From an uncultured Planctomycetota bacterium (GTDB lineage Bacteria; Planctomycetota; JAJSAM01; JAKLKS01), in assembly GCA_964370855.1 (NCBI GenBank), contig CAYJMF010000001.1, positions 133,167 through 197,166 on the forward strand: a stretch of 64,000 bases of DNA. The letters are read 5' to 3'. Every line of letters starts with the position of its first letter. Positions within the stretch are counted from its first letter, which is position 1. The notes under the pieces are model-generated. The model did not search any database. It worked only from the letters and a program-made list of their open reading frames with translations, and was not told the origin of the DNA. Both the position numbers and the translations under genes were made by a program. Shown one piece after another: positions 1-64,000 of the stretch.

Positions 1-1
1 C

Positions 2-1066
2 CTGCTTCTCGCCCTCGGTAGGCTCCTCGGAGAGGCCGTCCGCGGAGCGGCCGCCTCGGCGGCGGCGTTTCTCGCCCTCGCGGGCGGCGTCGCCAGCCTG
101 GCGCTCCTCTGCCGGATCGCCGCCGGCTCCGTCCCGTTCTGCCCGCTCTGCCTCGTCGTCCACGGGCTCGGCCTCGCGGCCGTCGTTCCGATCCTCCGCT
201 GGAGAGGGCGGCCGGTCGCCGAGATCCTCCGCGACGGGAAGGGGGCGGCCGCCTGGCTGCTGGGCCGGGAGGTCGAGCGGCCCGAAGCCGTCCCCCTCCG
301 CGCCCTGACCTTCGCCTGCACCGGCCTCGTCGCCGTGATCCTCTACCAGTGGATCCTCATCGAGGGAGACCGCGCCCTCCTCCGCGGCAAGGACGTGAAC
401 CCGGAGAAGGTCGTCGCCCTGTTCGCCGAGACCCCGGTGATGGACGTCCCCGTCGCCGCCGACGATCCCTCCCTCGGGCCCGCGACGGCGCGCTCGACCC
501 TCGTCGTATTCAGCGACGCCTTCTGCCCCTCCTGCCGCGGCTTCTGGAGCGCGCTCCCCCGCGTCGCCGGGCGCCACGGGAGGGACCTGCGGGTGGTGTT
601 CAAGCACTTCCCCCTCGACCCCGCGTGCAACTCGATGTCGGAAAGGGGGATCCATCCCCACGCCTGCGCCGCGGGCGTCGCCCTCGAGGCGGCGCGGAAG
701 CAGGACAAGTTCTGGCAGTTCCTGGCCGTGGTCGAATCCCCCCGCCCCCAGGGGAAAGGGGAGGACGTCTTCCTCAAGGCCGCGAAGGCCGTGGGGCTCG
801 ACATCGACCGATTCCAGGCCGACATCCAGGACCCGGCCGGACGGGCCCGCCTCGAGCGGGATGTGGCCCTCGGCCAGCGCCTCGGCGTCGAGGCGACGCC
901 GACGATGTTCCTCGACGGGCGCCGGATCGAGAACGCCACCCCGAAGGTGATCGAGATCCTGCTCGCCCACCTCCTCGGCAAGGGGAGGCCGGACGGAGCG
1001 GGGGAGCCGGAGGGGCACGACGATCACGAGGGCCACGACGGGTCCCGGGACGACGGGCACCGCTGA
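2..1066 (+). CDS. VKOR-like membrane domain fused to a DsbA-like thiol:disulfide oxidoreductase (5' end outside the window)
   Basis: Frame 2 is open from the window edge into listed ORF 335..1066. The upstream part translates to hydrophobic helices with a CxxC inside a helix (SVPFCPLCLVVHGLGLAAV, VKOR-like). The listed part has a second redox motif, FCPSCRGF, a 'EATPTMFLDGRRI' segment and the helical insert typical of DsbA-family proteins. It ends in a His/Asp-rich tail. Confidence 0.8.
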   Translation: MLLALGRLLGEAVRGAAASAAAFLALAGGVASLALLCRIAAGSVPFCPLCLVVHGLGLAAVVPILRWRGRPVAEILRDGKGAAAWLLGREVERPEAVPLRALTFACTGLVAVILYQWILIEGDRALLRGKDVNPEKVVALFAETPVMDVPVAADDPSLGPATARSTLVVFSDAFCPSCRGFWSALPRVAGRHGRDLRVVFKHFPLDPACNSMSERGIHPHACAAGVALEAARKQDKFWQFLAVVESPRPQGKGEDVFLKAAKAVGLDIDRFQADIQDPAGRARLERDVALGQRLGVEATPTMFLDGRRIENATPKVIEILLAHLLGKGRPDGAGEPEGHDDHEGHDGSRDDGHR

Positions 1067-1208
1067 GCCCCCGCCGGTGGCCCCGCGGGAGGGGAGAGAG
1101 GGAGTTGCGGACGCGCGCGGGGTCCCCGCTTCCGCGGCCTCCCTCCGCAACCGCGGCTTCGCGAGCGCGCTGGTGCTCCGTGCATCGGCGGAGGCGCGGG
1201 CGGCGAGT

Positions 1209-1225
1209 GTATCCCTTGGTGATAC
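1209..1225. repeat. GTATC-N7-GATAC palindrome, copy a
   Basis: GTATC ccttggt GATAC. Coordinates were checked against the codons of ORF 1077..1391 (..SVSLGDT..). It lies in the convergent gap between the DsbA-like gene and the GNAT gene. It is one of four sites with identical architecture. Confidence 0.6.
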
Positions 1226-1263
1226 GCAGCGTCGACCGCCTCGGCTTCGTCGGGGGGCCTCCC

Positions 1264-1851
1264 CTACCCGCCGCCGCCGGGGACCGCGATGTCGACGGCG
1301 ACCTCCGGGGACCGCACCTCCCCCGGATCCGCCACCCGCGGCCCGAGGGGCCGCTCCCAGAATCCGACGTCGTGCCACGTTCCGAACTTGAAGCCCACGG
1401 CCCGGAAGACGCCGACGGGCGAGAGCCCCGTCGCCTCGTGGAGGCGGACGCTCGCGGGGTTCGGCAGGGTGATGCCGGCGACGGCGGTGCGGAACCCCTG
1501 CGCCTCGAGCAGCGGGAAGAGGACGCCGTAGAGCGTCCGGCCCACGCCGCGGCCCCGGGCCCCCTCGGCGACGTACACCGAGGTCTCCACGGTGAAGCGG
1601 TAGGCGGGCCGGTCCCGGAAGGGGGAGCCCCAGGCGAAGCCGAGGACCTTCCCCCCCTCCTCGTGGACGAGGCAGGGCGCGAACCCGCGCCGCGCCGCCA
1701 GGCGCGCGCGGAACTCCTCCGCGCCGGGGGGGACGAGTTCGAAGGAGATGGCGGTGTCGCGGACGACGGGGTCGTAGATCGCGGCCATCGCCTCCGCGTC
1801 CCCCGGGAGGGCGGTGCGGATGCGGGCGGCGCGGGAGGGCTGCGGGGCCAT
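1264..1851 (-). CDS. GNAT N-acetyltransferase, phosphinothricin/methionine-sulfoximine acetyltransferase-like
   Basis: This is the inner part of ORF 1264..2493(-). The start is taken at ATG 1851 (MAPQPSRAARIRTALPGD..); an alternative ATG is at 1863. It has the acetyl-CoA loop 'VYVAEGARGRGVGRTLY'. 'IYDPVVRDTAISFE' and 'FKFGTWHDVGFWE' fit the PAT-type GNAT pattern. Confidence 0.85.
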   Translation of the reverse strand: MAPQPSRAARIRTALPGDAEAMAAIYDPVVRDTAISFELVPPGAEEFRARLAARRGFAPCLVHEEGGKVLGFAWGSPFRDRPAYRFTVETSVYVAEGARGRGVGRTLYGVLFPLLEAQGFRTAVAGITLPNPASVRLHEATGLSPVGVFRAVGFKFGTWHDVGFWERPLGPRVADPGEVRSPEVAVDIAVPGGGG

Positions 1852-1918
1852 GGGACGGCGCATCCTATCCGGCGGCCGAGGGATGGCAAGCGGGAGCCTC
1901 ACGGGGTAGAACCTCCCC

Positions 1919-2476
1919 ATGGCCCGCATGGTCGCGCTGCTCCGCGGCATCAACGTCGGCGGGCACCGGAAGGTGCCCATGGCAGACCTCCGCGCCCTCG
2001 CCGGTGAGCTGGGCTTCCGCGACGAGATGACCTGGATCCAGAGCGGCAATCTCGTCTTCGGATCCCCCCTCGGCCCGGATGCCGCCGCGGCGAAGCTCGC
2101 GCGGGGAATCGAGGAGCGGTTCGGCTTCCCCGTGGACCTCGTGGTCCGGACCGGGGAGCAGTGGAAGAAACTCGCCGCCGGGAACCCCCTCCCGGATGAA
2201 TCCGCCTCCGCGCCGGACCGCGTGATGCTCCTCCTGTCGCGGGAACCCCCGCTCCCCGGCGCCGCCGCCGCCCTCCGCGAGCGGGCCCGGGACGGCGAGC
2301 GCATCGAGGCCGCCGCCGGCGCCCTCTGGATCCACCACCCCGGGGGGGCCGGGAAGTCCCGCCTGTCGCCGGCTCTCGTGGACCGCCTCGTCGGCTCCCC
2401 GACGACGGCGCGGAACTGGACCACGGTGCGGGCGATCGGGGAGCTGCTCGAGGGGCGGATCCCGTCGAAGCGGTGA
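1919..2476 (+). CDS. DUF1697 family protein
   Basis: ATG start. 'MVALLRGINVGGHRKVPMADLRAL' at the N-terminus and 'TARNWTTV' near the C-terminus are the hallmark motifs of DUF1697. Length is 185 aa. Confidence 0.85.
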   Translation: MARMVALLRGINVGGHRKVPMADLRALAGELGFRDEMTWIQSGNLVFGSPLGPDAAAAKLARGIEERFGFPVDLVVRTGEQWKKLAAGNPLPDESASAPDRVMLLLSREPPLPGAAAALRERARDGERIEAAAGALWIHHPGGAGKSRLSPALVDRLVGSPTTARNWTTVRAIGELLEGRIPSKR

Positions 2477-2563
2477 CGGGCATCGCACCACATTGACCGC
2501 GGGGAGTTGCAGAGCGGGGGAGCCTGTCACCGACCCGGTCGCCGATCGCGCGGGGATCCACCC

Positions 2564-2593
2564 ATTGCATATGCATTTGCACATGCATGAATC
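2564..2593 (+). promoter_or_regulatory. Candidate promoter/operator of the Phd/YefM gene (TGCA x4 at 6-nt phase)
   Basis: Locally AT-rich ATTGCATATGCATTTGCACATGCATGAATC. TGCA cores sit at 2566, 2572, 2578 and 2584, exactly 6 nt apart. It contains the palindromes TGCATATGCA and CATGCATG. TTGCAT-17 nt-TGAATC could act as -35/-10. It ends 58 nt upstream of the antitoxin start. Confidence 0.35.
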
Positions 2594-2651
2594 ACGGGTA
2601 CACTCCGGCCGTTCGGCGACGGCCCCCGCATCGGACCACGGAGGAGATCCC

Positions 2652-2897
2652 GTGAAGACGGTCAGCGTGCGAGACCTCCAGAAGACCCTGCGCAAGCGGG
2701 TCGAGGAGAGCCAGAAGGAGCGCGTGGTCGTGACCCGGCACGGGCACCCGGCCGCGATCCTGATCGGGGTCGAGGGGATGGACTGGGAGCAGGTCCTCCT
2801 CCAGACCGACGCCGCCTTCTGGCGGATGATCCAGGCCCGCCGGAAGGAGAGGGCCGTCCCCCTCGCCAAGGTGAAGAAGCGGCTCGGAATCCGGTAG
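2652..2897 (+). CDS. Phd/YefM-family type II antitoxin (no cognate toxin gene adjacent)
   Basis: GTG 2652 lies in frame inside ORF 2493..2897, with GGAGGAG ending 5 nt upstream. The 81-aa product 'VKTVSVRDLQKTLRKRVEESQKERVVVTRHGHPAAILIGVE..' fits the Phd/YefM N-terminal pattern (..ItrhG.P.AvL..). Confidence 0.75.
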   Translation: MKTVSVRDLQKTLRKRVEESQKERVVVTRHGHPAAILIGVEGMDWEQVLLQTDAAFWRMIQARRKERAVPLAKVKKRLGIR

Positions 2898-2900
2898 GGA

Positions 2901-2931
2901 GGCATTGCCCGGGTCCGGCCCGGGTGATGCC
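2901..2931. terminator. GC-rich hairpin between convergent genes
   Basis: ggcat-tg-cccggg-tccgg-cccggg-tg-atgcc. It lies directly after the antitoxin stop (2895-2897) and before the stop of the minus-strand gene at 2964. There is no U-tract, so function is inferred from position only. Confidence 0.3.
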
Positions 2932-2963
2932 ACGGCGGCCGGGACGACCCTCCCACCGGAGCG

Positions 2964-5900
2964 CTACTCCACGCGCACGACCCCGCCCGCCGGCACCTCG
3001 AACTCCCGAACCACCGTCCAGCCCCGCGGGTCGTTCCACGAGGTGGACACCTTCGGAATGCGGCGGACGAGCCGGACGCGACCCGCGGGCATCCGGGGGA
3101 CGGCGAACTTCCCGTCCGCCCCCGCCGTCACGACGGCGGAGGCCCAGCGCCCCCCCTCCCCCTCCCACACGCAGGCGAAGGGCGCCAGCGAGGCGTCGAC
3201 CGTCCCCTCCACCCGGCCGAGGGGGAGCTCCAACATCCACGGGTTCTCCCCGGGCAGGAGTTCCACCGCGTCGAAGACGCGGAGGATCCCCTCGGGACCG
3301 CCAAGCGCCACCCGCCACGGGCCCGGAGCGGCGGCGGGAATCGAAAAGACCCCGTCGGCGCCGAGGGTGGCTGTCGCCGGGATCGCGGCGTAGGTCGCGT
3401 CGGGAATCGCGTCCACGGGGGAGAGGAGCCCCGCCGTCCAGCCCGCCGCGCCGCCGGGACCCTCCACGGACAGCCGCCCGCGGAGGACCGCCACCCCTTC
3501 CCCCGTCAGGTCGAGATCGCGCGTGACGGTGCGCCCCTCCTCCACGGCGCAGTTCCACCGGAACTCGCTCGTGCCGGGCCCGAAGGCCCCGCCGTCCCGC
3601 GCGGGCACGAGGCGGTCGTACTGCTGGAGGATCCAGGGCCCGGGGAGGAGCCCCTCGAAGCGGTAGCGCCCGTCGGCCCCCACGCGGAGGGACCGCGGTC
3701 GGGCGTCCCCGCGGTGGAGGGCCACGATGACCCCGTCGGGGCTCCGCCCCGCCGGCATCCGGACCTCTCCCGTGAGTGTCCCGCCCCGCCCGAGGGGAAT
3801 CTCGATGCCGGACACGCCGCCGGCGGGATCGAAATCGAAGGGCCCCGCCTCCGCCGGCGCGAAGCCGTCGGCCTCGACGCGGACCACGTATCGACCGGCG
3901 TTCTTCAGCGGCAGGGTGAACGCCCCCTCCGGTCCGGAACGCGCCTCGGCCTTGGGGTCGGGGTACCAGCGGAGGGGGAGCCCGTCCACGGTGGCCTTGG
4001 ACCCCGCTCCCACGACGGACAACGCCGCCACGCGGGCCCCGGGCACAGGGCTCTCCCCGTCGAGAACCCGCCCCTCGAGGGCGGCGACGGGATCGAGAAC
4101 GCACTCCACCGCGTCGGGCCCGGTGAGGGGGTCGAAGGGGCCGAGTTCCCGGTCCGCGAAGCCGGGGGCGCTCACCTCGATCTTGAAGGGGAAGCCCGGC
4201 GCCAGGAACTCCGCGGTGCCCTCATGATGCTCCCCCGGCGGGACGCCGAAGAAGGAGTCAAAGCGGACCGCAGCGGGAGTCAGGTGGGCGCGCCACGAGA
4301 TGACGGGCTCCCCGGTCCGGCTCCTGATCGAAAGTGCCACGCGGCGCGGCGCCGGGAACCTCATCTCGACGTCCCGATCCCCGGGATGGAGAGGCCAGGC
4401 GAGGGATGCTCCCCAGCGCCGATAGGGGTCCTTCACGAGCAAAGTGACCGTTCCCTGGTAGGCGGTGGGTATGCGGAACCGGCCGTCGGGCCCCCTATCC
4501 ACCTTCTGCGTGTTCAACCTGCCGGGTGCCTCGATGTGGGCGGAGAAGTCCAACGGATCCTTCAGGACGGTTCCATCGGGTGCCAGGACTCGCCCCTCCA
4601 CCCAGTCCTCGGGCCGCTCCGTTTCGATGCGAAGGTCCGTCCGCGCCTCCGTCCCGGCGCCGACCTCCACGGGATCGCTGCGCCCCGCGCGGTAGCCCGT
4701 ACGCCCCGCCCAGAGGTGCACCGTGCCCGCGGGCACGCCCTCCAGCAGGAACCCTCCCGTCCCGTCCGTGGCAGCGGGAACCCCGTGCGTGAGAATCTCC
4801 CGCCCGAGGAGGCGCCGCTCCTCGACGGGGCCCTTCGCACGTTCCGTCGCCTCCAGCCCGACCCACGCATCGGCAACCGGGGCGCCCTCCCCGTCGAGGA
4901 CCCGGCCGGCGATGGAGCCACCGGGACCGAGGGGGATGTCGCCGAGGGCCAGTTCCCGCTCCGCCACCACCCTGACGGCGAGGGCCCGGGTCTCCCTCCC
5001 GACGGCGGCCACGACCAGGGTGACGCGGTACTCCGTCTCCGGCCGCTTCCGCCATCCGGCCATGGGCGGCAGGGCGACGGCGAGCCGGCAGACGCCGTCC
5101 GGCCCCGTCCGCGCGCTCCCCTCGCCGTCCCCGGGCAGGATCGAGATCCGGGCACCTTCGATCGCCCTCCCCGTCTCCTCCACCACGCGCCCCGTCACCG
5201 TGAAGGGGATGCTCTCCGCCTTGAAGGAGGGTCCGCGCGGCTCGACGGGGGCGATGGCCGGGGGGGCGAGGGCCCCGGTTGAATCCCCGGGAGTCGGCCC
5301 CTTCCCCCCGGTCCCCTCCCCAAGAGCCGGGTCCGCTGTCCTATGGGGCCGGGGGGAATCCCCCGGCCCCCGCCAGAGGAGCCCCGCCGCGATAAGCACG
5401 CCCCCCGCCCCCCCCCCCGCCTTCGCCGCGGTCCCCATGAGAAGCCCTCCTCCCGTCGCCGCCGCCGCGGCCCCTCCCGCGGTTCCGGCCGCGGTCGGTA
5501 CTCCCTGTTCGCGCGCCAGCGGCAGCACGATCGCCATCCACGCTGCGCGATTCCCGCCGTTCTCCGCGTCGAGCCGCTCCCGAAGGAGTTCGAGGGCCCG
5601 CTTCAGCCGCCAGCGCACCGTCCCCTCCGGCGTTCCCTGGCGCCGCGCGATCTCCACGGAGGACATCCCCTCGTGGAAGCGGAGGAGGACCGTCGATCGA
5701 AACGGCTCCTCCAGGCCGGCGACGAGGGCCGCGAGCCGGCGCGCCGTCTCGAGGCGGGACGCCAGCTCCTCCGGCGACGGAAGCGGGGAGCGCTCCGGCC
5801 GGGCGGCGGCCTCCTCCCTCCGCTCCCTCCGGCCCGACTCGCGGAGGTCACGCCTGCGGAAGTTGCGCAGGACCGTGGCGAGCCAGGGGCGGACCGGTCC

Positions 5901-6056
5901 CCGGTCGTCGGGCGGGTGCTCCAGGGCGGCGAGCCAGGTCTCCTGGACCAGGTCGTCGGCGGCCGCGGAGTCCCGCACGAGGGACGCGGCGAAGGCCCGG
6001 ATCCACCCGGCGTGGGCCAGGAGGTCCTCGATCCGGACGGGAGCGGGCTCGGGCAT
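2964..6056 (-). CDS. ECF sigma factor fused via a hydrophobic segment to a ~800-aa CarboxypepD_reg-like repeat ectodomain
   Basis: ATG 6056. The N-terminal ~165 aa carry sigma-70 region 2 (DDLVQETWLAALEH, RPWLATVLRNF) and region 4 (STVLLRFHEGMSSVEIARRQGTPEGTVRWRLKRALELLRERL). A Gly/Ala-rich hydrophobic stretch follows (GGLLMGTAAKAGGGAGGVLIAAGLLW). The rest is repeated 'GRV(V/L)..G.P..GA.V .. DG.F.I.GL..G' modules. Confidence 0.85.
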   Translation of the reverse strand: MPEPAPVRIEDLLAHAGWIRAFAASLVRDSAAADDLVQETWLAALEHPPDDRGPVRPWLATVLRNFRRRDLRESGRRERREEAAARPERSPLPSPEELASRLETARRLAALVAGLEEPFRSTVLLRFHEGMSSVEIARRQGTPEGTVRWRLKRALELLRERLDAENGGNRAAWMAIVLPLAREQGVPTAAGTAGGAAAAATGGGLLMGTAAKAGGGAGGVLIAAGLLWRGPGDSPRPHRTADPALGEGTGGKGPTPGDSTGALAPPAIAPVEPRGPSFKAESIPFTVTGRVVEETGRAIEGARISILPGDGEGSARTGPDGVCRLAVALPPMAGWRKRPETEYRVTLVVAAVGRETRALAVRVVAERELALGDIPLGPGGSIAGRVLDGEGAPVADAWVGLEATERAKGPVEERRLLGREILTHGVPAATDGTGGFLLEGVPAGTVHLWAGRTGYRAGRSDPVEVGAGTEARTDLRIETERPEDWVEGRVLAPDGTVLKDPLDFSAHIEAPGRLNTQKVDRGPDGRFRIPTAYQGTVTLLVKDPYRRWGASLAWPLHPGDRDVEMRFPAPRRVALSIRSRTGEPVISWRAHLTPAAVRFDSFFGVPPGEHHEGTAEFLAPGFPFKIEVSAPGFADRELGPFDPLTGPDAVECVLDPVAALEGRVLDGESPVPGARVAALSVVGAGSKATVDGLPLRWYPDPKAEARSGPEGAFTLPLKNAGRYVVRVEADGFAPAEAGPFDFDPAGGVSGIEIPLGRGGTLTGEVRMPAGRSPDGVIVALHRGDARPRSLRVGADGRYRFEGLLPGPWILQQYDRLVPARDGGAFGPGTSEFRWNCAVEEGRTVTRDLDLTGEGVAVLRGRLSVEGPGGAAGWTAGLLSPVDAIPDATYAAIPATATLGADGVFSIPAAAPGPWRVALGGPEGILRVFDAVELLPGENPWMLELPLGRVEGTVDASLAPFACVWEGEGGRWASAVVTAGADGKFAVPRMPAGRVRLVRRIPKVSTSWNDPRGWTVVREFEVPAGGVVRVE

Positions 6057-6152
6057 CCTCGAACATCATGCCGCCGGGGGCGGGATCGTTGGCGGCCGCA
6101 TCGGAACGGCCGGGGTGAAGAGGGCGGGCCGCCGTGGTAATCTCGGGGCATC

Positions 6153-6899
6153 GTGGCCACGGCGACCCGACCCCGTCCGGATGCGGCGCGCTTCTCCTCC
6201 ATCGAGGACCCCCGGGAGATTCCCGCCTACGGAATCCCGGAGGCGGCCCTCTACCTGCGGATCCCCCGCGCCACGCTCCGGTCCTGGGTGTTCGGACGCC
6301 CCTACCGCGTGAAGTCCGGGGCGGCCCGGTTCGAACCTCTCATCCGGCCCGCCTCGGAGGACGGGGTGCGGCTCCTGTCGTTCATGAACCTCGTCGAGGC
6401 CCACGTCCTGTCCGCCATGCGCCAGGAGTTCGGAGTGGACCTCGCCGCCGTTCGACGGGCCCTCGATTTCCTCGAGAAGAGGAGGCCGTCGAAGCATCCC
6501 CTTGCCGACAGGTCCTTCGAGACGGACGGGCAGGACCTGTTCATCCGCGAGCTCGGACAGCTCGTGGCCGCCTCCGACGACGGCCAAAGGGGGATGCGCG
6601 AGGTCCTCGACGCGCACCTGAAGAGAATCGTCCGCGACGAGCGGGGCGCGGCCCTGCGCCTGTTCCTGTTCACGCGGGGCGGGGTCCACGCGCCCGACGC
6701 CCCGCGGGTGGTGCTCGTGGACCCGGGGGTCTCCTTCGGCCGCCCGGTACTGGCGGGGACGGGCATCCCGACCGCCGTGATCGCGGAGAGGTTCAAGGCG
6801 GGGGAGGCCATCGCCGACCTGGCCGCCGACTACGACCGGAGCCCCGGGGACATCGAGGAGGCCCTCCGGTGTGAGCAGTCCTTCCAGCGGGCCGCCTGA
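6153..6899 (+). CDS. HTH + DUF433 domain protein (antitoxin-like)
   Basis: The N-terminal part has an excisionase/MerR-like HTH (IPEAALYLRIPRATLRSWV). The C-terminal 'GRPVLAGTGIPTAVIAERFKAGEAIADLAADYDRSPGDIEEAL' matches the DUF433 pattern. Confidence 0.75.
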   Translation: MATATRPRPDAARFSSIEDPREIPAYGIPEAALYLRIPRATLRSWVFGRPYRVKSGAARFEPLIRPASEDGVRLLSFMNLVEAHVLSAMRQEFGVDLAAVRRALDFLEKRRPSKHPLADRSFETDGQDLFIRELGQLVAASDDGQRGMREVLDAHLKRIVRDERGAALRLFLFTRGGVHAPDAPRVVLVDPGVSFGRPVLAGTGIPTAVIAERFKAGEAIADLAADYDRSPGDIEEALRCEQSFQRAA

Positions 6900-7290
6900 C
6901 GAACCGGTCTTCTGCATCGACGAGGCCCTCGGGAAGAGGGTCGTTCCCGACGCCCTCCGCACGGCGGGGGTGCGCGTGGAACTCCTCATCGATCACCACC
7001 CGCGGGGGACGGCCGATGCCCTGTGGCTCCCCGATATCGGCCGCCGCGGGTGGGTGGTCCTGACGAAGGACAAGAACATGAAGCGCCGCCCCGCGGAGCA
7101 GCTCGCGGTGGTGAGGAACGGCGTCCGCGCCTTCTCCCTCACGACGGGCGACCTGACGGGACCGGAGATGGCGGACGCGTTCCTCCGCGCGATGCCGTCG
7201 ATCCGGAGGCTCCTCCGGCGCCACCCCGGCCCCTTCATCGCCTCGGTGACGCGAGCCGGACGCGTGGAGATCGTCTACCCGGCGGTATGA
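6871..7290 (+). CDS. PIN-like / DUF5615 (Mut7-C-like) domain protein, putative toxin partner of DUF433
   Basis: GTG 6871 overlaps the upstream gene by 29 nt. 'VFCIDEALGKRVVPDALRTAGVRVELL.. ADALWLPDIGRRGWVVLTKDKNM' fits the DUF5615 pattern (..DE.L..l...L...G..v.... D..i...a...g.vlvTkDkdf). Confidence 0.65.
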   Translation: MSSPSSGPPDEPVFCIDEALGKRVVPDALRTAGVRVELLIDHHPRGTADALWLPDIGRRGWVVLTKDKNMKRRPAEQLAVVRNGVRAFSLTTGDLTGPEMADAFLRAMPSIRRLLRRHPGPFIASVTRAGRVEIVYPAV

Positions 7291-7327
7291 GACGGGCACC
7301 GCCCTCCTTCGAGCCGTTCCCCCCGGC

Positions 7328-9472
7328 CTACCGGTGCACCACGCTGATCTCGTCGAACCAGGCCTCCTCCCACTCGATGGCGCGGCCGCCCTGGGCGACC
7401 TCCACCACGAGGAGGACCTCCTTCCCCGCCCACGGGTCGAGCTCCGCCTCGAGCACCTTCCACCGCTCCTTCGATGCGTCGGTCACCCCACCGACCAGGT
7501 CTTCCCGGAGCCATTGGATCTCCCCCGAGAAGACGCCGAGCCGGACCACGACGTCGGCCCGCCCACCCGAATGGCGGGACTCCCCGGCGGCCCGCACGCG
7601 GAACGCGGTGCGCCCCATGGGGACCCGCACCTTCCGGAGGATCCGCGCGGGGGACTTCCGGCTGCCCGTGGGGTGCAGTCCCACCGCCCCCTGGAACTCC
7701 TCCGCAGGGCCCCTCTCCCCCTTCTTCGACGGCCCCTCCAGCCAGCGGGGCCAGTGCCCCGCGAACTCGGGGGAGACCGCGGCCACCGACAGGAGGCTCC
7801 CCTCGTCCACGTAGCCCTGGGTGAGCTTCGTCTCCAGGGGAAGGAACCGCAGCAGCTCCTCGAGGGTGAAGAAGCCCGGCTGGGCCAGAGCCGTCTCCTC
7901 CACCTCGGTGCGCGCGGCGCTCAGGGAGGGAACCACCCCCGGCGCGGGGCCCCCGTCGGGGCGGGCGATGCGGAGGCAGAGGCCGGTCCCTCCCCAGCCC
8001 TCCTCGATGGCTACGAGGACCCGGTGGACCCCCTTCTTCAGTGCGACCCGCAGGCCGATCTCGTCGGGGGCGGCCCCCTCGTGGAAGTGGAAGTGGTGGA
8101 TCTTCTCCCCGTCCAGGTGGACGGCGAAGGCGTCGTCGTGGCCGACCCAGAGGACGGCCTCCTGGTCCTCGGCCACGTGCAGCCAGGTGAAAGCCCACGT
8201 GATGGTGTTGTCGCCGGCCCCGACCGCCTTCTTGAGGTCCACCCAGTCCGAGGGGGAGCGGTAGGCGGCCCACTTCCGGCCCGCCGCGTCGCTCCCCGCC
8301 CGGGGCCGGGCGTCGGCCGCCTTGAAGGGGGGCTCCTCCATGAGGTTGTCCCCGGGGTTGGGGAGCGGGCCGAGGAGGAGCCAGCGCCGGACGAAGGGCG
8401 TCTCCTCCGCGGGGCGGGGCAGAGCCGGAGGCGGGGGCGGCGCGGTCTCCGCTCCCTCGGGGAGGGGCGGCGCCTCGCGGTCGAGGAGGGTGAAGGTCGC
8501 GCGACGGAGGAACAGGAGGGAGAAGCAGGTGTCGTAGCCGTTCCCCCAGGAACCGTCGCCCCCCTGGCGAGCGACGAGGGTTCGCGCCCCCTCCTGGTAC
8601 CAGTCGTGGCCGCCGAACTCCCTCCGGCCCGTCACCGCCCCGAGCCGCTCCATCCCCCAGAAGTAGTAGTAGAGCCACGTGTTCCGGAAGGCGTGGGCTC
8701 CCTCGAAGCCGGTGGTCGCGGTGAACCGCTTCTCGTGGTAGGCCCAGGCCCGGGCGAGGCTCTCCTTCGCTCGGCGGACGAGGGGCGCGATCGCCGCCTT
8801 CCGGGCGTCCACGCGGGCGAGGGCGATCTCCAGCACGAGGATTCCCGCCTCGGACATGGTCGCCGTGGCGATCCGCGCCTCGCGATTGGTGGAGTAGAAG
8901 AAACCCCCCTCGGCGGTCTGGAGGGCGGGGATCGGGAGGAGCAGGGATTCCCACGTCTCCGGCTTCGCTCGGAAGCCGTGCTTCTCCGCGGCGACGAGTC
9001 CGATCACCGCGAACTGGGTGTTGGAGAGATCGGTCCTGTCGTCGCCGGGGGCGTAGGACCAGAGGTGGTCCCTCGGGTGGAGGGAATCCTCCAGCCACTT
9101 CGCCATGGCGAGGATCGGCTCTTTCCGCTTCCCGTCGCCGAGGGCGTCCAGGGCGAGGATGCGGACCGCCGCGGAGTAGGTCTTGTCGACCTTGCGGTAC
9201 TGGAGCCACTCGACGGCCTTCTTCACCGCAGGGTCGTCCGGGGGGACCCCGGAGCGGAGGAGGGCGTAGAGGGCCAGTCCCGCGACCCCGTCGGGGAAGG
9301 TGTCGGAGCGGTCCCCGCGGAAGGAGCCGTCCTCGTTCTGGAGGGTCCGCAGGTGGGCCACGCCCTTCTCGATGGCGCGGTTCACCTCCACCGCCAGGCT
9401 GTCCGCGTGGGCTGGGCCCGAGGGGAGGAGCACGGCGAGGAGGGCGAGGAGGACCGCCGCCCGTCGGACCAT
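7328..9472 (-). CDS. Secreted prenyltransferase/squalene-oxidase-repeat (alpha/alpha toroid) protein with C-terminal beta-rich domains
   Basis: ATG 9472. Signal peptide MVRRAAVLLALLAVLLPSGPAHA. Repeated 'Q..DGSF/GGF..' and 'ARQGGDGSWGNG' terpenoid-cyclase-like repeats. The C-terminal half ('LWVGHDDAFAVHLDGEKI..') looks PA14/jelly-roll-like (tentative). Confidence 0.75.
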   Translation of the reverse strand: MVRRAAVLLALLAVLLPSGPAHADSLAVEVNRAIEKGVAHLRTLQNEDGSFRGDRSDTFPDGVAGLALYALLRSGVPPDDPAVKKAVEWLQYRKVDKTYSAAVRILALDALGDGKRKEPILAMAKWLEDSLHPRDHLWSYAPGDDRTDLSNTQFAVIGLVAAEKHGFRAKPETWESLLLPIPALQTAEGGFFYSTNREARIATATMSEAGILVLEIALARVDARKAAIAPLVRRAKESLARAWAYHEKRFTATTGFEGAHAFRNTWLYYYFWGMERLGAVTGRREFGGHDWYQEGARTLVARQGGDGSWGNGYDTCFSLLFLRRATFTLLDREAPPLPEGAETAPPPPPALPRPAEETPFVRRWLLLGPLPNPGDNLMEEPPFKAADARPRAGSDAAGRKWAAYRSPSDWVDLKKAVGAGDNTITWAFTWLHVAEDQEAVLWVGHDDAFAVHLDGEKIHHFHFHEGAAPDEIGLRVALKKGVHRVLVAIEEGWGGTGLCLRIARPDGGPAPGVVPSLSAARTEVEETALAQPGFFTLEELLRFLPLETKLTQGYVDEGSLLSVAAVSPEFAGHWPRWLEGPSKKGERGPAEEFQGAVGLHPTGSRKSPARILRKVRVPMGRTAFRVRAAGESRHSGGRADVVVRLGVFSGEIQWLREDLVGGVTDASKERWKVLEAELDPWAGKEVLLVVEVAQGGRAIEWEEAWFDEISVVHR

Positions 9473-9613
9473 TTCGCGGCCTCCCCGTGGACCCGCTTCG
9501 GTGAACAGGCATCATCGTAGTGCCGGGCGGCGCGGAGGCGACGGCGCATCTCCATGGATTCGCGAACTCGCCTCCCCCTTCCCCTCCCCCCGCCCGTGAG
9601 GGACAATCCCACC

Positions 9614-12600
9614 ATGACCGGACGCGGCGCCCTCCTTGGCGGCGGACTGCTCGCCCTCGCGATCCTCGGGGGCGTCGTCCTGTACCTCGACGGGAAGACG
9701 GAACCCCCGGTGCCGGGTCCCGCCGCACCCGGGGCGCCCCACGCCCCCGCTCCGGCCTCGCCCTCCCCCGCCGCACCCCCGCCCGACGCCCCCGCGGCGC
9801 CGCCCCTCGAGGGGGGCCCCGGCGCCGTCGTCGGACGCCTCGTGCGCGGTTCCCCGCCCACCCCCGTCCCCGGCCGCGTGACCGTCGCCGGCCCCGGCGG
9901 CGCCGCGGCCGCCGCTACGGTGGACGCCACCGGCCTCTTCCGCCTCGCCGGCCTCCCCGCCGGGACGCCGCTCGCCTTCGAGGCGACGTCACCGGGCCTC
10001 CTCCCCCACCGCCTCCCCTGGGTGCGCCTCGCCGCGGGGGATCCCCTCGACCTCGGCGACCTCGCGCTCGGCGCCGGCACCGCCGTCGCGGTGGAGGTCG
10101 CCGACGGCCGCGGGCGGCCCATCTCCGGCGCCTCCGTCACCCTGCGACGGTGGCCGGCGGGGGCTTTCCTGGGCTCGGTCCCCTCCGAGTACCCCGAGGA
10201 CTCCGCCGTCCCGCCCTCCCTCCGGGCCTCCACCGGTGCGGAGGGTAGGGTCGTCCTCGAGGGGACCCCGCCGGGCCCGTGGAGGGTCGAGGTCGCCGCC
10301 GCGGGGTTCGCGCCGCGGGAGGAGTCCTTCACCGTCGTGGAGGGGCGGGCCGCCGCGCCCCTCCGCTTCCTCCTCCTCCCGGCCCTGGCCCTCGCCGGGA
10401 GAGTATCAATCTTTGATACACCTGCGGAGGGGGCGGTGGTCGAGGCCGTGGAGCGGAACTTCATGCGCCGGGTCCGCTCGCGGCCCGCGGACGCCGACGG
10501 CGGCTACCTCCTCGAGGGGCTCGACGCCGGGCGGTGGACCCTCTCCGTGTGGCCGACGCCGGACACGGAGGTCTGCGTCGGCGGCCTCGACCTCCCGGGC
10601 CTCGATCGGTTCGACATCCGCCTCCCCGCGGGCGGGCGTGTCCTCGGCACCGTGCTCGACGACGCCACCGGGGCTCCGGTCCCCGGCGCCCTCGTCACCC
10701 TCCGCACCGACGGGGCGGGCTTCCTCGATGACTCCGCGGCGACGCGGACCGACCCCGACGGGCGGTTCTCCCTCGACCACCTCCCACCCGACGTTCCGAA
10801 CATCACCGGGTTCTCCGTCACCGCCACCGGGTTCCTCGACTTCCCCGACGGGCGGTCGGAGCCCGTCGTCCCGGAGGCGGCCCTGTTTCCGGGAACCGCT
10901 GATGGGATCGTGGTCCGCCTCCGCCGCGGCGCCGCGGTGGTCGGGAGGGTGCTGGATCCCGAGGGGCGGCCGGTTCCCGGGGCCCGGGTCTCCCTCTTTT
11001 CATCGATTGGCGGAGGGGAGAGTGGTTTCTCCACCCCCGCCCTTGCCGACGTGGAGGGAAGGTGGCGGCTGGAGCCGGTGGAGCCGGGGACGGGGATCCT
11101 GCTCGTGGCAGCGCCGGGCTTCTGCCAGGAGGAGTTCCCCGCCGATCCTGCCGCGGCGCTGTCCACGGGGACGGCCCCGGCCTCCTGGACCGTGGAGGTG
11201 CCGGCCTCCGGGGAGGCGCGGAAGGACCTCGTCCTCTCCCGCGGGGGCGCCATCGAGGGAACGGTCGTGGACGCCGACGGGGCGCCGATGGCGGGCGCGG
11301 CGATCTCCTGCCACCCGGAGGGGAGATGGGACGAACTCGGGACCGCCGGCCCCTCCGACGGGGAGGGGCGGTTTCGCGTCGCGGGGGTCCCCTCCGGTCG
11401 TGCCCTGGAGGTGTCGGCGTCCCTGCCCGACCGCCCCGACGGCCGGTCCGAGCCCCTCACCCTCGGCCCCGGGGAGACGAAGCGCGATCTCCGGATCGTC
11501 CTTCCCGCACCGGCAGCCCTCGCCGGGATCCTCCGGCGGGAGGACGGCACCCCGCTCCGGGCGCCGCGCCTCAGGATCGTGGACGGGGAGCCCGAGGACG
11601 GTGCCCTCGATCCGATGATCCTGGGGATGGCCGCGTACCGCCCCGTGGCCCCCGACGGGAGTTTCCGCGTCGAGGGCCTGGACGCCGGCACCTGGACGCT
11701 GGCGGCGGAGGACGAGGGGTGCGCCCTCGCCGTCGGCCCCGTGGTGGTCCTCGGCGAGGGGGAGCGGCGGGAGGAACTCGAGGCGATCCTCCCCGCGGGG
11801 ATGTCCATCGCCGGCCGCGTCGTGGACGGGAAGGGGGCGCCGCTTCCCGGGGCGGTCGTTCTCGTCGCGAGGGTGTTCGAGAAGTACTCCACCGCGAGCG
11901 TCCTCTCGGACCTCCACGCGCCGGCGGCCTCGGCGATCACGGGCGAGGACGGCGCCTTCCGGAAGGAGGGGCTCCCTCCCGGGCCCCATTCCGTCACGGT
12001 GCGCGCGGACGGCACGCGGGAGCGTTCGGTGGAGACCCCGGCCGGGACTGCCGACCTCCTCATCGTCATGGAGAGCGGATTCTCCGTCGCGGGGAGGGTC
12101 GTGGACGCCGAGGACGGCCGCCCCGTGGCCGGGGTCCGGGTGACGGCCCGGCCCCGGGGACCCCGCGGTTTCAGCGAGGCGCGGGAGACGGTGAGCGGCG
12201 GGAACGGGGAGTTCCTCCTCGACGGGCTTCCCGAGGGCGGCGTGGACCTCCGGTTCGACCCGGAGTCGGGGGGGAAGGTCGGGGGGTACGGGGCGAAGAC
12301 GGTGCGGGGCGTGGCGGCGGGCACTTCCGGGCTCGAGGTGGCGCTCCCGCGGGGTCTCGCAATCGCGGGGAGGGTCGTGGACGAGGAGGGGAGGGCGATC
12401 GCCTCCGCCCTCGTGATCCACGCCGTCGGGAGGGGCGACGACGGCGAGATCCTGTTCGCCACCGTCACCCGGGAAGGGAGCGTCGACGGGTCCTTCCTCG
12501 TCGGGGGCCTCTTGCCGGGCACGTACTCCCTCACCGTATCGAGTTCTCCCGACTACCTGTCGGCGACCGAGCGCGGCCTGCGGTCAGGGACCGAGGGCGT

Positions 12601-13159
12601 CGTCGTCGTCCTGCGCCGGACGGGCCGGATCTCCGGCCGGGTCGTCGACGGGGACGGACTGCCGGTCGGAAGCGGTGTCCCCGTGGCGGCCGACTTCCGG
12701 GGTGCGGGGAAGGAAGTCGCAGGGGCCCATGGGCGCACGGAGACCGGGGCGGACGGCTCCTTCTCCATCGGGATGCTCGGCCCCTACCGGTTCCGGCTGA
12801 CGGCGGGGGGGGGGAACCGGTGCGACTTCCTTCCCTCGGCGCATCCCGGGGACGTGGCCGTCGGCACCACCGACGTGGAGATCCGCGCTGCCCGTGGCGC
12901 CTCCCTCTCGGGGATGCTCCGCGATGCCGCGGGCGCCGCGGTGAGGGGAGTGGCTGTGCGGGCCCGGACCGGGGAGTTCGTCGAGGCCTGGCTCGTCTCG
13001 GACTGGCAGGAGGTGGACGACGACGGCGCCTTCCACCTCCGCGGACTTCCGCCCGGCACGGTGACCCTGGAGGTCCGGGCCGGGGACGGGGAGACGATCC
13101 CTCTCGGTGAGTGGACCGCCCCGGGGGAGAACCTCCGGGTGGTGATTCCGGAGCGGTAG
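9614..13159 (+). CDS. Membrane-anchored CarboxypepD_reg-like repeat protein (paralog family)
   Basis: ATG 9614 (MTGRGALLGGGLLALAILGGVVLYL = TM helix); an alternative ATG is at 9554. A Pro/Ala linker is followed by more than 10 modules 'GRVVD..G.P..GA.V...TD..G.F.L..L..G.Y'. Confidence 0.8.
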   Translation: MTGRGALLGGGLLALAILGGVVLYLDGKTEPPVPGPAAPGAPHAPAPASPSPAAPPPDAPAAPPLEGGPGAVVGRLVRGSPPTPVPGRVTVAGPGGAAAAATVDATGLFRLAGLPAGTPLAFEATSPGLLPHRLPWVRLAAGDPLDLGDLALGAGTAVAVEVADGRGRPISGASVTLRRWPAGAFLGSVPSEYPEDSAVPPSLRASTGAEGRVVLEGTPPGPWRVEVAAAGFAPREESFTVVEGRAAAPLRFLLLPALALAGRVSIFDTPAEGAVVEAVERNFMRRVRSRPADADGGYLLEGLDAGRWTLSVWPTPDTEVCVGGLDLPGLDRFDIRLPAGGRVLGTVLDDATGAPVPGALVTLRTDGAGFLDDSAATRTDPDGRFSLDHLPPDVPNITGFSVTATGFLDFPDGRSEPVVPEAALFPGTADGIVVRLRRGAAVVGRVLDPEGRPVPGARVSLFSSIGGGESGFSTPALADVEGRWRLEPVEPGTGILLVAAPGFCQEEFPADPAAALSTGTAPASWTVEVPASGEARKDLVLSRGGAIEGTVVDADGAPMAGAAISCHPEGRWDELGTAGPSDGEGRFRVAGVPSGRALEVSASLPDRPDGRSEPLTLGPGETKRDLRIVLPAPAALAGILRREDGTPLRAPRLRIVDGEPEDGALDPMILGMAAYRPVAPDGSFRVEGLDAGTWTLAAEDEGCALAVGPVVVLGEGERREELEAILPAGMSIAGRVVDGKGAPLPGAVVLVARVFEKYSTASVLSDLHAPAASAITGEDGAFRKEGLPPGPHSVTVRADGTRERSVETPAGTADLLIVMESGFSVAGRVVDAEDGRPVAGVRVTARPRGPRGFSEARETVSGGNGEFLLDGLPEGGVDLRFDPESGGKVGGYGAKTVRGVAAGTSGLEVALPRGLAIAGRVVDEEGRAIASALVIHAVGRGDDGEILFATVTREGSVDGSFLVGGLLPGTYSLTVSSSPDYLSATERGLRSGTEGVVVVLRRTGRISGRVVDGDGLPVGSGVPVAADFRGAGKEVAGAHGRTETGADGSFSIGMLGPYRFRLTAGGGNRCDFLPSAHPGDVAVGTTDVEIRAARGASLSGMLRDAAGAAVRGVAVRARTGEFVEAWLVSDWQEVDDDGAFHLRGLPPGTVTLEVRAGDGETIPLGEWTAPGENLRVVIPER
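10403..10419. repeat. GTATC-N7-GATAC palindrome, copy b (inside a CDS)
   Basis: GTATC aatcttt GATAC, encoded as codons gta tca atc ttt gat aca (V284-S-I-F-D-T289 of ORF 9554..13159). It is a conspicuous AT-rich island inside GC-rich coding sequence. Confidence 0.6.
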
Positions 13160-13198
13160 AGGGGGCCTCCCGACGGGCACTCCGACGCCGGGACTGCC

Positions 13199-14155
13199 CT
13201 ACTTCCCCTCCCCGCGGGCCCACTCCGGGATCTCCGTCTCCCGCCTCCAGGACTTCTCCGACCACTCCCGGAAGCGGCGCTCGGCGGAGGCCGCCTGGAG
13301 GGCCTCGACCCCGGCCTTCTCCACGACGCCCCGGATGGTGACGCTCCCCCCCTTCCCCCCGCTAAGCCCGAGGAAGCCACGGGGGTACGTCCGGTCCTTC
13401 GCCGACACCAGGAGACGGCCGTCCACCGCGATGGAGAGCGCGCCGCCCTTGAGCGCGAACCGGACCTTGTGGGTCCCCTCCCCCGCGGGGTTGTCGCAGC
13501 TTCCGAGGATGATCGCCCTCTTCCTGGCCCCTCCCGCCGACTCGAGCCGCGCGATGCCCGCCTGCTCCTTCGACTTCCCGTTGGTGTGGCCCGCCCGCAG
13601 GTCGTACCCCTTGTCGGTGTCGAAGTCGAAGGAGAGCTGGACCGCGAGCCGGTCGAGGAGGCTCCCCTCGTAGTCCACGGTCACGTCCTCGAACGGGATC
13701 CGGAGGAACCCGTTCTCCGGGGGATGTCCCTCCCAGGCCGGGGCGGCGGGCCCGTCGGGGAACTCGAGGACGAGCACACGGGTCGCGGCCGCGAAGGACT
13801 TCGTCCCCGGCCCGAAGATCTGCTCCGGCGTGGGCGGCTTCTCCTGGAGGCGCCAGACGCAGAGCTTCAGCGCCTCCTCGATGGCGGGGAGGCGGCGCAC
13901 GACCTCCGGGGAGTCCTTGAAGTCCACGAACACCGCGCGCAGTGCGGCGAGCGCCGGCTTCCACTTCCCCTCCTCCACGAGCCGGTCCGCGGCGGCGAGG
14001 CGATCGTCCAGGGAGGGAGCGGGCTTCGCGGGAGCGGGGGGCGGGGTCGCCGGCCCCTCGGCGGGGGCAGGGGAGGCGAGGAGGAGGGGAAGGAGCAGGA
14101 CGGCGGCGGGGAATCGCCCCCTCGTCGCGAAGCCCCCGGGGCGAAGCACTTGCAT
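13199..14155 (-). CDS. Secreted hypothetical protein, C-terminal LamG/DUF1080-like jelly-roll (tentative)
   Basis: This is the inner part of ORF 13199..14323(-), starting at ATG 14155 (MQVLRPGGFATRGRFPAAVLLLPLLLASPAPAEG = signal peptide). The C-terminal 'HKVRFALKGGALSIAVDGRLLV.. PRGFLGLSGGKGGSVTIRGV' resembles lectin-like jelly-rolls. Confidence 0.65.
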   Translation of the reverse strand: MQVLRPGGFATRGRFPAAVLLLPLLLASPAPAEGPATPPPAPAKPAPSLDDRLAAADRLVEEGKWKPALAALRAVFVDFKDSPEVVRRLPAIEEALKLCVWRLQEKPPTPEQIFGPGTKSFAAATRVLVLEFPDGPAAPAWEGHPPENGFLRIPFEDVTVDYEGSLLDRLAVQLSFDFDTDKGYDLRAGHTNGKSKEQAGIARLESAGGARKRAIILGSCDNPAGEGTHKVRFALKGGALSIAVDGRLLVSAKDRTYPRGFLGLSGGKGGSVTIRGVVEKAGVEALQAASAERRFREWSEKSWRRETEIPEWARGEGK

Positions 14156-14321
14156 GGGGATCGAAGATACTCCCTCGAAGCCGGGTCCGCGGCCGGCCCT
14201 CTCCCCGGGGATTCCCCCCTCCGGACCGCACATGGGGTGGATCCCCCATGGACCTCCCGCCCCGCAGGGTCCAGAATGGCGCCGACCCACGGCCGGGGGA
14301 TCCTCCCCGGGGAGGAGGCGC

Positions 14322-17300
14322 ATGCGCGGTCGGGACCTCGTCGCTCCCCTCGTCGCGGCGGCCCTCCTCGCCGGCGGGACGGGACGGGCCGCGGAGGAGG
14401 AAACCTCCCCCGGCCCCGTCGGCGTCGTCCGCGTCGTGGACGAGCACGGCGCCCCCGTCCCCGGCGCGCGGGTCGCCCTCGTCGCCTCCGGTCCCGCTTC
14501 CCCCCTCGGCCCGGTCCCCCTCCCGGGCCCCGTCGGGGAGGGATGGGCGGCCCTCCTCGAGCCGACCTACGGCGCGCGCCGGGTGGAGCTGGATCCTCCC
14601 GTCACGACCGACGCCGGGGGGCGGGCGGTGCTCCGAAGCCCTCCGCCGGATCCGCGGCGCAGCCCGCTCCCCGGATGCCCCGTCTGGGCCTCCGCCCCGG
14701 GCCGCGCGCCGGCCTTCGGCAACCCGGAAGGCGGGGAGACCCTCATCGAGATCGACCGCCCCGCGGACTTCGCCGGGAGGCTCCTCGACGGAAGCGGTGC
14801 CCCCGTCGCCGGCGCCCGCATCCTCGCCCCGTACCGGTACGCGTGGGACGAGGGGCCGCCCGCGGCCCTCGTGCCGCTCTCCGCGACCACCGACGCCGAG
14901 GGGCGGTTCCGGATCGCCGGCATGCAGCGCGGAGAGGTGGACCTCCGGGCGATCCTCCCCTCGGGCGTCGCCTTCGAGATGCTGCGGGGCGAGGCGCCCG
15001 CGCCCGAGGGGTGGGAGCTCCGCCTCGGGGGGACGGGAGCGCTCCGCCTCCGCTTCGTGGACGACGCCACGGGGGAGCCCCTCGCCGGCGTCCGGTTCGG
15101 GCTCCACGTGGACCACCCCGGCGGGTTCGGGCTCTCCCTCGCCAGCGCCGTCGGCGCCTCGGCGGAGGACGGCACGGCCGTCGTCTCCCCCCTCCCCCCG
15201 GGGATGGTGTCGTGGGTCGGTGCGGAGCGGGAGGGGTACCGGCCTCCGGAGGGGCTCCAGGAGGCGAGCGGGGCCGTGGGCGCGGAGATCCTCGCCGGGA
15301 GGGAGGCCTCCCTCGTGCTCCGGTTGAAGCCGGGCACCCCCCTCCGCGGCCGCGTCATCGCCGGGGACGGCGGTCCCGTCCCCGGGGCCCTCGTCGAAGT
15401 CGCGCGGTGGCCCCGGGTGCGGGCCGGGCGGGGGGACGAGGGGGAATCCTGGTTCATGACCCTCACCGGGGCGGACGGGGCCTACCTCTTCCCGGGCCTG
15501 CCCGAGGGGACCTTCGCGCTCTCCGTCACGGCCCCGGGATTCCATCAAGCCGGCGCAGCGTCCGCGCCCTCCCGGGAGGAGGCGCCTCCCGGCGCCGTCG
15601 TGGAGATCCGGGGGCGCGCGCCGATGACGCTGGATCTCGCGGTCCTCCGCCTCGGATCCGTCGAGGGGATCGTGGTGGACGCGGCGGGACGTCCCGTGGC
15701 CGACGCGGCGGTGAGGATCCAGGGCGGCCCCGCCGCAGACGGGGATTCCCCCTTCGCCCGCTCCGATGCGGCCGGAGCTTTCCGCATCGAGGGCGTGCCT
15801 CCCGCCCCCGCGTGGACCGCGACCGCGGTCCGGCGGACCGGGGCCACGCGCCCCGTCCCGCGCTCCGCCCCCTTCGAGGTGAAGGAGGGGGAGACGGCCT
15901 CCGGCATCCGGGTCGTCCTCCCCGCGGGCTCCACCCTCGCCGGCGTGCTCCGGCGGGCGGACGGAGGGCACGTCGGAGGGCTCCGCCTTTTCCTCGCCTC
16001 GGGCATCCAGGCCGGGGGCGGCGGTCCCCCCTCCGCCGGGGCGGGCCGCGTGCGCGGGGCCGGAGTGGGCCGGGAGGATGCCCCGAAGCCGGATCCGATC
16101 TTCCCCCGTCCCTGGGAGGGCCTCGGCCTCCCCGGACCGTTCCCCGTGGCCGCCGACGGGAACTTCCGCATCGAGGGCCTCGGCGCCTCCACCTTCACCC
16201 TCGTCGTGGACACCGGCAGCCCCTGGTGGATCCGGGGACCGGCCGTCGCGCTGAAGGAGGGGGAGGGGAGGGAGGACCTCGCCATCGAACTCCCTCCGCT
16301 CCGCGAGGTCTCCCTCCGCGTCACCGACGCCGCGGGGGCGCCGCTTCCGGGGGCGCAGGTCGCCCTGTTCCGGGGCGTGAAGCGGGAGTGGAACACGGCG
16401 GAGGCCCATCTCAGGTCCGACGGAGAGGGTCTATGCCGCCAGGGAGGGCTTCCTCCCGGGACCTACTCCGTCGAGGCGACCTCCCCCGGGTTCCTCCCGG
16501 CCGGCAGGGTCCTCGCGGAATCCGCGGAGGAGGCGACCCTCGTCCTCGCCCGCGGGCGATCCGTCGATGGCATCGTCGTCGATGCCGGGACCGGCGCCCC
16601 CCTCGTCGGCATCCAGGTCGTCCTCCGGCTCCCCGACGGGGTCCCCCGGCCCGCGGGCGGCGATCGCACGGAGACGGGGCCCGACGGGCGCTTCGCCTTC
16701 CGCGGCCTCGGCGAGGGCGGCTTCGATCTCCTCTTCGAGGAGTGGGCGGGGGGCCACGCGGCGCGGCTCCTTCGGGAGGTCGCGCCGGGCACGGCGGACC
16801 TCCGGGTGGAGCTCGCGGCGGGGCTCTCCATCGGCGGCGAGATCCTCGGCCCCGACGGGAAGCCGTTCCACGGGGAGCCTCCCCCCGTCGCCTTCGCCCT
16901 CCCCGTCGGGGAGGGAGCGGAGGCACGCGAGGGCGCGGAGCGCCAGGCGGAGTGGAAGGGGGGCTTCGCGATCCCCGGCCTCGCCCCGGGGGAGTACGAG
17001 GTGGGCTTCCGCCCCGCGGTGCAGGGCGACTTCTGGTGCCCGGAGCGGGTCCGGGTCGCGGCGGGGGCGGGCGGGGTCGTCCTCCGTGCGGCGCTCCTCC
17101 CGCGCATCGGGGGACGGGTCGCCGGCCCCGGCGGGCGTGGAGTCTCCCCGGGGCCGAGGGGCGCGCTCGAGGTCGTCCCCTCCGACGGATCCCGGGAGCC
17201 GACGGAGGTCATGTTCCCGAGCCACTTCACGGCGACGGTGCGGGAGGACGGGAGTTTCGAGACCTCGACCCTGGATCCCGGGAGGCGGTACGACCTGCGC

Positions 17301-17957
17301 GCGCGCGGGTTCCCGGGCTTCGAGGACGGCGCGCTTGCGGGAGTCGCCCCGGGGACCTTGGACGTCTCCCTCGTCCTCGCGGAGAGGGTGGTGCGGTCCA
17401 TCTCCGGGCAGGTCCTCGACACCCTGGGCCAGCCCGTCCCCGCGGGCCGCCGCGTCCAGGCGACGGCGGTGAGCGAGGTCCCGGGCGCCCCCTCCCCGTC
17501 GGGCGAGGGGACCGGGGGAAGGACCATCACCGACGCGGAGGGGCGGTTCGTCATCGCGGGACTCGCGGATCACCTGTTCCACGTCCAGGCCACGAGCAGC
17601 CACGACGGGGACGATTTCCGCCGCCTGAAGACGGAATCCACGGCCCGGGTCCGGGCGGGAACGGAGGGGGTCGTCCTCCGGCTCTTCCGCTTCGCCCGCG
17701 TCACCGGCCGCCTCGTGGACGGGCAGGGTAGGCCCGTCGCGAAGACCGACATCTTCGCGGTCCCCGCGGACCGGGAAATGAGGAACTTCCACGGCGGCGC
17801 GAAGACGGCGGAGGACGGCACGTTCCTCCTGCGGGTCGCGCCGGGCCCGTTCCGGCTCGGGACGAAGTTCGAGGGGAAGAACCTCCTCGTCGGCGAGTTC
17901 GAGGCTCCCGCCGCGGACCTGGTCGTCTCCACGAAGGACCTCGGGCCGTGGAAGTGA
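14322..17957 (+). CDS. Secreted CarboxypepD_reg-like repeat protein (paralog family)
   Basis: ATG 14322 is preceded by GGAGGAGG. Signal peptide MRGRDLVAPLVAAALLAGGTGRA. Tandem 'G.V.D..G.PV.GA.V' modules fill the protein. It ends '..VGEFEAPAADLVVSTKDLGPWK'. Confidence 0.8.
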   Translation: MRGRDLVAPLVAAALLAGGTGRAAEEETSPGPVGVVRVVDEHGAPVPGARVALVASGPASPLGPVPLPGPVGEGWAALLEPTYGARRVELDPPVTTDAGGRAVLRSPPPDPRRSPLPGCPVWASAPGRAPAFGNPEGGETLIEIDRPADFAGRLLDGSGAPVAGARILAPYRYAWDEGPPAALVPLSATTDAEGRFRIAGMQRGEVDLRAILPSGVAFEMLRGEAPAPEGWELRLGGTGALRLRFVDDATGEPLAGVRFGLHVDHPGGFGLSLASAVGASAEDGTAVVSPLPPGMVSWVGAEREGYRPPEGLQEASGAVGAEILAGREASLVLRLKPGTPLRGRVIAGDGGPVPGALVEVARWPRVRAGRGDEGESWFMTLTGADGAYLFPGLPEGTFALSVTAPGFHQAGAASAPSREEAPPGAVVEIRGRAPMTLDLAVLRLGSVEGIVVDAAGRPVADAAVRIQGGPAADGDSPFARSDAAGAFRIEGVPPAPAWTATAVRRTGATRPVPRSAPFEVKEGETASGIRVVLPAGSTLAGVLRRADGGHVGGLRLFLASGIQAGGGGPPSAGAGRVRGAGVGREDAPKPDPIFPRPWEGLGLPGPFPVAADGNFRIEGLGASTFTLVVDTGSPWWIRGPAVALKEGEGREDLAIELPPLREVSLRVTDAAGAPLPGAQVALFRGVKREWNTAEAHLRSDGEGLCRQGGLPPGTYSVEATSPGFLPAGRVLAESAEEATLVLARGRSVDGIVVDAGTGAPLVGIQVVLRLPDGVPRPAGGDRTETGPDGRFAFRGLGEGGFDLLFEEWAGGHAARLLREVAPGTADLRVELAAGLSIGGEILGPDGKPFHGEPPPVAFALPVGEGAEAREGAERQAEWKGGFAIPGLAPGEYEVGFRPAVQGDFWCPERVRVAAGAGGVVLRAALLPRIGGRVAGPGGRGVSPGPRGALEVVPSDGSREPTEVMFPSHFTATVREDGSFETSTLDPGRRYDLRARGFPGFEDGALAGVAPGTLDVSLVLAERVVRSISGQVLDTLGQPVPAGRRVQATAVSEVPGAPSPSGEGTGGRTITDAEGRFVIAGLADHLFHVQATSSHDGDDFRRLKTESTARVRAGTEGVVLRLFRFARVTGRLVDGQGRPVAKTDIFAVPADREMRNFHGGAKTAEDGTFLLRVAPGPFRLGTKFEGKNLLVGEFEAPAADLVVSTKDLGPWK

Positions 17958-18006
17958 GGGTGCCGGCGGACCCCCACGCGATGGCGGTCCCGCCGGAACG
18001 GCAATA

Positions 18007-18023
18007 GTATCAGATTATGATAC
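18007..18023. repeat. GTATC-N7-GATAC palindrome, copy c
   Basis: GTATC agattat GATAC (extended arms aGTATCA/TGATACt). It lies in the convergent gap between paralogs 14322..17957(+) and 18117..21938(-). Coordinates were checked against the C-terminal codons of ORF 18010..18411(-). Confidence 0.6.
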
Positions 18024-18116
18024 TTTCGCCCTCCCCCTCCAGGACGCGGGACGGGACGGGGGAGTGGTCGGGAGGGCGGGGATCGGCGGGAACTGCGGGG
18101 AGGAGCGGGAGCCGCG

Positions 18117-21100
18117 TCACCTCGACCTGAGGACGACCCGCAGATCGCTGGACGGCACATCGAAGGTGCCGAGTTCCGTGGAATCCCGGCCCCCGCCGGT
18201 ACTGAGTTCCACCTTGCCCCGCGCGAGCCCCTTCACCAGGAAGGTGCCGTCCCCCGCAGTCTCCGTGAAGCCGTAGTTGCGCGGTCGATCTCCCTGGACC
18301 GCCATGAGGCGGACCGACCGCAGGGGCCTCCCCTCCCCGTCCACGAGGACGCCGGAGATCGTGAAGCAGGGATCCAGGACGATCTCGACGTCGGAGTCCC
18401 CGGGCCTGCACGTGCCCGCGGCCGCCTTCGGGGCGAAGTCCGACCCGTCGCCGCCGGCGACGACCTGGAATTCGGTCCCGACGAGGCCGGTGATCCGGAA
18501 GCCGCCGTCCTTCCCGGACTTCGCCTCCGACGATTCCGGACTCCCCTTCGCCCGCGCCTCGACGGGGACCCCCTCCGGGGCCGGCCGCCCGTCGGCGAGG
18601 AGGAGCCGTCCGGAGATCGCCGCCCCCCGGGAGACCAGGATGACGAGGTCCCTGGTCCCCGGCGCGACCCCCCTCGCGTGGCCCGGGGTCGTGCCGGCGA
18701 AGTTGTCCGCCTCGAGGTCGTAGGTCCGGCCGGGAGGAAGCGCCGAGGTGGCGAAGACCCCGCTCCTCCCGTCCACGAGGCAGAACTCGCGCTTGAAGGA
18801 CCCGGTCTCCTGCCCCTCCGAGCAGGTGACCACCACCGACCCGGAGTCCCCCGGCGGGTTCCCGGATTCGTCAAGGACCCGCCCCGAGATGGTGAGCCCT
18901 TGCTCGATGCGGATCACCAGGCCGCTCGTCCCCGCCTCCACGGAGGGGATCTCGACGGCGACGTAGGGACTGGCCGTGCCCATGCCGGGAAGGGGGAGAC
19001 GGCCCTCCGGACCGACCTTCACCACGTACCTGCCGGCGGGAAGTCCCCGCACCTCGAAGGTCCCGTCCTCCTCCGTCCGCGCCTCCACTTCCTTCCCGTA
19101 CACGCGGTCCCCCTCCTCGTCCAGGGGATTGACGGAAACCTCGAATCGTCCGCGGACGGGTCCCCCGTCCGCGAACACGACCCGGCCGGCGATCCGGAGC
19201 CCCTGCTCCAGGACGAGGCGGAGGTCCTCCGTTCCCGCCTTGACCCCGCGAACCACCAGAGGGGAGTGCTGCTCCTGGCCCGCCCCTCTGTCCACGGAAA
19301 CGGAGTAGACGCCCTCCGCCAGGCCGTCCGCGGAGAACCGCCCCTCGGCGTCGGTCCGCGCCTTCGCCAGCGGCACTTCACCGCGAAGGCGGGCAAGGGC
19401 ACCCTCCCCCGCGGGATCGGCCACGATGACGACGATGCCGGGCATCGCCCGTCCCGTGGCTCCGTCCACGACGCGGCCGGCGATGCGGAGACCCGGGACC
19501 AGGGAGATGACCATGTCCATCGTTCCGGTCCTCACGGTCCTCACCGCCTCGGACCATCCGGCGCACCGGACGATGATCCCGACGCTGCCCTCCGCAAGGT
19601 CCCGCAGGGCGAAGCGCCCGTCGGGGCCGGTCACCTGCCGCACCACATCGTCCTCCCCGAGGCAGGGCGGGTTCCCCGCGAGGAGGATCGACGCCCCCGC
19701 CACGGGAGCCCCTCCCGCCTCGACCACCGTTCCGGAGAGCCGGCGGCCGGGGCCGAGGAGGATCTCCAGCCCGTGGACATCGCTCCCCTCCTCCACCCTG
19801 AGGCCCGGGAGGACGGCCGGAGCGCATCCCCCGGCGAAGGCCACGATTCCGTACTCTCCGGGTTCGACCTGCTCGAACCGGAAGGAGCCGTCCCGGTCCG
19901 GCACGCAGGTCCTGTCGAACAGGGAGCCCGTCGGGCCCCGCGCTCCCGTCCCCGCGGACAGGGCCCCCTTGGCGAGGAGGAGACGGGGATCGAGGAGAGG
20001 CGTCCCCTCCCGGCTCCGCAGGATCCCGGAGACCGCGTGGACCGGTCGGACCTCCACGGAGATCCCCGTCGCGGTCCCGCCGGGGGCGAGGTCGAAGCGA
20101 GCCGAGTCCCCCCGCGCGCCGGGGCCCCGGGCCCTGACCACGAGGGAAGCCCCCGCTGGGACCCCCTCGATCCGGAAACGACCCTCTTCGTCCGTGGGGG
20201 AGCCCTGCACCAAGAGGGATTCCCCGGACCTGCCCGCGATCTCGACCAGGAGCCCCTTCGCGGGACCTCCGGCATCGTCCCGTACGACCCCTTCCACGAC
20301 GCCCCCCGGGGAGAGGACGAAGTCCCCACGCGCCTCCTCCCCCTCGGCCACCTCCACCGGGGAGGTGGCGGAGACTCCCTTCGGAATCAGGAAGTTCCTG
20401 GCGCCTCGCGGGGCGGATTCGGTGTCCGTGAATCCCGGTGCGAGGACGGCGAGCGTGCCCTTCCCCGGCACGCAGTGCTCGAGGTGGTAGGCGCCGTCCG
20501 CTTCCGCCCGGGTGGACCGGCTGGCATGGAACGCCAGGAAGGACGGACCTCCCGGAACCAATTCGGGTTGATGGAGCACGAGGGCGCCGGCCAGCGGCCG
20601 CCCCTCGGCGTCCTTCACCGTCCCCCGGACGGCCCCCCCCCGGACGAGGCGCACCTCGCGCTCGACGACGTCACCGGGCATCAGGAACCTGTGCTCCTCC
20701 TTGCCGGGGAATTCGGCGGGAACGAAGCCCGCGCCGCGGATGAGGACGGACAGGTGGTAGGTCCAGTGGAGCTCGGCCAGAGTGAACCGTCCGTCGGATC
20801 CCGAAACGGCGGTCGCCGTCGTCGACTCCGGACGCCCGCCCCACCCGCTCGCGCGGGCGCGCACCCGCGCGCCGGCGACGGGGGCGCCTCCCCGGTCCTC
20901 CACCACGCTCCCCCGCAGGGTGATCCCGGGCTCGAGGGTGATGTCGATGCGTGCGACGTCCGGGATCAGGACCCTCGCCGCGGTCGTGACGGACCTCGAT
21001 TGGAGGCGGACGGAGACGTCGTGGGCTCCCTCGCCGATCCCGTCCAGGCGGAAAATCCCGTCGGGTCCGGTGATCGTCCCCGTCCAGCCGCGGAATCCCG

Positions 21101-21938
21101 AGACCCCCTTCCCTGCGGCACCGGCCAAGACCTCTGCCCCCGCGACCGGGGTTCCGTCCCGCCGGCGCACCGTGCCCGCGAGGGAGTGGGACGGGGTGAG
21201 GTGGATTCGCAGGGGAGCGAGGGACTCCCCGTCCCGGAAGAAGAGCTGCACCTCCTCCGTGGCGAGGCCCCCGCCCGCCGCACGCACCCTCCACCACCCC
21301 GGCGCCGTTCCGGTGAGGAGGGCGCGTCCCGCGCCGTCCGTCGTCCAGGAACCGTCGGGGAGTGGGGTCCGTTCCGTTCCGGAGATCCACCCCTCGTCAT
21401 CGCCCATGGGCGGCCGCCGGAGGGTGACGACGACCCCCGCCGCGGGCTCCATCGCCCCCCTCGTGACGAGGACCTCCAGGGTGGTGCCCGCTCCCATGGG
21501 GAGATCCCCGAGTTCGAGGACGCCTCCCATGGGGATGACCAGGCCCGGGTGCCGGAACGGGACGAGGCCCGGGGAGGACGCCTCCAGGGTGAAGGGCTCG
21601 AGCAGGGGAAGCCCATCGATGCGGAAGACCCCGCGCTCCCCGGTGGCGACGGCGACGGGCGCGCGACCGGCGAAGGTGACCGCGACCTCGCCCGCGACCG
21701 CGTTCGTCGGGGCGCCGCGCACGAGGCGGCCCGTGACGATGCCGGTCCCGCGGAGCGGAGCGGGGCGCGACTCCACCGGCGGCGGCGCGGGGACCAAGGG
21801 CACCGCGGCGGGAGGAGGCGGCGCCGCCCCGTCGGGGCGGACGTCGGGAGCGGGTCCGCGGTCGAGGAGCCAGGCGGCCCCTCCCGCGAGGACGACGGCG
21901 GCGACGATACCGATGGCGACGAACCGGGAACGGGCCAT
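18117..21938 (-). CDS. Membrane-anchored CarboxypepD_reg-like repeat protein (paralog family)
   Basis: ATG 21938. TM helix MARSRFVAIGIVAAVVLAGGAAWLL, Pro-rich linker, then repeats. The N-terminal ~200 aa align by eye with those of 9614..13159 and 36164..39862. It ends '..LGTFDVPSSDLRVVLRSR'. Confidence 0.85.
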   Translation of the reverse strand: MARSRFVAIGIVAAVVLAGGAAWLLDRGPAPDVRPDGAAPPPPAAVPLVPAPPPVESRPAPLRGTGIVTGRLVRGAPTNAVAGEVAVTFAGRAPVAVATGERGVFRIDGLPLLEPFTLEASSPGLVPFRHPGLVIPMGGVLELGDLPMGAGTTLEVLVTRGAMEPAAGVVVTLRRPPMGDDEGWISGTERTPLPDGSWTTDGAGRALLTGTAPGWWRVRAAGGGLATEEVQLFFRDGESLAPLRIHLTPSHSLAGTVRRRDGTPVAGAEVLAGAAGKGVSGFRGWTGTITGPDGIFRLDGIGEGAHDVSVRLQSRSVTTAARVLIPDVARIDITLEPGITLRGSVVEDRGGAPVAGARVRARASGWGGRPESTTATAVSGSDGRFTLAELHWTYHLSVLIRGAGFVPAEFPGKEEHRFLMPGDVVEREVRLVRGGAVRGTVKDAEGRPLAGALVLHQPELVPGGPSFLAFHASRSTRAEADGAYHLEHCVPGKGTLAVLAPGFTDTESAPRGARNFLIPKGVSATSPVEVAEGEEARGDFVLSPGGVVEGVVRDDAGGPAKGLLVEIAGRSGESLLVQGSPTDEEGRFRIEGVPAGASLVVRARGPGARGDSARFDLAPGGTATGISVEVRPVHAVSGILRSREGTPLLDPRLLLAKGALSAGTGARGPTGSLFDRTCVPDRDGSFRFEQVEPGEYGIVAFAGGCAPAVLPGLRVEEGSDVHGLEILLGPGRRLSGTVVEAGGAPVAGASILLAGNPPCLGEDDVVRQVTGPDGRFALRDLAEGSVGIIVRCAGWSEAVRTVRTGTMDMVISLVPGLRIAGRVVDGATGRAMPGIVVIVADPAGEGALARLRGEVPLAKARTDAEGRFSADGLAEGVYSVSVDRGAGQEQHSPLVVRGVKAGTEDLRLVLEQGLRIAGRVVFADGGPVRGRFEVSVNPLDEEGDRVYGKEVEARTEEDGTFEVRGLPAGRYVVKVGPEGRLPLPGMGTASPYVAVEIPSVEAGTSGLVIRIEQGLTISGRVLDESGNPPGDSGSVVVTCSEGQETGSFKREFCLVDGRSGVFATSALPPGRTYDLEADNFAGTTPGHARGVAPGTRDLVILVSRGAAISGRLLLADGRPAPEGVPVEARAKGSPESSEAKSGKDGGFRITGLVGTEFQVVAGGDGSDFAPKAAAGTCRPGDSDVEIVLDPCFTISGVLVDGEGRPLRSVRLMAVQGDRPRNYGFTETAGDGTFLVKGLARGKVELSTGGGRDSTELGTFDVPSSDLRVVLRSR

Positions 21939-22091
21939 GGTTGCCCTCCGACGGCCATGCTAGCAGGGGCGCCCGCGCCGGATCCCCGCCGTTGCCCGTC
22001 CCGGCCCGCATGGTCACGGGGGACAACGAGCCGATCCCCCTCCCTCTTCCCCACCGGGGTACGATGCGCCGGGGAGAGCGGAGGAGAAGCC

Positions 22092-24626
22092 ATGCACGCA
22101 ACGACCCGCCTCGCGTCGGCCCTGGCCCTGCTGGTCGTCCTCCTGCCCCCCCTCCCCCCGCGGGCGCGGGCGGAGACGCCCCGCCCCCCCGGCGTCCTCG
22201 CGGGGACGGTGACGGACCCCGCCGGCCGCCCCGTCCGCGGGGCCGTCGTGGAGGCGATGCGAGGGAACTCCCTCGGGCGGTTCGAGCCCTTCCTGCGGAC
22301 GGAGACCGACGCCGGGGGGCGCTACCGCATCGCCGACATCCCCCTCGCGGTGCTCCGCTGCTGGGTGCGGGCCTCCTCCCCGGGGCTCGTCCCCGCGCGG
22401 GTCGCCGCCGACGTCGGGAGCGTCGTCCCCCTCCGCCTCCAGGCGGGCGCCCGCATCCGCGGCGTCGTCGCGACGACGGAGGGGAAGCCCGTGGCGGGCG
22501 CCCGCGTGACCGCGGCCCCGTCCAGCGGTCCCGTACTCCCGAAGGAGATCCCGGTTCCCCTCAACTCCTTCTCGATGAGGACCGGCGGGAACGTCGCCCC
22601 CACCTGCGGGACCGTCACCGACGCGAAGGGGGAGTTCCTCCTCGACCAGGCGATCCCGGGAGCCAACGAACTGTCCGTGGCGGCGCCGGGATTCGCTGCG
22701 TGGGTCGAGGTCGTCGACGCGCCGGGCACGGAGGAGACCGTCGTCGCCCCGCGCCTCTCCCCGGCGGGGAAGACCTCGGCCATCCTCGGGAAGGTCGCCT
22801 CCGGCGGCCGGCCCGTCCCCGGGGCCCGGGTGACGACCTTCGACGGGGGACGGTCCGCCGTGACCGACGCCGAGGGGCGCTACCGCCTGGAGGACTGCGA
22901 CGCGCTCCGCTCGGTCCGCGTCGTCGCCCCGGGATTCGCCGGGGGCCTGGCGCCACAGCCCGGGTTCACCGAGCACCGCGGCGACGGCACCGACTACGTG
23001 CAGGACTTCGATCTCGCCCCGGCGGCGCCGGTCCGCGGGGTCGTCCTCGACGCCGCCGGCGCACCCGTCGCGGCCGCGCGGGTGGGCTGGGAGCTGGCCG
23101 CCCTCGTGCAGGGCGCCGAGGAGGGCGTCGCGCGCACCGGCGCCGACGGGGCCTTCGTCCTCGCCGAGCCCCCCCCGGGAGCGGCGGAGGAGGTCCTCGC
23201 GGTGGTGGAGGACGGCTCCTTCGGGAAGACGCCCGTCGTCCGGGACGGGGAGGGAGCGTCCCCTCCCCTCTCGATCACGCTCTTCGCCCCCTGCATCGTC
23301 CGCGGCCGCGTCCTCGATTCCGGGGACCGCCCCGTCACCGGCGTGCAGGTCCAGTCCACCTGGGACCTCGCCGTCTTCGGGGGGGACCTGGAGGGGACGG
23401 CCCCCGCGGCCTGGACCGACAAGACGGGCGCCTACGTACTGCGGCTTCCCCCGTCCACGGAGTACGGGCTGCGGATCGTCGAGCCCGGCCGGTGGCCGCC
23501 GCTCGGGTGGTCTTCCCCCTTCGAGGCCCCCGCCGGCGGGGAGATCGCGATGGACCTCCGCGCGGGGCCCGCGGGACCCATCGAGGGGGTCGTCGTGGAC
23601 GGGGAGGGGCGCCCCCTCCCCGGCGTGGAGGTGCGCGCCTATCCCGAGAACTGGCGGGGCGGGCGCCCCATGTGGATCGACGCGAAGACCGACGAGGCGG
23701 GGCGCTTCTCCATCGCGGAGGCACAACAGGAGCCCCACCGGGTCCAGGCGGTGCGGTGGGGGGAGGGGTCCAGCGACCTGGGCTCCGATCCGGTTCCCGG
23801 GGTCCACCCGGGGAGGAAGGGGCTGAGGCTCGTCCTCCCGCCACCGGGGTCCGTAGCGGGGACGGTCCTCGGCGTGGAGAAGGACTCGTTCCGGAGGATC
23901 GCGATCTACCTCTGCCCGGGAGGGGAGAAGTACGAGGGCTCCCCCTTCGGGACCCTCGGGGGGACGATCCCCGTGCCCTGCCGGCTCGAGGGGGACCGCC
24001 TCCTCCCGGAGGAGCCCGGGGAGGGGGTCCGGCCGAAGAGGGTTCGGGCCTGGCGGGAGTCCGGGAAGGAGCCGGCCGCGGAGCCCGGCCCCCTGGATCA
24101 GACCCCCTACTCCTGGCGGGTCAGCGATGACCAGGTGGAGGTCGCCGGGGACGGGACCTTCCGGCTCGCCGAGATCCGCTGGGGCCGCTGGCGGCTGGAG
24201 GTGGACGACATCGACGCCGAACCGGCCACCCTCGAGTTCGCGGTCGAACCGGGGGAGGAGGCGAAGCCCGTGCTGCGCATCCGCCGGCGGGGACGGCTCG
24301 CGGCCCGTGTGCGGGGAGAGGACGGCGGGCCGCTCCAGGGAGCGACGGTGGTCGTCCTCGACGGGAAGGGGGCGCCGCTCCCGGTCCTGGTGGAGACCGT
24401 CGTCCTCTCGAGTTTCGGGGGAATGCACTCCGGCGCCACGCTGCGGGCGCTGTTCGAGGAGATCGTCCGCACCGGGGCGGAGGGGACCACCGAGGCGCGC
24501 CACCTCGATGCGGGCGAGTACGCCGTGCGCATCCTGAAGGAGGCTTACCGTCCCTTCGAGGCCCGGGTCCGGATCCCGGAAGGAGAGGAGGCGCCCCTCG
24601 AGGCCGTGCTGGAGAAGTCTCGATAG
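22092..24626 (+). CDS. Secreted CarboxypepD_reg-like repeat protein (paralog family)
   Basis: ATG 22092 is in frame in ORF 18678..24626 and preceded by GGAGGAG. Signal peptide MHATTRLASALALLVVLLPPLPPRARA. 'GTVTDPAGRPVRGAVVEA..' modules follow. It is divergent from 18117..21938. Confidence 0.8.
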   Translation: MHATTRLASALALLVVLLPPLPPRARAETPRPPGVLAGTVTDPAGRPVRGAVVEAMRGNSLGRFEPFLRTETDAGGRYRIADIPLAVLRCWVRASSPGLVPARVAADVGSVVPLRLQAGARIRGVVATTEGKPVAGARVTAAPSSGPVLPKEIPVPLNSFSMRTGGNVAPTCGTVTDAKGEFLLDQAIPGANELSVAAPGFAAWVEVVDAPGTEETVVAPRLSPAGKTSAILGKVASGGRPVPGARVTTFDGGRSAVTDAEGRYRLEDCDALRSVRVVAPGFAGGLAPQPGFTEHRGDGTDYVQDFDLAPAAPVRGVVLDAAGAPVAAARVGWELAALVQGAEEGVARTGADGAFVLAEPPPGAAEEVLAVVEDGSFGKTPVVRDGEGASPPLSITLFAPCIVRGRVLDSGDRPVTGVQVQSTWDLAVFGGDLEGTAPAAWTDKTGAYVLRLPPSTEYGLRIVEPGRWPPLGWSSPFEAPAGGEIAMDLRAGPAGPIEGVVVDGEGRPLPGVEVRAYPENWRGGRPMWIDAKTDEAGRFSIAEAQQEPHRVQAVRWGEGSSDLGSDPVPGVHPGRKGLRLVLPPPGSVAGTVLGVEKDSFRRIAIYLCPGGEKYEGSPFGTLGGTIPVPCRLEGDRLLPEEPGEGVRPKRVRAWRESGKEPAAEPGPLDQTPYSWRVSDDQVEVAGDGTFRLAEIRWGRWRLEVDDIDAEPATLEFAVEPGEEAKPVLRIRRRGRLAARVRGEDGGPLQGATVVVLDGKGAPLPVLVETVVLSSFGGMHSGATLRALFEEIVRTGAEGTTEARHLDAGEYAVRILKEAYRPFEARVRIPEGEEAPLEAVLEKSR

Positions 24627-24719
24627 ACGGGAGAGGCCCGACGCGCCGTGCCGCTCGAACCCCGATGAATCGGGTCGGGTTCCGTATACCCTTCCTTCCG
24701 GCAACGCGGAGACCCGGCC

Positions 24720-25067
24720 ATGAAGACACCGGCGGTGTCGGTCCTGTACTTCCTCCTCGCCTCGCTCCTCGGGGCCGCGGGGCAGTTCCTCTACAAGGCC
24801 GGCGCCGAGCGCGCCGGCGGCTCCCTCCTCTCCTACGTCCTCAACGGGAGGATCCTCGCCGGCGTCGCCTGCTACGCCGCCGTCATGGTCCTCTTCGTGG
24901 CCGCCTTCAGGAAGGGGGGCTCCCTCACCGTCCTCTACCCCGTCTACGCCACGACCTTCATCTTCGCCGCGCTCCTGGCCCTCGTCCTCCACGGCACCCC
25001 CGTCCGCCCCGCCAACGTCGCCGGGATGATCCTCCTCGTCGCGGGCATGTACCTCATGGGTCGCTGA
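24720..25067 (+). CDS. Small 4-TM DMT/EamA-like (SMR/ArnE-like) membrane protein
   Basis: 115 aa and entirely hydrophobic helices (..LYFLLASLLGAAGQFLYK.., ..LYPVYATTFIFAALLALVL.., ..VAGMILLVAGMYLM). It is the first gene of the lipid operon. Confidence 0.7.
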   Translation: MKTPAVSVLYFLLASLLGAAGQFLYKAGAERAGGSLLSYVLNGRILAGVACYAAVMVLFVAAFRKGGSLTVLYPVYATTFIFAALLALVLHGTPVRPANVAGMILLVAGMYLMGR

Positions 25068-25075
25068 GCCCCGCC

Positions 25076-25723
25076 ATGGAGCGTCGCCCCATCGCCTCCC
25101 GGGACTCGAGGATGTCGCGCGCCCTCGCCTCCCGGCTCGCGGGGAGCGGCGTCAGCCCCAACGCCATCTCCGTCGCGGGCATGATCGGCGGCCTCGCCGC
25201 CGGAGCGGCGCTCTGGTCCACGGCGGAGGCCCCGGACCACGCCCGCGCCGCCTGGATCGCCGCGGCGGTCCTCGTCCAGCTCCGCCTCGTCGCCAACATG
25301 CTCGACGGCATGGTCGCCCTGGAATCGGGGCGCGCCTCCCCCGTGGGCGAGCTCTTCAACGAGATCCCCGACCGCGTCTCCGACGCCGCCATCTTCGTCG
25401 GCCTCGGGTACGCCGCCGGCGGCAGCCCCGTCCTCGGCTGGGCCCTCGCCCTCGCGGCGGTGTTCACGGCCTACGTGCGCGCCGAGGGGAGGGTGGCCGG
25501 CGCCCCCCAGGACTACGGCGGCCCCTTCGCGAAACCGCAACGCATGTTCGCCGTGACGGTGCTCGCCCTCTGGTGCGGCCTCGCGCCGGCCGCGTGGAAC
25601 CCGGCGTGGCCCGGGGCCGCGCTCGAGGGGATCCCCGCCTGGGGGACGCTGCTCCTCCTCGCGGGGACCGCGGCGACGGCGCTGCTCCGGCTCCGGCGCA
25701 TCGCCCGGAACCTCCGCGGATGA
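25076..25723 (+). CDS. CDP-alcohol phosphatidyltransferase family protein
   Basis: ATG 25076 is in frame in ORF 24665..25723. The family motif D-x2-DG-x2-AR..G-x3-D-x3-D is present as 'ANMLDGMVALESGRASPVGELFNEIPDRVSD'. Multi-TM protein. Confidence 0.85.
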   Translation: MERRPIASRDSRMSRALASRLAGSGVSPNAISVAGMIGGLAAGAALWSTAEAPDHARAAWIAAAVLVQLRLVANMLDGMVALESGRASPVGELFNEIPDRVSDAAIFVGLGYAAGGSPVLGWALALAAVFTAYVRAEGRVAGAPQDYGGPFAKPQRMFAVTVLALWCGLAPAAWNPAWPGAALEGIPAWGTLLLLAGTAATALLRLRRIARNLRG

Positions 25724-26715
25724 TCCGGGAGCGGCTCTTCGGCTGGAGCCACGCCTTCGACCACCCGGTGGCGGTCTGGGTGGCGGCGGGCGCCGTCGCC
25801 GCCCTCCTCCTCGCCCCCCTGCTGGCCCTCCTCCTCACCGCCCTCGGGCGGATGCGGCCGGAGACCCGCAAGGACGTCCTCGCCCGCTGCCTCTCCTGGG
25901 CCCTCCTCGCGCCGCTCCTCGTCGGGCCGGTGCTCCTCGGCGCCGCGTGGACCATCGGGGGGGTGGCGCTCCTCAGCCTCCTCTGCTACCGGGAGTACGC
26001 CCGCGCGACGGGGCTCTTCCGCGAGAAGCTGGTGAGCCTCTTCGTCGTCCTCGGGATCCTCGCCGTGGACTTCGCCGTCCTCGATCACTGGTACGGCTTC
26101 TTCGTCGCCCTGTTCCCCCTCTCCGTCGCCTGCATCTGCATCGCCGCGATCCTCTCCGACCGCCCGAAGGGGTACATACAGCGCGTCGCCCTCGGGGTCC
26201 TCGGCTTCATGCTCTTCGGCTGCTGCCTCGGCCACCTCGGCTACATGGCCAACGACGCCGCCTACCGCCCCCTCGTCCTCCTGACCCTCGTCTGCGTGGA
26301 GCTGAACGACGTCTTCGCCTACTGCGCGGGGAAGCTCTTCGGCCGTCGGCGCATCGCCCCCGCCACGAGCCCGAACAAGACCCTGGGGGGCTGCATCGGC
26401 GCCCTCGTCCTGACGACGGCCCTGGTCTGCGTCATGGGCCGCGCGACCTTCGCCGGCACCGCCATGGACCGGCCCGATCGGCTGATCCTCCTCGGGATCC
26501 TCCTCAGCGTGTCGGGGCAGTTCGGGGACCTCCTCCTCTCCTCCGTCAAGCGGGACCTCGGGATGAAGGACATCGGCACCTTTCTCCCGGGGATGGGCGG
26601 GCTCCTCGACCGCTTCGACAGCCTGCTCCTCGCCGCGCCCGTCGTCTTCCACTACGTCGGCTACTTCAACGGCATCGGCCTCGACCAGCCGACGCGGATC
26701 CTCACCGGGGGCTGA
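25720..26715 (+). CDS. cdsA: Phosphatidate cytidylyltransferase (CDP-diglyceride synthase)
   Basis: ATG 25720 overlaps the upstream stop (ATGA). CdsA signature 'SPNKTLGG' plus 'SSVKRDLGMKDIGTFLPGMGGLLDRFDS'. Multi-TM protein. Confidence 0.85.
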   Translation: MIRERLFGWSHAFDHPVAVWVAAGAVAALLLAPLLALLLTALGRMRPETRKDVLARCLSWALLAPLLVGPVLLGAAWTIGGVALLSLLCYREYARATGLFREKLVSLFVVLGILAVDFAVLDHWYGFFVALFPLSVACICIAAILSDRPKGYIQRVALGVLGFMLFGCCLGHLGYMANDAAYRPLVLLTLVCVELNDVFAYCAGKLFGRRRIAPATSPNKTLGGCIGALVLTTALVCVMGRATFAGTAMDRPDRLILLGILLSVSGQFGDLLLSSVKRDLGMKDIGTFLPGMGGLLDRFDSLLLAAPVVFHYVGYFNGIGLDQPTRILTGG

Positions 26716-26717
26716 GC

Positions 26718-27446
26718 ATGGAGGAGTGGAAGCTCGAGCCGGCCCGCGACCTGGGGGTGCCGCTGGCGAAGCGGCCCCTGGATCTGCGGCGGGAGAGCGG
26801 GCTGCTGGAGAGCGGTGCCCACCTCGCCTGGTCGGCGGCGCTCCGGGTCCACTTCGCCCTGTGGCACCGGATCCGCATCGAGGGGCGCGAGCACCTCCCC
26901 GCGGAGCCCCCCTACGTCGTCGCCGCCAACCACGGGAGCCACCTCGACGCGCTGGCGCTGGCGTCGGCGCTTCCCTGGCGGATGAACGACCGCGTCTTCC
27001 CCCTCGCCGCGGGGGACGTGTTCTTCGCGGCGCCGCTTCCGGCGGGCTTCGCGGCCTTCGTGATGAACGCGCTGCCCCTCTGGCGGCGGAACTGCGGGGC
27101 CCACGCCATGGAGACGCTGCGGGCGCGCATCGTGGAGGAGCGCTGCGTCTACATCCTCTTCCCCGAGGGGACCCGGTCGCGGACCGGGGAGCCGGGCCGC
27201 TTCAAGGCCGGCATCGGGATGCTGGTCGCGGGGACCCCCGTGCCCGTCGTCCCCTGCCGCATCGAGGGCGCGTTCCGGGCCCTCCCCCCGGGCGCCGTCC
27301 TCCCCCGGCCCCGGAAGGTGGTGCTGCGGTTCGGGCCGCCGCTCTCCTTCGGGGACCTGGCCCCGGATCGCGAGGGGTGGTCCCGGGCGGCGGCGCGCGT
27401 GGAGGAGGCGGTGCTCGGGCTGGGGGCGGACATGACCCGGCGATGA
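26718..27446 (+). CDS. 1-acyl-sn-glycerol-3-phosphate acyltransferase family (PlsC-type LPLAT)
   Basis: ATG 26718, 2 nt after the cdsA stop. Motif I 'ANHGSHLDA' (HxxxxD), motif III 'FPEGTRSRTG', motif IV 'VPVVPCRIEG'. Confidence 0.85.
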   Translation: MEEWKLEPARDLGVPLAKRPLDLRRESGLLESGAHLAWSAALRVHFALWHRIRIEGREHLPAEPPYVVAANHGSHLDALALASALPWRMNDRVFPLAAGDVFFAAPLPAGFAAFVMNALPLWRRNCGAHAMETLRARIVEERCVYILFPEGTRSRTGEPGRFKAGIGMLVAGTPVPVVPCRIEGAFRALPPGAVLPRPRKVVLRFGPPLSFGDLAPDREGWSRAAARVEEAVLGLGADMTRR

Positions 27447-27469
27447 CGGGAGACGGGCAGAAGGGAGCC

Positions 27470-28672
27470 ATGGGAATCACCTCCTCCCGGATGGCGGCGC
27501 TGGCCATTCCCCTGCTCCTCCTCGCGGCCTGCTCGACGGGGAGCGCCTTCACCGCCGCCGCGGCGCCGCCGCGGGGGACGCCCGGGGAGACGGGCATCTC
27601 CTTCTTCCACGAGGGAGCGGAGGTCGCCCTCGAGGAGGGCGTCCCTCCCGGACTCCGGACCCTCCCCCCCGACCTCGGCCCCCGGCCCCGGGGAGTCCTC
27701 CTGCCCACGCCCCTCGGACGGTACGCGGTCCTCGTGGACGCGGCGGATCCCGCCCGGCCGCCGCGGATGTGGGTGGACGCGGCGGGGGACGGCGACCTCG
27801 CCGCCGACGCGCCGCTGTCCGGGGAGTGGCACGAGGGCAGGACGGCCTACGTCTCCGGGGAGGCGATTCTCCGTCTGCCGGCGCCCGGCGCGGGGACCCG
27901 CGGTTTCCCCCTCCACCTCTCCTGCCGCGTTCCCCTCGACGGGCCGGCGACCCTCGAGGTCGTGGCGGCGGAGTGGCTCCTCGGGCGCGTCCCCCTCGGG
28001 GGGCGGGAGTTCCCCTTCGCCCTCCGCGACGCCGACGGGGACGGGGACTACTCGCGGATCGCGGGCGTCGAGATCGGGTTCGATCGGGACGGGGACGGCG
28101 TCATCGACGGCGGCCGGGAGTTCGGGGAGTGCTACGCCGCCGACGGTCGCTTCGACCTCGGGACCGGCACGTTCCGGATCTCCTCCATCGCGGAGGACGG
28201 TTCGGCGGTGACCTTCGAGCCGGCCTGGCCGGCCGCGGCGGTGCGGCCCTTCCTCGGGGTCGGCGACCCGGCGCCCCCCATCCCGGGGACCGACCTCGAC
28301 GGCCGCCCCATCTCCCTCGAGGAGTACCGTGGCCGCACCGTGCTCCTCCTCTTCTGGGCGGAGTGGTGAGGACCGTGCGTCGGGGAGATCCGTGAGATCT
28401 CCGGGGACAGGGAGGCCATCGAGAAGGCGTTGGGCGGAGTCGTCGTCGGAGTCTGTCTCGACGAGGACGCCGCCAGGGCGCGCGCCTTCCTCGCCGCGGA
28501 GGGGAACCCCTTCCGCTCCGCCTTCAACGGCGGCTTCTGGAACGGGACCGTGGCGCGCGCCTACGGCGTCCAGGCGATCCCGAGGAGCTTCCTCATCGGC
28601 CCCGACGGGAGGATCCTCCGGCGGGAGGTGTTCCCGTCGATGCTCCTCGAGGAGGCGGGGGCCGGGCGCTGA
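27470..28672 (+). CDS. Lipoprotein with C-terminal TlpA/ResA-like thioredoxin fold; in-frame TGA (28367-28369) at the first Cys of CxxC (selenocysteine candidate, or pseudogene)
   Basis: ORF 26726..28369 and ORF 28430..28672 are in the same frame and separated only by TGA. Read-through gives 'GRTVLLLFWAEW-U-GPCVGEIREI..VVVGVCLDED..GVQAIPRSFLIGPDGRI', a complete TlpA-like domain whose WCxPC motif has TGA at the first Cys. Start ATG 27470 has AAGGGAG upstream (alternative ATG 27443 overlaps the plsC-like stop). Lipobox 'LLLLAAC'. Confidence 0.6.
28379..28408 (+). other. SECIS-like hairpin downstream of the in-frame UGA
   Basis: Lower stem gtc/gac (28379-81 / 28406-08), internal loop, 7-bp upper stem ggagatc/gatctcc (28384-90 / 28396-402), apical loop cGUga. 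The loop lies 22-26 nt after the UGA and contains GU, as in bacterial SECIS models. Confidence 0.4.
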
Positions 28673-28723
28673 CGGAATCCCGGCGTGGAGCCGCGCCCGC
28701 CCCCGGTGTACCCTCCTCCTCGC

Positions 28724-30214
28724 ATGCGTTCCTCCTCCCTCCAGGCCCTCCGCGCCCTCCTCGCCGTCGCCATGGCGGCGCTCTTCTACGCCATCGTCCT
28801 CGGGGTCCTCGCGCTCGTGGTCCGCCACCTCGTCGGGAAGTGGAGTTCCCCGTCCGGGTTCGACATGGACTACGGCGACTTCCTCCTGACCCTCAGCGCG
28901 CTGGCGATCCCCTGGGCGCTCTGGCCGCGGCGGGACGAGTTCATTCCGCCCGGTCCCCGGCTGGAGCCGGCGGCCCACCCCGCGCTCTTCCGGATGCTCG
29001 AGGAGGTGGCCGCCGCCGCGGGCCAGCCGATGCCGGAGGAGGTCTACCTCATGGGCGACTTCAACGCATGGGTGCGGGAGGCGGAGGGGCCCGCCCGGGG
29101 GCGGAGCCGATCGGTCATGGCCATCGGATACCCCCTCTTCCTCGCGCTCCCGCCGGCGCCGCTCCGCGCCATCCTGGCCCACGAGTTCGGCCACTACCAC
29201 GGGGGCGACACCCGGAACGCCCTCCGCTTCTACCGGGTGGACCGGGTGCTCGTGCGGACGGTGAACGGGCTGCGCTTCTTCAGCGGATACGTCTGGCTGC
29301 CCTTCTGGCTCTATTACCGCCTGTTCCGCACGGTCACCATGGCCGTCTCCCGCCGCCAGGAGCTCGCGGCGGACCGGCTCGCCGCCTCCATCGCCGGGCC
29401 GGAGGCGATGGGCACGGGGCTCTCCGCACTGCACTCCCTGGCACCCCCCTCCAACGGGTTCTGGGAATCCGACATGAAGGCCATCCTCGACGCCGGCGTC
29501 CGGCCGCCGCTCCTCGAGGGGCTCCGCAGGGCGCTCCGCAATCCCCTGCTCCGGAAGGCGGCGGAGGACTGCCTGGCGGAGGCGCGCACGGTGCGCCGGG
29601 CGAAGCTGACCGACTCCCACCCGACCCTTCCGCAGCGCCTCGCCGCCCTCGGCGTGGCGGCGGAGCCGACGGTCCCCTCCGGGGAGGAGGATTCCGCGGC
29701 GCTCCTCGGCCCGGTGGACCACCTCGAGGACGCCCTCCTCGGGAAGCGGGACCGGGGGAAGCTCGAGGCCGTCCCCTGGGAGGAGGTCGGCGAGCGGGTC
29801 GAGATCCCGGAACTGCGGAAACTGGTGGCCAGGAACCGCCGCGCGCTGCGCGGCCTCACCCCGAGCGACATGCCGACGCGGAAGAGGGACGTCAAGCGGA
29901 TCGCGAGGAGGACGAAGGCGGGTTGGCCGGGCCTCCTCGACCACAACGTGCGGAAGCACACGGCCTCCCTCGTCCTCGGGGGCGCCCTCCTCCTCCTCCT
30001 GCGGGAGAAGGGGTGGACCTTCGAGTGGTACCCGGGCGAGCCCCTCGTGTGCCACCGGGACGGGGTCCGCGTCCACCCCTACCGGGTCGTGGACGACCTC
30101 ATCGACGGCACCCTCCCGCTCGAAGAGTGGCTCCGCACCGCCGAGTCCATCGGCATCGCCCACGAGAGCCTGGAGGCGGTGGCGGCGCGGGCGGCGCAGG
30201 GGAAGGCGGGGTGA
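28724..30214 (+). CDS. M48-family (HtpX-like) membrane zinc metallopeptidase
   Basis: Start taken at ATG 28724 (MRSSSLQALRALLAVAMAALFYAIVLGVLALVV, TM); ORF start 28685 is also possible. Zinc motif 'ILAHEFGHYHGGD' with downstream 'QELAADRLA'. Long C-terminal extension. Confidence 0.8.
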   Translation: MRSSSLQALRALLAVAMAALFYAIVLGVLALVVRHLVGKWSSPSGFDMDYGDFLLTLSALAIPWALWPRRDEFIPPGPRLEPAAHPALFRMLEEVAAAAGQPMPEEVYLMGDFNAWVREAEGPARGRSRSVMAIGYPLFLALPPAPLRAILAHEFGHYHGGDTRNALRFYRVDRVLVRTVNGLRFFSGYVWLPFWLYYRLFRTVTMAVSRRQELAADRLAASIAGPEAMGTGLSALHSLAPPSNGFWESDMKAILDAGVRPPLLEGLRRALRNPLLRKAAEDCLAEARTVRRAKLTDSHPTLPQRLAALGVAAEPTVPSGEEDSAALLGPVDHLEDALLGKRDRGKLEAVPWEEVGERVEIPELRKLVARNRRALRGLTPSDMPTRKRDVKRIARRTKAGWPGLLDHNVRKHTASLVLGGALLLLLREKGWTFEWYPGEPLVCHRDGVRVHPYRVVDDLIDGTLPLEEWLRTAESIGIAHESLEAVAARAAQGKAG

Positions 30215-30241
30215 TGAGGGACCGGAGGGGGCCCCCGCTCC

Positions 30242-32059
30242 CTACTTCCCCGCCTTCCCGCCCCACTCGATCCACTCCTTCTCCAGGTCGGCGAGCTTGA
30301 CGCCGAGGGCCTCCTCGAGGGCCGCCGCGCGCCCGGCCGGTTCCACGGGGGTGCGGGCGATCTTCGGCAGCACCTCCCTCCACTTCTCCGAGCGGGGGCC
30401 GCGGGAGACGAAGGCGTAGAAGGCGCCCGCCTGCAGGAAGAGCGCCTCCGAGGTCCCGGCGCCGCCGGAGGCGTCGTCGCGGGCGTAGAGGTCGGGGATC
30501 GCCACGAACTCCGCGAGCGGGACGAACGTTCCCGTGCGCAGGTTCGGCGCGAACTCCGCCGCCGCGTCCCCCTTCTCCCAGGCCCTCTCCACGAGGACCG
30601 CCATCCCCTCCTGCAGCCAGGAGCCCCCCTCCTTCCCGCGGCCCCGGTGGAAGAGGGAGTGGACCAGCTCGTGGACCATCTGCGAATCCTCCGGCGCGCG
30701 GTAGGAGAGGACGATGCCGCGGGCGTTGCCGACGGCCGTGAGGCGCGCCGCCGCCCCCTCCGACCACCGCCACTCCCGCACGAGGAACTTCTTCAGCGTC
30801 TCCGGGTTCTGGAAGCAGTAGACGGGGATCGCCCGGTCGAGCTCGGGGAGCGCGAGGAGCTTCCGGGCGAACTCGTGGGCCTTCTCCAGCCCCGCGGGGA
30901 GCTTCGCCGCGGCGGCCGAGGAATCGGTGTAGAGATCGAAGTGGGCCGAGGGGCGGTGCATCCCCTTTCCGGCCTTCCTGTCCCCGAAGAGCATCCGGCA
31001 GACCTCCTCCTCGGAGAGGGTCCACCCCCCCTTGCCGCGGACGAGCTCGACGTCGTCGAGGAGGAGCACCCCCTTCACGGGCTTGAAGACGAAGATGCCG
31101 AGGTCCTCGCACCGGTCGGCGTCGAAGCTCCCCTGCTCGCGCATCTTCGGGATCTGGATCTCCACGGTCTGCCACTTCCGGCCCGGCTTCGGCACCTGCT
31201 CGGTGAGCGCGTTGGTGAATCCCGTCTGCAGCTTCACCTCCAGGGGCTGCGAGTCGTCGCCCTCGGCCCGGACCTTGAACCGGATGGTCCGGTAGTCGCG
31301 CAGGTTCCTCGGCAGGTCGAGGAAGTAGAGGGCCGCGGGGTCCGTCGTCCCGTCGATCTCCCAGCGCAGCACCGCCTTCTTCTTCTCGGGAACGGCGGCG
31401 ATGGTCCCCCCCTTGAAGTCGATGCGGTCGCCGACGGCGGGGTCCTCGAAGTCGTCGAGGACCCAGGCCGGCTCCATCTCCCGCGCCCGCCGCTCCGGGG
31501 AGATCTCCGTGGTCCGCTCGAGGACGACGTCGTCCACGAGGTACTCCCCCTTCCCCGGCTTCAGCAGGGTGAGGTCGATGCGGACGACCTTCGCGGGATC
31601 GTAGGCGCCCCTCACCGGCGTGCGGGCGAGGTCCACGGCGAAGGTCGTCCACTTCTCCGTGATGCCGGGGATGCGGAGGTAGGTCTCGTCCGTCGTCGTC
31701 GTGAAGACGCGGAGGTAGACCATCCCCGCTCCCGGGCCCTCGCGGCGGATGCGGAAGCGGACGCACTTCCAGGGGGAGAAGTCGGCGGGGAGGTTCTTGA
31801 ACTGGAGGGCCGCCTCCTCCCCGTTCCCCGGCAGGGTCCAGCGGGCCACGCGCCCGGGGCCGTCGTCGGGGTCCGGGACGGACCGGTACCCGCAGCCCTT
31901 GATGAGGATCTTCGCGTCGAGGGCGGGATCCTCGAAGTCGGCGACGACGAACCGCTCCCCGTCCGGGGGGTCGCCGTCCCCCGCGGGGGATGCAGGGGGC
32001 GTGGCCGCCAGCACCGCAAGCGCCGCCGCCGCCGCGAAACGAAGCATCGCGATCCTCAT
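30242..32059 (-). CDS. Secreted protein: two CBM/jelly-roll-like modules + C-terminal HExxH domain (DUF1570 / peptidase-MA-like, tentative)
   Basis: ATG 32059. Signal peptide MRIAMLRFAAAAALAVLAA. Duplicated 'DFEDPA..(I/D)..KG..' modules. C-terminal 'MVHELVHSLFH' (HExxH) followed by 'WLQEGMAVLVE', as in DUF1570-type proteins. Confidence 0.7.
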   Translation of the reverse strand: MRIAMLRFAAAAALAVLAATPPASPAGDGDPPDGERFVVADFEDPALDAKILIKGCGYRSVPDPDDGPGRVARWTLPGNGEEAALQFKNLPADFSPWKCVRFRIRREGPGAGMVYLRVFTTTTDETYLRIPGITEKWTTFAVDLARTPVRGAYDPAKVVRIDLTLLKPGKGEYLVDDVVLERTTEISPERRAREMEPAWVLDDFEDPAVGDRIDFKGGTIAAVPEKKKAVLRWEIDGTTDPAALYFLDLPRNLRDYRTIRFKVRAEGDDSQPLEVKLQTGFTNALTEQVPKPGRKWQTVEIQIPKMREQGSFDADRCEDLGIFVFKPVKGVLLLDDVELVRGKGGWTLSEEEVCRMLFGDRKAGKGMHRPSAHFDLYTDSSAAAAKLPAGLEKAHEFARKLLALPELDRAIPVYCFQNPETLKKFLVREWRWSEGAAARLTAVGNARGIVLSYRAPEDSQMVHELVHSLFHRGRGKEGGSWLQEGMAVLVERAWEKGDAAAEFAPNLRTGTFVPLAEFVAIPDLYARDDASGGAGTSEALFLQAGAFYAFVSRGPRSEKWREVLPKIARTPVEPAGRAAALEEALGVKLADLEKEWIEWGGKAGK

Positions 32060-32157
32060 GGAGGCCTCCTCCCTTCGACATCGTGGAGATTAGGGGGAAT
32101 GCCCCCGGGGATCGAGGGCGAACCGGGGACCGGCGTGACCGGAGACGGGGATCCATT

Positions 32158-32174
32158 GTATCCCCTTATGATAC
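32158..32174. repeat. GTATC-N7-GATAC palindrome, copy d
   Basis: GTATC cccttat GATAC. It lies 28 nt past the stop of the sigma-fusion gene (32202) and about 100 nt upstream of the ATG of 30242..32059. On the minus strand it overlaps a TACAAT hexamer (32155-32160). Coordinates were checked against codons of ORF 32056..32628(-). Confidence 0.6.
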
Positions 32175-32201
32175 ACTTGACGCTATCGACGACGCCCCCC
32201 C

Positions 32202-35200
32202 CTACTCCCCCGGCACCGCGAGCACGAGCCCCTCCGCCGGCGCCGCCACCTTCCCGAGGTCCACGGTCCGCGACCCGAGGTGCAGGGCCAGCGAGTGCTC
32301 CCCTGGACGGATCCCCCGGATGAGGAACGTGCCGCCATCGCCGAGGCGCGCCGACGCGCTCCACCCGTCGACGCGGAGCGTCCCCTCGCGGAGCGGCTTC
32401 CCGGCGGCGTCCACGACCGTCCCCGAGAGGACCGCCCCCCGCGCGAGCGCGAGGACGACCTCCGAAGCCCCGGCGGCGACGGGTTCCGCCGTCCGGGCCG
32501 AAAGGAAGTCGGTCGGCGGCCCCCCGGCGGAGAGGTCGTAGGGGCCGGGCGCCAGCCCCTCCAGGCGGAAGACCCCCCGCCCGTCGGTGGTCGCGAGGAC
32601 CGTCTTCCCCGGCTCCGGCCACGGCCACATCGAGCGGAGGTCGCGGGCGTACCCCGTGACGGCGATGCCCGGGATCGGCGCCCCCTCCCCGTCCACGACG
32701 CGGCCCTCCAGCGCCCCCCCCTTCGCCACGGTGATCACGAGGTCCGTCGTCCCCGGCCGCACCCCGCGGGCCGCGCCGCCGAGGAGGCCGGGGCGGCCGT
32801 GGACCACGAGGTCGTAGACCTTCCCCTCATCGAGGGGCGGCGTGACGAAGGAGCCGTCCTCCTCCCAGAGCCCCATTCCCGAGGAGAAGCCGCTCCCGTC
32901 GGCGTTCACGCCCCGCAGGTCGAACCCGCTGCTGCCCCGGGGGAGCGGGCTCCCGTCCTCGAGGAGGAGGCGGCCGCGGATGACGAGGGAGCGCCCGGGC
33001 CGGACGACGAGGTCCGTCGTCCCCGCGGCGACGGCGGGGACCCGCACCGGGGCGAGCCCGCCGCGGGGATCCACCTGGAGCACGTATTCCCCCGCGGGGA
33101 GGCCGCGGAAACGGAAGGCGCCGTCGAGACCGATGTCCGCGCGCTGGAAGACCCCCGGCCCGTTGAGGGTGACCATCCCCCCCGCCGCGGGGCGGTCCTC
33201 CCCGTCGAGGACCCGCCCGGCGATGGGGAGTCCGCGCCGCAGGAGCAGGCGCACCTCCCCGCTCCCCGCCGGCACGCCCGCGACCTTCACCGGCTCGAAC
33301 TCCCCCGTCGGCCCCGGATCGGAGATGCGGCCCGTGCAGACGTCGTACTTCACGTCCTCGAGCCCGTCGATGCGGAAGCGGCCCGCGCCGTCGGTCAGCG
33401 TCTCGCGGAGCCGGATGACGCCGCCCAGGAACAGGGAGCGGTTCGCCCAGACGAGGATCCCGGCGACGGGCTTCCCCGTCTCCTCCTCGACGGCGACGCC
33501 GGAGAGGGAGAGGGAATTCTCCAGGGCGAACACCTGCTCCTCCGCCCCGGGCGGGACTTCTCGAGAGGATTCGACGAAGCCCGGCGCCTCCACTTCGACG
33601 AAGGTCTCCTCCCGCGCGAGCCCGCCCACGGTGAACCTCCCCTCCCCGTCGGTGACGGCGTCCAAGGGGCCGTCCGTCTCCCGCCGTCGGGCGGGCATCG
33701 CCCGCACCGTCGCGCCGGGCACCGGCGCCCCCGCGCCGTCCACCGCCCGCCCCGCCAGCGTCCAGCCCACCTCGAGAACGAGATCTAGTTCCGTCCGCTC
33801 CTCCCCCTCCCCGAGCCCCTCGACGGCGGACCGGGCCGGGGGGCAGCCCTCGGCCCGAGCCTCGAGGGAGTGATCCCCCGCGGGCAATCCCTCGAAGCGG
33901 AAGGCGCCGTCCTCCCCGACGGCGGCGATGCGCTCCACCCGGTCCGGGGAGTACGCGCGGACGAAGGGGGCGGAGAGCGCCGCCCCGTCGGCGCGCCGGA
34001 CCCGGCCCGCGAGGCAGGAGGTGGAGGGTCGGGGCGGATCCTCCGCGTCGAGCACGACGTCGGCCAGGGTCCCGCCCCCGGCGGGCACCTCGACGCGGCA
34101 GGATTCCGGCACCTGCCCGCTGCGGAGGGCGGCCCAGGGATCCGCCGGCGTGGCCGTGTGGACGAGGCCCGGCGCGCGGACGCGGATCAGCGCCGCGCCG
34201 GCCAGGGCCCGGATCCCGTAGCGGCCCTCGGGCCCCGTGACGCCCGCCGGGGCGGCGATGTTGGCGGGCGCCGCGCCGGCGGCGGGAATCGGATGAAGGT
34301 CCACCACGGCGCCGGCCACGGGGGTGCCGTCCCGCCGGAGCACGCGGCCGTCCACGACCGCTCCCCGCCGGAGCCGGACCTCGACGCGCAGCCGATCCCC
34401 GGAGGCGAAGCGGTAGTGCGGGGGGAAGACGGCCGCGGTCCACAGGAAGTCGCGGAGGAACCCCGCCGCCTCCACCTCCAGCACGTAGGGGAGCGAGGGG
34501 GGGATGCCCTCCACCAGGAACTCTCCATCGCTCCCCGACGCGACTTCACGGCCGAAGGAGGCCGACCGCTGCATCCCGGAGACGATGGTCGCATGGAAGA
34601 AGACGCTCGCCCCGGGGACCGGGGCCCCCGTGGCGTCGTCCACGACCCGCCCCTCGAGGACGCAGCCCCCCTCGAGACGCAGGTCGAGGTTCCGCGGTCC
34701 GGGGACGCGGACGAAGGCGATGGCCCGGTGAAGCGCGCCCCCGGCGCGCACCGAGATCTCGTGGCTGCCCGGGGGGAGGCCCTCGAGCCGGTAGCGTCCC
34801 GCCCCGTCGGCCGTCGCGGCGCAGCCCCCGCCGAGGACCACGGCCCCCGGGAGCGGCGCCCCGTCGGGGCCGAGGACCGCGCCCTCGAGCGTGGAGGAGG
34901 AGAGGAGCACCACGGTGCGGGCCGCCTCCTCGCCTGCGCGGTCGATGCGGAGTTCCTCCTCGTGGATCCCGAATGCCGCCGCCGTCACGCGGAGGCGAAA
35001 GGCGCCGGGCGGGATCCCCGCGAGGACGGCGGCGCCGTCGGCTCCGCTCACCGCCGCCGCCGTCGCGGGCGTCCCGCCGGGAATCGGTTCCCGGAACTGC
35101 TGGCGCCAGGAGTTGTCCTCGATGCGAAGCGGCCGGGGCTCCACGGCGACCCGGGCCAGGCCCACGGGTCGGCCCGCGCCATCGATCACGCGGACCGCGA

Positions 35201-36101
35201 GGCGGGCCCCGGCGACGGGGGGGGCGACGGCCCCCCCCGTCGTATCCGTCGGCGCGGGATCGGCCGGCCCTGCTGGGCGGCCGTGCGCCCTCGGGGTGCT
35301 ACCGCCGCTCACCGTCGCGGGGACCGGAGGCTCCCCGGTGCTCAGCGCCCACCACCCGGCGGTGCCGAGCAGGATCAGCGCCGCCGCGACGGCGGCCGTG
35401 CCCTTCTTCGCCATGAGGAGTCCTCCCGCCGCCGCCGCCGCCGATGCGCCCGCACCCCCCGCCGCCACCGGCACGGGGACCCGCCGAAGAAGTTCCTTCC
35501 GCACCGCGTCCAGCCCCCGCGGGACCCGCGCCCCGAAGAGGAAGGCCGGCAGCACGCCCATCCCGACGCGCAGTTTCTCCACGGCCCGGTGGAGGAGGGA
35601 GCGCACAGTCCCCGGCGGCTCGCCGCGGATGTGGGCGATCTCCCCCGGCTCGAGGCCGTACCGCCACCGCATGAGGGCGACGGCGCGGTAGGGCTCGGGG
35701 AGGGAGTCGAGGGCCTCGCGGACCTTTCCCTCCAGCTCCCTCCGCTCCGCCTCGTCGGCGGGATCCGCCGGGAGGAGGCGCGGCTCGATGCGGAGGGGGT
35801 CCACGGTCCGCCCCCCCCGCCACCGCTCCCGCCCCACCTTGTGGCGGAGGATCCCGAGGAGCCACGGCATCACCGGGAGCGCGGGGTCGTACCGGTCGGC
35901 CTGCTCCAGGGCCGCGAGGAAGGTCTCCTGGAGGGCGTCCTCCGCCGAGGCGGCGTCCCGGGAGAGGGAGAGGGCGACCCGGAAGAGGACCGGCGCCGTC
36001 GCGTCGAAGAGCGCGCCGAGGGCGGCCGGCTCCCCGGTCGAGCGGAAGCGGGCGAGGAGGTGCTCGGGCGCGGTCGTGCCGACCGGTGTCGGGGGAGGCA
36101 T
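32202..36101 (-). CDS. ECF sigma factor fused via a TM helix to a ~1,045-aa CarboxypepD_reg-like repeat ectodomain
   Basis: ATG 36101 (residue 127 of ORF 32202..36479). Region 2 'EDALQETFLAALEQADRYD..MPWLLGILRHKV', region 4 'PEPYRAVALMRWRYGLEPGEIAHIRGEPPGTVRSLLHRAVEKLR', TM 'GTAAVAAALILLGTAGWWAL' (aa ~234-253), then repeats. It ends '..DLGKVAAPAEGLVLAVPGE'. Confidence 0.85.
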   Translation of the reverse strand: MPPPTPVGTTAPEHLLARFRSTGEPAALGALFDATAPVLFRVALSLSRDAASAEDALQETFLAALEQADRYDPALPVMPWLLGILRHKVGRERWRGGRTVDPLRIEPRLLPADPADEAERRELEGKVREALDSLPEPYRAVALMRWRYGLEPGEIAHIRGEPPGTVRSLLHRAVEKLRVGMGVLPAFLFGARVPRGLDAVRKELLRRVPVPVAAGGAGASAAAAAGGLLMAKKGTAAVAAALILLGTAGWWALSTGEPPVPATVSGGSTPRAHGRPAGPADPAPTDTTGGAVAPPVAGARLAVRVIDGAGRPVGLARVAVEPRPLRIEDNSWRQQFREPIPGGTPATAAAVSGADGAAVLAGIPPGAFRLRVTAAAFGIHEEELRIDRAGEEAARTVVLLSSSTLEGAVLGPDGAPLPGAVVLGGGCAATADGAGRYRLEGLPPGSHEISVRAGGALHRAIAFVRVPGPRNLDLRLEGGCVLEGRVVDDATGAPVPGASVFFHATIVSGMQRSASFGREVASGSDGEFLVEGIPPSLPYVLEVEAAGFLRDFLWTAAVFPPHYRFASGDRLRVEVRLRRGAVVDGRVLRRDGTPVAGAVVDLHPIPAAGAAPANIAAPAGVTGPEGRYGIRALAGAALIRVRAPGLVHTATPADPWAALRSGQVPESCRVEVPAGGGTLADVVLDAEDPPRPSTSCLAGRVRRADGAALSAPFVRAYSPDRVERIAAVGEDGAFRFEGLPAGDHSLEARAEGCPPARSAVEGLGEGEERTELDLVLEVGWTLAGRAVDGAGAPVPGATVRAMPARRRETDGPLDAVTDGEGRFTVGGLAREETFVEVEAPGFVESSREVPPGAEEQVFALENSLSLSGVAVEEETGKPVAGILVWANRSLFLGGVIRLRETLTDGAGRFRIDGLEDVKYDVCTGRISDPGPTGEFEPVKVAGVPAGSGEVRLLLRRGLPIAGRVLDGEDRPAAGGMVTLNGPGVFQRADIGLDGAFRFRGLPAGEYVLQVDPRGGLAPVRVPAVAAGTTDLVVRPGRSLVIRGRLLLEDGSPLPRGSSGFDLRGVNADGSGFSSGMGLWEEDGSFVTPPLDEGKVYDLVVHGRPGLLGGAARGVRPGTTDLVITVAKGGALEGRVVDGEGAPIPGIAVTGYARDLRSMWPWPEPGKTVLATTDGRGVFRLEGLAPGPYDLSAGGPPTDFLSARTAEPVAAGASEVVLALARGAVLSGTVVDAAGKPLREGTLRVDGWSASARLGDGGTFLIRGIRPGEHSLALHLGSRTVDLGKVAAPAEGLVLAVPGE

Positions 36102-36163
36102 GCACAGAGAGTTACAGGAAGGAAGGGTCCGCGTTGCACGGGATCCCCGGATTCCCGGCGCGC

Positions 36164-39100
36164 CTACTCGAACTTCAGCTCCACGCCCGCCGCCGGGGCC
36201 TCGATGACGCCCCCGTCCACCGGCTTCGCCTGGCGGCGGGTGTCCACGACCTTCACCCGATGGGGCCCCGGCGCGAGGCCGGAGATCCGGAAACTCCCGT
36301 CCTCGCGGACGCGGGCGGAGACACCGGTCGACTCGGGGCCGCCGACCGGGGTCGCGATCACCGCGAGCGGCCCCTCCCCCGTCCCGGCGACGCGTCCCTC
36401 GATGGCCGCCCCGAAGGCGAGCCGGAACTCCAGGGGCTTCCCGTCGGCGGCGGCCGTCGCGGCCGCGGCCGGCGCCCACTCCGTCCCCCCGGTCCGGACC
36501 GAGACGCGGAAGCGGAACTCTCCGAGCCTCTCCATCGAGAAGGACCCCTCCCCGTCCGTGGAGGCCTCCCCCCTCGTCCCGTCCTCCGGGCCCCGCGCGT
36601 CCATCGCCTCGGCCCGCACCCCGAGCCCGCGGAGGGGGGCGCCGCCCGCGTCGTAGACCCGGCCGGCGAGGGCGAGCCCCCGCCCGAGGAGGAGGGTCGC
36701 CTCCCCCGCCCCCGGGCGCGCGCCCCGGAGGAACCCGCCAACCCCGGACCGGCCGCCGTGGAGGAAGAGGTCGTAGGCCAGGCCGGGATCGAGGCCGGGG
36801 ATCACGAAGCTCCCGTCCCGCTCCGCCTTCACCCGGCGCTCGGTCCCGGGCTCCGGCTTCCCCTCACCGGCGGGAACCGCGCCGACGGAGAGAGCGAGAT
36901 CCTCCAGCCGCTCCGTCACGTCCACGATGCGACCCTTGAGATCCACGCCAGCGACAAGGCGAATCTCGACGTCCTCCCGCCCCGCCTTGACGTCGCCGAG
37001 GACCGCCGGCAGAAGCGCCCCGCTCCTCTCCCCGCCGCGCCGCCAGTCCGGCGGCCAGGCGAAGACGCGGGTGGGGCCGGCGGGGAGGGCGCGGAACCGG
37101 AAGGAGCCGTCCGCCGCCGTCATGGTCCCCTCCCGCTGCTTCTCAGGCAAGGTCCCGACCCCGACCCGGGCCCCGGCCACGGGCCCGCCTTCGGCGTCGA
37201 GGACGCGGCCGGCGAGGGGGAAGCCCGGCTCCATCTCGAGGGTGACGGGCGCCCCCCCCGCCTCGGCCTTGGAGGACGGCCGGTGGAGCCAGGACCCGGG
37301 CGGCAGGACCTGGAGATCGTGGACTCCCGGGCGGAGGCCGGCGATCCGGAAGCGGCCCCGCGCATCGGAGGTGGATGTTCCGTGGGAGGGCATCGGGGAG
37401 GGAACGCCTCGGGGTGCCGCCACGGGGGGCCCGGAGGCCGTGACCATCGCGCCGGCGATGGGCTCCTCCGTGTCCGCCCGCACCACCCTCCCCTCGAGGG
37501 TGCGTGCGCGGAGGAGCGGAATGCGCACCTCCTCTCCCTCGACGGTGGGGTACTCGGGCACGTACCCGGCGGCGGCGACGTTGATCCGCTGCGGCCCCGC
37601 CTCGAGCCCGCCGAGGACGAACCGCCCCTCTAGGTCCGTCGTCTGCGCGGCCGTCCTCGCGACGACCCGGGCGCCCGGCACGGGGCGTCCCTCCTCGTCG
37701 ATGACGACGCCGCGGAGCGTCGCCTCCGCGCGGAGGCGGATCTCCACCGGCCCCCGCTCCTCCCCGCCGACGAGGTCGGGGAGTTCGAAGGTTCCCTCCG
37801 CGTGGCCCGCGTGCCGGACGAGGAGGACCTGCTGCGGGTAGCCGCGGAGGCCGGTGATGCGGAACGTCCCGTCGGCGGCGCACACCGCCGAGGGAATTCC
37901 GCTCGCCCCGGGGGGACCGAACTCCGAGTGGGACGCCGCGGTCCCGGCGGCGCTGCGGACCTCCGCCCCCGCCACGGGGCCGCCGGCCGCGTCGAGGACG
38001 ACGCCGTGCACCGAGGCTCCCCGGGGGACGACCCGGCGCAGCCCCTCCACGGAGCCACCGTCGGGGATGTCGAACGCGGGGAGAAGGGGCGTCGAACCCG
38101 CTCCCCCCTCGAGGGCGAGGGAGTATCCCCGGCCGGGGGGAACACCGTGGATGGCGAAACTGCCGTCCGGCGCCGACCGCGCGAAGCCCCGCGCGGCTCC
38201 CCCCTCCGCCGCGAGGTTCAGGATGAGCCCGGCCTCCGGGCGCCCCTCCGCGTCCACGAGGATCCCCGAGACCGTGCCGCCGCGGCGGAGCACGAGGTCG
38301 ATGGAGCAGGCGCCCTCCTCCGGCACCACCACGGAGCACTCGGGGGGGAAGCCCTCCGCCCGGGGCATCATGAAGCCCATGCCGCCGGGATACGCGGGCT
38401 GCCACCAGCCCGCCGCGGAGACCTTCACCATGGCCGGCCCGATCCGCGCCCCGCCGAGGACGAAGGTCCCGTCGGGGAGCACGGTGGCTCCCCTGCCGAC
38501 CGAGAAGCCACCGGGGCCCGTGGCCTGGGCGAGCTGGACATGGGCGAAGGGCACGGGGGAGCCGTCCTCCCCGCGGACCGTGCCGCGGATCGTCCGCGCG
38601 CGCTGGAGCCGGAGATCGAGGGGCTCCCCCGGCAGGAGGGAATCGGGCCGCCCCCCGGCGACGGTCCAGCGCCCGTCGAGGTGATCCCTCGCGGCGGCGA
38701 ACAGGAGCACGCCCGTCCCGCCGGGCGACGGGAGGGCGAACGTCCCCTCCCCGTCGGTCTCCGTGTCCACTCTCCCGGAGGGGCCGTCGAAGGGAGGGTA
38801 CCCGTGGGCGGTGACGACGGCCCCGGCGATTCCCGCACCCGTCTCCGCGTCCCGCACCCGGCCCCGCAGGGTATCCACGGGAACGCAGACCAGGCGGATC
38901 GGATCCGCGGAGGGGACCGCGACCCGGTCCTTCCCCGCCTTCACGCCGGAGGGGAGCAGGGCGGAGACCGCGACGGTGCCCGGCGCGAGGCCCTCGAGGC
39001 GGCAGGCGCCGTCGGCCCCGGTGATCGCCTCGACGACGACCTCGCTCCACGCCGCCCGCACCCGGGCGCCCGGCACCGGCAGGCCGGCCCCGTCGGTCAC

Positions 39101-39862
39101 CTCCACGTCGAGCGTCGTGCCCGGACCGAGGACCAGGTCCACGGGTTCCGGATCCCGATCCGGGGCCACGAGGATCTCCCGTACCTTCGCCGCCCTCCCC
39201 GCGGCCACGGCCTCCAGCCGGTAGATCCCCGGCTCCAGGGAGGGGAACGCGCCGCGCCCCCCTTCGTCCGCCTCCGTCCGGGCGGCGACGGCCCAGGGGG
39301 CGGCGTCGTCCCGGCGGACCGGGACCGCGGAACTCCACGACGGCGCCTGGCGGAGGAGGAGGCGGGCGCCGGCCGCGGGGCCGCCTTCCCCGAGGAGGAC
39401 CCGGGCCGCGAGCGCGCGGCCCTCGCCGAGGGGGATCACGCCGAGGTCGAGGGTTCCCGTCCGGGGGACGATCAGTCCCGGCCGGAGCGCCGCGGCGAGG
39501 CCGGGGGAAGTGAGCGCCGCGTCCACCCGGGAACCACGGGGAAGTCCGCTGATGCGAAACCTCCCGTCGGCGCCCGCCACCGCCCTGAGGACGGTGCCGT
39601 CGCCGAGGGTGACGGCGACCGCGACGGGGAGAGGTTCCACGGTCCCGCGGCGGACCGCCCATCCCTCGAGGTCGGTCGTCGGGGGGGCGGGCGCCGGAGG
39701 AGCGGGTGCGGGCGGGGCGCCCTCGGCGCGGGCGGCCGGGAATGCCGTTGACGTCCGCTCCTCCGGCGGAAACGTCCCGCCGTCTTCACGGAGCAGCAGG
39801 GCCCCCGCCCCGAGGACGGCGAGCACCGCGAGGCCGACCGCTACCTTCGGGACCCGGGCCAT
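36164..39862 (-). CDS. Membrane-anchored CarboxypepD_reg-like repeat protein (paralog family), first gene of the sigma-fusion operon
   Basis: ATG 39862. TM MARVPKVAVGLAVLAVLGAGALLL, Pro/Ala linker, then more than 10 repeats. The stop at 36164 is only 62 nt upstream of the sigma-fusion start at 36101 on the same strand. Confidence 0.85.
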   Translation of the reverse strand: MARVPKVAVGLAVLAVLGAGALLLREDGGTFPPEERTSTAFPAARAEGAPPAPAPPAPAPPTTDLEGWAVRRGTVEPLPVAVAVTLGDGTVLRAVAGADGRFRISGLPRGSRVDAALTSPGLAAALRPGLIVPRTGTLDLGVIPLGEGRALAARVLLGEGGPAAGARLLLRQAPSWSSAVPVRRDDAAPWAVAARTEADEGGRGAFPSLEPGIYRLEAVAAGRAAKVREILVAPDRDPEPVDLVLGPGTTLDVEVTDGAGLPVPGARVRAAWSEVVVEAITGADGACRLEGLAPGTVAVSALLPSGVKAGKDRVAVPSADPIRLVCVPVDTLRGRVRDAETGAGIAGAVVTAHGYPPFDGPSGRVDTETDGEGTFALPSPGGTGVLLFAAARDHLDGRWTVAGGRPDSLLPGEPLDLRLQRARTIRGTVRGEDGSPVPFAHVQLAQATGPGGFSVGRGATVLPDGTFVLGGARIGPAMVKVSAAGWWQPAYPGGMGFMMPRAEGFPPECSVVVPEEGACSIDLVLRRGGTVSGILVDAEGRPEAGLILNLAAEGGAARGFARSAPDGSFAIHGVPPGRGYSLALEGGAGSTPLLPAFDIPDGGSVEGLRRVVPRGASVHGVVLDAAGGPVAGAEVRSAAGTAASHSEFGPPGASGIPSAVCAADGTFRITGLRGYPQQVLLVRHAGHAEGTFELPDLVGGEERGPVEIRLRAEATLRGVVIDEEGRPVPGARVVARTAAQTTDLEGRFVLGGLEAGPQRINVAAAGYVPEYPTVEGEEVRIPLLRARTLEGRVVRADTEEPIAGAMVTASGPPVAAPRGVPSPMPSHGTSTSDARGRFRIAGLRPGVHDLQVLPPGSWLHRPSSKAEAGGAPVTLEMEPGFPLAGRVLDAEGGPVAGARVGVGTLPEKQREGTMTAADGSFRFRALPAGPTRVFAWPPDWRRGGERSGALLPAVLGDVKAGREDVEIRLVAGVDLKGRIVDVTERLEDLALSVGAVPAGEGKPEPGTERRVKAERDGSFVIPGLDPGLAYDLFLHGGRSGVGGFLRGARPGAGEATLLLGRGLALAGRVYDAGGAPLRGLGVRAEAMDARGPEDGTRGEASTDGEGSFSMERLGEFRFRVSVRTGGTEWAPAAAATAAADGKPLEFRLAFGAAIEGRVAGTGEGPLAVIATPVGGPESTGVSARVREDGSFRISGLAPGPHRVKVVDTRRQAKPVDGGVIEAPAAGVELKFE

Positions 39863-40094
39863 CTCTGCCTCCCCGGCTGGATCCTACCGGCCCCTCCCGC
39901 CGCCGGCGGGGAAGGGAATCAAATCCAACGGTGACCGGGGAGGCGGGTTCGGGGAATCGGAGGTCAATTCGGATCCGGGATCTTCTACGTCGCGTCCTTC
40001 TCCGCGTGACCATGGTAGGCACGGTGGTCCCTCCCCCACGGGTGCTCGATGAAGTCCATGAACCGGGCAGGTTGCCGTCGGTACACTTCGGCCA

Positions 40095-40796
40095 ATGGAC
40101 ACCTACAGCGTGTACTGCGACGAGAGCGGCCACATGCCGACCGGAGACCAGCCGGTCATGGTCCTTGGCGCACTGTGGTGCCCTTCGACCGAGATCCGCC
40201 GCTTGTCAGGGGCGATGCGAGGGATCAAGAGGGCGCATGGACTCGCGGCCTCCATGGAGGCGAAGTGGACCAAGGTCTCACCGGCCGGGTTTGATCTCTA
40301 CCGGGACATGGTGCGCCTATTCCTCGATGAACCTCACCTGCAGTTCAGGTGCATCGTCATTCGGGAGAAGGAGAAGTTGCGGCACGCGGCATACGGCCAG
40401 GACCATGACACGTGGCTCTACAAGATGTACTACAGCATGCTCAAGGTGGTCATCAAGCCGGGGGCGCAGTGGCGCATCTACCTCGACATCAAGGACACTC
40501 GAAGCGCGAGCAAGATGCGGGGACTTCACGATGTCCTGTGCAACACCATCCGCGACTTCGACAAGTCGATCATCGCGCGCATCCAGACCATCCGCTCGCA
40601 CGAGAGCGAACTCCTTCAACTGTCCGACATTCTCATCGGGGCGGTCCAATCCGCCAATCGGAGTGCCCCGAAGGAAGGGGCGAAGGGCAGGCTGATCGAG
40701 TTCATTCGCCATCGCACAGGCCTGAGCCTGACCTCTTCGACGTGGCTCACCGAGCCGAAGTTCAATGTGTTCGCCTGGACGCCGAGAGAGGAATAG
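40095..40796 (+). CDS. DUF3800 family protein
   Basis: N-terminal 'YSVYCDESGH' and the overall pattern (..KW.K...., ..YLD.KDTRS.., ..ESELLQLSDILIGAV) are typical of DUF3800. The gene is visibly lower in GC and uses A/T-ending codons compared with its flanks. Confidence 0.85.
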   Translation: MDTYSVYCDESGHMPTGDQPVMVLGALWCPSTEIRRLSGAMRGIKRAHGLAASMEAKWTKVSPAGFDLYRDMVRLFLDEPHLQFRCIVIREKEKLRHAAYGQDHDTWLYKMYYSMLKVVIKPGAQWRIYLDIKDTRSASKMRGLHDVLCNTIRDFDKSIIARIQTIRSHESELLQLSDILIGAVQSANRSAPKEGAKGRLIEFIRHRTGLSLTSSTWLTEPKFNVFAWTPREE

Positions 40797-40811
40797 GGGG
40801 CCGCGTCACCG

Positions 40812-41321
40812 ATGCCTCCAAGCTGGCTCCCGGGGCTACTCGACTACTCGGGAGATCTCCCGACCTATATTGAGACGGTGTTCGCCCGATACAAGGCGGA
40901 CTTGAGTGCCGGCGGGCTGGCGGTGTTCGGGGTCCCGGTGATAGTGCCCGCGAGCCCGCTCGTCGACGGCAAGCCCAGGACCTTCTGGCATCTCGTTTCC
41001 GAGGACAGCAGTGACTTCCCGGGAGCCGAACGCGGAGTCAGCATCTCGCGGTGCGAGAGGATCGGGTGGGTCCGCGCGATCATCGACCATCACACGGATC
41101 CCACGCTGAAGCGCTGGACTGCAACGCGCAACGGGAAGAGGAATCTACTGCTCGCCCTTCCGGACTTTGACTATGTGGCAATCTTCGCACTGCTGGATGG
41201 GGCGGCACCGCCACAACTGCCAGCCAGGGGGAGAGCGCGTCTGTTGACTGCATTCCCTGCGCGGTATCCCCACAGGAGAAGGAAGTTCCAGCGAGATTAC
41301 GACGGGGGGAACAAGGTGTAG
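40812..41321 (+). CDS. Hypothetical protein, partner of DUF3800 (no domain recognised)
   Basis: It starts 15 nt after the DUF3800 stop on the same strand and shares the atypical composition. 169 aa with non-shadow-like composition (..FWHLVSE..RCERIGWVRAIIDHH..DYVAIFALL..LLTAFPARYPHRRRKFQRDY). Confidence 0.7.
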   Translation: MPPSWLPGLLDYSGDLPTYIETVFARYKADLSAGGLAVFGVPVIVPASPLVDGKPRTFWHLVSEDSSDFPGAERGVSISRCERIGWVRAIIDHHTDPTLKRWTATRNGKRNLLLALPDFDYVAIFALLDGAAPPQLPARGRARLLTAFPARYPHRRRKFQRDYDGGNKV

Positions 41322-41326
41322 GGTCC

Positions 41327-41350
41327 GGCGCCGCCTGCATCGGCGGCGCC
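41327..41350 (+). terminator. Perfect 9-bp-stem hairpin after the DUF3800 cassette
   Basis: ggcgccgcc-tgcatc-ggcggcgcc starts 6 nt after the TAG at 41319-41321. A second inverted repeat follows: tactcct (41353-59) / aggagta (41384-90). No U-tract. Confidence 0.45.
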
Positions 41351-41502
41351 AGTACTCCTTCTACGCATGGTAGACGAGCTTAGAGGAGTATGGCACACGG
41401 AGGGGGCTTGGTCAAGGCCCGTGCGCTGCATCCGCTCGGGTCCGTGGTGAGAACGGAAGGTGGGCGACCCCTCCCGCCGCCGGGGGGGGGGTCCCGAACC
41501 TC

Positions 41503-43401
41503 CTACTTCGCATCCCCCTCCGCGGCCCACCAGGCGATCCAGTCCTCGACCCAGGCGGGGCGCTCCTCCTCGCGGCGGAGCGGGCCGGAGTTCCAGACGT
41601 GGGTGTGGCGATCCCAGCCGAAGCGCTTGCCCGTGAGGGATCGCAGGATCCGGTGGGCGTTCCAGCGCACCCAGGGCTTCCCGGAATCGAGGAGCCCGAG
41701 GAGGACCGGGATCGACGCCCGCGTCGGCGGGGCGGCGATCTCCGCCCCCTCCGCCTTGAACCCCTCGAGGACCCAGGCCATGCGGCCGCGGCCCTTCGCC
41801 GTCTCCCACCACGTCGCAGCCGCGCCGGCGTCGGCGAACTCCCGGTTCGCGAGGCAGGTGAGGGCCCGGAGCGCGGTGCGCTTCGGGACCTCCTCCTCGG
41901 AGTCCTTCTTCTTCTCGAGGTAGGCGAGGAGGCGCGCCGCGTCCTCCTCCTCCCCGCACCGGGCGAGGCCGTCCATGGATTCGCTCCGGATCCCCTCGAA
42001 GGAGGGATCCTCGAGCCCCTCGCGGAATACGGGGAGCGAGGAGGGATGGGCCTCCTCCTCGAGGCGGCGGAGCGCCGATTCCCGGATCTTCCGGCCGGCG
42101 CGGCGGTCGAGGGCGATGCGCCCGAGGGCCTCGACGAGGTCCGGCGGAAGGTCGAGGGAGTCCATGCGGTGGAGGGCCATGATCGCCGCCTCCCGCACGT
42201 CCCCGTCCTCCTGGCCCAGCGCCGCGACGAGATCGGGGAAGAAGCCCGGGTCGGCGGAATCCCCGATGAGGCGGGCCGCCTCCTCCGCGGTCTCCGGGTC
42301 CGTGAGCCGCTTCCGGAGGGATGCCCGCGCGCGGCCCTCGGCTGCGGCGACGACCTCCAGCGCCTCCCCTCCAACCCCGAGCTTCGCGAGCCCGTGGCGG
42401 ACGAGGGCGACGCCCCAGGCCGGGCACTCCTCGTCCTTCACCGCCGCGAGGAGAAGCGGCGTCGCCTCCGCGGGCCGGCCGAGGCGCCGCAGCGTGTCGG
42501 CGACGGTGATCCGCGCCCAGGCCCGCGCCCCCGCGTCCCCTTCCGGGGTCCGGGCGCCCGGTTCGAGCAGGGAGAGGGCCGCCTCCTGGAAGGCGCGCTC
42601 CCGGCCCATGGAAGCGGCGAGCGCCGCAGCCGCGTCGCGGATCCCCTGCGGGGAGGCAGGTTCGGTACATGCACCGAGCATCCTCCCGGCGGCGTCGTTC
42701 TCCCCGGTGCGGCGGTGGAGGAACGCGGCGGCGAGGTCGAGGATCGGATCCCCCTTCCCCGCGGCCCGCGCCGCCGCCGCCTCCCGCTCCGCCGCGGCGG
42801 CCGCCGCCTCGCTCCGCGCGAGGGAGGAGAGGAGGATCTCGCCCGGCGGGGGCGGCAGGCGCCGCGCCTCCCCGTGGACCCGGTCCATGGCCGCCTCGAA
42901 GGCCGGGGCGAGCTCCTTCTTCCCGGTGACGGGGCGCAGCGCCTCCCACGCCTCCTGCCGCACGGCCCAGGCGCCGTTGAGGAGGAGCACGCCCCGGTCC
43001 GACGGCGCGGCCCCCTCCCACTCGGCGATGCGGGCCGCGAGGTCGAACTTCACCCAGGTCTCCTCCGTGGAGCCGGGCGCCTCGAGCCCCGCGAGGATCC
43101 GCTTCTTCGTCTCCTCCTTGACCCCCTTCTCGAAGTTCCCCGCCCGGTTCGAGTACCGGCAGTGCTCGCAGGTCCAGACGGAGTAGGGGAGCACCGCCCC
43201 GCCGGCGACCCGCGGCGCGAGGTCCCCGTCGCAGCCGTCCCCGGTCCAGGAGGCGATGTACTGGACGGTGATCGTCTTCCCGCAGACGGGGCAGCCGACG
43301 TCCTTCGAGCGGACGGTGGTCGCCCGGGCGGCGGGAGGGGCGACGGCGGCGGCGGCGAGTCCGAGGGCGAGGAGGAGGGAGAGGGCGGCGGTCGGGCGCA
43401 T
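41503..43401 (-). CDS. Secreted zinc-ribbon (CxxC..CxxC) + HEAT-repeat protein
   Basis: ATG 43401 (residue 81 of ORF 41503..43641). Signal peptide MRPTAALSLLLALGLAAAAVAPPAARA. 'CPVCGKTI..(37 aa)..CEHCRYS' zinc-ribbon-like pair. The C-terminal half has HEAT/PBS-lyase-like repeats (..DPGFFPDLVAALGQEDGDVREAAIMAL.., ..VLLGLLDSGKPWVRWNAHRIL). Confidence 0.8.
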   Translation of the reverse strand: MRPTAALSLLLALGLAAAAVAPPAARATTVRSKDVGCPVCGKTITVQYIASWTGDGCDGDLAPRVAGGAVLPYSVWTCEHCRYSNRAGNFEKGVKEETKKRILAGLEAPGSTEETWVKFDLAARIAEWEGAAPSDRGVLLLNGAWAVRQEAWEALRPVTGKKELAPAFEAAMDRVHGEARRLPPPPGEILLSSLARSEAAAAAAEREAAAARAAGKGDPILDLAAAFLHRRTGENDAAGRMLGACTEPASPQGIRDAAAALAASMGRERAFQEAALSLLEPGARTPEGDAGARAWARITVADTLRRLGRPAEATPLLLAAVKDEECPAWGVALVRHGLAKLGVGGEALEVVAAAEGRARASLRKRLTDPETAEEAARLIGDSADPGFFPDLVAALGQEDGDVREAAIMALHRMDSLDLPPDLVEALGRIALDRRAGRKIRESALRRLEEEAHPSSLPVFREGLEDPSFEGIRSESMDGLARCGEEEDAARLLAYLEKKKDSEEEVPKRTALRALTCLANREFADAGAAATWWETAKGRGRMAWVLEGFKAEGAEIAAPPTRASIPVLLGLLDSGKPWVRWNAHRILRSLTGKRFGWDRHTHVWNSGPLRREEERPAWVEDWIAWWAAEGDAK

Positions 43402-43623
43402 GGGGCACCTCCGGGTCGGGGCGAGTGTACCTCCGCGGGAGTGGAACCGTCCATCCTGGGAATCTCGAGGGTCGGCCATCCAATGGCTCGACACCCTGAG
43501 TGGTCTGGGGGATTCCTGCGGCCTCCATGCGCGCCCCTGAAGAACCTCCGTAACAAACTGGTAACAATGATGTTGTGAATTCGCGACAAGAGCGGAGCCC
43601 CTGGAGTAGCGCTGCGAGGGTGG

Positions 43624-43670
43624 TTCCACTTCACATTCCACTTCACATTGCGGCCCAGCCGTGCTAGCAT
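43624..43670 (+). promoter_or_regulatory. Candidate sigma-70 promoter with tandem 12-nt direct repeats (operator?) for the TIGR04255 cassette
   Basis: TTCCACTTCACA x2 (43624-35, 43636-47). TTCACA (43642-47) - 17 nt - TAGCAT (43665-70). GGAGG at 43733-37 precedes GTG 43746. The region is locally AT-richer. Confidence 0.4.
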
Positions 43671-43745
43671 CCCCCGGGTCCGGATCGTCGGTCCTCCCCG
43701 GACGCGTCGGGGGACGCGACGTCCACCCGTCCGGAGGTAAGAGCC

Positions 43746-44543
43746 GTGCACGAGATCAGGAACCCTCTTGTGGATCCCCCACCGAAGGAGATCCCGCTTC
43801 CCCGGTCTCCCCTGGCCCGGGTGGTCGCCCAGGTGCGGTTCCCCGTCGTCGCCTCCGTGTCCCGGCAGGACTTCATCGGTTCGTTCCAGGAGGCCATCCG
43901 CGCCGAGTACCCCGTCCTGCGCCCGGAGAAGGGGCGCACGATCATCGCGGGGCCGGGAGGGCTCACGTCCGAGGACAAGACGGTCTGGCGCTTCATGGAA
44001 GTCGATGGGGCCTGGCGAGCGACCCTGGCGCCCGACTTCGTGGCCATCGAGACGACCAGGTACACGAGCAGGGATGACCTCCTGGGCCGGCTGGGGCGGA
44101 TCCTCGAAGCGACGGAGAAGCACGTCGGGCCCAGGGTCGTGGATCGCCTCGGACTGCGCACCATCGATCGCCTGGAAGAGGCGGCGCTGTGCGAGATCCC
44201 GACCCTTGTTCGACCGGAGATGATCGGGGTGCTCGGGACCCCGTGGGGAAGCGGCGCCGACCACTCCATCTGCGAGAGCGCTTTCGATCTCCCCGACGGG
44301 TCCCGGCTGCAGGCCAAGTGGGGCGTCCTCCCCAGGGGCAAGACCGTGGATCCGAGTTCCATCGAGCCTCTCGATTCGCGGACCTGGCTCCTCGACCTGG
44401 ACCTGTTCACCGAGAAGCCCGGTCCGTTCGACAGCGGAGCCATCGTGGAGCGGGCGAGGTGCTTCGCCGGGCGCATCTACACCGTGTTCCGCTGGGCGGC
44501 CACGCCCGCTTTCATCAGGCGATACGGGGGGGAACCGGAGTGA
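43746..44543 (+). CDS. TIGR04255-family protein (function unknown)
   Basis: GTG 43746 with a GGAGG RBS. The N-terminal pattern 'P.SPLARVVAQVRFP......DFIGSFQEAIRAEYPVL' and the ~265-aa length fit the sporadically distributed TIGR04255 family. Confidence 0.75.
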   Translation: MHEIRNPLVDPPPKEIPLPRSPLARVVAQVRFPVVASVSRQDFIGSFQEAIRAEYPVLRPEKGRTIIAGPGGLTSEDKTVWRFMEVDGAWRATLAPDFVAIETTRYTSRDDLLGRLGRILEATEKHVGPRVVDRLGLRTIDRLEEAALCEIPTLVRPEMIGVLGTPWGSGADHSICESAFDLPDGSRLQAKWGVLPRGKTVDPSSIEPLDSRTWLLDLDLFTEKPGPFDSGAIVERARCFAGRIYTVFRWAATPAFIRRYGGEPE

Positions 44544-45238
44544 GCGGGTTCGACGCCGGCGTGACGGGCGGTGGCGGCACCTCCTCGGGCGCTACCGGGG
44601 ACGAGTACGTGGCCACGTCGGCCCTGCTCGCCTTCGGCCTGGTGATGTTGCCGTGGGGAAGTTCCTCCGCCGCGAACGCCACGACCTCGACCTCCGCCGA
44701 CTGCGTGCGGGAACCTCCGGCCGAATTCCGCGGCACCAGCAGCGGCGACGGCGCCATGGCGGTCGCCATCCCCAGCCAGGGCATGCTGCATGACCTCCGC
44801 GCGCGGTCCGGCCTCACGTGGGAGCAGATCTCCCGCCTCCTGAAGGTCAGCCGCAGGTCCGTACACCTCTGGGCGAACGGGAGCACCGTGACCCCGGCCA
44901 ACGAGGAGCACATGGGGCGCGTCCTCTCCGTCCTGCGGGCCGCGGACCGGGGGAGCCCTCGCGAAACCCGGGCGGCACTGCTCACTCCGTCTCCGGAGGG
45001 GGTCGTTCCCTTCGACCTCCTGGCGGACATGAGGTACGAGGCGGCACTGGAACTCCTGAAGAGCATGCGCGGCAGGACAAGGCCGCGCCGACCCCCTCTC
45101 TCCGAGGAGGCCCTGGCATCGCGGCTCCCCTCGCCTCCCGATCGCCTGGTCGGAGCACTCCACGAACCCGAGCAGGAAGCTCCGAGGAAGTCGAGAGTCG
45201 CAAGAGCCATCAGGACCAGGGACCGTGGCGGAAGGTGA
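44540..45238 (+). CDS. Xre-type HTH protein, antitoxin-like (C-terminal part reminiscent of DUF2384, tentative)
   Basis: GTG 44540 overlaps the upstream TGA (GTGA); an internal Met at 'MAVAIPSQG' is an alternative start. HTH 'LTWEQISRLLKVSRRSVHLWANG'. Downstream 'RAALLTPSPEGVVPFDLLADMRYEAALELL' resembles the toxin-binding domain of Xre/ParS/MbcA-type antitoxins. Confidence 0.7.
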   Translation: MSGFDAGVTGGGGTSSGATGDEYVATSALLAFGLVMLPWGSSSAANATTSTSADCVREPPAEFRGTSSGDGAMAVAIPSQGMLHDLRARSGLTWEQISRLLKVSRRSVHLWANGSTVTPANEEHMGRVLSVLRAADRGSPRETRAALLTPSPEGVVPFDLLADMRYEAALELLKSMRGRTRPRRPPLSEEALASRLPSPPDRLVGALHEPEQEAPRKSRVARAIRTRDRGGR

Positions 45239-46088
45239 CGTCCCCGCAGGGGAACAGCCCCCTCCTCGATGCCTCCTTCCGGAGTGGCGACAGGGGGACT
45301 GCGTAATCGGCCCCCAGCGGTTCTACTACCGCGCGGCCGAGGTCGGAACCGCCGCCGCCGGAGAGCCGCCGCAGGATGGGAACGGCGACGACGTCTGGAA
45401 GGAGGAGGTCGAGGGACTGGTCGTCATCACGCAGAACTGCGACATCGAGAGGGACGTGAGCGTCTATCCACGGGTGGAGGTCGCGGCACTCGTGAAGCGA
45501 GACGGGAAGTTCGTGAAGGAGGTGGCGCGCCAGCGCCGGCCGAGGTTCGCCCTGGTGCCACAGGTCGCGACCATGGGTCTCGTCGCGGACCTCTCCAGGG
45601 TGATGGTCGTGGAGAAGGAGGTAGTCGCTGCGTGGCCCCGGCATCCGGGATGCGTCACGGATGACGATCGACGTGCGTTCGCTCGCGCACTGGCCAGGAA
45701 GTACGAGCGCTTCGCCTTCCCCACCGACTTCACCACTCTCGTCGGCGAACTGACGGACATGTTGAAGGAGACGCACGATCGGCCTTCGCCTGAAGGGCGT
45801 GCCCTGCGCGCACTCCAGTGGATCCGTGTCCGGGCGGACCCCGGCTGGGACGAGGAGCAGGTCTCCCTCGAGTTCCTCTTCGTGCGGAGCGAGGTCGACG
45901 CGACCTTCGAAGGACGGACCTGGGAGGAACTCGCGAAGAAGTGGATGGCGCTCGTGCCGACGACCGGACGGTTCAAGAACATCACATGGGAAGTCGCCGA
46001 CATGGACCGGTTCACGATGAGGGACTTCGTCGCGACCGACCCTCTGGACCTTGACCGACTCTCCGGGGCGGCGAGACCGGCGGACTGA
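45225..46088 (+). CDS. Hypothetical protein, third gene of the cassette (no domain recognised)
   Basis: GTG 45225 lies 14 nt before the upstream stop (45236-38). 287 aa with ordinary globular composition ('LPEWRQGDCV..', 'GLVVITQNCDIERD', 'FAFPTDFTTLV..'). The C-terminal 'DPLDLDRLSGA' is repeated in the relic at 52.8 kb. Confidence 0.7.
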   Translation: MAEGDVPAGEQPPPRCLLPEWRQGDCVIGPQRFYYRAAEVGTAAAGEPPQDGNGDDVWKEEVEGLVVITQNCDIERDVSVYPRVEVAALVKRDGKFVKEVARQRRPRFALVPQVATMGLVADLSRVMVVEKEVVAAWPRHPGCVTDDDRRAFARALARKYERFAFPTDFTTLVGELTDMLKETHDRPSPEGRALRALQWIRVRADPGWDEEQVSLEFLFVRSEVDATFEGRTWEELAKKWMALVPTTGRFKNITWEVADMDRFTMRDFVATDPLDLDRLSGAARPAD

Positions 46089-46295
46089 GCGCTCCCACGT
46101 GCCCGGGCGGGCGAGGGCAAGGACGGACGCGACTCCCGCTGACAGTCCTTCGCCACCATCCCCACCGCCCCCCCGGAGACCTGGATGCCGAGTTCACCGT
46201 CGAAGGCCCGACGGGTACCATGGCCGGGCCATGAAGAAGGGAGTGCCGGTCGGGAACGCGATCCTCGTCGCCGCGGTGCAGGCAAAGGCGGAGTG

Positions 46296-48281
46296 ATGAC
46301 GACCCCGCTCGGAGGTGCGGGAGGGCGGGGGCATCCGGGCGGAGCCACCGGGCGAAGGACCCGGCGGGACCTGGCCATGGCCATCGCGGTGGCCGTGGTG
46401 GCGGCCGTCGCGTGGGTGCTCCTCCGCACTCCGGAGATGGAGGAGCACGTGGTGCCCCCGGCGCCGCCGCCGGCCCCGCTCCCCGCGCCGGCGCCGGGGA
46501 CGCCGGCCGTCGCGCCCCCTCCACCCGCCACGCCAACGAAGGCCGGCCCGCCCGCGCCGCCGCCCGCCGCCGCGGCGGATGCCCCCCCCGCGGACCCGCG
46601 ACCCCTCCTCCGCGGCCGCGCGGTGATCCGCGCCCCCGACGGGAGCGAGAAGCCGGCGCCCGGCGCGCGGTTCGTCCTCCACGAACTGCCCATGGAGATC
46701 GAAGTGGCAACCGGGACGTACTGGAACACCCATCGATTCATCGTCTGCGACGGAGACGGGCGTTTCGAGGCGCCGGTCCCTCCCGACGACGAGGTGGTCC
46801 TCCTGCCGGACCCCGGGGACGCGGCCTTCGCGTTCCCCGCGGGGCTCGGGAAGCTGCGGTTCGCCACCGACGCCGCCTCCCTCGCCGACGAGGTCCGCGT
46901 GCAACTCTCCCCGCGGGGCCGCGCCTCGGGCATCGTCCTCGACCCCGCGGGAGAGCCCGTCGCCGGCGCGTCGATCTCCTTCGCCGCGAAAATCACGCAG
47001 GAGGGCCCCCTCTACACCGCCCCGGAACTGGGCTCCTCCCGGACCCTGTCCGGCCCCGACGGGCGTTTCACCCTGGAGGGGCTCCCGGTCGGGAGGACCC
47101 TGGCGGCGGTCGCGGCGAAGGCGCCCTTCCGGAAGAGCCTCTCCTCCCCGTTCCAGGTTCCCGAGGGCGGAACCGTCGAGGGCATCGAGATCCGCCTCCT
47201 CCCGGGCTGCGCCATCACCGGCCTCGTGACGGACCCGGCGGGCGCTCCCCTTCCCGGCGCGCAGGTGCGCGTGACGACGGGGAACACGACGCGATGGGCG
47301 GGACCCAACGTCCCCGCCGATCTCCCCGACGAGGCCGTCGCGGGGCCCGACGGGCGGTACCGGATCGAGGGGCTCGAGCAGCGGGCGTACAGCGTCTTCG
47401 CCACCCTGGAGGGTCACACTCCCGCCGACCTGGGCGGGATCCACGCCACCGCCGCGGGGACCGAGGCGGGCCCCCTCGTGCTCGTGCGGGGAGGGGTCCT
47501 CCGCGGGATCGTCGTGGACGCGGAGGGGCAACCGCTCACCGGCGCCTCCATCACCCTCCAGGGCGAGAACCGCAGCGGCGGCACGGCCACGACGGGCGCC
47601 GACGGGAGATTCGAGATCCGTCCCGTGGTCCCCGGCTCCCACACGCTCTACGCGGGAAAGGTCGGATTCGTCCAGCGCCCGCCGGAGAGCCTCGAACTGG
47701 CCGGAGGGGAGGAGATCCGGATCGTCCTCGAGCGGGGGTACGAGATCACGGGCACCGTGCTCGACTTCGACGGCAAGCCCGTCCCGCAGGCACGGGTCCA
47801 GGTCCACCCCTGGCCCACCAGGGGCGCGGAAGTCCTCGGAGTCGCCATGACCGACCCCCGCGGGAGGTTCTCCGTCGGAGGCCTCCCCGCCGGGAGCCAC
47901 GGGATCGCGGTGACCGCGGTGGGCCACGTCTTTCCCGACTTCCCCCCGGTCCCCGCGGGGACCACGACCGTGGAACTCCGCACCGCACGGTCGGTCTTCA
48001 TCGCCGGCCGGGTCCTGAAGCCGGAGGGGGAGCCCTTCCCCGACGCATGGGTGGAGGTCGCCGACGGCGGAGGGGTCGAGCCCCCGGACCACGTCGACCT
48101 CCGCCGGTTCCGGCGCGTGCTGACGGATGGGGAGGGCTGCTTCCGGGCCGAGGGGCTCCTCGGCGGCCCCTTCCACCTCCTCGTCCGGGCCCGGGACGAC
48201 CTGCAGGAGGAGTCCCTCCGCGACGTCCCCGGGGACAGCGACGGCCTCGTCCTGCGGATGCGGCGGCGGGAGGGGCGCTGA
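46296..48281 (+). CDS. Membrane-anchored CarboxypepD_reg-like repeat protein (short paralog)
   Basis: ATG 46296 has AAGGCGGAG upstream; an alternative ATG is at 46377. TM 'MAIAVAVVAAVAWVLL', Pro/Ala linker, then about 6 modules ('GIVLDPAGEPVAGASI', 'GLVTDPAGAPLPGAQV', 'GIVVDAEGQPLTGASI', 'GTVLDFDGKPVPQARV'). Confidence 0.8.
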   Translation: MTTPLGGAGGRGHPGGATGRRTRRDLAMAIAVAVVAAVAWVLLRTPEMEEHVVPPAPPPAPLPAPAPGTPAVAPPPPATPTKAGPPAPPPAAAADAPPADPRPLLRGRAVIRAPDGSEKPAPGARFVLHELPMEIEVATGTYWNTHRFIVCDGDGRFEAPVPPDDEVVLLPDPGDAAFAFPAGLGKLRFATDAASLADEVRVQLSPRGRASGIVLDPAGEPVAGASISFAAKITQEGPLYTAPELGSSRTLSGPDGRFTLEGLPVGRTLAAVAAKAPFRKSLSSPFQVPEGGTVEGIEIRLLPGCAITGLVTDPAGAPLPGAQVRVTTGNTTRWAGPNVPADLPDEAVAGPDGRYRIEGLEQRAYSVFATLEGHTPADLGGIHATAAGTEAGPLVLVRGGVLRGIVVDAEGQPLTGASITLQGENRSGGTATTGADGRFEIRPVVPGSHTLYAGKVGFVQRPPESLELAGGEEIRIVLERGYEITGTVLDFDGKPVPQARVQVHPWPTRGAEVLGVAMTDPRGRFSVGGLPAGSHGIAVTAVGHVFPDFPPVPAGTTTVELRTARSVFIAGRVLKPEGEPFPDAWVEVADGGGVEPPDHVDLRRFRRVLTDGEGCFRAEGLLGGPFHLLVRARDDLQEESLRDVPGDSDGLVLRMRRREGR

Positions 48282-48334
48282 GGCGACGGCAGGACGGGAG
48301 CCGCCCGCAACGCCGGAGTCGGGCTCGCCCCTGC

Positions 48335-51300
48335 CTACTCCCCTCCCGCCGGGATCCTCAGGTCCGCCGACGGCGCCTCGAACTCCCCGAGCGGGAAGGT
48401 CTCCCCGAAGCGGGTCTCGGCGGTCAGGACGATGCGGCCCGGGACGAGGCCCACCAGGGTGAAGACCCCGTCGTCCCCCGCCGCGGTGAACTCCCGGAGG
48501 CCGGGCAGGCCCGGTTGTGCGGCGACGACGTAGAACACCTCCCGGGCCTTCCGGGCGCCGTCCACGAGGAGGACGCGGAGACGGGCCCCGGGCCGGGTCC
48601 GCACCTCCAGCCCCGCCGTTCCCGGGGCGACGGGCCCGGAGGCCACGGGCGCGAAATCCGGGACCTCCTCCGAGGCGTAGGTCCCCCCCGCGTAGACCCG
48701 GAACCGGTAGGGGCCGAGATCCTCGAACTGGAACTCCCCGCTCTCGTCGGTGCGTTCCCATCCGAAGGCCCCCGGCGCGTCCGCGGCCACCCCCTCCGCC
48801 AGGGCGCGCACGGGGACGCCCGCGCCGACGGGCAGGCCGTCGGGGTCGAGGACGCGGCCGGAGATCCGGCCCGCCCTCTCCAGTTCGATCACGACGTCCA
48901 CGCTCCCCGCGGGAACGGCGGCCACGCGGGCCTCGAGGAACCCGTCGCAGAAGCGCGTCACGAGGTCGTAGTCCGTCCCGGGAAGGAGGGGCCCGGCCTC
49001 GAACCGGCCGTCGTGGATGGAATCGGCGTCCCCCCCCATGTCGCGCAGCGAGGTCCCCGGCGGACCGTAGTGGACCCACCCGGACTCGACGGGGTTCCCC
49101 TCCCCGTCCACCACCGTGCCGGAGATGAAGACGCCCCGGTGCAACCGGAGCACCACCCCGGCGGTCCCCGCCGGGACTCCGTCCAGTGCCGCGGGCACGA
49201 GGTCCATGGGCCGCCGGGAGGACCAGGCCGAGAGGCGGTACTTCCCCTTCGGGAGTCCCTCGAAGGAGAAGGAGCCGTCCTTCCCCGCCTCCCCGTCACG
49301 GCAGAGGGGCGAGATCAGGTCGCCGAAGGGGTTCACCATGTCGACCCGCACGTGGACGGGCTCCGCGAGGGCCCCCCCCTCCCCGTCCAGCACCCGGCCG
49401 GAGATGGAGAGCCCCGGGGAGAGTTCCACACGGAGCCCGCGCGCACCCACGGCGAGGTCCTGGATCTCGACGGGGACGAGTCCACGGGTCCCGGGGTCGA
49501 GGCCGTCCTCCCTCCCCGCGAGGAGATCGCAGGTCCGCGTGCCGTCGAGACCGTCGAGGAGGAAGGTCCCGTCGGCGCGGCTCTCCCCCCGCACCTCGTG
49601 GACGGGGCCCAGGTAGCCGGTCTGCTGGCGGGCCGCCAGGGGGATCCCCGGCAGCGGCGCCCCGGAGCCGGCGGCGACGACGAGGCCCGCGAGGGTGCCC
49701 GTGCGGTGGAGGACGATCACCGACTCCCCGCCGCCGCTCTCGCCGAGGGCGGCGCCCGGGTACCGGCCATCGAGGTCGGCGAGGACGTCGTACTCGCCCT
49801 TCCAGAGCCCTCCCACGGTGAACCGCCCGTCGGGGCCGGAGACCGCGAGCACGGCCCCCTCCCCGACAATGCGGTCCATGTGAAGCCACTCCGGCATGTG
49901 TCTGGACACCCGGATGGCCGCCCCGGGCAGGGGGCGGCCCTCTTCATCGACGACCCGGCCGCGGAGTTCCGTCGCAGGGACGAGGAGCACCTCGATCCCC
50001 TCCACGACCTGTCCCGCGGCGACCTCGCATCGGGGAGGGTCCTCGGGGAGGAACCCGTCCGCCGTCACCCACAGGAGGTAGTTCCCCGGGCGCACTCCCT
50101 CCAGGCGGAAGGTGCCGTCCTCCTCCGCGGCGGCCACCCGGTCCCCCGGTTCCGCCGGCCGGGAGAGACCGGGGTAGAACCCCGCACCGAGGAGGACCTC
50201 GGCCGATGGGGGGAGCGGCCCCCCTTCCACGCGGATCCGGCCGGCCACCGTGGCGCCGGGGAGGGCGGTCACGACCACGTGCACGGGGCGGTCGCCCTCG
50301 GGCACGGGGAAGGGCTCCGAGATGCCCGATTCCCCGGCGCTCCCGAAGACCCTCACCCGGACCCCGCTCCCGGGGAGGACGCCCTCGATGCGGAACCTCC
50401 CGTCGGCATCGGAGGGGTCGCGCGAGGAGATCCAGCCGGAATCCCCCTCACGCTCCTGGAGCACGGCGTCGATTCCCGGCAGGGGTCGGCCCTTCCCGTC
50501 CATGACCGTCCCCTCGATCACGGCCCCCCTCCGGAGGACGAAATCCCGCTCCGCCTCCTCCCCCGCCGCGACCTCGACGTGCGCGCGGCCGCTGTCGAGG
50601 AACGACCTCCCGCGCACGTGGAGACCGCAGGGCCCCGGCCGGACCCCGGAGAGCAGGAACCGGCCGTCGGGTCCGGATTCCGTGCGCACGTTGAACTCCC
50701 ATCCCTCGTCGGATTCGGGGTACGCCACCACGTCCGCCCCCTCGACGGGAGTCCCGTCCGCTGATCGGACGGATCCCCGGATCCGCCCGCCCCGCGCGAG
50801 GGCGACCTCGACGACGGTCTCGCGGTCCGGCAGGAGTTCCGGGCAGGGCGCGTCCCGCTCCATCACGGCCGGGACGGCGCCCTCCTTCTTCGCCTCCCAT
50901 CGGCCGAGCCGCCCCGCGGGGAGGCCCCGGAAGACCACGATGCCTCCCGCATCCGTCGGGGCCAGGGCATCCGCGGACCACGGGGAGTCGCCCGGTCCAC
51001 CCACGCCGGCGTACACCCAGACCCCCGCGACGGGGCTCCCGTCGGCCCCGTCGCGGACGAGGAACCGGAGCGAGCAGCCCGCGGGGAGGACGAGGTCGAA
51101 CCGCTCCACGGAGGGGAGGGTCAGGGTCCGGGCCGACAGCGCGACCCGGCCCTCGAGGACGACGGAGAGCGTGGCGGTGCCGGGGGGGAGGGCGGCCAGG
51201 CGGTAGCGGCCCTCCCCGTCCGTCGCCGTCCCGTGGATGCCCTCCGCCCATCCCTTCGCCACCACCCGCGCGCCGACGACCGGTTCCCCCGAGGAGGTCA

Positions 51301-51856
51301 GGACCCGCCCCTCGAGGGAGCAGGCCGGACCGAGGCGGAGTTCCACGGACCGTCGGCACCCCTCGGGCCGCAGGTAGACCTGCTCCTCCGCCGTGCACCG
51401 GCCTTCGACCGCGGCCCGCACGCGGAGGAAGCCGGCCGGGAGCCCCCCGAGGACCCCCCTTCCCCCGGCGTCCGTCGCGAGGCGGCCCACGGAGGGCCCG
51501 GGGTCGGGGGCGAGGGAGGAGATCCGGATCACCGCCGGGGGAAGCGAATCCTCGGGATCCCGGAGGAAGAGGACTTCGGCCCCCGGGAGGGGCCGGCCCA
51601 TGCCGTCGACGACCCGGACGGAGACGATGCGATCCTCCTTCACGGGCTCCCCGGCCCCGGGCGGCGGGACCGCGGCCGGGGGACGCGGCGGTGCGGGAAG
51701 CGGGGCCGCCGGGGAAGGACCCGCCGGCGCCTTCCCCCCTCCGCCGGGGGCGGGACCGACCCGGGGCGCCCCGGGCAGGAGGAGGAGCCCCAGGGCGAGG
51801 GCCGCCACCGCCGCCATCGCGGCCACGACCTTCACCGCCCGCCGCCGGGATCCCAT
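48335..51856 (-). CDS. Membrane-anchored CarboxypepD_reg-like repeat protein (paralog family)
   Basis: ATG 51856 with GGAGG 5 nt upstream. TM 'VKVVAAMAAVAALALGLLLL', Pro-rich linker, repeats. It ends '..LGEFEAPSADLRIPAGGE'. It is convergent with 46296..48281. Confidence 0.85.
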   Translation of the reverse strand: MGSRRRAVKVVAAMAAVAALALGLLLLPGAPRVGPAPGGGGKAPAGPSPAAPLPAPPRPPAAVPPPGAGEPVKEDRIVSVRVVDGMGRPLPGAEVLFLRDPEDSLPPAVIRISSLAPDPGPSVGRLATDAGGRGVLGGLPAGFLRVRAAVEGRCTAEEQVYLRPEGCRRSVELRLGPACSLEGRVLTSSGEPVVGARVVAKGWAEGIHGTATDGEGRYRLAALPPGTATLSVVLEGRVALSARTLTLPSVERFDLVLPAGCSLRFLVRDGADGSPVAGVWVYAGVGGPGDSPWSADALAPTDAGGIVVFRGLPAGRLGRWEAKKEGAVPAVMERDAPCPELLPDRETVVEVALARGGRIRGSVRSADGTPVEGADVVAYPESDEGWEFNVRTESGPDGRFLLSGVRPGPCGLHVRGRSFLDSGRAHVEVAAGEEAERDFVLRRGAVIEGTVMDGKGRPLPGIDAVLQEREGDSGWISSRDPSDADGRFRIEGVLPGSGVRVRVFGSAGESGISEPFPVPEGDRPVHVVVTALPGATVAGRIRVEGGPLPPSAEVLLGAGFYPGLSRPAEPGDRVAAAEEDGTFRLEGVRPGNYLLWVTADGFLPEDPPRCEVAAGQVVEGIEVLLVPATELRGRVVDEEGRPLPGAAIRVSRHMPEWLHMDRIVGEGAVLAVSGPDGRFTVGGLWKGEYDVLADLDGRYPGAALGESGGGESVIVLHRTGTLAGLVVAAGSGAPLPGIPLAARQQTGYLGPVHEVRGESRADGTFLLDGLDGTRTCDLLAGREDGLDPGTRGLVPVEIQDLAVGARGLRVELSPGLSISGRVLDGEGGALAEPVHVRVDMVNPFGDLISPLCRDGEAGKDGSFSFEGLPKGKYRLSAWSSRRPMDLVPAALDGVPAGTAGVVLRLHRGVFISGTVVDGEGNPVESGWVHYGPPGTSLRDMGGDADSIHDGRFEAGPLLPGTDYDLVTRFCDGFLEARVAAVPAGSVDVVIELERAGRISGRVLDPDGLPVGAGVPVRALAEGVAADAPGAFGWERTDESGEFQFEDLGPYRFRVYAGGTYASEEVPDFAPVASGPVAPGTAGLEVRTRPGARLRVLLVDGARKAREVFYVVAAQPGLPGLREFTAAGDDGVFTLVGLVPGRIVLTAETRFGETFPLGEFEAPSADLRIPAGGE

Positions 51857-51990
51857 GGGGCCTCCGACACGAGGGTAACCCGTGGGGACGGCGACGTCTG
51901 CAACGACGGGGGGCGAGCGGAGCGCCTCGGGGAGTGCGCTCCCTTCCCGAGGTCATTTGGGAAGATCCGGCTCCGCCACGGAGAACCCGC

Positions 51991-52722
51991 GTGTCCCCCA
52001 CCGTCACGAGCCCGGCCCGGCAGGCCGTCCTCCACCGCATCGCCGGGGCCGTGCTCGCCCTGCCCGCCGCCGGCACGCTCCGCGTCGCCATCGACGGCAT
52101 CGACGGCGCGGGGAAGACGACCCTCGGGGACGAGCTGCGCGACGCGCTGGCCCCCTCCGGGCGCCCGATCCTCCGGGCCACGGTGGACGGCTTCCACCAC
52201 CCGCGCGCCGTCCGGTACCGGCTGGGGAAGGGATCGCCGGAGGGCTTCTACCGCGACTCCTACGACTACGCGACGCTCCAGGCCGTCCTCCTCGATCCCC
52301 TCGGCCCCGGCGGCGACGGCCGCTTCCGGAGGGCGGTGTTCGACGTGGACGCCGACCTCCCCGTGGAGGCGCCCGTCGAGCGGGCCCCCCCACGCGCGAT
52401 CCTCCTGTTCGACGGCATGTTCCTCCACCGTCCCGAGCTGCGCGACGCATGGGACCTGTCGATCCTCCTCCGGGTCCCGTGGCCGAGGAACCACCACCTC
52501 CGGAAGCTCCTGGAGCGCGGGCCCGTGGACCCCGGGGAGGGCCGGTTCCACCGCTACCGGGAGGGGCAGGAGATCTACTTCCGCGAGTGCCGCCCCGAAA
52601 CCTTCGCCGACCTCGTCGTGGACAACGAGGACCTCGCGGCGCCGTTCCTGGTGGAGGAGGAGCCGCCCCCCTCCGGTCCGGGCGCGGCCGGCGGTTCCGC
52701 TGATCGCCTCCCCCGATGTTGA
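51991..52722 (+). CDS. P-loop nucleoside/nucleotide kinase-like protein (uridine-kinase-like)
   Basis: GTG 51991 is in frame in ORF 51691..52722. Walker A 'IDGIDGAGKTTLG'. 'ILLFDGMFLHRPELRDAWDLSILL' (Walker B-like strand). The stop codon abuts the relic repeat at 52721. Confidence 0.7.
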   Translation: MSPTVTSPARQAVLHRIAGAVLALPAAGTLRVAIDGIDGAGKTTLGDELRDALAPSGRPILRATVDGFHHPRAVRYRLGKGSPEGFYRDSYDYATLQAVLLDPLGPGGDGRFRRAVFDVDADLPVEAPVERAPPRAILLFDGMFLHRPELRDAWDLSILLRVPWPRNHHLRKLLERGPVDPGEGRFHRYREGQEIYFRECRPETFADLVVDNEDLAAPFLVEEEPPPSGPGAAGGSADRLPRC

Positions 52723-52864
52723 GGAGGAGGGAGAGGGCGGCGGTCGGGCGCATGGTGCACCTCCGATTCGGGGGGGATTGCACTCCCGGGTGACGGGTAC
52801 CTTCCCTCCGGAGGAACTCAGCGAGAGCGACCCATTGGACCTCGACCGCCTTTCGGGGGCGTAG
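52721..52864. pseudogene. Relic of a second HEAT-gene 5' end / cassette 3' end module
   Basis: 52721-52765 matches 43369-43413 with one mismatch. This covers the upstream leader plus codons MRPTAALSLLL of the HEAT gene on the minus strand. Looser similarity continues to about 52790. 52797-52864 encodes '..TFPPEELSESDPLDLDRLSGA*' on the plus strand. This is homologous to the C-terminus of 45225..46088, with mostly synonymous differences. Confidence 0.55.
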
Positions 52865-52973
52865 GGGGTCGCAGGCAGACACCAACCTGCGGCGTTCCCC
52901 AAGAGCGGCTCCCTCCACTGCGGACGGTACTACAATCGGCGGTGGAGTTTCGGACCGGCGCCGGAGGACGGGG

Positions 52974-54587
52974 ATGACCTCGACGGTGACGCGACGCGGC
53001 GTGGCGCTCCTGCTCCTCGCGCTCGCGGCGACGGCGCCCCTCCCCGCCGTCGCCGACGGGATGTACTTCCCCGAGAAGTCGCACGTGGTCCCCGTCGCCA
53101 TCCCGGCGCAGAGGGCGATCCTCGTCCACCGGAACGGGGTCGAGACGCTGACCGTCGAATCGACCCTCGACGCCCGCGGCCAGGCCTTCGGCTGGGTCGT
53201 CCCCGTCCCCGCGACGCCGACCTCGGTGGAGAAGGGGACCCGGGGCCCCCTCGACGTCCTCGACCGGGTGACCGGGCCGGAGGTCGTCCACGGGACCGGC
53301 TTCTCGCGGGGCGCGGGGCCGTGGGCGCTCCTGTTCCTCGGCCTTCTCCTCCTCTCCCGGGCCCGCCTCCTCCGGGCGGGGTTCACCGGCCGGGGGATCT
53401 TCGACGTCCTCATGATCTGGGTGGCCGGCCTGTTCGTATTCTCCCTCACCCTCGGCGTCCGCGGGAGCGTGACCAAGGGAGGCGGGGGCGGCTTCAAAGC
53501 CTCCCTCGACCGGGAGGCCCCCACGATCCCCGGCGTCCACGCCTCCCCGACGCGGCGCGTCGGCTCCTACGAGGTGACGGTGCTCCGGGCCGACGACGCC
53601 GGCGCCCTCGGCCGCTGGCTCGAGGCGAACGGGTTCGCGACCCTGCCCCCGGGCGGCGCGCCCGTCGTCGAGGCCCACGTCCGTGAGGGCTGGTCCTTCG
53701 TGGCGGTCCGCCTCCTCCGCGAGGAGGAGGGGAGGGCCGCGCCCCATCCCCTGCGCATCGTCTTCCCCGCCGCGGCTCCGATCTACCCGATGCGCCTGAC
53801 CGCCCTCGCCGGGGGCGTGACGGCGGTGCGGCTGTACGTGGTGATGGAGGGGGGCGGGTCGGGGCCGGGGCTCGCGACCATCTTCCGCGATCGCTTCCCC
53901 CGCGTCGTCCGCGGGGCGGCGACGCCGCCGGGGGCGGGCGGCTGGGCCCGGGGCGAGGGGCTCGGGACGGATCTCCTCCATCCACGCCTCCTCGCCGACC
54001 TCTGGGACGGCTGCACCCTCACGCGCCTCGAGGGGAAGTTCCGCCCCGGGGACATGGAGCGGGACATCGTCCTCGCCGGGGCGCCGGCGGGGCCGCACCT
54101 CGCGCGGTTCTGGAGCGCCGAGGGGGCGCGGGACGCGGCCGCGCGGTGGTCCCTCCTCCCCTGGGCCTGCCTCGCCTTCGTCCTCCTCTTCGTGCCGCCG
54201 GCCCACCTGCCGCTCAAGGGGCGCCGCGGGACGCCTTTCCTCCACGGCCTCCTCGCGCTCACCCTCGGGGCGGGGGCGGTCTTCCTCGCCGTGCGGTGGA
54301 CGCTGCCGGTGATCGCGGTGGAGGAGGTGCCGTACTCCTATTCGGGCGCCCGGGGACATCCCTGGCAGAACATCCCCGGTAGCCCGCCCCTCGACCTCCG
54401 GGGACGGACCGCGGCCGAGTGCGAGGACCTCGTCCGGCAGGAGTTCTCGAAGAGGTGGCTGCCGCCTCCCTCGGTCGGCGATTCCCCCGGCGAGTTCGAG
54501 GTCCTGGACACGGGCGACTCCCCGACGATCCGCTTCTACGGCGAACACGGGGAGCCTCTGGACGGGTGGGTCCCGGAGACGCGCTGA
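52974..54587 (+). CDS. DUF2330-like secreted/membrane protein
   Basis: Signal peptide MTSTVTRRGVALLLLALAATAPLPAVA. 'GMYFPE..AIPAQRAILVHRNGVETLTVES' and 'YEVTVLRADDAGALGRWLEANGFATLPPGGAPVVEAHVREGWSFVAVRL' fit the DUF2330 pattern. Internal TM segments. Confidence 0.7.
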   Translation: MTSTVTRRGVALLLLALAATAPLPAVADGMYFPEKSHVVPVAIPAQRAILVHRNGVETLTVESTLDARGQAFGWVVPVPATPTSVEKGTRGPLDVLDRVTGPEVVHGTGFSRGAGPWALLFLGLLLLSRARLLRAGFTGRGIFDVLMIWVAGLFVFSLTLGVRGSVTKGGGGGFKASLDREAPTIPGVHASPTRRVGSYEVTVLRADDAGALGRWLEANGFATLPPGGAPVVEAHVREGWSFVAVRLLREEEGRAAPHPLRIVFPAAAPIYPMRLTALAGGVTAVRLYVVMEGGGSGPGLATIFRDRFPRVVRGAATPPGAGGWARGEGLGTDLLHPRLLADLWDGCTLTRLEGKFRPGDMERDIVLAGAPAGPHLARFWSAEGARDAAARWSLLPWACLAFVLLFVPPAHLPLKGRRGTPFLHGLLALTLGAGAVFLAVRWTLPVIAVEEVPYSYSGARGHPWQNIPGSPPLDLRGRTAAECEDLVRQEFSKRWLPPPSVGDSPGEFEVLDTGDSPTIRFYGEHGEPLDGWVPETR

Positions 54588-54679
54588 ACTACCACTGCCA
54601 TACTGAACCCGTCCCAAGTCGGCGGCGAGGTTGGGGGCGAGCGACCCTGGCCCGTAGTGGTGGTCGCCTTTCTCCCCTC

Positions 54680-55651
54680 CTACAGGAGATGAGCCGAGGA
54701 CGCGACCGTCGAGCGGCAGTCCTCCAGGGTCGGAACGCTCCCGACGATCAGCCGGCGCATGCTCTCGAGACCTCTGCGGAGTACCTCCTGGGAAGGGTGG
54801 CGGCCGTCGAACGCCGGGCTGGCGGCGTACCCTCCCGCCGGCCTCGGCGTGGTCGGCCACCCCCACTCGAGACTGATGCGCTCCGTGTCGGCCGCCGTCT
54901 CCACGGCCACGCTGCACGAACCGCCGAGGGCTCCCCGGACCTCGACATCCCCCAGGAGCTGGTGGATGTCATAGAGGTGGCGGGCCGCCCTTGCCAGTTC
55001 CGCTTCGGAGCCCGGGAGGCTGCTTGCCAGATGGTGGATCACCGCCAGCTTCTCGAACAGGGTGCGATGCGGGCGTAGTACCCAGATCGAGACGGGAGCG
55101 AACTCGTCGAAGGCATCATCGGGCTCCCCCAGCGATTGAACGGCGTGCATGCCCAGGAGGGACCGGATCTCGCGCGTCTCCCGGGGATCCGGGGCACCCC
55201 GGATGCCGAGCTCCAGGAGCACGCCGGGCTTGACCGCCGAGGCGTCGTACTTCGCCGGGTACCGGTAGCGCACGTTCCGGTGGATTCCCCTCGAGGCCCC
55301 CTCCAGCACGACATCTCCCTCAGCGAGACCGAGGTCCTCCCCGGCGCGGGTACACAGGGCCTTGAGGAGGTTGTCCACGCTTCCCCTGCCGAACGAGGCG
55401 TCCTTCCGTCGCGTGATGACGAGCAGGATGTCCACGTCCTCGGAGAAGCGTTGGATCAGGCCGTATCCCTTCGAAAGGCTGGTGCCGCCCTTGAAGACGA
55501 CATGGGCGTCGCCGATCCCGGCAGCAACGCTTCGAAGGAGCTCGGTGATCCAGTAGTCCTTCTCCACGAACTCCGCCGGAAGCCCGAGTGCGTCGGCGGC
55601 GGCTCCCACGAGCGCGAAGTGGTCGTCCGGGCGGTCGCGGAGTTTCGCCAC
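54680..55651 (-). CDS. abiEii: AbiEii/AbiGii-family nucleotidyltransferase toxin (DUF1814)
   Basis: 'FVEKDYWITELLR', 'VFKGGTSLSKGYGLIQRFSEDVDILL' (NTase G-S..D-x-D core) and the ~320-aa length. It starts 4 nt after the abiEi stop. Confidence 0.85.
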   Translation of the reverse strand: MAKLRDRPDDHFALVGAAADALGLPAEFVEKDYWITELLRSVAAGIGDAHVVFKGGTSLSKGYGLIQRFSEDVDILLVITRRKDASFGRGSVDNLLKALCTRAGEDLGLAEGDVVLEGASRGIHRNVRYRYPAKYDASAVKPGVLLELGIRGAPDPRETREIRSLLGMHAVQSLGEPDDAFDEFAPVSIWVLRPHRTLFEKLAVIHHLASSLPGSEAELARAARHLYDIHQLLGDVEVRGALGGSCSVAVETAADTERISLEWGWPTTPRPAGGYAASPAFDGRHPSQEVLRRGLESMRRLIVGSVPTLEDCRSTVASSAHLL

Positions 55652-55654
55652 GGG

Positions 55655-56287
55655 TCACGATCCTCCGGCAGCCGGTTCCGAATGGAAACCGGCCAGGCCC
55701 TCGACGAGCCTCGCGAACCGCTCCCGGAGTGCGGGCTTGCCCTCCCCCTCGACCGCCTTCCGCATGCGCACGGGACGGAGGAGCCCCGTGGCCCGGAGCC
55801 TCGCGACCCTGGCCACCAGGGTGGGCCAGTCGGCTTCCACGGTGCCGGGCCATTCGCGGAGCACCTCGAGGAGGGCGATCTCCTCGTACCGGAGTCCGAG
55901 ACGGCGGAAGTTGTTGCGGGAGTGGAATTCCGCTCCCGGAATCCCGGCGGGAGCCGGGCCGACGATGGCGTAGACGGCCGTCGCGGGCACCTGGGTCGAG
56001 AGACCGAGCGCATGGCTCGCCGACCAGCCCGCCGGACCGACACCGCGGTCCCCTGCGACGACCCGCACGATGTCGTCCACCCTCGGTCGACCCGGGCCGA
56101 AGCGGGAGGGCACTCCCTTCCAGTAGAGCCCCCTCCGGACCCTCAGCAGGGTCCTGTCCTGGCCGGTGAGGCGGGACAGGTGGGACTCGACCGCGGCCCG
56201 GGAGCCTGCGAACTCCGTTGTCCGGAAGAAGGCTCCCCGGGGGGCCTTCCCGACCTTCTCGCGGATGGTGGCGGCGATGGTCTTCAT
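55655..56287 (-). CDS. abiEi: AbiEi-family antitoxin/transcriptional regulator
   Basis: The N-terminal winged-helix-like region is followed by '..LLRVRRGLYWKG' (the RGlY motif typical of AbiEi_4-type proteins). It lies immediately upstream of abiEii on the same strand. Confidence 0.8.
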   Translation of the reverse strand: MKTIAATIREKVGKAPRGAFFRTTEFAGSRAAVESHLSRLTGQDRTLLRVRRGLYWKGVPSRFGPGRPRVDDIVRVVAGDRGVGPAGWSASHALGLSTQVPATAVYAIVGPAPAGIPGAEFHSRNNFRRLGLRYEEIALLEVLREWPGTVEADWPTLVARVARLRATGLLRPVRMRKAVEGEGKPALRERFARLVEGLAGFHSEPAAGGS

Positions 56288-56325
56288 TGCAAGGAAAGTA
56301 TATCAAATAACTTGCACATGGTCAA
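56288..56325 (-). promoter_or_regulatory. abiE promoter with inverted-repeat operator; near-leaderless
   Basis: On the minus strand: TTGACC (56325-56320) - 17 nt - TATACT (56302-56297), only about 10 nt upstream of ATG 56287. Inverted repeat tgcaag (56288-93) / cttgca (56311-16) brackets the -10. The sequence is locally AT-rich. Confidence 0.45.
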
Positions 56326-56450
56326 GGCGCGAACATGACGGGAACCTCACCTGGATGCCCGACGTGCATCGAGGGCTCCCGGGCTCGCCGTGGACGGGAC
56401 ATCGCTCCCCCAAGGAGCGCGAGAGCGAAGGGACGCGGTACCCTGACCCC

Positions 56451-57131
56451 ATGCCCCCTTCCGACCCCGCCTCCCCCCGCTGGTCCGACCCCTCCACGGT
56501 CCGGGGCTTCCGGACGGGCGCCCCGAACCCCGTCCTCCTCGAGTTCGCCCGCTCCCTCCTCCGCCCCGGCGCGCGGCCGCGGGCGCTGGACATCGGCTGC
56601 GGCGCGGCGCGGAACGCGCTCCCCCTCGCGCTCCTCGGCTTCGAGGTGACGGGCATCGACCTCGCGTTCCCGATGCTCGCGGCGGCGCGGGAGAGGGTCG
56701 GGACGGCGGGCCCCCCGGTCCGCCTCGTCCACGGGCCCATGGCGCCGCTGCCCTTCGCCGACGCCGCCTTCGACCTCGTGGTCGCCCACGGCATCTGGAA
56801 CCTCGCCCGATCCGGCGCGGCCTTCCGCGCCGCCGTGGCCGAGGGGGCGCGCGTCGCGAGGCCCGGCGCCGGCCTCTTCCTCTTCACCTTCTCCCGCTCG
56901 ACCTTCCCGCCCGACGAGGAGCCGGTGGAGGGGGAGACCTTCGTCTACACGCGCTTCAGCGGGGAGCCGAACTGCTTCCTCACGGAGCCGGAGATCCGCG
57001 TCGAGCTCGGCCGCGCCGGCTTCCGCCGGGATCCTGCGGCGCCGCTCACGGAGCACAACCTCCCGCCGGGAGGGCTTCTCCGGGGAAGCGGACCGCCGGT
57101 GATCTTCGAGGGGACCTTCTTCCGGGAGTGA
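56451..57131 (+). CDS. Class I SAM-dependent methyltransferase
   Basis: ATG 56451 is in frame in ORF 56166..57131 (alternative 56355). Motif I 'ALDIGCGAARNALPLA', 'VTGIDLAFPML', motif 'FDLVVAHGIWNL'. Confidence 0.8.
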   Translation: MPPSDPASPRWSDPSTVRGFRTGAPNPVLLEFARSLLRPGARPRALDIGCGAARNALPLALLGFEVTGIDLAFPMLAAARERVGTAGPPVRLVHGPMAPLPFADAAFDLVVAHGIWNLARSGAAFRAAVAEGARVARPGAGLFLFTFSRSTFPPDEEPVEGETFVYTRFSGEPNCFLTEPEIRVELGRAGFRRDPAAPLTEHNLPPGGLLRGSGPPVIFEGTFFRE

Positions 57132-57146
57132 GGCCGCGCCCTCCCC

Positions 57147-57935
57147 CTACCCGGGCACTTCGATGAACCCCTTGAGGTAGGGCTCCACCCGCCCGGCCAT
57201 GGAGACGCGCTCCCCGCGCAGTTCGCAGGCGAGCGCCCCGCCCCGCGCCGAGACCTGGCGGGCCCGGAGCACGTTCTTCCCCAGGCGCGCCGCCCAGAAG
57301 GGGACGAGGACGCAGTGGGTCGAGCCCGTCACCGGGTCCTCGGGGATGCCGGACCCGGGCACGAAGTAGCGGGAGACGAAGTCGCAGGTGCGGCCGGGGG
57401 CCGTCGCGACGAGGCCGTGGAAGGGGAGGGCCCGCACCCGCTCCATGTCGGGGCGCAGCGCGAGCACCGCCTCCTCGTCCCCGAGGAGGGCCACGACCTG
57501 GGAGGCGGCGTGCACCTCGAGGGGGACGGCGCCGAGGGCCGCGGCGAGGCCCGGCGGCGCCGGGATCGGGCGCGGGGGCTGGGCGGGGAAGTCGAGGGCG
57601 TAGAGGTCGCCCCGGCGCTCCACGCCGAGATCCCCCGCCATCCGGGTGCGGAACCGGACCGCGGTCCGCCCCGGCTCGAGGTCGTTCATCACGACGGCGC
57701 CCGAGGCGAGGGTCGCGTGGCCGCAGAGATCCACCTCCACCGCCGGGGTGAACCAGCGGAGGTCGTAGACGCCGTCGCCGCCGACGAGGAACGCGGTTTC
57801 GGAGAGGTTGTTCTCCGCGGCGATGGACTGGAGGAAGGCGTCGGGGAGCCACTCCCCGAGGGGGCAGACGGCGGCCGGGTTCCCCGTGAAGGGGCCCTCG
57901 GCGAAGGCGTCGAGCTGGTGGATGGGAATCCGCAC
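57147..57935 (-). CDS. PhzF-family isomerase-like protein
   Basis: 'IHQLDAFAEGPFTGNPAAVC', 'NLSETAFL', 'LRWFTPAVEVDLCGHATLA' and 'GIPEDPVTGSTHC' are canonical PhzF-family motifs. 262 aa. Confidence 0.85.
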   Translation of the reverse strand: MRIPIHQLDAFAEGPFTGNPAAVCPLGEWLPDAFLQSIAAENNLSETAFLVGGDGVYDLRWFTPAVEVDLCGHATLASGAVVMNDLEPGRTAVRFRTRMAGDLGVERRGDLYALDFPAQPPRPIPAPPGLAAALGAVPLEVHAASQVVALLGDEEAVLALRPDMERVRALPFHGLVATAPGRTCDFVSRYFVPGSGIPEDPVTGSTHCVLVPFWAARLGKNVLRARQVSARGGALACELRGERVSMAGRVEPYLKGFIEVPG

Positions 57936-58040
57936 GCTGGTGCCCTCCGCGGGACGGAGCGCATCCTACCCGGCCCCGGCCTCCCCGTGCCCCGGGGGAG
58001 CGCCGCGGGGTTACCATCCATCCATTCCCCCGGGGGCGCC

Positions 58041-60425
58041 ATGCGCAGGAACACCTTCCTCTTCGGACTGGCGATGCTCGGCGTCGGCGTGGCCGTGGGG
58101 GGGGTCTTCGCCTCCCTCCTCGGGGGGAGGGATCCGGCCTCCACCTCCGGGACCTCCGCCCCGGCGCCCGCCGCGGGGGCCGCCGCGGGGGCCGGCGGCG
58201 AAGGCGTCGCTCCCCTCCCCGCTCCGTCGCCGGGCGCCGCCCCGGCCCGCCCCGCCGCGGGCGCCCCCGGCCCCCGATCCCCCGTCGCGCCCGCAGGCGA
58301 GGGGAACGGCACCCTTTCCGGCGCCGTCCTCGGGCCCGGAGGGGCGCCCCTCTCCGGGGTCCTCGTCCGCGCGACGCCCATGGAATTCGGAGGTGAGGAG
58401 GAATCGGAGGAGGACGCGGCCCCCCTCCCGCCGCCGGGGAGCCCCCCGCCGCCCCGCGACGTGGACGCGGTGGTGCGCGCCTTCGCGCGGGGCCTGGAGC
58501 GGGAGCTGGCCGGGTTGCGCGAGACCGTGACCGACGCGGGCGGCGCCTACCTCCTCTCCGGGCTCCCCGCGAAGACCTACCAGCTCGAGGCCTGGCTCAC
58601 GGGGTACGAGATCGCGCGCACGGGGGGGGACCCGTGGGAGCCCGTCCCCGTCGGGACCACCTGCGATTTCCTCGGGGTCCCCCTCTTCCGGATCACGGCC
58701 GCCGTGACGCTCCCCGACGGGACCGCCCCGGCCCACGCGCGGATCTCCTGGACTCCCGAGGGGGACGGCGAGGAGGGCAGCGCCGAGTGGCGGCCGTCGG
58801 CCCCGACCCTCGACGTGAAGCCCGGGACCTACGAGTTCACCGCCTCCGCCGCCGGCCCCGGGGAGCGGCTCCCGTTCACGGGCGGCTGGATCCGATCGGG
58901 CCGCCGCTTCGTTCCCGCCGAAGACGACGCCCTCTACCGGAGCCCGCCGCAGACCGCCTCCGTCGGAGCCGAGGGCTCCCCTCCCCTCTCCTTCCGCCTC
59001 GAGGGCCAGCCCGGGATCCTCGTGAAGGTGGTCTTCGCCGGCGCCGAGCGCCCCCGCTCGCTCCGCATCGCCGCGCTCCGCCTCGAGGGGGCCGCCAGCG
59101 GCGACCCCTCCCAGCTCCTCGACGACGCCGCCGTGAAGGCGGTGTGGATCGACGACGCCTCCGAGGGCTCCCTCGTGGGCCTCGACCCGGGGACCTGGCT
59201 CGTGGGCGTGACCTTCCGCGGGGGCCGCGTCGGCCCCACGGCCACGGTCGTGGTCGGGAGCGGCCTCGTGACGAAGGAGCTCCTGGTCCCCGACGGCGAC
59301 CTCAGGGACTGGATCCGGGTCTGGGTCCGCGGCCCCGACGGGAGCCCGGTGCGCGACGTCTCCCTCGAGTGCGGCTGCCGCAGCGGCGAGGGGAACGGCA
59401 GCGCCGACCTGAACACCGTTCCCGAGGCCGACGGCTCCTTCCGGGTCGAGCATTTCGAGCAGGACTCCCCGAGCCGCGGCAACGGCTGGAGCTTCGGGGG
59501 GAACTCCCTCGGCGCCGAGGGGCGCACCTATTTCGTCAAGGCCACGAGCGCGAAATACGGGAGCGCGGAGGCGACCTACGACCCGGCGACGGACCGGGAG
59601 ACGACGATCCAGTTCGTCGCGCCGGCCCTCCTCCGCGTGACGGTGCCGGGACTCGGCGCGGGCGCCGACCGGAGCCGCGCCTCCCTCTCCCTGGAGGCGG
59701 TCGGGGAGGAGGGCGGGGGCCGCGGCAGGAACCGCGGCGGGAACCTCGACGGGGAGATCGACGCCTCGGGCGTGGCGACCTTCCCCCCGGCGACCCCGGG
59801 GGCCTACGAGGTGGTCCTGCGCCTGGCGCCGACGGGCGGCCGGGAGGCCATGAGGTTCGGGCGCTGGAACTCCACGGAGGTGGCCCGGGTCCCCGTGACC
59901 CTCGGCGCCGGGGAGACGACGATCTCCGTCCCCCTGCCCTCCCTCTCCAATCTCACCGTGACCTTCGAGGGGGAGGCGCCGGAACTCCAGCGGGTCTCCG
60001 CCGACGGGGCGGGCCGCTCCGGCAGGGCGGTCCGCGGGGCGGAGAAGGAGGGGGAGATCACCTTCCACGACATCGCGGCGGGACGCTACCGGCTGGTGGA
60101 CGACCGGCGCGGAGAGATGCTCGTGGACGTGCCGACGGCCGGCACCGTCGCCTTCCGCCCCCGGCCCTACGACGCCTTCCACATCGAGATCATCGGCAAG
60201 GGGTACCTCGCCGAGCTCGGGCTCCGGACCGGGGACCTCGTGATCTCCATCGACGGGGCGGAGTTCAGGGACCGCGCCACCCTGGACGCGGCGATGGCGG
60301 TGTCGAAGACCCGCGAGACCTCGAAGTTCACCATCCTGCGGGACGGCGCCACCTTCGACGTCACCGCCGACGGCAAGCGGTTCGAGGAGGACAAGGGCAG
60401 CTACTACAGGCCCTGGACGAGGTAG
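58041..60425 (+). CDS. Membrane-anchored beta-sandwich-repeat protein with C-terminal PDZ domain (divergent paralog)
   Basis: ATG 58041 is in frame in ORF 57315..60425. TM 'FLFGLAMLGVGVAVGGVFASLL', Pro/Ala linker, 'GAVLGPGGAPLSGVLVRA' module and further beta-rich region. The C-terminus 'IIGKGYLAELGLRTGDLVISIDGAEFRDRATLDAAMAV..FTILRDG' is PDZ-like. Confidence 0.8.
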   Translation: MRRNTFLFGLAMLGVGVAVGGVFASLLGGRDPASTSGTSAPAPAAGAAAGAGGEGVAPLPAPSPGAAPARPAAGAPGPRSPVAPAGEGNGTLSGAVLGPGGAPLSGVLVRATPMEFGGEEESEEDAAPLPPPGSPPPPRDVDAVVRAFARGLERELAGLRETVTDAGGAYLLSGLPAKTYQLEAWLTGYEIARTGGDPWEPVPVGTTCDFLGVPLFRITAAVTLPDGTAPAHARISWTPEGDGEEGSAEWRPSAPTLDVKPGTYEFTASAAGPGERLPFTGGWIRSGRRFVPAEDDALYRSPPQTASVGAEGSPPLSFRLEGQPGILVKVVFAGAERPRSLRIAALRLEGAASGDPSQLLDDAAVKAVWIDDASEGSLVGLDPGTWLVGVTFRGGRVGPTATVVVGSGLVTKELLVPDGDLRDWIRVWVRGPDGSPVRDVSLECGCRSGEGNGSADLNTVPEADGSFRVEHFEQDSPSRGNGWSFGGNSLGAEGRTYFVKATSAKYGSAEATYDPATDRETTIQFVAPALLRVTVPGLGAGADRSRASLSLEAVGEEGGGRGRNRGGNLDGEIDASGVATFPPATPGAYEVVLRLAPTGGREAMRFGRWNSTEVARVPVTLGAGETTISVPLPSLSNLTVTFEGEAPELQRVSADGAGRSGRAVRGAEKEGEITFHDIAAGRYRLVDDRRGEMLVDVPTAGTVAFRPRPYDAFHIEIIGKGYLAELGLRTGDLVISIDGAEFRDRATLDAAMAVSKTRETSKFTILRDGATFDVTADGKRFEEDKGSYYRPWTR

Positions 60426-60461
60426 GGAGGGGCCGCGGTCGCCGAAAAGCGTCTGACACCG

Positions 60462-62407
60462 ATGGGGTGCGGACGGGCAAGATGTCCTGCCGTGGACCGC
60501 CCCGACCCCCGACCGATCTACGAGGAGCGCCTCGGCGCGCTGCGGGCGCTGCGGGCGGATCTCGATCGCCTCGACGACCGGTTCGCGCAGTCCCGGCTCG
60601 CGGTCTTCGTCGCCCTCCTCGCCGCCGCCTGGTGGGCCTTCGTCCGCGAGGGCCCCGCCGTCCTCGCGGGCGCGGCGCTCCTCGGGTTCGTGTCCCTCAT
60701 CGTCCTGCACGCCCGGGCCATCGCCCGCCGCGACCGCGCCGACCTCGCCATCGCCCACTTCGAGCGGGGGCTCCGCCGCCTCGACGACGCGTGGACCGGC
60801 GAGGGCTGCGTCCGCGCGGATCTCTTCCCTCCGGACCACCCCTTCGCCGCGGACCTCGACCTCGCCGGGAGGGGATCCCTCATGGACCTCCTCGGCACCG
60901 CGCGCACCCGCGCCGGGGAGGAGACCCTCGCCCGCTGGCTCGCGGAGCCGGCGGACCGCGCGACGGTGCTCCCCCGGCAGGGGGCCGTGGAGGAGCTGCG
61001 CGGGCGCGTGGACCTCCGCGAGGATCTCGCCGTCCTCGGGGGGAGGATGCGCGCCGCCGTGGACCCCGCGTCGCTCCTCGCGTGGGCCGGGCGGCCGGCC
61101 CCCCTCGCCGCGGCCGCGGGGAGGGTCCGCTTCGCCGCCTTCACCGGGTCCGCCGCCGTCGCCGCCGCGGGGATCGGCGCAGGGGTGGATCTCTGGAGCG
61201 GCTGGTGGTTCATCGGGGCCCTGGGTTTCTCCTGGGCCCTCTCCTCCGTCTTCGCGAAGCGCATCGGGCCCCTCATGGAGGAGGTCTCCCGTCCCGCCGA
61301 GGAGTTCCTCGTGCTCAGGGACACGCTGCGGCGACTCGAGGCGGAGCGGTTCGCCGCGCCGGCCCTCGTCGATCTCCGCGAGCGCCTCCTCGAGGACGAC
61401 CTCCCCGCCTCGGCCCAGGTGGACGCCCTCCTCCGCCGCGTCGGCTGGCTCGAGGCCCTGAGGAACCAGTTCGCCGCCCCCCTCGTGGTGCCCCTGCTCC
61501 TCCACCTCCACGCCGCCCTCGCCGTGGATCTCTGGCGCGCCCGCCACGGGGCGGCCGTGGCGCGCTGGCTCGCGGCGCTGGGCGAGATGGAGGCCCTCGT
61601 CGCGGTCTCCGGCTACGCCTTCGAGCACCCCCGCGATCCCTTCCCGGAGATCGTCGATGGGGAGGCCCTCTTCGAGGGGCGCGGGCTCGGGCACCCGCTG
61701 GTGCCGGAGCGCGGGTTCGTGCGGAACGACGTCTCTCTCCGCGCCGGGCCCCCGGGGGCGGCGCGCCTGCGCGTGAGCGGGGGCCACAAGTGGGGGGTGA
61801 GGCCGCGGGGGCGGGCCGGGGGGGGGGGGGGGCGCCCCCCCCCGCCCCCCCCCCCGCCCCCCCCGGGGCCCCCCCGCTCCTCCTCGTCAGCGGCTCCAAC
61901 ATGTCGGGGAAGAGCACGCTGCTCCGGACCGTCGGCATCAACGCGGTGCTCGCCCGGTGCGGCGCCCCGGTGCGCGCGGCGTCGCTGCGCATGGGCCCGC
62001 TCCGGCCCGGCGCGACGCTGCGGATCCACGACTCCCTCCACGACGGGCGCTCCCGGTTCATGGCGGAGCTGGAGCGGCTGCGCGTGCTGGTGGACCTCGC
62101 CGCGGGGCCGGCGCCGCTGCTGTTCCTCCTCGACGAGGTCTTCGCGGGGACCAACTCCCACGACCGCCGCATCGGCGCCGCCGCCCTCCTCGCGGCGCTG
62201 GTGGAGCGGGGGGCCGTGGGCCTCGTCTCCACCCACGACCTCGCCCTCAGCGAGGCCGTCGCCCCCCTCGGCGCGCGCGCCGCGGAGGTCCACTTCGAGG
62301 ACCGGCTCGAGGGGGGACGCCTCGTCTTCGACTACGTCATGCGCCCCGGCGTCGTCAGGCGCAGCAACGCCGTCGACCTCATGCGCGCCGTCGGCCTGCC
62401 GGTGTAG
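60462..62407 (+). pseudogene. MutS-family (domain V ATPase) paralog, out of frame by one nucleotide within a G15 tract
   Basis: The N-terminal ~450 aa come from ORF 60462..62546 (TM helices 'LAVFVALLAAAWWAF', '..LGHPLVPERGFVRNDVSL'). The C-terminal 175 aa come from the frame of ORF 58634..62407 ('LLLVSGSNMSGKSTLLRTVG' Walker A, 'LFLLDEVFAGTNSHD' Walker B, 'VSTHDL'). The two frames meet in the G/C tract at 61818-61875. One extra G would fuse them. Confidence 0.7.
61818..61875. repeat. Homopolymer-rich tract G15-CG-C9-G-C11-G-C8-G4-C7
   Basis: Run lengths and coordinates were derived from the two supplied translations (..RAGGGGGRPPPPPPPPPPGPPR.. and ..GRGGGGAPPPAPPPAPPGAPPLLL..), anchored on ORF coordinates. 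Confidence 0.9.
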
Positions 62408-62520
62408 GGGACGTCCTCCACTTTTCTACTTTTCTGTGGATAACTCCGGAGCGGGATTGCCGAAGGCAGTCCCGCTCCGGAGTTATCCACAGAAAAGTAG
62501 AAAAGTGGAGGACGTCCCCT
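62406..62520. repeat. 113-115 nt near-perfect palindrome (50-bp perfect arms) with two inverted consensus DnaA boxes
   Basis: Left arm 62407-62456, ggggacgtcctccacttttctacttttctgtggataactccggagcggga, is the exact reverse complement of 62470-62519. The 13-nt centre ttgccgaaggcag is itself tgcc-gaa-ggca. TGTGGATAA lies at 62435-43 and TTATCCACA at 62483-91. Each arm carries the tandem ACTTTTCT x2. The element abuts TAG 62405-07 (+ gene) and the stop at 62522-24 (- gene). Confidence 0.95.
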
Positions 62521-62521
62521 T

Positions 62522-63172
62522 CTACAGGAGGGTGATCACGCCGTAGCCGAGGTCGATCACGCCCTCCGCCGCCAGTTCCCGGAGGACCGGGTGGAGGGTC
62601 TGGCGGGTCACGTGGAGGAGGTCGGCGATGTCCTGGCGGCGCACCTCGATCTCGGGGCGGTCCTGGAGGCGGAACTCCTCGCGGAGGAGGATCAGGACCC
62701 GGTCCCGGAGGGAGCCCGCCCAGGAGCCGGCCAGGGAGGAGGCGGTGCACCAGTCCATGCCGGCGCTCGTCAGGGCGCCGAGGAGGACGGAGCGGGGCGC
62801 CTCCTCGATGATGGCCCGCAGGGGGAAGACCGCCGCCGTCGTCGGGACGACGGCCTCGTAGCGGAAGAGGTTCTCCCCGTGGTGGAGGGCGTCGAACCCG
62901 AACCAGCGCCCGTCCCCGGCCAGGAGGCCCGTCGCCCGCCGCCCGCCGCCAGGGCCGCGCCGTGTCCCCCGCACCAGCCCCTCGATCACGAAACCGACGC
63001 GGGGATCCGGGCGGGGAGGCCGGGGGCCCGCTCCCCGGCCCCGGATCAGGACCTCTCCCTTCTCGAAGGTGCGTTCCGGGAAGAGGGCGAGGAACCGGGA
63101 CATCTCCCGGGAGTCGGGGAGGAGCAGTTCTCTGTCGAAGTGCACGGGGAACCTCCGGAAACGACCCCGCAT
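62522..63172 (-). CDS. Crp/Fnr-family transcriptional regulator
   Basis: The N-terminal cNMP-binding-like beta-roll ('FEKGEVLIRGRG..', 'FVIEGLVRG', 'GDGRWFGFDAL') is followed by a C-terminal HTH, 'RQDIADLLHVTRQTLHPVLRELAAEGVI'. Confidence 0.7.
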   Translation of the reverse strand: MRGRFRRFPVHFDRELLLPDSREMSRFLALFPERTFEKGEVLIRGRGAGPRPPRPDPRVGFVIEGLVRGTRRGPGGGRRATGLLAGDGRWFGFDALHHGENLFRYEAVVPTTAAVFPLRAIIEEAPRSVLLGALTSAGMDWCTASSLAGSWAGSLRDRVLILLREEFRLQDRPEIEVRRQDIADLLHVTRQTLHPVLRELAAEGVIDLGYGVITLL

Positions 63173-63318
63173 GGACGGACTCCCCCATTGTAGGGTCCCC
63201 CGTGCCTCCGGGGATCACGGGTCACGGAAGTGCGACGGCCCCCGCGCGGGTGGCGCGGAGGCCGTGCCGGGGAAAGGAGGGGAGTGGCCCGCCTCCTTCC
63301 CCTTCGGGAGAGGTGCCG

Positions 63319-64000
63319 TCAGTAGCGGAAGCGGATCCGCAGGCGGTCCACGTAGGGGACCGGGTCGGTCCGCTTCTGTCCGTCCTTGAGGGTGAAGGAG
63401 ATGCGCAGGCGGTAGAACTGGTAGCCGTTGCCGTTGAGGATCGGGGCCACGTCCCGGATCCCCGTCACGGGGTCGCGGAAGACCTCCCACTGGCTCGCCC
63501 TGGACGTGTCGCTGGAGAAGCCGGTGGCCGCGTTGACGGTGGAGACGTCGGCCTTCCCGAAGCTGGTGGAGTCCTCGACGGCCATCTGGATCTCGTACTT
63601 GATGGAGCAGCCGGGGAACCACTGGTCCACGAAGTCCTGCATGGTGAAGGGCTGGAGCTCGGGGCCGAAGACCCCGGAGTTGAACCAGGTGCTCGTGAAG
63701 ACCGACGGAGCGTCCGCCGCCGTCCCCGTCGGGTCGAAGACGCCGGTGGCGTGGTCGGGCACGAGGGTGGCGGGATTCACGCCGGCGATCCCGGCGACGT
63801 TGCCGTCGCGGTCCTCGAGCTGGATGTAGCCCGCGCCGCCCTTGCCGCCGGCCCCCTGGTACCCGTTGACGTAGGGGGTCCCGCCGGCGCCCCCGGAGAC
63901 GTCGACGTACCCGCCGGAGACGTCCAGGGCCTCGTTGGCGTAGACGGCCACCGCCCCGCCGGCCCCGCCGCCGCCGGCGGCGCCGTAGTAGTAGTAGCCG
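63319..64000 (-). CDS. C-terminal part of a larger Gly-rich secreted/surface protein (continues beyond the window)
   Basis: The frame stays open upstream of listed ORF 63319..63951 to the window edge (..GYYYYGAAGGGGAGGAVAVYANE..). Gly-rich 'GGAGG/GGKGGAG' repeats are followed by a globular beta-rich domain ending 'YVDRLRIRFRY'. Confidence 0.65.
   Translation of the reverse strand, partial: GYYYYGAAGGGGAGGAVAVYANEALDVSGGYVDVSGGAGGTPYVNGYQGAGGKGGAGYIQLEDRDGNVAGIAGVNPATLVPDHATGVFDPTGTAADAPSVFTSTWFNSGVFGPELQPFTMQDFVDQWFPGCSIKYEIQMAVEDSTSFGKADVSTVNAATGFSSDTSRASQWEVFRDPVTGIRDVAPILNGNGYQFYRLRISFTLKDGQKRTDPVPYVDRLRIRFRY

Follow-up and report, generated by a model that had tools for sequence, protein, structure and literature searches.

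The window analysed here, a 64,000-nucleotide stretch of DNA, contains four exact copies of the palindrome GTATC-N7-GATAC, with the coordinates and sequences that the initial annotation had given them (Table 1). Site (a), for which the annotation had given no gene context, lies inside a 197-nucleotide convergent gap between a DsbA/VKOR gene (plus strand, ending at 1066) and a GNAT acetyltransferase gene (minus strand, ending at 1264), 38 nucleotides past the GNAT stop according to the frame plot and the called genes. Nine assemblies made from other samples carry it unchanged. Site (b) was correctly placed in frame within a CarboxypepD_reg paralog, where it encodes VSIFDT, written with the rare codons GTA, TCA, GAT and ACA; it is a perfect 7-3-7 palindrome, GTATCAA-TCT-TTGATAC. 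Site (c) is located, as annotated, in the convergent gap 17958-18116 (159 nucleotides) of two CarboxypepD_reg paralogs, one on the plus strand ending at 17957 and the other on the minus strand ending at 18117, and is flanked by two G+C-rich hairpins. Site (d) is found 27 nucleotides past the stop of an ECF-sigma/CarboxypepD_reg fusion gene (32202..) and 98 nucleotides ahead of the ATG of the gene at 30242..32059, both positions agreeing with the annotation, and the GATACAAT noticed there on the minus strand is present. No promoter-like (sigma-70-like) or terminator-like consensus was found around this site (31950-32300). The gene at 30242..32059 had been labelled 'DUF1570-like', a name we do not retain because Pfam gives no match for it. 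No tRNA, tmRNA or Rfam match was obtained for the window sites.

Table 1. Copies of GTATC-N7-GATAC in the window
Site	Sequence	Position	Strand	Description
(a)	GTATCCCTTGGTGATAC	1209..1225	.	Exact match
(b)	GTATCAATCTTTGATAC	10403..10419	.	Exact match, within CDS 9614..13159 (+)
(c)	GTATCAGATTATGATAC	18007..18023	.	Exact match
(d)	GTATCCCCTTATGATAC	32158..32174	.	Exact match; tandem gap, minus-strand genes

The palindrome occurs far above chance, as first proposed: four copies in the window compare with a mean of 0.01, and four was reached in 0 of 100 dinucleotide-preserving shuffles. The composition of 72-73% G+C guessed for the window was near the actual value (70-77% along its length, about 74%). 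The non-redundant same-species DNA, 225.9 kb on separate contigs sampled around one gene family, holds nine exact sites, a small and biased sample, against an expectation of 0.007-0.017 sites in block shuffles retaining local composition; the observed frequency is about 500 times that expected. Among all 5-N(0-15)-5 palindromes, GTATC-N7-GATAC is by far the top outlier (log10 P about -27), and the second and third outliers are sub-patterns of it. Together, the shuffle controls and this ranking rule out chance or base composition as the origin of the sites. The motif is also exact. One-mismatch variants number two in the same-species DNA versus about 0.9 expected from a rough calculation, and allowing up to two mismatches in the window adds five matches, for a total of nine versus 6.2 expected; both counts are at chance level, which excludes a degenerate motif family. 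Spacing is fixed as well: among the same-species sites, no spacing between 4 and 10 other than 7 was found. Full-text literature searches yielded nothing relevant on the palindrome sequence. For a genome of several Mb, the density of about one site per 25 kb would extrapolate to a few hundred copies.

Taken together, the nine sites define a longer palindromic unit, W-GTATC-A-N5-T-GATAC-W, with an A after GTATC in seven sites, a T before GATAC in seven, and W on either flank. The centres of GTATC and GATAC are 12 bp apart, so that the two-fold symmetric half-sites stand about one helical turn from each other. The T before GATAC had been taken as the mark of one orientation shared by all sites. 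This was an artefact of looking at four copies: the conserved T is half of the inner A/T palindromic pair, and there are same-species sites outside the window that carry G or A at this position.

The sites are not distributed evenly with respect to genes. Three of the nine lie in convergent 3'-3' gaps, one follows a stop codon by 27 nucleotides and five are in coding sequences, while none is in a divergent promoter gap, though such gaps total 3.4 kb. Convergent gaps represent 0.92% of the DNA, as computed over the 192.5 kb with compiled gene maps, yet hold three of nine sites (P = 6e-5); among the four intergenic sites, three are convergent (P = 0.008). At locus L021, the convergent gap is 27 nucleotides long and consists almost entirely of the motif. 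A stop codon precedes the site by at most 50 nucleotides in four cases of nine, and a start codon follows within 350 nucleotides in only two, one of these being a site at L017 located 323 nucleotides upstream of a sigma-fusion gene. The coding sites occur 420-1550 nucleotides into their coding regions, within variable linkers. The proposed tie to the paralog family holds in so far as all but one of the nine sites fall inside a paralog gene or no more than 350 nucleotides from one. It is suggestive only: paralog-linked DNA makes up about half of the sample by a rough estimate rather than a count, giving a binomial p of about 0.02, and the paralog genes also provide long unconstrained linkers, an alternative reason for the association.

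Within coding regions, selection on the palindrome acts at the nucleotide level. Peptides of the form VSxxDT occur six times in 51,865 codons, and four of the six are spelled with GTATC-N7-GATAC, although each of the codons GTA, TCA and ACA serves just 1-2% of its amino acid. The paralogs do not conserve the peptide, and this, together with the rarity of the codons, rules out a protein-level cause for the coding sites. Two paralogs at locus L018, with 73% DNA identity, retain AGTGTATCACAA[G/A]GTGATACAT at 22 of 23 positions, a block that is embedded in a diverged low-complexity linker. Here DNA-level selection prevails over an extreme codon bias.

Are these sites classical operators, through which a local or global transcription factor would control initiation nearby, notably at the sigma-fusion and CarboxypepD_reg paralogs? 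The palindromic 5-7-5 (or 6-5-6) geometry fits such a role, as do the proximity of eight of nine sites to paralog genes, the position of two sites upstream of genes (98 nucleotides for site (d) and 323 for the L017 site, the latter ahead of a sigma-fusion gene), and the presence of the same sequence ahead of higBA operons in viral contigs. However, two of nine sites upstream of a start is, in our judgement rather than by computation, near random placement; three sites fall in convergent gaps, which have no promoters, five are deep in coding sequences and none is in a divergent gap. Site (d) shows no promoter-like consensus, none of the sites adjoins a regulator gene among the called genes, the absence of degenerate variants would be unusual for a regulon, and in a relative the site is missing at the ortholog of the gene that follows (d). 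We therefore consider a classical operator quite unlikely. The annotation had suggested operators bound by a dimeric HTH regulator; a two-fold symmetric HTH dimer is still the most plausible reader, while the promoter role is not supported by the sites' locations (three in convergent gaps, one after a stop, five in coding sequences, none divergent). Because they are found between converging genes and inside genes, and not at promoters, the sites look like binding sites other than an ordinary gene switch.

Comparison with relatives was uninformative as to conservation, given the distances involved: at about 47-52% protein identity, orthologous positions have no site. The DNA of relatives whose proteins are roughly 50% identical, about 37 kb in all, contains no site. 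The sigma-fusion ortholog (52% identity) sits in another neighbourhood, with no site in 24 kb, and relatives that share the gene following (d), at 47% identity, have it in another gene order, again with no site. An ortholog of this gene at 94% identity is on a contig that holds just 31 nucleotides of upstream DNA. The species-representative genomes include no close relative, the best match reaching 25-28% identity. Querying JGI metagenomes with a sigma-domain alignment returned only distant ECF sigma loci, with no motif in 605 kb; 112 kb of this DNA exceeds 68% G+C, and the set serves as a negative control and not as a conservation test.

A further alternative is an RNA element. In this scenario, an RNA-binding protein or a ribonuclease would read the hairpin GUAUC(A)...(U)GAUAC at the 3' ends and in the coding regions of mRNAs, with a role in processing, stability or factor-dependent termination. 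All nine sites are in probably transcribed DNA, and as the motif is palindromic, transcripts of the two strands form an identical stem, which both converging transcripts would carry. Four sites are within 50 nucleotides after a stop, the 27-nucleotide gap at L021 is essentially the hairpin alone, and the geometry is a stem of 5-7 bp with a loop of 3-7 nucleotides. Against this, the stem is weak, at about -4 kcal/mol, and is not followed by a U-tract; with 5-7 AU-rich pairs and no T-run, the sites are not intrinsic terminators, as the annotation had already argued from the short stems. The genome does not lack canonical terminators, since they are found elsewhere, such as the G+C-rich terminator with its T-run at L021:21675-21717. 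RNA folds around the sites are ordinary compared with shuffles in six of seven stretches (z from -0.95 to +0.5), and the seventh, the minus strand at site (c) (z = -2.56), owes its stability to the flanking G+C-rich helices and not to the motif; special RNA structure at the sites was therefore rejected. In addition, the stem shows neither compensatory nor wobble variation, the sequence itself being fixed, and there is no Rfam match. We regard an RNA element as unlikely.

Another explanation is that the sites are targets, ends or scars of a recombinase or transposase, involved in domain shuffling among the paralogs or belonging to a REP-like family. They are located where insertion is least harmful, in convergent gaps and variable linkers, and are associated with paralogs that diversify rapidly; the genome also contains at least one further palindromic element that is dispersed. 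Some sites also resemble one another beyond the palindrome: flank similarity exceeds that of 99% of random pairs for site (d) with L018b and for site (c) with L019, and the exact L017 site has 15 of 17 bases, spacer included, in common with a one-mismatch site 6.7 kb away, the two being carried by proteins of 612 and 712 amino acids that are not homologous. Inverted arms are present, as in a recombination site, yet the spacer between them is different at almost all sites and no crossover core is shared; the annotation was right to discard a recombination site of this kind. The unit is only 17-19 nucleotides long, without conserved flanks or target duplication, and no recombinase or Y1-transposase stood out among the Pfam annotations of genes called near the sites. 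At L018, homology between the paralogs fades gradually in the hypervariable linker with no switch of partner at the site, which does not support a recombination breakpoint between them, and the arrangement around site (a), the one compared, is the same across assemblies from many samples. An extended repeat or MITE is excluded in turn by flanks that do not align (the two site pairs above are mildly similar) and by the absence of any partner motif or k-mer within 200 nucleotides. REP and BIME elements are likewise dispersed palindromes that favour post-stop positions and gaps between converging genes. REPs, however, are 20-40 nucleotides long, G+C-rich, strictly extragenic, present in many copies with a conserved head, often clustered and accompanied by a RAYT (Y1) transposase, whereas the present unit is 17-19 nucleotides long and AT-rich, with a stem of 5-7 bp, and five of nine copies are in coding sequences. 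We rejected REP/RAYT membership on the size of the unit, these coding copies and the unconserved flanks. A recombination or mobile-element origin is thus very unlikely.

The exact half-sites, the fixed length and free sequence of the spacer and the unconserved flanks also recall a bipartite target of the kind recognised by DNA methyltransferases or restriction-modification enzymes. Such targets are expected at or below their compositional frequency, and here the frequency is about 500-fold above it. Ten specified bases exceed the known specificities of these enzymes. No DNA methyltransferase gene was found among the Pfam annotations of the fetched DNA, and the bias towards convergent gaps would be left unexplained; this identity appears extremely unlikely.

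Which protein could read the palindrome? The annotation put forward the Crp-like gene at 62522..63172, but nothing ties it to the palindromes. The closest copy is over 30 kb away, and the half-sites and spacing of Crp/FNR-type sites are different. Both this gene and an ORF with a weak HTH_31 match (44693..45238) are more than 12 kb from the sites, none of the called genes at the sites is an adjacent regulator gene, and no candidate binder was found in the fetched same-species loci. Viral contigs suggest that the sequence can be read by a protein. The palindrome TGTATCAC-N3-GTGATACA immediately precedes higB-higA operons in viral contigs of high GC; written as TGTATCAC-N3-RTGATACA, which contains GTATC-N7-GATAC, it is found 10-15 nucleotides upstream of higB-higA in seven such contigs; the encoded proteins match a HigB-like toxin (1e-14) and an HTH_3 antitoxin (1e-9). 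The viral operators thus have the same core sequence and spacing, and a symmetry suited to an HTH dimer. With the same palindrome ahead of viral higBA, a Cro/C1-type HTH dimer is plausibly the reader in our species, by analogy. TATC-type half-sites are known from the lambda cI/Cro operators (TATCAC) and the HipB operators (TATCC-N8-GGATA). The differences are that each viral element has one site, in a promoter gap, while the sites here are dispersed, off promoters and without higBA nearby, and that the inner bases (AC/GT), fixed in the viral sites, are variable here. Although the sequence is the same, we rejected the identification of our sites as HigA operators, since they lie outside promoters and no HigA or HigB homolog was found in the window or the same-species loci.

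The reading that we favour, tentatively and with a probability of roughly 45%, is that the palindromes are putative high-affinity targets of a DNA-binding protein, dimeric and sequence-specific, that acts away from promoters. That they are enriched, exact, fixed in spacing, selected at the nucleotide level and biased in position is shown; we infer both the dimer that would read these sites on DNA and its role. The binder would be a single protein with two-fold symmetry, probably an HTH dimer reading a TATCA-type half-site. Selection at the nucleotide level keeps the sites, in places harmless for promoters and for constrained codons: convergent gaps, positions after stops, and the linkers of large surface-protein genes. 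As the sites spare promoters and constrained codons, the protein would not act through a classical promoter operator but may serve as a bound obstacle or a landmark. Its role might be to insulate gene ends or to stand there as a roadblock in both directions; alternatively, the palindrome might be a chromosome-organising site like parS, matS or the Noc-binding sites. That the palindrome docks a dedicated protein in this deep-branching Planctomycetota-related lineage is a doubtful proposition, which we offer as a speculation: the protein would mark or insulate gene ends as a symmetric roadblock where transcription units converge, or organise a chromosomal domain as matS/MatP or parS/ParB do, with a sequence unrelated to theirs and probably a reader that is likewise unrelated and Xre-like.

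Dispersed exact palindromes that avoid promoters are the sequence signature of parS, matS, Noc and SlmA sites and of phage stoperators. The sites of ParB (parS), MatP (matS), Noc and SlmA are exact short palindromes, present in a handful to a few dozen copies per region, in coding and non-coding DNA alike, with few mismatches tolerated and no tie to promoters; our sites resemble them in exactness, dispersal over coding and non-coding DNA, and independence from promoters. The half-site TGTATCAC is one base off the parS half-site TGTTTCAC. However, parS (TGTTNCACGTGAAACA) is a 16-bp palindrome with no spacer and requires a central CACGTG, while the present motif has a 3-nucleotide spacer and a variable centre, and we rejected a ParB centromere on these grounds. 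The DNA examined contains no canonical parS-like sequence (up to three mismatches), genes for ParB, Noc or MatP were not seen in it, and GC skew does not switch across the window. In mycobacteriophage L5, stoperators are many copies of a single repressor site that lie in short gaps at gene ends and block elongation as roadblocks. Our sites are likewise repeated at gene ends rather than promoters. Stoperators, however, are 13-mers without symmetry that follow the direction of transcription and occur only in a prophage, whereas the sites here are symmetric and in ordinary chromosomal DNA.

Many Planctomycetota-like lineages divide without FtsZ, and we know of almost nothing on chromosome-organising or stoperator-type systems in such lineages. 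If real, either role, gene-end insulation or domain organisation, would constitute a system undescribed in bacteria of this group. Should the motif mark gene ends or a chromosomal domain, a 19-bp bait would give a direct handle on the protein and the sites would allow a test of roadblocks between converging genes in very G+C-rich genomes; should it be the regulon of a single transcription factor, it would be an ordinary but clean case. Under either reading, the palindrome sites are a strong marker of the species.

The window contains the palindrome GTATC-N7-GATAC exactly four times, and the coordinates and sequences reported in the initial annotation all correspond to exact matches (starts at 1209, 10403, 18007 and 32158). 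That this is far above chance was confirmed by dinucleotide-preserving shuffles of the window, which contain 0.01 sites on average and never reach four in 100 trials; G+C content runs from 70 to 77% along its length. When up to two mismatches are tolerated, the window gains only five matches (nine found, 6.2 expected), so that the signal resides in the exact sites only. We then considered 225.9 kb of non-redundant same-species DNA, composed of the window and of loci fetched through paralogs of the sigma-fusion protein, a CarboxypepD_reg-repeat protein with an N-terminal extracytoplasmic function (ECF) sigma domain. The fetched loci come from the same sample series and have equal composition. 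They contain five more exact sites, for a total of nine, against 0.007 to 0.017 expected from shuffles preserving composition in 60- or 200-nucleotide blocks. Among all 5-N(0-15)-5 palindromes, with expectations derived from real 5-mer counts, GTATC-N7-GATAC stands out most (log10 P about -27). It is followed by two of its own sub-patterns, TATCA-N5 and TGTAT-N9, and the remainder are at least 20 orders of magnitude weaker. One-mismatch variants number just two, with about 0.9 expected by a rough calculation, and no spacing other than 7 was found in the same-species DNA. The motif is also absent from 605 kb of JGI metagenome ECF-sigma loci, 112 kb of them above 68% G+C. The sequence signal is thus real, very strong and clean, and it belongs to an uncultured lineage.

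Comparing the nine sites reveals a unit longer than the two 5-mers. GTATC is followed by A in seven sites, GATAC is preceded by T in seven, and 17 of the 18 flanking bases are A or T. Site (b) and both L018 sites are perfect 7-3-7 palindromes, and at least one half of every site is a perfect GTATCA. The T preceding GATAC, from which a shared orientation had been deduced, is the inner member of an A/T pair, and the L019 and L021 sites break the rule; the orientation is therefore abandoned. Outside the unit the flanks do not align: only two site pairs exceed the 99th percentile of similarity between random pairs, and no second motif recurs within 200 nucleotides of the sites.

Exact GTATC-N7-GATAC sites in the window and in same-species loci (L017 to L021), with viral higBA sites and toxin-antitoxin-like pairs
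Feature	Position	Sequence	Setting
Site (a)	1209-1225		197-nt gap between converging genes (DsbA/VKOR ends 1066, GNAT acetyltransferase ends 1264)
Site (b)	10403-10419		In frame within large CarboxypepD_reg-repeat gene 9614..13159; encodes VSIFDT
Site (c)	18007-18023		159-nt gap between two converging CarboxypepD_reg paralogs; flanked by two G+C-rich hairpins
Site (d)	32158-32174		27 nt past stop of ECF-sigma/CarboxypepD_reg fusion gene; 98 nt before next ATG, same strand
L017 site	L017:9662	GTATCAGGAAGTGATAC	Within a CDS
L018 site 1	L018:10808	GTATCACAAGGTGATAC	Within sigma-fusion CDS, past membrane helix
L018 site 2	L018:24145	GTATCACAAAGTGATAC	Paralog, position equivalent to L018:10808
L019 site	L019:10545	GTATCATGTTTGGATAC	Sigma-fusion CDS, directly past sigma region 4, another reading frame
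L021 site	L021:17382	GTATCATACTAAGATAC	27-nt convergent gap, 9 nt past sigma-fusion stop
Viral higBA site	L083:1101
Viral higBA site	L132:659
Viral higBA site	L116:2414
Viral higBA site	L053:1617
Viral higBA site	L101:4502
Viral higBA site	L140:4656
Viral higBA site	L031:7477
Toxin-antitoxin-like pair	window 2652-2897
Toxin-antitoxin-like pair	window 6153-7290
Toxin-antitoxin-like pair	window 54680-56287
Toxin-antitoxin-like pair	L016:13962-15103
Toxin-antitoxin-like pair	L017:14352-15154
Toxin-antitoxin-like pair	L021:17400-18207

Since ORF lists alone are useless in a genome of about 74% G+C, genes were mapped from third-codon-position G+C and from gene calls on public contigs with the same DNA. 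These maps agree with the initial placement of site (b) inside its gene and of site (c) between two paralogs. Site (d) does lie just past the sigma-fusion stop and ahead of an ATG, but the 'DUF1570-like' label of the following gene has to be dropped, as this gene has no Pfam match. Maps were compiled for 192.5 kb, of which 7.2% is intergenic: convergent gaps account for 1.8 kb, divergent gaps for 3.4 kb and tandem gaps for 8.7 kb. With respect to called genes, four of the nine sites are intergenic (P = 0.0025), and all four lie within 50 nucleotides past a stop codon. Three occupy convergent gaps, which represent 0.92% of the DNA (P = 6e-5, or P = 0.008 among intergenic sites), and the L021 gap is nearly all motif. 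This bias toward gene ends is unusual. No site falls in a divergent gap, and only two are found within 350 nucleotides upstream of a start codon, which, in our judgment, does not exceed what random placement would produce.

The palindrome had initially been taken for the operator of a dimeric helix-turn-helix (HTH) regulator, with a Crp-like protein as candidate. A dimeric DNA-binding protein still fits, but a promoter operator does not, given the empty divergent gaps and the lack of any sigma-70-like promoter consensus at site (d), where no terminator consensus was found either; the tie to the Crp-like gene does not stand. Eight of the nine sites lie in or within 350 nucleotides of a gene of the CarboxypepD_reg family, which has at least ten members in the window, three of them fused to an N-terminal ECF sigma domain. 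As DNA in or near such paralogs makes up roughly half of the sample, by a rough estimate, this association is only suggestive (p about 0.02), and the long unconstrained linkers of these genes provide another explanation for it.

On either side of the in-gene sites, third-position G+C remains high and in one and the same frame, so these sites are truly coding. Four of them read GTA TCN ... GAT ACA, or V-S-x-x-D-T. Over 51,865 same-species codons, the share of each codon for its own amino acid is 1.2% for GTA, 1.9% for TCA, 1.7% for ACA and 17% for GAT. Exactly these codons spell four of the six VSxxDT peptides, and a fifth corresponds to a one-mismatch site. The peptide is not conserved among 17 aligned sigma-fusion paralogs, where the sites sit in hypervariable linkers. 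The L018 paralogs, 73% identical in DNA, retain AGTGTATCACAA[G/A]GTGATACAT at 22 of 23 positions amid diverged low-complexity DNA. Codon usage and alignments thus show selection on nucleotides, not on a peptide, and this selection overrides a third-position bias of 93% G+C. The one-mismatch site, at L017:16331-16347 (GTCTCAGGAAATGATAC), encodes VSGNDT with five consecutive rare codons. Counting the spacer, it matches the exact L017 site 6.7 kb away, in an unrelated host protein, at 15 of 17 bases, and may be a decayed or copied site.

Does the palindrome act at the RNA level? We keep this as a rival reading, since all nine sites are in probably transcribed DNA and the palindrome gives both converging transcripts an identical stem. 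However, the hairpin is weak (six pairs, about -4 kcal/mol) and has no U-tract, and the surrounding RNA folds no better than shuffles in six of seven cases. The fold z-score of -2.56 on the minus strand of site (c) comes from the flanking G+C-rich helices rather than from the motif. Canonical terminators are present in this genome (for example, L021:21675-21717), and Rfam and tRNA searches came back empty. The stem never varies, whether by compensatory or wobble changes, which points to recognition of sequence and not of shape.

Exact two-fold symmetry, fixed spacing, a free spacer, unconserved flanks, strong selection and avoidance of promoters and constrained codons argue for a protein-binding site. 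In our favored reading, which we hold at slightly less than even odds (about 0.45), the nine sites would be bound with high affinity, as duplex DNA, by one dimeric, sequence-specific protein that does something other than control initiation; both this binder and its function are inferred. The protein could stand at gene ends as a symmetric roadblock or insulator, an option suggested mainly by the excess in convergent gaps; the stoperators of phage L5, repressor sites that halt elongation, provide a precedent. Alternatively, the sites could serve as landmarks for chromosome organization, of the same kind as parS, matS and Noc sites, which are also exact and sparse, are not found in promoters and occur whether or not the DNA is coding. 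A single base separates the half-site TGTATCAC from the parS half-site TGTTTCAC. Identity with parS is nevertheless ruled out by the 3-nucleotide spacer, the variable center and the absence of any canonical parS-like sequence in the DNA examined. The palindrome is best classed among the dispersed protein-binding palindromes, as a new member specific to this lineage.

A candidate type of binder is suggested by viral contigs, in which a scan for TGTATCA-N5-TGATACA produced at least 120 matches, most of them due to chance in AT-rich DNA. Among the matches listed, at least seven are in contigs of 63-73% G+C, and all seven share one context: beside a tape-measure gene there is a gene pair, with a HigB-like toxin encoded first and a Cro/C1-type HTH (HTH_3) antitoxin second, and TGTATCAC-N3-RTGATACA lies 10-15 nucleotides upstream of the toxin gene, where a higBA operator would be expected. 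It is therefore plausible that this very palindrome is bound in nature by an HTH dimer of the Xre/Cro type. TATC-type half-sites are known for lambda cI/Cro (TATCAC) and HipB (TATCC-N8-GGATA). As no HigA or HigB homolog was found in the same-species DNA examined, higBA is an analogy, not a case of membership.

Dozens of ENA metagenome assemblies (ERZ13692934 to ERZ13693180) also contain the window DNA, in contigs of up to 241 kb. Species-representative genomes contain nothing closer than 25-28% identity, and more distant named homologs of the sigma-fusion protein come from Planctomycetes metagenome-assembled genomes, plus one from Engelhardtia mirabilis, so that placement in this phylum is tentative. 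A 52%-identical homolog on a 1.66-Mb contig has a different neighborhood, with no site in 24 kb, and orthologs (47% identity) of the gene downstream of site (d) are found in a different gene order, and the 13 kb around them contain no site. These absences carry little weight, since about 1.5 sites are expected in those 37 kb at the observed density. A 94%-identical copy of the latter gene lies on a 1,964-nucleotide contig ending 31 nucleotides upstream, short of the site position.

A second, unrelated palindrome, a perfect inverted repeat of about 45 bp (arm GGGGACGTCCTCCACTTTTCTACTTTTCTGTGGATAACTCCGGAGCGGGA), is found at 62408-62519, just past the stop of the Crp-like gene (62522..63172, minus strand); the gene call on the other side (60462..62546) overlaps it. 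A related copy fills a convergent gap at L019:6694-6786. Both copies carry inverted perfect DnaA-box-like 9-mers (TGTGGATAA / TTATCCACA) and a tandem ACTTTYC repeat, and the element resembles either a hairpin of the REP/MITE type or a very strong terminator working in both directions. At 27542-28672, an AhpC/TSA-redoxin-like frame contains a single in-frame TGA (28367-28369) across which the Pfam domain continues; a second copy, at L019:6791-7321, is similarly split. The TGA may be a selenocysteine codon rather than the mark of a pseudogene.

Calls for the fusion gene at 2964-6056 (minus strand), also present in L007-L012, vary between samples, giving either one gene of 1030 or 1084 amino acids or two (744 plus 298, 304, 312 or 331 amino acids), which points to length variation or frameshifts in the linker within the population. 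Five independent assemblies stop in the 5' part of gene 9614..13159 (about 9690-10015), where the stretch at about 9690-9870 has 83-93% G+C at all three codon positions; three end just beyond this stretch and two at its edge or up to about 150 nucleotides past it. The break is at this low-complexity DNA, not at site (b). Proteins combining an ECF sigma domain, a single membrane helix, a variable linker and CarboxypepD_reg repeats form a very large expansion, often several side by side, with about 27 members in 226 kb (window, L006, L016-L021 and L228). Toxin-antitoxin-like pairs are numerous and dispersed among these paralogs (Phd/YefM, DUF433+PIN_10, AbiEii+DUF6088, PIN+Phd and a DUF6036 nucleotidyltransferase), and the stop codon of the DUF6036 gene directly adjoins the L021 motif site.

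Follow-up and report, generated by a model that had tools for sequence, protein, structure and literature searches.

A cluster of paralogous beta-sandwich-repeat membrane proteins, two of them fused to predicted ECF sigma factors, in a planctomycetal bacterium

The planctomycetal DNA analysed here (the window, a stretch of 64,000 nucleotides) carries a lineage-specific cluster of paralogous single-pass membrane proteins, nine of which lie within the window and at least 11 of which can be counted when both flanks are included; just outside are one more sigma-less member and, to the left, a third sigma-fused member. Two of the nine, G1 and G6, begin with what is predicted from sequence to be a complete ECF sigma factor, followed by a transmembrane (TM) segment and a long array of beta-sandwich modules. 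These sigma-fused members look like one-polypeptide transmembrane signal transducers. The known kind to which they belong is the ECF sigma factor with a C-terminal extension; in the present variant the sigma factor is tethered by its own TM segment, lacks an anti-sigma domain, and carries a long beta-sandwich rod. We are highly confident of this anatomy, i.e., the repeat family, the sigma fusion, the TM tether, and the absence of an anti-sigma domain. The proposal built on it is that the sigma-fused members are tethered ECF sigma factors with a rod-like sensor ectodomain, set free by proteolysis, and that the sigma-less members are scaffold copies; taken as a whole, it stands about an even chance of being right.

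Gene set and module arrays

The preliminary description had placed ten coding sequences in the window, and all ten (10/10) proved to be intact open reading frames from ATG to stop at the coordinates given below. We consider the ten frames real because their codon-position GC values (GC3 0.89-0.96, GC2 0.55-0.59) are of the coding type in a window of 75% GC. Their summed length, 32,124 nt or 50% of the window, was also as described. The family itself, however, comprises nine paralogs instead of ten, G10 having no BLAST match to G1-G9; with G10 excluded, it extends over 29,739 nt (46% of the window). The genes and the parts of them discussed below are as follows.

2964..6056, minus strand: G1, sigma-fused, 1030 aa; ECF sigma type B, TM, Pro-rich linker, 7 modules
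5562..6056, minus strand: sigma2-sigma4 part of G1 (aa 1-165), Pfam stretches at aa 14-76 and 106-158
5373..5444, minus strand: TM-coding segment of G1, containing a G11-C-G6 run
9614..13159, plus strand: G2, sigma-less, 1181 aa; signal anchor (TM at aa 7-25, N-flank positive), Pro/Ala linker, 12 modules; PF13620 E = 2.7e-100
14322..17957, plus strand: G3, sigma-less, 1211 aa; signal-peptide-like N-terminus, 12 modules; PF13620 E = 5.4e-67
18117..21938, minus strand: G4, sigma-less, 1273 aa; signal anchor, Pro/Ala linker, 13 modules; PF13620 E = 3.4e-91
22092..24626, plus strand: G5, divergent sigma-less, 844 aa; signal-peptide-like N-terminus, 8 modules, PEGA-like end; PF13620 E = 4.7e-57, PEGA 26.7 bits
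32202..36101, minus strand: G6, sigma-fused, 1299 aa; ECF sigma type A, TM, Pro/Ala linker, 11 modules
35547..36101, minus strand: sigma2-sigma4 part of G6 (aa 1-185), from AF2
35343..35411, minus strand: TM helix of G6 (aa 231-253), from hydropathy and AF2, preceded by a GG.LM.KK motif
36164..39862, minus strand: G7, sigma-less, 1232 aa, directly upstream of G6; signal anchor, 13 modules; PF13620 E = 8.2e-90
46296..48281, plus strand: G8, short sigma-less, 661 aa; Arg-rich N-terminus, signal anchor, long Pro/Ala linker, 6 modules; PF13620 E = 1.1e-55
48335..51856, minus strand: G9, sigma-less, 1173 aa; signal anchor, 12 modules; PF13620 E = 1e-81
58041..60425, plus strand: G10, non-paralog; membrane anchor, 1-2 diverged modules, uncharacterised beta-rich middle, C-terminal PDZ

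The arrangement in convergent or divergent pairs noted earlier applies to G3/G4 and G8/G9 (convergent) and to G4/G5 (divergent), but not to G7 and G6, which are co-directional and 62 nt apart. Similarly, the single plan with a short N-terminus that had been attributed to all members fails for G1 and G6, in which the first ~165-185 residues are Sigma70_r2 and Sigma70_r4_2 domains scoring above the Pfam gathering thresholds. Searches for tRNA genes, Rfam families, and DNA tandem repeats gave nothing relevant.

On the evidence of its sequence, G10 is not a paralog of G1-G9. Its Pfam matches are a borderline PF13620 hit (34.1 bits; gathering cut-off 32.3) and PDZ_2 (26.4 bits), its matches among solved structures and in NCBIfam are at the PDZ level only, and its common ground with the other nine proteins is confined to the anchor-plus-linker plan.

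All nine paralogs match Pfam CarboxypepD_reg (PF13620) with E-values of 1.6e-36 to 2.7e-100 (124.9-329.3 bits), and each of them contains 4-11 separately significant stretches. The module counts listed above, obtained with an HMM iterated on the window, total 94, with a mean repeat period of 94.6 aa. Structure prediction covered two of these 94 modules: G2 aa 729-913 (modules 8-9) gave an all-beta AF2 model with ~7-8 strands per module (pLDDT 87.4, pTM 0.75), and this two-module segment is confidently predicted to fold as transthyretin/CnaB-type beta-sandwiches. The modelled modules superpose on the C-terminal transthyretin-like domain of carboxypeptidase N with an rmsd of 1.8 A over 93 columns, and the top Foldseek matches are pilin, SdrD-B, BaTIE, BOS-complex, SlaB-stalk, and teneurin TTR domains. 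The Pfam search, AF2, and Foldseek thus bear out the earlier assignment of the modules to CarboxypepD_reg-type beta-sandwiches. The arrays also show weak Pfam overlaps with NOMO_3rd and EMC7_beta-sandw.

In keeping with the preliminary description, no catalytic Pfam domain was found in the ectodomains of G1-G10. Its "related last strand" is no special C-terminal element but simply the strand that normally closes a module; every protein ends in an ordinary module, and the family proteins have no C-terminal sorting signals of the LPXTG, PEP-CTERM-like, or terminal aromatic type. The N-terminal hydrophobic segments are flanked by positive charge on the N-side and by acidic or Pro-rich sequence on the C-side, and the topology is probably N-in, C-out. 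The distinction between a signal anchor and a cleavable signal peptide follows hydropathy only, and the cytoplasmic part of the seven sigma-less copies would be a few-residue stub or a cleavable signal peptide. Assuming a fully extended chain, the array would form a rod of roughly 30-60 nm.

Sigma-fused members and their relatives

In G1, Pfam recognises Sigma70_r2 (46.4 bits) and Sigma70_r4_2 (30.9 bits) in addition to CarboxypepD_reg (E = 1.6e-36), and in G6 it recognises Sigma70_r2 (39.7 bits) and r4_2 (33.2 bits) in addition to PF13620 (E = 2.5e-81); G6 also passes the TIGR02937 sigma70-ECF model with 63 bits against a cut-off of 42.9. Both proteins contain sigma2 and sigma4 without sigma1 or sigma3, as is the criterion for ECF (group 4) sigma factors. 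In the AF2 model of G6 residues 1-300, sigma2 (aa 12-98) and sigma4 (aa 114-181) both have pLDDT >95, while one 11-residue low-confidence helix and disorder lie between sigma4 and the TM segment, and the linker is disordered. In both G1 and G6, sigma2 and sigma4 are separated by ~50 residues from a single TM helix, after which come a Pro/Ala linker and the array. By tblastn with the sigma domains, sigma-coding sequence occurs in the window in these two genes only, and the window has no stand-alone sigma gene.

No Pfam match to an anti-sigma domain, whether FecR-type or zinc-finger ZAS, was obtained between sigma4 and the TM segment of G1 or G6, and no anti-sigma gene adjoins G1, G6, P0002, or P0049. 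A site-2 protease (M50/RseP) gene is absent from the window, and the sole nearby peptidase gene is an M48 gene without conserved linkage. Upstream of the ten genes, no shared ECF-type promoter (GGAAC/CGT-type motif) was found, so that a regulatory link between the sigma-fused and the sigma-less paralogs is unsupported. A 15-mer common to the upstream regions of G2 and G7 was considered as a shared element and discarded, as its 6 matches do not amount to enrichment over the 3.8 expected.

Sequence comparisons indicate that the sigma-TM-array layout is that of a large conserved family. An exhaustive search returned at least 495 clusters of sigma relatives (50% identity) at E <= 1e-30. Among the best 150 of these 495, 108 are at least 800 aa long, 103 of those 108 have at least three modules, and of the 149 that are long enough to test, 143 have a TM-like segment. 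Such a segment lies 40-55 aa past sigma4 in 85 of 86 sigma-bearing homologs, and the juxtamembrane motifs RGL..VR..VL and GG.LM.KK are conserved in relatives. The G6 orthologue P0002 is 52% identical to G6 over its full length; the ectodomain, at 52% with 6 gap columns in 1,002 positions, is as conserved as the sigma part (57%). A pattern scan with G6 and P0002 landed on generic ECF sigma genes at 74 of 80 loci because the scan patterns fell on sigma2.

History of the paralogs and quality of the assembly

Protein identity among the paralogs is 27-35%, and by BLAST six of them align colinearly along some 1,100 aa. At the DNA level the strongest match reaches 69% over 236 nt, and no tandem repeats were detected in the family genes by TRF. 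A collapsed or duplicated assembly is therefore ruled out, and the family is, as had been proposed, an old expansion. For 94 of 96 modules, the closest counterpart belongs to a different paralog and mostly has the same place in the array; the module array predates the gene duplication, and the modules have evolved independently since.

The best relative of the sigma-less G4 is the sigma-fused P0003 (34.6% over 1257 aa, 454 bits), which beats any local paralog and has the same module-1 motif, and the protein encoded at 7328-9472 shows the same with-and-without-sigma pattern against P0069. The ectodomain of G6 is 32% identical to the sigma-less G2 over 1076 aa. Ectodomain subfamilies of the sigma-less copies are also found in sigma-fused proteins of other genomes, and in the ectodomain tree G9 clusters with P0075, from another genome, with 100% bootstrap. 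The NJ ectodomain tree does not resolve the deep nodes. In the survey of sigma relatives, sigma type A is stably linked to the CarboxypepD_reg array type. BLAST rankings are incongruent, with sigma type A on an ectodomain that has type-B relatives and the reverse (G6, G0, and relatives). P0092 and P0010, the one sigma-less/sigma-fused pair with strong tree support, were discarded, as they are 30% identical and not colinear. Upstream of the sigma-less paralogs, no sigma remnants were found.

The reading frame of G1 deserves comment. Sibling assemblies call this gene as two, and the split stems from poly-G junk; as biology (phase variation or a pseudogene) it was rejected, because the variant contig carries a degraded duplicate that is saturated with G, as poly-G read artefacts typically are. 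A protein identical to the 1030-aa product is present in an NCBI record. The window sequence in turn probably carries G over-calls in the G1 TM segment, where the sibling assemblies read AKAGVGAAVLLIAAGLLW, which makes a better TM helix. A 1290-aa version of G7 (L001) was also rejected on account of an N10 gap and poly-G/C junk. Within the population, G6 shows 14 codon differences packed in 27 codons, mostly to G, in a 5x contig, and pN/pS is uninformative there.

Proposed function, alternatives, and significance

The preliminary description had left the function open. This no longer fully applies to G1 and G6, for which the sensor option is favoured over a lattice or an adhesin because a transcriptional output domain is present; "sensor" cannot cover the whole family, however, because seven of its nine members have no output domain. 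In the mechanism that we propose, the rod-like ectodomain of the sigma-fused members would sense something in the periplasm or envelope, membrane tethering, and not an anti-sigma domain, would keep sigma from RNA polymerase, and regulated intramembrane proteolysis of the ectodomain and the TM segment would free sigma, as in IutY. The sigma-less paralogs would be the same scaffold without an output. They most likely serve in the periplasm as rods with a structural or binding role, and may also act as partners or modulators of the sigma-fused members. Release by proteolysis as the signalling mechanism is a tentative element, which we would rate slightly below even. In Tuwongella, detergent-soluble fractions have yielded ECF sigma factors (PMC8567305).

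Like G1 and G6, IutY of Pseudomonas putida (ECF243) is a single chain that starts with an ECF sigma factor, crosses the membrane once, and ends in a periplasmic part, and it has no separate anti-sigma gene; its proteolytic release by Prc and RseP is a demonstrated activation route (PMC8999054). However, the IutY extension is a FecR-type anti-sigma factor with a TonB-dependent receptor, whereas G1 and G6 have no recognisable anti-sigma domain or receptor partner, and carry a rod of 7-11 beta-sandwich modules where IutY has the FecR periplasmic domain. The actinobacterial ECF48/52/53 proteins (e.g., SCO4117 of Streptomyces coelicolor) share with G1 and G6 the sigma factor, the TM segment, a Pro-rich extracytoplasmic region, and a binding-type ectodomain; their activation by proteolysis is predicted, the ECF52/53 extensions acting in the manner of IutY (PMC8999054). 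In contrast to G1 and G6, which have no ZAS, one TM segment, a repeat extension of ~800-1,100 residues, and a host from a different phylum, their extensions are no longer than about 400 residues and contain one or two TM helices besides a ZAS-like zinc-finger anti-sigma element. Because they have no anti-sigma domain, we do not class G1 and G6 as sigma/anti-sigma hybrids (ECF243, ECF48/52/53), although they may still work alike.

ECF sigma factors are a main bacterial signalling system, and very many of them occur in Planctomycetes. The extended ECFs of this group (Pinto & da Fonseca 2020; ECF57; the WD40 type reported in Gemmataceae) are similar to G1 and G6 in having sigma2-sigma4 and a large non-sigma extension, many copies per genome, an extension homologous to sigma-less proteins, and probably the same phylum. 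Our proteins seem to be set apart by a CarboxypepD_reg array in place of WD40 and by the stable link of this array to one sigma clade, whereas the recently duplicated clusters of Pinto & da Fonseca are heterogeneous. No experimentally characterised planctomycetal sigma-extension fusion is described in the literature searched.

As for the rods, NOMO1 and the Bacillus anthracis TIE protein are also beta-sandwich chains that lack an enzyme domain and have a single membrane or wall anchor. The top Foldseek matches include BaTIE (6fwv) as well as a chain of the human BOS complex (9c7u_B), and the length of NOMO1 sets the spacing of ER membranes (PMC8327139). NOMO1, however, is eukaryotic and has its TM segment at the C-terminus (type I), and BaTIE is sortase-anchored, whereas G1-G9 are N-terminally anchored without LPXTG; a spacer role in their host bacterium would be pure analogy. 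The closest solved folds are tandem rods as well, namely, Gram-positive pilins and MSCRAMM B-repeats of the CnaB type (SpaA, GBS52, SdrD; Foldseek E = 3.5e-10 to 1e-7). Unlike these, G1-G9 have no sortase signal and presumably a diderm host, at 13-19% identity, and they lack a conserved isopeptide Lys, the invariant columns of six aligned paralogs being mostly Gly, Pro, Asp, Phe, Leu, and Val and including no Lys.

Could the sigma fusions be artefacts, produced by a frameshift, by mis-assembly, or by a read-through that joined separate sigma and repeat genes? The two-gene calls of G1, the G11-C-G6 run at its junction, and the poly-G junk elsewhere in the assembly series point that way, but the degraded duplicate of the TM-coding segment lies in the "split" versions, the window and the NCBI record agree on the 1030-aa frame, G6 has no such tract and is matched over its full length by P0002, and the layout recurs in hundreds of independent metagenomic clusters, which leaves this explanation very improbable. 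We give just as little credence to the idea that the repeats are part of an enzyme or transporter system (a peptidase, a dioxygenase, or a TonB-dependent receptor). Sub-threshold Pfam overlaps with Dioxygenase_C and similar families exist, and some homologs bear such JGI names ("protocatechuate 3,4-dioxygenase beta subunit"); however, the overlaps coincide with PF13620 stretches and are separately significant in only one short stretch (G5 aa 35-70), there is no catalytic, plug, or barrel domain, and the last module is ordinary throughout.

A weightier alternative, though still an unlikely one, is that the whole family is structural or adhesive (envelope spacer, lattice, or adhesin) and that the sigma fusions are accidents without sensing, a duplicated sigma2-sigma4 cassette having landed before a membrane-protein gene. 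The predominance of members without an output domain, the shaft and stalk proteins among the nearest solved folds (pilins, SlaB stalk, BaTIE, BOS-complex chain), the precedent of NOMO1 as an Ig-like chain on one TM anchor, and the mismatch of sigma and ectodomain types around G6 and G0 all favour it. So does the fortuitous capture of extensions proposed for Planctomycetes, where Pinto & da Fonseca argue that a sigma extension can be gained by fortuitous insertion (PMC7671368), a view that leaves room for fusions without a sensing role. However, the layout is kept in nearly all long proteins among the best 150 sigma relatives (103/108), the juxtamembrane motifs are conserved, orthologues differ about as much in sigma as in the ectodomain, and an accidental fusion under no selection would not be expected to persist through hundreds of 50%-identity clusters. 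ToxR and CadC act while membrane-tethered, and the sigma-fused proteins could do the same, bringing RNA polymerase to promoters while at the membrane, under the control of the state of the ectodomain, e.g., its oligomerisation, without proteolysis. The lack of an anti-sigma domain, the lack of a protease gene linked to the sigma-fused genes, and the spacer of ~50 residues, which is predicted to be largely disordered and could give reach, would fit such a mode of action. Yet no membrane-tethered sigma factor is known to us to work without being released, holoenzyme formation and promoter clearance would be hard to square with a permanent tether, and the characterised fusion IutY needs RseP cleavage (PMC8999054), so that we consider this mode improbable.

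A more speculative variant, of similarly low probability, starts from rods of graded length. The planctomycetal periplasm is unusually large and invaginated, and the sigma-less and sigma-fused paralogs (6-13 modules) could be periplasm-spanning rods that set or probe its width or mechanics, with the sigma-fused ones as mechanosensors or rulers in which strain or lost distal contact would expose the rod to proteolysis and let sigma reach RNA polymerase. If true, this would be a one-protein sensor of envelope geometry, and the NOMO1-type spacer principle would have arisen independently in bacteria.

The reading of the repeats as a CarboxypepD_reg array also corrects misleading annotations in the source records, among them "protocatechuate 3,4-dioxygenase beta subunit". 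The locus defines a large, coherent clade of at least 495 clusters at 50% identity, with sigma-less scaffold copies at the same locus. With the sigma-fused members as tethered ECF sigma factors bearing a sensor ectodomain, it may provide a testable model for the regulation of a sigma factor by tethering alone, for the gain and loss of output domains on a conserved sensor scaffold, and for the role of long repeat rods in the planctomycetal envelope.

Module arrays and the age of the family

With a GC content of 72-78% almost throughout, the window is of a kind in which long spurious ORFs are plentiful. The ten giant genes first recognized in it (G1 to G10 in window order; combined length 32,124 nt) are intact ATG-to-stop frames, as had been claimed, and their GC3 of 0.89-0.96 and GC2 of 0.55-0.59 are the mark of genuine coding sequence in such a genome. 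One ENA assembly series contains proteins identical to those of the window, on metagenome contigs of 195-241 kb, and so does an NCBI record. Most homologs that carry a name belong to Planctomycetota MAGs, which makes this the probable phylum of the source. A further long ORF, at 1264-2493 (-), is an over-call; gene calls on sibling contigs of the same population place a GNAT acetyltransferase of 195 aa (-) and a DUF1697 protein of 185 aa (+; window 1919-2476) there instead.

The carboxypeptidase-regulatory-like nature proposed for the repeats was borne out for G1-G9, all of which match CarboxypepD_reg (PF13620) with E-values from 1.6e-36 to 2.7e-100. Other Pfam matches, including Big_1, SpaA, Dioxygenase_C, NOMO_3rd and EMC7_beta-sandw, score lower and fall on the beta-sandwich stretches already matched by PF13620, and no catalytic domain was found by Pfam among G1-G9, in line with the preliminary description. 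An HMM iterated on the window counted 7, 12, 12, 13, 8, 11, 13, 6 and 12 modules in G1-G9, respectively, recurring every 94.6 aa on average, and the unit consensus, GRVVD..G.PV.GA.V...TDADGRF.LEGLPPG.Y.L, agrees with the signature given earlier. The supposedly related last strand is merely the last strand of the complete, ordinary module that ends each protein, and neither an LPXTG-like nor a PEP-CTERM-like signal is present at the C-termini. A segment of G2 that spans two modules was predicted to form two all-beta domains (pLDDT 87.4, pTM 0.75). Among solved structures, the closest in fold are CnaB/transthyretin-type modules from shaft and stalk proteins (pilins of streptococci and lactobacilli, BaTIE and SdrD), followed by a chain of the human BOS complex, the SlaB stalk and the teneurin TTR domain. 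The domain of carboxypeptidase N after which the family is named fits onto the segment with an rmsd of 1.8 A over 93 columns.

The paralogs share 27-35% protein identity, and six of them (G2, G3, G4, G6, G7 and G9) align colinearly over ~1,100 aa. At the DNA level, the best match among them reaches 69% over 236 nt. No tandem repeats within the family genes were detected by TRF. For 94 of the 96 modules the best match lies in a different paralog, mostly at the equal ordinal position (e.g., G2m1-G4m1, G2m11-G9m11 and G6m(n)-G2m(n+1)). This pairing by position, together with the low DNA identity and the lack of tandem repeats, indicates that a multi-module gene was duplicated whole, and long ago. 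Neither gene conversion nor assembly duplication left a sign in the module best matches, the nucleotide matches or the TRF output, and the identities uphold the earlier reading of an old expansion over a duplicated assembly.

G10 (58041-60425, +) has to be removed from the paralogs, as BLAST aligns it with none of the other nine and it has in common with them only the plan of an anchor and a Pro/Ala linker. It gives a single borderline PF13620 match and a C-terminal PDZ match, with no protease domain detected. In its protein, a membrane anchor and Pro/Ala linker are joined by diverged beta-sandwich modules (one or two), ~500 aa without a family match and the PDZ domain.

Sigma domains fused to the arrays

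The short N-terminus ascribed to all family members does not hold for two of them, which begin with Sigma70_r2 and Sigma70_r4_2 domains scoring over the Pfam cut-offs:

2964-6056 (-): G1, sigma domains, membrane anchor, linker and seven modules
32202-36101 (-): G6, the same layout with 11 modules; it is also recognized by the NCBIfam sigma70-ECF superfamily model

In an AF2 model of G6 aa 1-300, built from an alignment of 62 homologs, sigma2 (aa 12-98) and sigma4 (aa 114-181) both have pLDDT >95 and are followed by one short helix of low confidence (aa 197-207), a disordered Gly/Ala stretch, the TM helix (aa 231-253) and a disordered Pro/Ala linker. The model contains no bundle resembling an anti-sigma domain, Pfam gives no anti-sigma match in this region, and no anti-sigma gene adjoins G1, G6 or their relatives P0002 (the G6 orthologue) and P0049. 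The charges flanking the anchors are consistent with an N-in, C-out topology. Within the window, tblastn located sigma-coding sequence only in G1 and G6, with neither sigma remnants upstream of the sigma-less genes nor a stand-alone ECF sigma gene.

This layout is widely conserved. A G6-type sigma domain is present at the N-terminus of 86 of the best 120 homologs of G6, a few more of which have a G1/G0-type sigma (G0 being the sigma-fused gene in the left flank of the window), and a strongly hydrophobic 19-mer lies 40-55 aa past sigma4 in 85 of these 86. The motifs RGL..VR..VL after sigma4 and GG.LM.KK before the TM segment are also conserved. An exhaustive search with G6 aa 1-260 returned 495 representative clusters at E <= 1e-30. 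Proteins of at least 800 aa make up 108 of the best 150, and 103 of these 108 have at least three modules; of the 149 of testable length, 143 show a TM-like segment where one is expected. G6 and P0002 are 57% identical in the sigma domains, 54% around the TM segment, 45% in the linker and 52% in the 11 modules, with just 6 gap columns in 1,002 aligned positions. Such conservation, seen across sequences, argues against an accidental fusion of the sigma domains that was never under selection.

Extent of the cluster and assembly artefacts

The family extends beyond the window, with at least 11 genes within about 85 kb. On the left flank (L087 1-6765, about 3-10 kb off the window) lies G0, the third sigma-fused member, of 868 aa and six modules, directly downstream of a block on the same strand that encodes a KaiC-like ATPase, two KaiB proteins, two histidine kinases and a response regulator. 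The right flank (L088 304-4015, about 7-10 kb off the window) holds a sigma-less member of 688 aa and seven modules, which adjoins a gene for a sigma-54-dependent activator. Adjacent family pairs recur in other genomes (L004, L006, L007 and L008), with no conserved gene neighbourhood beyond these pairs in the genomes compared. The convergent or divergent arrangement reported for the genes fails for G7 (36164-39862, -) and G6, which are co-directional and 62 nt apart. On the same strand, 142 nt downstream of G6, a 605-aa ORF (30242-32059, -) carries a strong coding signal and matches no family in Pfam or NCBIfam; it may be co-transcribed with G6, and is absent beside P0002. Three modules of toxin-antitoxin type are scattered among the family genes, and a segment between G7 and G8, with a GC content of 0.66-0.69 versus about 0.75 elsewhere, may be an acquired islet:

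2577-2897 (+): Phd/YefM antitoxin
6153-7290 (+): DUF433/HTH_66 and PIN_10 pair
54680-56287 (-): AbiEii nucleotidyltransferase and DUF6088 partner
40001-46100: low-GC segment with DUF3800, a HEAT/DUF2225 protein, a TIGR04255-family protein, an HTH_31 protein and two ORFs without matches

An AhpC/TSA-redoxin domain appears to be split, its N-terminal 35 residues ending a 308-aa ORF at 27443-28369 (+) and the rest lying in an 80-aa ORF at 28430-28672 (+), which could reflect a frameshift, a pseudogene or a sequencing error.

In sibling assemblies G1 is called as two genes, a sigma and TM piece of 263-344 aa and a repeat ORF of 744-824 aa. The junction in the window contains a G11-C-G6 run, and the contig with the 'split' G1 has ~180 nt extra, in which the TM-coding segment is repeated in degraded, G-saturated form, as is typical of poly-G read artefacts. 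Clean copies of G1 read AKAGVGAAVLLIAAGLLW; the weak TM segment of G1 in the window therefore probably contains G over-calls, with the frame kept. G6 has no tract of this type. Poly-G/poly-C junk in the assemblies of this population takes the form of degraded G-saturated duplicates, an N10 gap and clustered changes to G, and in sibling contigs it has split or lengthened the gene calls for G1 and G7:

window 5373-5444 (-)
L086 4577-4960
L001 ~9450-9650
L089, codons 1101-1127 of the G6 copy

A 1290-aa version of G7 on L001 was rejected, since junk of this kind, with an N10 gap, accounts for its length. Such junk also explains the clustered differences in the P0001 variant.

Probable sigma exchange and a possible mode of action

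Two lineages of sigma domain can be distinguished: G6 carries type A, and G1 and G0 carry type B. The ectodomains nearest to that of G6 belong mostly to type-B proteins, and those nearest to that of G0 to type-A proteins. Sigma-less G4 has a better match in the sigma-fused P0003 (34.6% over 1257 aa, 454 bits) than in its local paralogs, which reach at most 338 bits, and a distinctive first module, LLGRLVRG.PP, is common to P0003, G2, G4 and P0047. These mismatches and the closeness of G4 to P0003 suggest that a conserved scaffold of TM segment, linker and array has acquired, lost or exchanged sigma domains; the branching of a distance tree does not give the number of such events. One apparent case of an ectodomain with and without sigma was discarded. 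A second ectodomain type that occurs both with and without sigma is represented by a secreted 714-aa protein (7328-9472, -), aa 25-325 of which are homologous to the ectodomain of the type-A sigma fusion P0069 (28% identity, E = 9e-21); this protein also has a weak prenyltransferase/squalene-cyclase-like repeat. As read from these comparisons, such exchange would fit the capture model of sigma extensions put forward for Planctomycetes by Pinto and da Fonseca (PMC7671368).

ECF sigma factors with C-terminal extensions are already known, many of them in Planctomycetes, and Casas-Pastor et al. list 19 ECF groups that have them (PMC7826278). No description of a sigma-TM-CarboxypepD_reg array was found in the literature searched. 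Release by Prc and RseP is established for IutY, and proteolytic release is predicted for ECF48, ECF52 and ECF53 (PMC8999054). Detergent-soluble fractions of Tuwongella have yielded ECF sigma factors (PMC8567305). No site-2 protease gene is linked to the family genes, and no shared promoter motif was recovered upstream of them. An exact 15-mer, CGAAC[T/C]CGCCTCCCC, precedes both G2 (9563-9577, +) and G7 (39937-39951, -), the G7 copy with GAAC-N16-CGTT spacing. With 6 matches in the window versus 3.8 expected, the 15-mer shows no statistical enrichment.

For the sigma-less paralogs, a structural or binding function as rods in the periplasm is probable. Scaled from the 19 nm of the four domains of BaTIE (PMC8327139), arrays of 6-13 modules would measure about 28-62 nm if extended, comparable to or longer than an ordinary periplasm. 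The sigma-fused members, in turn, are probably one-polypeptide transmembrane transducers, in which, by analogy with IutY and with the predictions for ECF48, ECF52 and ECF53, the sigma part would be inactive because it is tethered and would be freed by regulated proteolysis.

Follow-up and report, generated by a model that had tools for sequence, protein, structure and literature searches.

Can an ECF sigma factor be governed by the membrane protein of which it is itself a part? Much bacterial signal transduction runs through ECF sigma factors, and in nearly every case that is understood, control depends on an anti-sigma factor. The question is raised by gene A, located in a 64,000-nucleotide stretch of DNA (the window) from an uncultured Planctomycetota bacterium. 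A first-pass annotation had described the gene as one of two independent, functional fusions of an ECF sigma factor to a repeat ectodomain. The window DNA has a GC content of 74%, and long spurious open reading frames (ORFs) are frequent there.

Gene structure, assembly, and relatives

Gene A begins with the ATG at 6054-6056, the first start codon past an in-frame TGA (6066-6068), and ends with the TAG at 2964-2966 (Table 1). From the N to the C terminus, it encodes sigma2 and sigma4, a conserved post-sigma4 helix, a flexible tether, one transmembrane (TM) helix, a Pro/Gly stalk, and approximately eight CarboxypepD_reg beta-sandwich modules. The GC content at third codon positions (GC3) in frame is 0.78 to 1.00 over the entire gene, including the Gly/Ala linker. 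The elements named in the first-pass annotation were located: the sigma region 2 string DDLVQETWLAALEH at aa 34-47, the region 4 string STVLLRF...LRERL at aa 121-162, and the Gly/Ala-rich hydrophobic segment at aa 183-228, followed by ~800 aa of repeats that form the beta-sandwich modules (AF2 mean pLDDT, 84.5). Gene A is monocistronic, as had been claimed, with both neighbors encoded on the opposite strand: a PhdYeFM antitoxin gene downstream (about 2652-2897, plus strand), which is convergent, and the HTH-DUF433 gene upstream (6153-6899, plus strand), from which gene A is indeed divergent. No anti-sigma gene adjoins gene A, and no conserved neighbor genes were found around the family loci. 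No site-1 or site-2 protease candidate is linked to it; an M48 peptidase gene at 28685-30214 is unlinked.

Table 1. Positions of gene A features in the window
Feature	Position	Strand	Residues (aa)	Basis or remark
Full-length CDS, membrane-tethered ECF sigma factor with CarboxypepD_reg ectodomain	2964..6056	(-)	1030 in total	
Predicted -35 element CCAAC, clade-specific ECF-type promoter	6088..6092	(-)		Motif conservation
Predicted -10 element CGGCA, 12 nt before ATG	6069..6073	(-)		Motif conservation
Sigma-70 region 2	5829..6017	(-)	14-76	Pfam PF04542 Sigma70_r2, E 3.4e-12
Sigma-70 region 4	5577..5741	(-)	106-160	Pfam PF08281 and PF04545
Conserved post-sigma4 segment G-D-R-x-A-W-x-x-A-L-x-P-L-A	5511..5561	(-)	166-182	AF2 helix 170-181
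Low-complexity Ala/Gly/Thr tether, sequence and length variable	5451..5510	(-)	183-202	Conservation 0.29; AF2 pLDDT <50
Internal Shine-Dalgarno (SD)-like GGAGGAGGG within coding sequence	5445..5453	(-)		Gly codon GGA bias
In-frame internal ATG, predicted start of sigma-less 824-aa isoform (MGTAAK, TM, ectodomain)	5436..5438	(-)	M207	
Single transmembrane helix	5373..5420	(-)	213-228	Window bases 5394, 5399, 5401, 5404, and 5413 probably erroneous
Pro/Gly-rich disordered extracytoplasmic stalk	5211..5372	(-)	229-282	AF2 pLDDT <50; conservation 0.25
~Eight transthyretin/CarboxypepD_reg-like beta-sandwich modules	2967..5210	(-)	283-1030	Pfam PF13620, 124.9 bits (gathering threshold, 32.3)
Sixth beta-sandwich module, most conserved ectodomain part	3507..3782	(-)	759-850	19/92 columns ≥90% conserved

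A long fusion across a G-rich patch could be an assembly or annotation artefact in which a missing stop or a frameshift has linked a sigma gene to the neighboring gene for an anchored repeat protein. At 5361-5383, every public assembly has a break or a scaffold join, two genes are called there in the ENA contig, and the window itself probably holds five wrong bases in the patch. However, no frameshift or stop between the sigma and repeat parts is seen in five other assemblies: there is no indel, including in the four Logan assemblies across gene A, and the near-identical contig L001 splits the gene only at a 10-N scaffold gap with duplicated flanks that overlap in frame. A single stop-free frame runs across a tether of varying length and sequence in more than 100 orthologs and in dozens of loci from reference genomes, and the nearest relatives include no stand-alone sigma. 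We therefore regard an artefact as highly improbable and agree with the first-pass annotation that the fusion of sigma, TM helix, and repeat ectodomain is a selected, functional architecture. The G-rich TM-coding patch is mishandled by gene callers and assemblers, so that family members can be split or truncated in metagenome-assembled genomes, as in the ENA contig.

Gene A has 751 homologs, of which more than 100 are full length (~1000-1080 aa) with sigma regions 2 and 4 and CarboxypepD_reg. The sigma domain alone matches 2,804 cluster representatives at E≤1e-30. Among the best 150 of these, ~142 are long proteins; the nearest 150 are almost all long and tethered and come from Planctomycetota and Myxococcota, the short ones being fragments, and none carries an anti-sigma domain, has a conserved neighbor, or is a stand-alone sigma. 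A relative is encoded by 284 stretches in reference genomes. Of these, 80 loci were retained, and almost all complete genes there combine the sigma domain with a TM helix at ~aa 190-230 and an extension of 470-1190 aa; 39 of 45 carry CarboxypepD_reg. The second fusion in the window, copy B, lies within ORF 32202-36479 (minus strand), most likely with its true start at ATG 36099-36101.

Domains of the encoded protein

Gene A has the composition of an ECF (group 4) sigma-70 factor, with sigma2 and sigma4 only and neither sigma1.1 nor sigma3, and it passes the curated ECF superfamily model (NCBIfam TIGR02937; 69.2 bits against a cut-off of 42.9). In Pfam, Sigma70_r4_2 matches aa 106-158 (E 2.1e-07). 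The top PDB match of the sigma domain, also returned by Foldseek, is Mycobacterium tuberculosis SigL in the RNA polymerase (RNAP) holoenzyme (6dv9_F, E 3.5e-14). All of its PDB matches are ECFs and the best are in RNAP holoenzymes, while the sigma2 and sigma4 motifs are conserved in orthologs (TVRWRL in region 4 is invariant or nearly so); together, these argue that the sigma domain is functional. Gene A scores below the curated cut-offs of TIGR02989 Sig-70_gvs1 (59.5 against 124.55 bits) and TIGR02984 plancto1 (41.1 against 183.75 bits) and was assigned to neither. Since some relatives are myxobacterial, ECF220, a proteobacterial group with a C-terminal extension that is exemplified in Sorangium, is a lead.

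Only ~47 residues, comprising one conserved helix and the flexible tether (family median, ~29 aa), separate sigma4 (end, ~aa 165) from the TM helix (aa 213). The post-sigma4 segment is as conserved (0.62) as the sigma domains, with R170 and W173 at ≥90%, and does not match solved anti-sigma elements. No anti-sigma Pfam family matches gene A at E≤1, and a linker profile searched against the PDB gave no anti-sigma match (best E 1.2, to unrelated enzymes). Neither a FecR N-terminal domain nor a ZAS zinc finger lies between sigma4 and the TM helix, in which gene A differs from the sigma/anti-sigma hybrids (IutY/ECF243; ECF48/52/53).

As read in the window, the hydrophobic core (AGGGAGGVLIAAGLLW) has a KD19 of 1.26, below the usual TM threshold of ~1.6. 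The reading in L001 and runs X1 to X3 (AGVGAAVLLIAAGLLW) is a clear TM helix (KD19, 1.84; KD16, 2.19). The weak segment in the window probably carries five poly-G-prone base errors, the corrected reading being taken from contig ends in the poly-G patch, not from raw reads. That the segment spans the membrane, as the fusion model requires, is borne out by the family despite the sub-threshold reading of the window: the TM helix is conserved in 100/107 orthologs (KD19≥1.6; median, 2.08). It is Gly/Ala rich, with means of 3.8 G/P/S/T and 4.8 Ala per 19 aa, and its flanks show a positive-inside charge asymmetry (N-flank, +0.76; C-flank, -0.71). In the unfused paralogs, the same arrays follow an N-terminal anchor. 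Together with hydropathy and charge bias, this makes an N-in/C-out topology with an extracytoplasmic C-terminal domain likely, and site-1 cleavage might take place in the stalk.

Among the ways in which ECFs are regulated, C-terminal extensions rank second in frequency (PMC7826278), and the extension of gene A might instead be cytoplasmic and regulatory, of the ECF41/ECF42 type, or the sigma domain might be a PhyR-like decoy, for which there is a weak PhyR_sigma2 match (Pfam; E 0.065). We find either hardly credible: the TM helix is conserved with its charge asymmetry, an N-terminal anchor precedes the same arrays in paralogs, Pfam finds no SnoaL, TPR, or receiver domain in gene A (for ECF41/ECF42, no SnoaL-like or TPR domain after sigma4), and the conserved cognate promoter described below argues for a working sigma.

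The ectodomain matches CarboxypepD_reg in 4 significant stretches (E 1.6e-36), and AF2 predicts an all-beta fold with pLDDT mostly >85, from which module boundaries were read using the DSSP string. Foldseek matches to the ectodomain were limited to generic arrays of beta-sandwiches, with no enzyme fold among them; Pfam found no WD40 or PQQ family match in gene A. Conservation extends across the whole ectodomain in orthologs and peaks in module 6 (consensus, GGAIEGRV..G..P.G.IV...RGDG..RT.RVG.DG.FRFE.L.PG.W.V...C.V..G.TT..DLDL), the other modules having 1-9 columns each at ≥90%. Module 6 is a candidate ligand or partner site.

Predicted promoter and internal start

In ~25/64 related loci, the motif CCAAC-N14-CGGCA(A/T)G precedes the start codon by 35-41 nt; it is detectable in only ~40% of loci. 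A strict regular expression gave 16 matches in 1.36 Mb, 11 of them inside the 96-nt upstream zone (~0.07 expected), and 23 of 26 position weight matrix matches precede family sigma genes. We predict that CCAAC-N14-CGGCA is a new clade-specific ECF-type promoter. Since the motif lies almost only upstream of these genes in the scanned loci, its distribution suggests that the family sigma may autoregulate its own promoter; a motif scan within ±5 kb in ~70 loci found no regulon member besides the gene itself. That family members keep the promoter at a fixed distance from the ATG favors ATG 6056 as the true start. No properly spaced SD sequence precedes it, and the closeness of the predicted -10 element to the ATG implies a leaderless or very short-leader mRNA. 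The locus was found in none of the RNA runs.

A second start may lie inside the gene. In 24/30 family genes, GGA is the codon for the conserved Gly that lies 4 codons ahead of M207, against a background of 13.9-14.5% (P about 2e-15 and 3e-15), yielding GGAG-N8-ATG. M207 is Met in ~80-89% of orthologs, and the N terminus from this residue resembles that of unfused paralogs (e.g., MARVPK plus TM). Within the 20 codons before the TM helix, an SD sequence with an in-frame start is enriched 7-fold (37/72 genes; Fisher P 1.7e-20). Gene A thus seems to encode a second, nested, sigma-less isoform, as GGAG-N8-ATG before the TM helix is kept by synonymous-site selection (P about 1e-15).

The gene may instead have a single product, with GGAG-N8-ATG being the fossil ribosome-binding site of a captured gene, a translational pause element, or a protein-level constraint. 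About half of the wider clade has the internal SD and start and about half does not, and G-x-L-x-M-x4-K could be a structural juxtamembrane motif. Protein-level constraint, however, leaves the synonymous choice unexplained: the Gly third position is A in 80% of genes despite a median GC3 of 0.87 and saturated flanking third positions. A neutral fossil would be lost at such divergence, a pause at this site would precede TM synthesis, and real genes of this genome use the same spacing (GGAGG at -9 to -13). A single product is possible but doubtful.

The internal site also bears on the relation of the two fusions. Copies A and B are clearly different, as the first-pass annotation had noted, with only 40% identity in sigma, but outside the sigma fold they share G-G-L-L-M-x-K plus the TM helix and, in the DNA, the same GGAG-N8-ATG. 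This shared non-sigma feature points to a common tethered ancestor whose ectodomain diverged later; two separate fusion events, if that is what "independent" means, are not favored.

Proposed mechanism and comparison with known systems

We lean toward reading gene A as a self-contained, tethered "one-component" sigma that is membrane-held, proteolytically released, and autoregulated and has a nested sigma-less product; one-component because there is neither an anti-sigma domain nor an adjoining anti-sigma gene. The product would be a single-pass N-in/C-out protein with a complete ECF sigma (aa 1-165) in the cytoplasm and ~800 C-terminal residues outside. Tethering, perhaps aided by the post-sigma4 helix, would hold sigma apart from RNA polymerase and DNA. 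When the ectodomain senses a signal, for which module 6 is the best candidate site, cleavage in the stalk or ectodomain would follow, and then intramembrane cleavage in the Gly/Ala-rich TM helix. Freed sigma would switch on its own promoter (positive feedback) and a further regulon. From the same mRNA, the SD-led start M207 would give a sigma-less anchored ectodomain protein, built like the many unfused paralogs, whose state the sigma-bearing form may report. Signal-triggered proteolytic release is the most likely mechanism by analogy with IutY and SCO4117, both of which have an anti-sigma domain that is absent from the gene A family.

More tentatively, the two nested proteins of one gene might form a homeostatic loop without an anti-sigma factor: the sigma fusion would co-assemble with, or share the fate of, sigma-less copies, be released upon damage or turnover of the envelope structure, and reinduce the gene. 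The conserved post-sigma4 helix may take part as a minimal new in-cis inhibitory element.

Sigma might also never be released, the ~30-aa tether permitting RNA polymerase and promoter binding at the membrane, as in ToxR/CadC, with ectodomain signals acting through oligomerization or conformation. No anti-sigma domain is present, so tethering may be the sole control; all members have a flexible low-complexity tether though its sequence is unconserved, and no protease is linked to gene A. Against this, the searched literature holds no precedent for a sigma factor working membrane bound, a Gly/Ala-rich TM helix with a disordered Pro/Gly stalk is typical of RIP substrates, and processing is what activates IutY and SCO4117, the membrane-bound sigma fusions that have been characterized (PMC8999054). 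We consider a tethered-active sigma quite unlikely and retain proteolytic release as the preferred reading.

Clustering at 50% identity gives at least 2,800 clusters for this clade, whose sigma is fused straight to an anchor in the membrane and a large domain outside. Lacking a recognizable inhibitory domain, the clade allows a direct test of whether tethering alone silences sigma or a tethered sigma works, and the predicted cognate promoter could readily serve as a reporter. If the internal start is active, a regulator and its likely effector would, unusually, be nested products of one ORF. These questions are experimentally addressable because relatives occur in cultured strains (Saltatorellus ferox Poly30 and Minicystis rosea DSM 24000).

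In RpoE-RseA and SigW-RsiW, a soluble sigma is held by a single-pass anti-sigma and freed by site-1/site-2 proteolysis, and the ECF promoter is autoregulated. The proposal for gene A shares the extracytoplasmic signal, proteolytic release, and autoregulated promoter, but here sigma and membrane protein form one covalent chain, in which no inhibitory domain is recognizable. ToxR and CadC are winged-helix activators that are active while tethered; like gene A, they combine a cytoplasmic DNA-binding N terminus, a single TM helix, and an outside (in ToxR/CadC, periplasmic) sensor with no partner kinase, whereas the tethered module of gene A is an RNA polymerase subunit.

The general class of membrane-bound sigma fusions is known; the gene A variant is undescribed in the searched literature. 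IutY of Pseudomonas putida (ECF243) has an N-terminal ECF sigma, one TM helix, and a periplasmic C-terminal domain and is activated by regulated proteolysis, through Prc and then RseP (PMC8999054). Gene A is likewise a single self-contained polypeptide with an N-terminal ECF sigma, one TM helix, and a C-terminal outside domain. In IutY, however, a FecR-type anti-sigma module separates sigma from the TM helix, the periplasmic domain is that of FecR, and signaling runs via a TonB-dependent receptor, whereas gene A lacks an anti-sigma domain, carries a CarboxypepD_reg array, and has neither a receptor nor a partner gene conserved in its vicinity. SCO4117 of Streptomyces coelicolor (ECF52) has a membrane-spanning C-terminal extension with an extracytoplasmic Pro-rich region and a binding domain, and its processing is thought to be activating (PMC8999054). 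It and ECF48/ECF53 resemble gene A in the membrane-spanning extension with an extracytoplasmic end; the ECF48/52/53 extensions are actinobacterial and contain a zinc-finger (ZAS-like) anti-sigma domain, which gene A lacks, while its ectodomain consists of ~750 aa of beta-sandwich repeats and its clade lies in Planctomycetota and Myxococcota.

Planctomycetal ECFs (ECF57/ECF01-Gob) occur in several copies per genome with long, diverse C-terminal extensions (Pinto et al. 2020, PMC7671368), and gene A shares the phylum, the multiple copies, and the long extension. ECF57 proteins are described as carrying WD40-like repeats and a conserved pair of Cys that links sigma2 to sigma4 (PMC8999054). Gene A differs in both respects, with no WD40 match, a CarboxypepD_reg extension, and its first Cys only at aa 323. 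In the searched literature on planctomycetal ECFs, the CarboxypepD_reg ectodomain, the family promoter, and the internal start are undescribed. The origin proposed for planctomycetal ECFs, a sigma module landing before another gene, fits the fossil-like M-x4-K-TM start within gene A.

Reading frame of gene A across assemblies

Gene A is a 1030-aa open reading frame whose ATG is preceded by an in-frame TGA, with no other possible start between the two. Long spurious frames are plentiful in the window, which has a GC content of 74%; gene A has an in-frame GC3 of 0.78 to 1.00 over its whole length, the Gly/Ala linker included. Pfam identified sigma regions 2 and 4 and a CarboxypepD_reg array (see the table), and both sigma peptide strings quoted in the first-pass annotation were found. 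The protein scores 69.2 bits against the ECF superfamily model TIGR02937 (cutoff, 42.9 bits) and passes none of the narrower NCBIfam subfamily models, two planctomycete-specific ones included. As first described, the gene is monocistronic and is divergent from its upstream DUF433 neighbor; a convergent Phd-type antitoxin gene lies downstream. Several toxin-antitoxin-like modules are present in the window, one of them adjoining gene A.

The fusion had been taken to be no accident of annotation or assembly, and comparison with other assemblies bears this out: a frameshift or missing stop between the sigma and repeat parts was looked for, and none was found in L001, a near-identical ENA contig, or in the contigs of four sediment-metagenome runs. 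L001 (143 kb) matches the first 13 kb of the window at 99.3 to 99.8% identity, and its annotation splits gene A into two products (275 and 824 aa). Direct comparison places 271 additional bases in L001 exactly where the hydrophobic segment is encoded. They are a 10-N scaffold gap flanked by poly-G/poly-C junk, on either side of which the coding segment ...AAVLLIAAGLLWRG... occurs, and the single 1030-aa frame is whole again once the gap is collapsed. The 824-aa ENA product (P0001) was considered as starting at M207, an in-frame Met just before the transmembrane segment (TM), and this was rejected; its real start is a TTG in the poly-G junk past the gap, and its match in length to an M207 isoform is a coincidence that provides no evidence for an internal start. 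The Logan contigs of the four runs contain no indels across positions 5100 to 5800, and all four end at 5361 to 5383, where every public assembly breaks or is scaffolded.

Five bases differ from the window in L001 and in three of the four Logan assemblies; on the coding strand, the window has G at four of these positions. With the alternative bases the ORF length is unchanged and the hydrophobic core reads AGVGAAVLLIAAGLLW (hydropathy scores KD19, 1.84, and KD16, 2.19), versus AGGGAGGVLIAAGLLW (KD19, 1.26) in the window. Judging from the assembled contigs (L001 and Logan), on which this correction rests, the poly-G-prone patch is hard to sequence and the window bases there are probably wrong; the frame across it is not in doubt.

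Features of gene A, copy B and related loci (window coordinates unless a contig or residue numbering is given)
Feature	Location	Strand	Details
Gene A	2964-6056	-	ATG 6054-6056; in-frame TGA 6066-6068
Sigma70_r2	gene A aa 14-76		Pfam
Sigma70_r4_2 and r4	gene A aa 106-160		Pfam
G-D-R-x-A-W-x-x-A-L-x-P-L-A	gene A aa 166-182		predicted helix at aa 170-181; strongly conserved
Ala/Gly/Thr tether			about 20-30 aa; sequence not conserved
G-x-L-x-M-x4-K	directly before TM		conserved
CarboxypepD_reg	gene A		Pfam, 124.9 bits; four significant stretches
Module 6	3507-3782	-	gene A aa 759-850
Disputed bases, window > L001/Logan	5394-5413		5394 A>C, 5399 C>G, 5401 C>A, 5404 C>G, 5413 C>A
Internal SD-ATG, gene A	5436-5453	-	GGGAGGAGGgcttctcATG
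Predicted promoter, gene A	6065-6092	-	only good match in the window
Copy B	32202-36101	-	CarboxypepD_reg repeats; full-length start ATG 36099-36101
Internal SD-ATG, copy B	35412-35428	-	GGGAGGActcctcATG; GGGAGGA-N6-ATG just before TM
CarboxypepD_reg-repeat protein	9554-13159	+	
CarboxypepD_reg-repeat protein	13830-17957	+	
CarboxypepD_reg-repeat protein	18117-21938	-	
CarboxypepD_reg-repeat protein	about 22000-24626	+	
CarboxypepD_reg-repeat protein	36164-39862	-	unfused; starts with MARVPK + TM
CarboxypepD_reg-repeat protein	46185-48281	+	
CarboxypepD_reg-repeat protein	48335-51856	-	
CarboxypepD_reg-repeat protein	57315-60425	+	unfused; C-terminal PDZ_2
PhdYeFM antitoxin	2652-2897	+	toxin-antitoxin-like; downstream of gene A
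DUF433 + PIN_10 pair	6153-7290	+	toxin-antitoxin-like; adjoins gene A
AbiEii + DUF6088 pair	54680-56302	-	toxin-antitoxin-like
Peptidase_M48	28685-30214	+	HtpX/Ste24-type membrane metalloprotease
Looser promoter match	25158-25185	+	within coding sequence (...PNAISVAGMI...)
Third sigma fusion	L001:12937-13146		868 aa; Sigma70_r2, r4_2, CarboxypepD_reg
Fusion with terminal PDZ	L038:4911-7490		Minicystis rosea
Second promoter match	L065:8272		30.6 bits; Kofleriaceae MAG
Tandem remnant	L065:8272-8400		short ORF

Predicted topology and domains of the tethered sigma family

A whole-protein search with gene A returned 751 homologs, more than 100 of them full-length (about 1000 to 1080 aa) with sigma r2, r4 and CarboxypepD_reg. 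Those with labels are from Planctomycetota nearly throughout, and the sole name given is "sigma-70 family RNA polymerase sigma factor." A 62-sequence family alignment is conserved end to end (mean column identity, 35%). At about aa 205 to 235 is a single hydrophobic segment, with KD19 of at least 1.6 in 100 of 107 orthologs (median, 2.08) and no second comparable segment elsewhere in these proteins. Its flanks follow the positive-inside rule, with net charges of +0.76 (N side) and −0.71 (C side); 70 sequences show this direction and 13 the opposite one. Both observations agree with the first-pass annotation, which called the repeats an ectodomain. We hold with high confidence the architecture and the predicted topology, in which a complete ECF sigma continues in one frame via the TM into an extracytoplasmic array; that the large repeat array lies outside the cytoplasm is very probable.

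An AlphaFold2 model of gene A built from the family alignment has a mean pLDDT of 84.5. Sigma2, sigma4 and the additional helix at aa 170 to 181 precede a low-confidence stretch (aa 184 to 278: tether, TM and Pro/Gly stalk), and sigma2/sigma4 and an all-beta region at aa 283 to 1030 are confident. From its strand pattern, the ectodomain would comprise about eight beta-sandwich modules. Foldseek against the PDB matched the sigma part to SigL and the ectodomain to generic "beads-on-a-string" arrays only (pilins, adhesins and macroglobulin MG domains), with TM-scores of at most 0.11 relative to the query, and found no enzyme fold in the ectodomain. Module 6 is by far the best-conserved ectodomain module, with 19 of 92 columns at least 90% conserved, matching the sigma domains; of all the modules it is the strongest candidate for binding a ligand or partner. 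Its R-G-D(G) tripeptide is nearly fixed, and it has the sole conserved Cys, C836.

Sigma4 ends at about aa 165 and the TM starts at aa 213. Only three elements lie in between (helix, tether and juxtamembrane motif), so a canonical anti-sigma domain has no room. Pfam found no anti-sigma domain in gene A, a search of the PDB with the linker profile gave no match, and around three orthologs on long contigs there is neither an anti-sigma gene nor a conserved neighborhood, the neighbors being unrelated.

An expansion of paralogs dominates the window, with at least nine large CarboxypepD_reg-repeat proteins (700 to 1400 aa) besides gene A. Among all of these, only gene A and copy B, the second sigma fusion, have a sigma domain, and at least four of the non-sigma proteins begin with a short N-terminal membrane anchor.

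Predicted internal start site and upstream promoter

The Met of G-x-L-x-M-x4-K (M207 in gene A) is about 80 to 89% conserved in orthologs, and M-x4-K plus TM resembles the N terminus of unfused paralogs, such as the MARVPK protein. The Gly four codons upstream of this position is GGA in 24 of 30 genes. Across the 72 family genes analyzed, 14.5% of all Gly codons are GGA (binomial P = 1.9e-15); in the same 30 genes, its share among Gly codons followed by one that starts with G is 13.9% (Fisher odds ratio, 25; P = 2.7e-15). The third positions of the flanking codons are saturated (0.27 to 0.57), and the median GC3 of the genes is 0.87. The resulting DNA element is GGAG, 8 nt and ATG. A Shine-Dalgarno (SD)-like element stands ahead of the M207-type Met in 25 of 31 genes, versus 16% for other internal Met codons, and an SD with an in-frame ATG, GTG or TTG in the 20 codons before the TM is found in 37 of 72 genes (7-fold enriched; P = 1.7e-20). 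Ordinary window genes, including unfused paralogs, have GGAGG 9 to 13 nt ahead of ATG.

These codon counts show the internal SD-ATG to be under selection, and a synonymous-site constraint such as that on GGA cannot have a protein-level explanation. The simplest reading is that the element works as an internal ribosome-binding site and gives rise to an anchored 824-aa isoform without sigma, and we lean toward the internal start being functional. The SD and start are missing in about half of the wider clade, mostly myxobacterial members, so the feature is not essential to the architecture. A literature search returned nothing specific on internal initiation in sigma or anti-sigma genes, nor on a family of this kind within ECF01-Gob or ECF57.

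When dyads were counted without bias in the 250-nt upstream regions of 65 family genes and compared with coding controls, CCAAC...GGCGGCA stood out. The aligned instances read CCAAC-N14-CGGCA(A/T)G, lie 35 to 41 nt ahead of the start codon and come from both Planctomycetota and Myxococcota. A strict regular expression has 16 matches in 1.36 Mb (both strands), 11 of them inside the 96-nt zone upstream of family genes, against an expectation of about 0.07 for that zone. Of the 26 weight-matrix matches of at least 14 bits, 23 precede family genes, including loci outside the training set. One further match, the second strong one in L065, directly follows the sigma-fusion gene and precedes a short ORF that opens like the family N terminus (...EQLLPDAAWLNRLA...) and then degenerates; it is a truncated tandem remnant of a family gene. 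A looser match elsewhere in the window falls within coding sequence and was dismissed as chance. The AAC-containing −35 element, the spacing and the gene-specific location give the motif the look of an autoregulated ECF promoter, and we regard such a promoter on gene A as likely. The predicted −10 element ends 12 nt ahead of the ATG, which would leave the mRNA with little or no leader, and transcription is predicted to begin about 4 to 8 nt upstream of that codon; consistent with a missing or very short leader, the full-length starts of gene A and copy B have no properly spaced SD. No further regulon members were seen within 5 kb on either side of any locus scanned, and this clade A promoter is not present at copy B. 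A search of RNA runs for the gene A locus gave no match.

Fusion origin, possible signaling and known systems

The sigma domain alone (aa 1 to 185) was searched against 1.84 billion cluster representatives, giving 2,804 matches at E ≤ 1e-30. Among the best 150, about 142 exceed 250 aa, most are 800 to 1100 aa, and nearly all alignments extend through the post-sigma4 helix. The few short matches were rejected as stand-alone sigmas: they are fragments that either end inside sigma4 or the linker or already include the juxtamembrane motif and TM. Reference genomes contain 284 stretches that code for a relative, in Planctomycetota MAGs, cultured Saltatorellus ferox Poly30 and Myxococcota (Minicystis rosea, Kofleriaceae). 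In the 80 loci kept, nearly all complete genes have sigma, a TM at about aa 190 to 230 and a 470- to 1190-aa extension. Pfam scanning of 45 more distant members found CarboxypepD_reg in 39 and PDZ in 4. In envelope-stress signaling through DegS and RseP, PDZ domains act as sensors of C-terminal peptides. The M. rosea protein is among the members with a PDZ domain at the end, after the array, and one unfused window protein has a C-terminal PDZ_2 domain.

Gene A had been presented as a second, independent fusion. A diverged second copy does exist, and the window holds only these two sigma domains, which align at 40% identity; the ectodomains align at 25 to 39% over local stretches, a generic relationship only. 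Separate fusion events are not favored: copy B and its relatives have a G-x-L-x-M-x4-K-type signature before the TM, as gene A does, and the internal GGAG/ATG feature is common to both clades at the DNA level. This shared juxtamembrane element, outside the sigma fold, favors one ancestral tethered module. The same genome has a third sigma fusion, which lies on L001 just outside the window, past its low-coordinate end. P0256, a copy B relative on a 1.67-Mb contig, is a 413-aa product that turns Arg-rich, apparently out of frame, after the TM, which suggests a frameshift or pseudogene in its genome.

Proteolytic release of sigma is a tentative model, drawn by analogy. Sigma would be inactive while tethered; an ectodomain event would lead to a first cut, in the ectodomain or the disordered stalk, then to intramembrane cleavage within the Gly/Ala-rich TM, and the freed sigma would drive transcription from its own promoter. 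The order of cleavage is modeled on IutY, for which proteolysis by Prc and then RseP is established, and on SCO4117, for which comparable processing is proposed (PMC8999054). The main rival is that sigma works while still membrane-tethered, which a flexible tether would allow. The nested isoform suggests, in addition, that the protein with sigma may monitor what becomes of its own sigma-less product. The Peptidase_M48 gene in the window was rejected as a candidate site-2 protease for gene A; it is not of the site-2 type (M50), is not linked to gene A and adjoins neither fusion.

The finding is real and the main interpretation of the first-pass annotation is supported; the general class is already known: ECFs with C-terminal extensions are the second commonest regulatory type, with 19 groups (PMC7826278), and the bare fusion is no surprise to a specialist. 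Our literature search turned up no account of an ECF fused to a CarboxypepD_reg ectodomain, of this promoter or of an internal start in such genes; the family may already lie, unremarked, within a numbered ECF group, for which ECF57 and ECF220 are the leads. The membrane-spanning fusions IutY, ECF48, ECF52 and ECF53 carry anti-sigma domains (PMC8999054), whereas gene A has none, and it has neither the WD40 repeats nor the two Cys residues that are hallmarks of ECF57. What is noteworthy is the lack of an inhibitory domain, the large clade, the predicted autoregulatory, near-leaderless promoter and, foremost, the nested start site, for which the statistics are strong. Large and diverse extensions have been described for planctomycetal ECFs, and their proposed origin is that duplicated sigma modules came to lie beside or within other genes (PMC7671368), a scenario that agrees with the fossil-like start before the TM of gene A.
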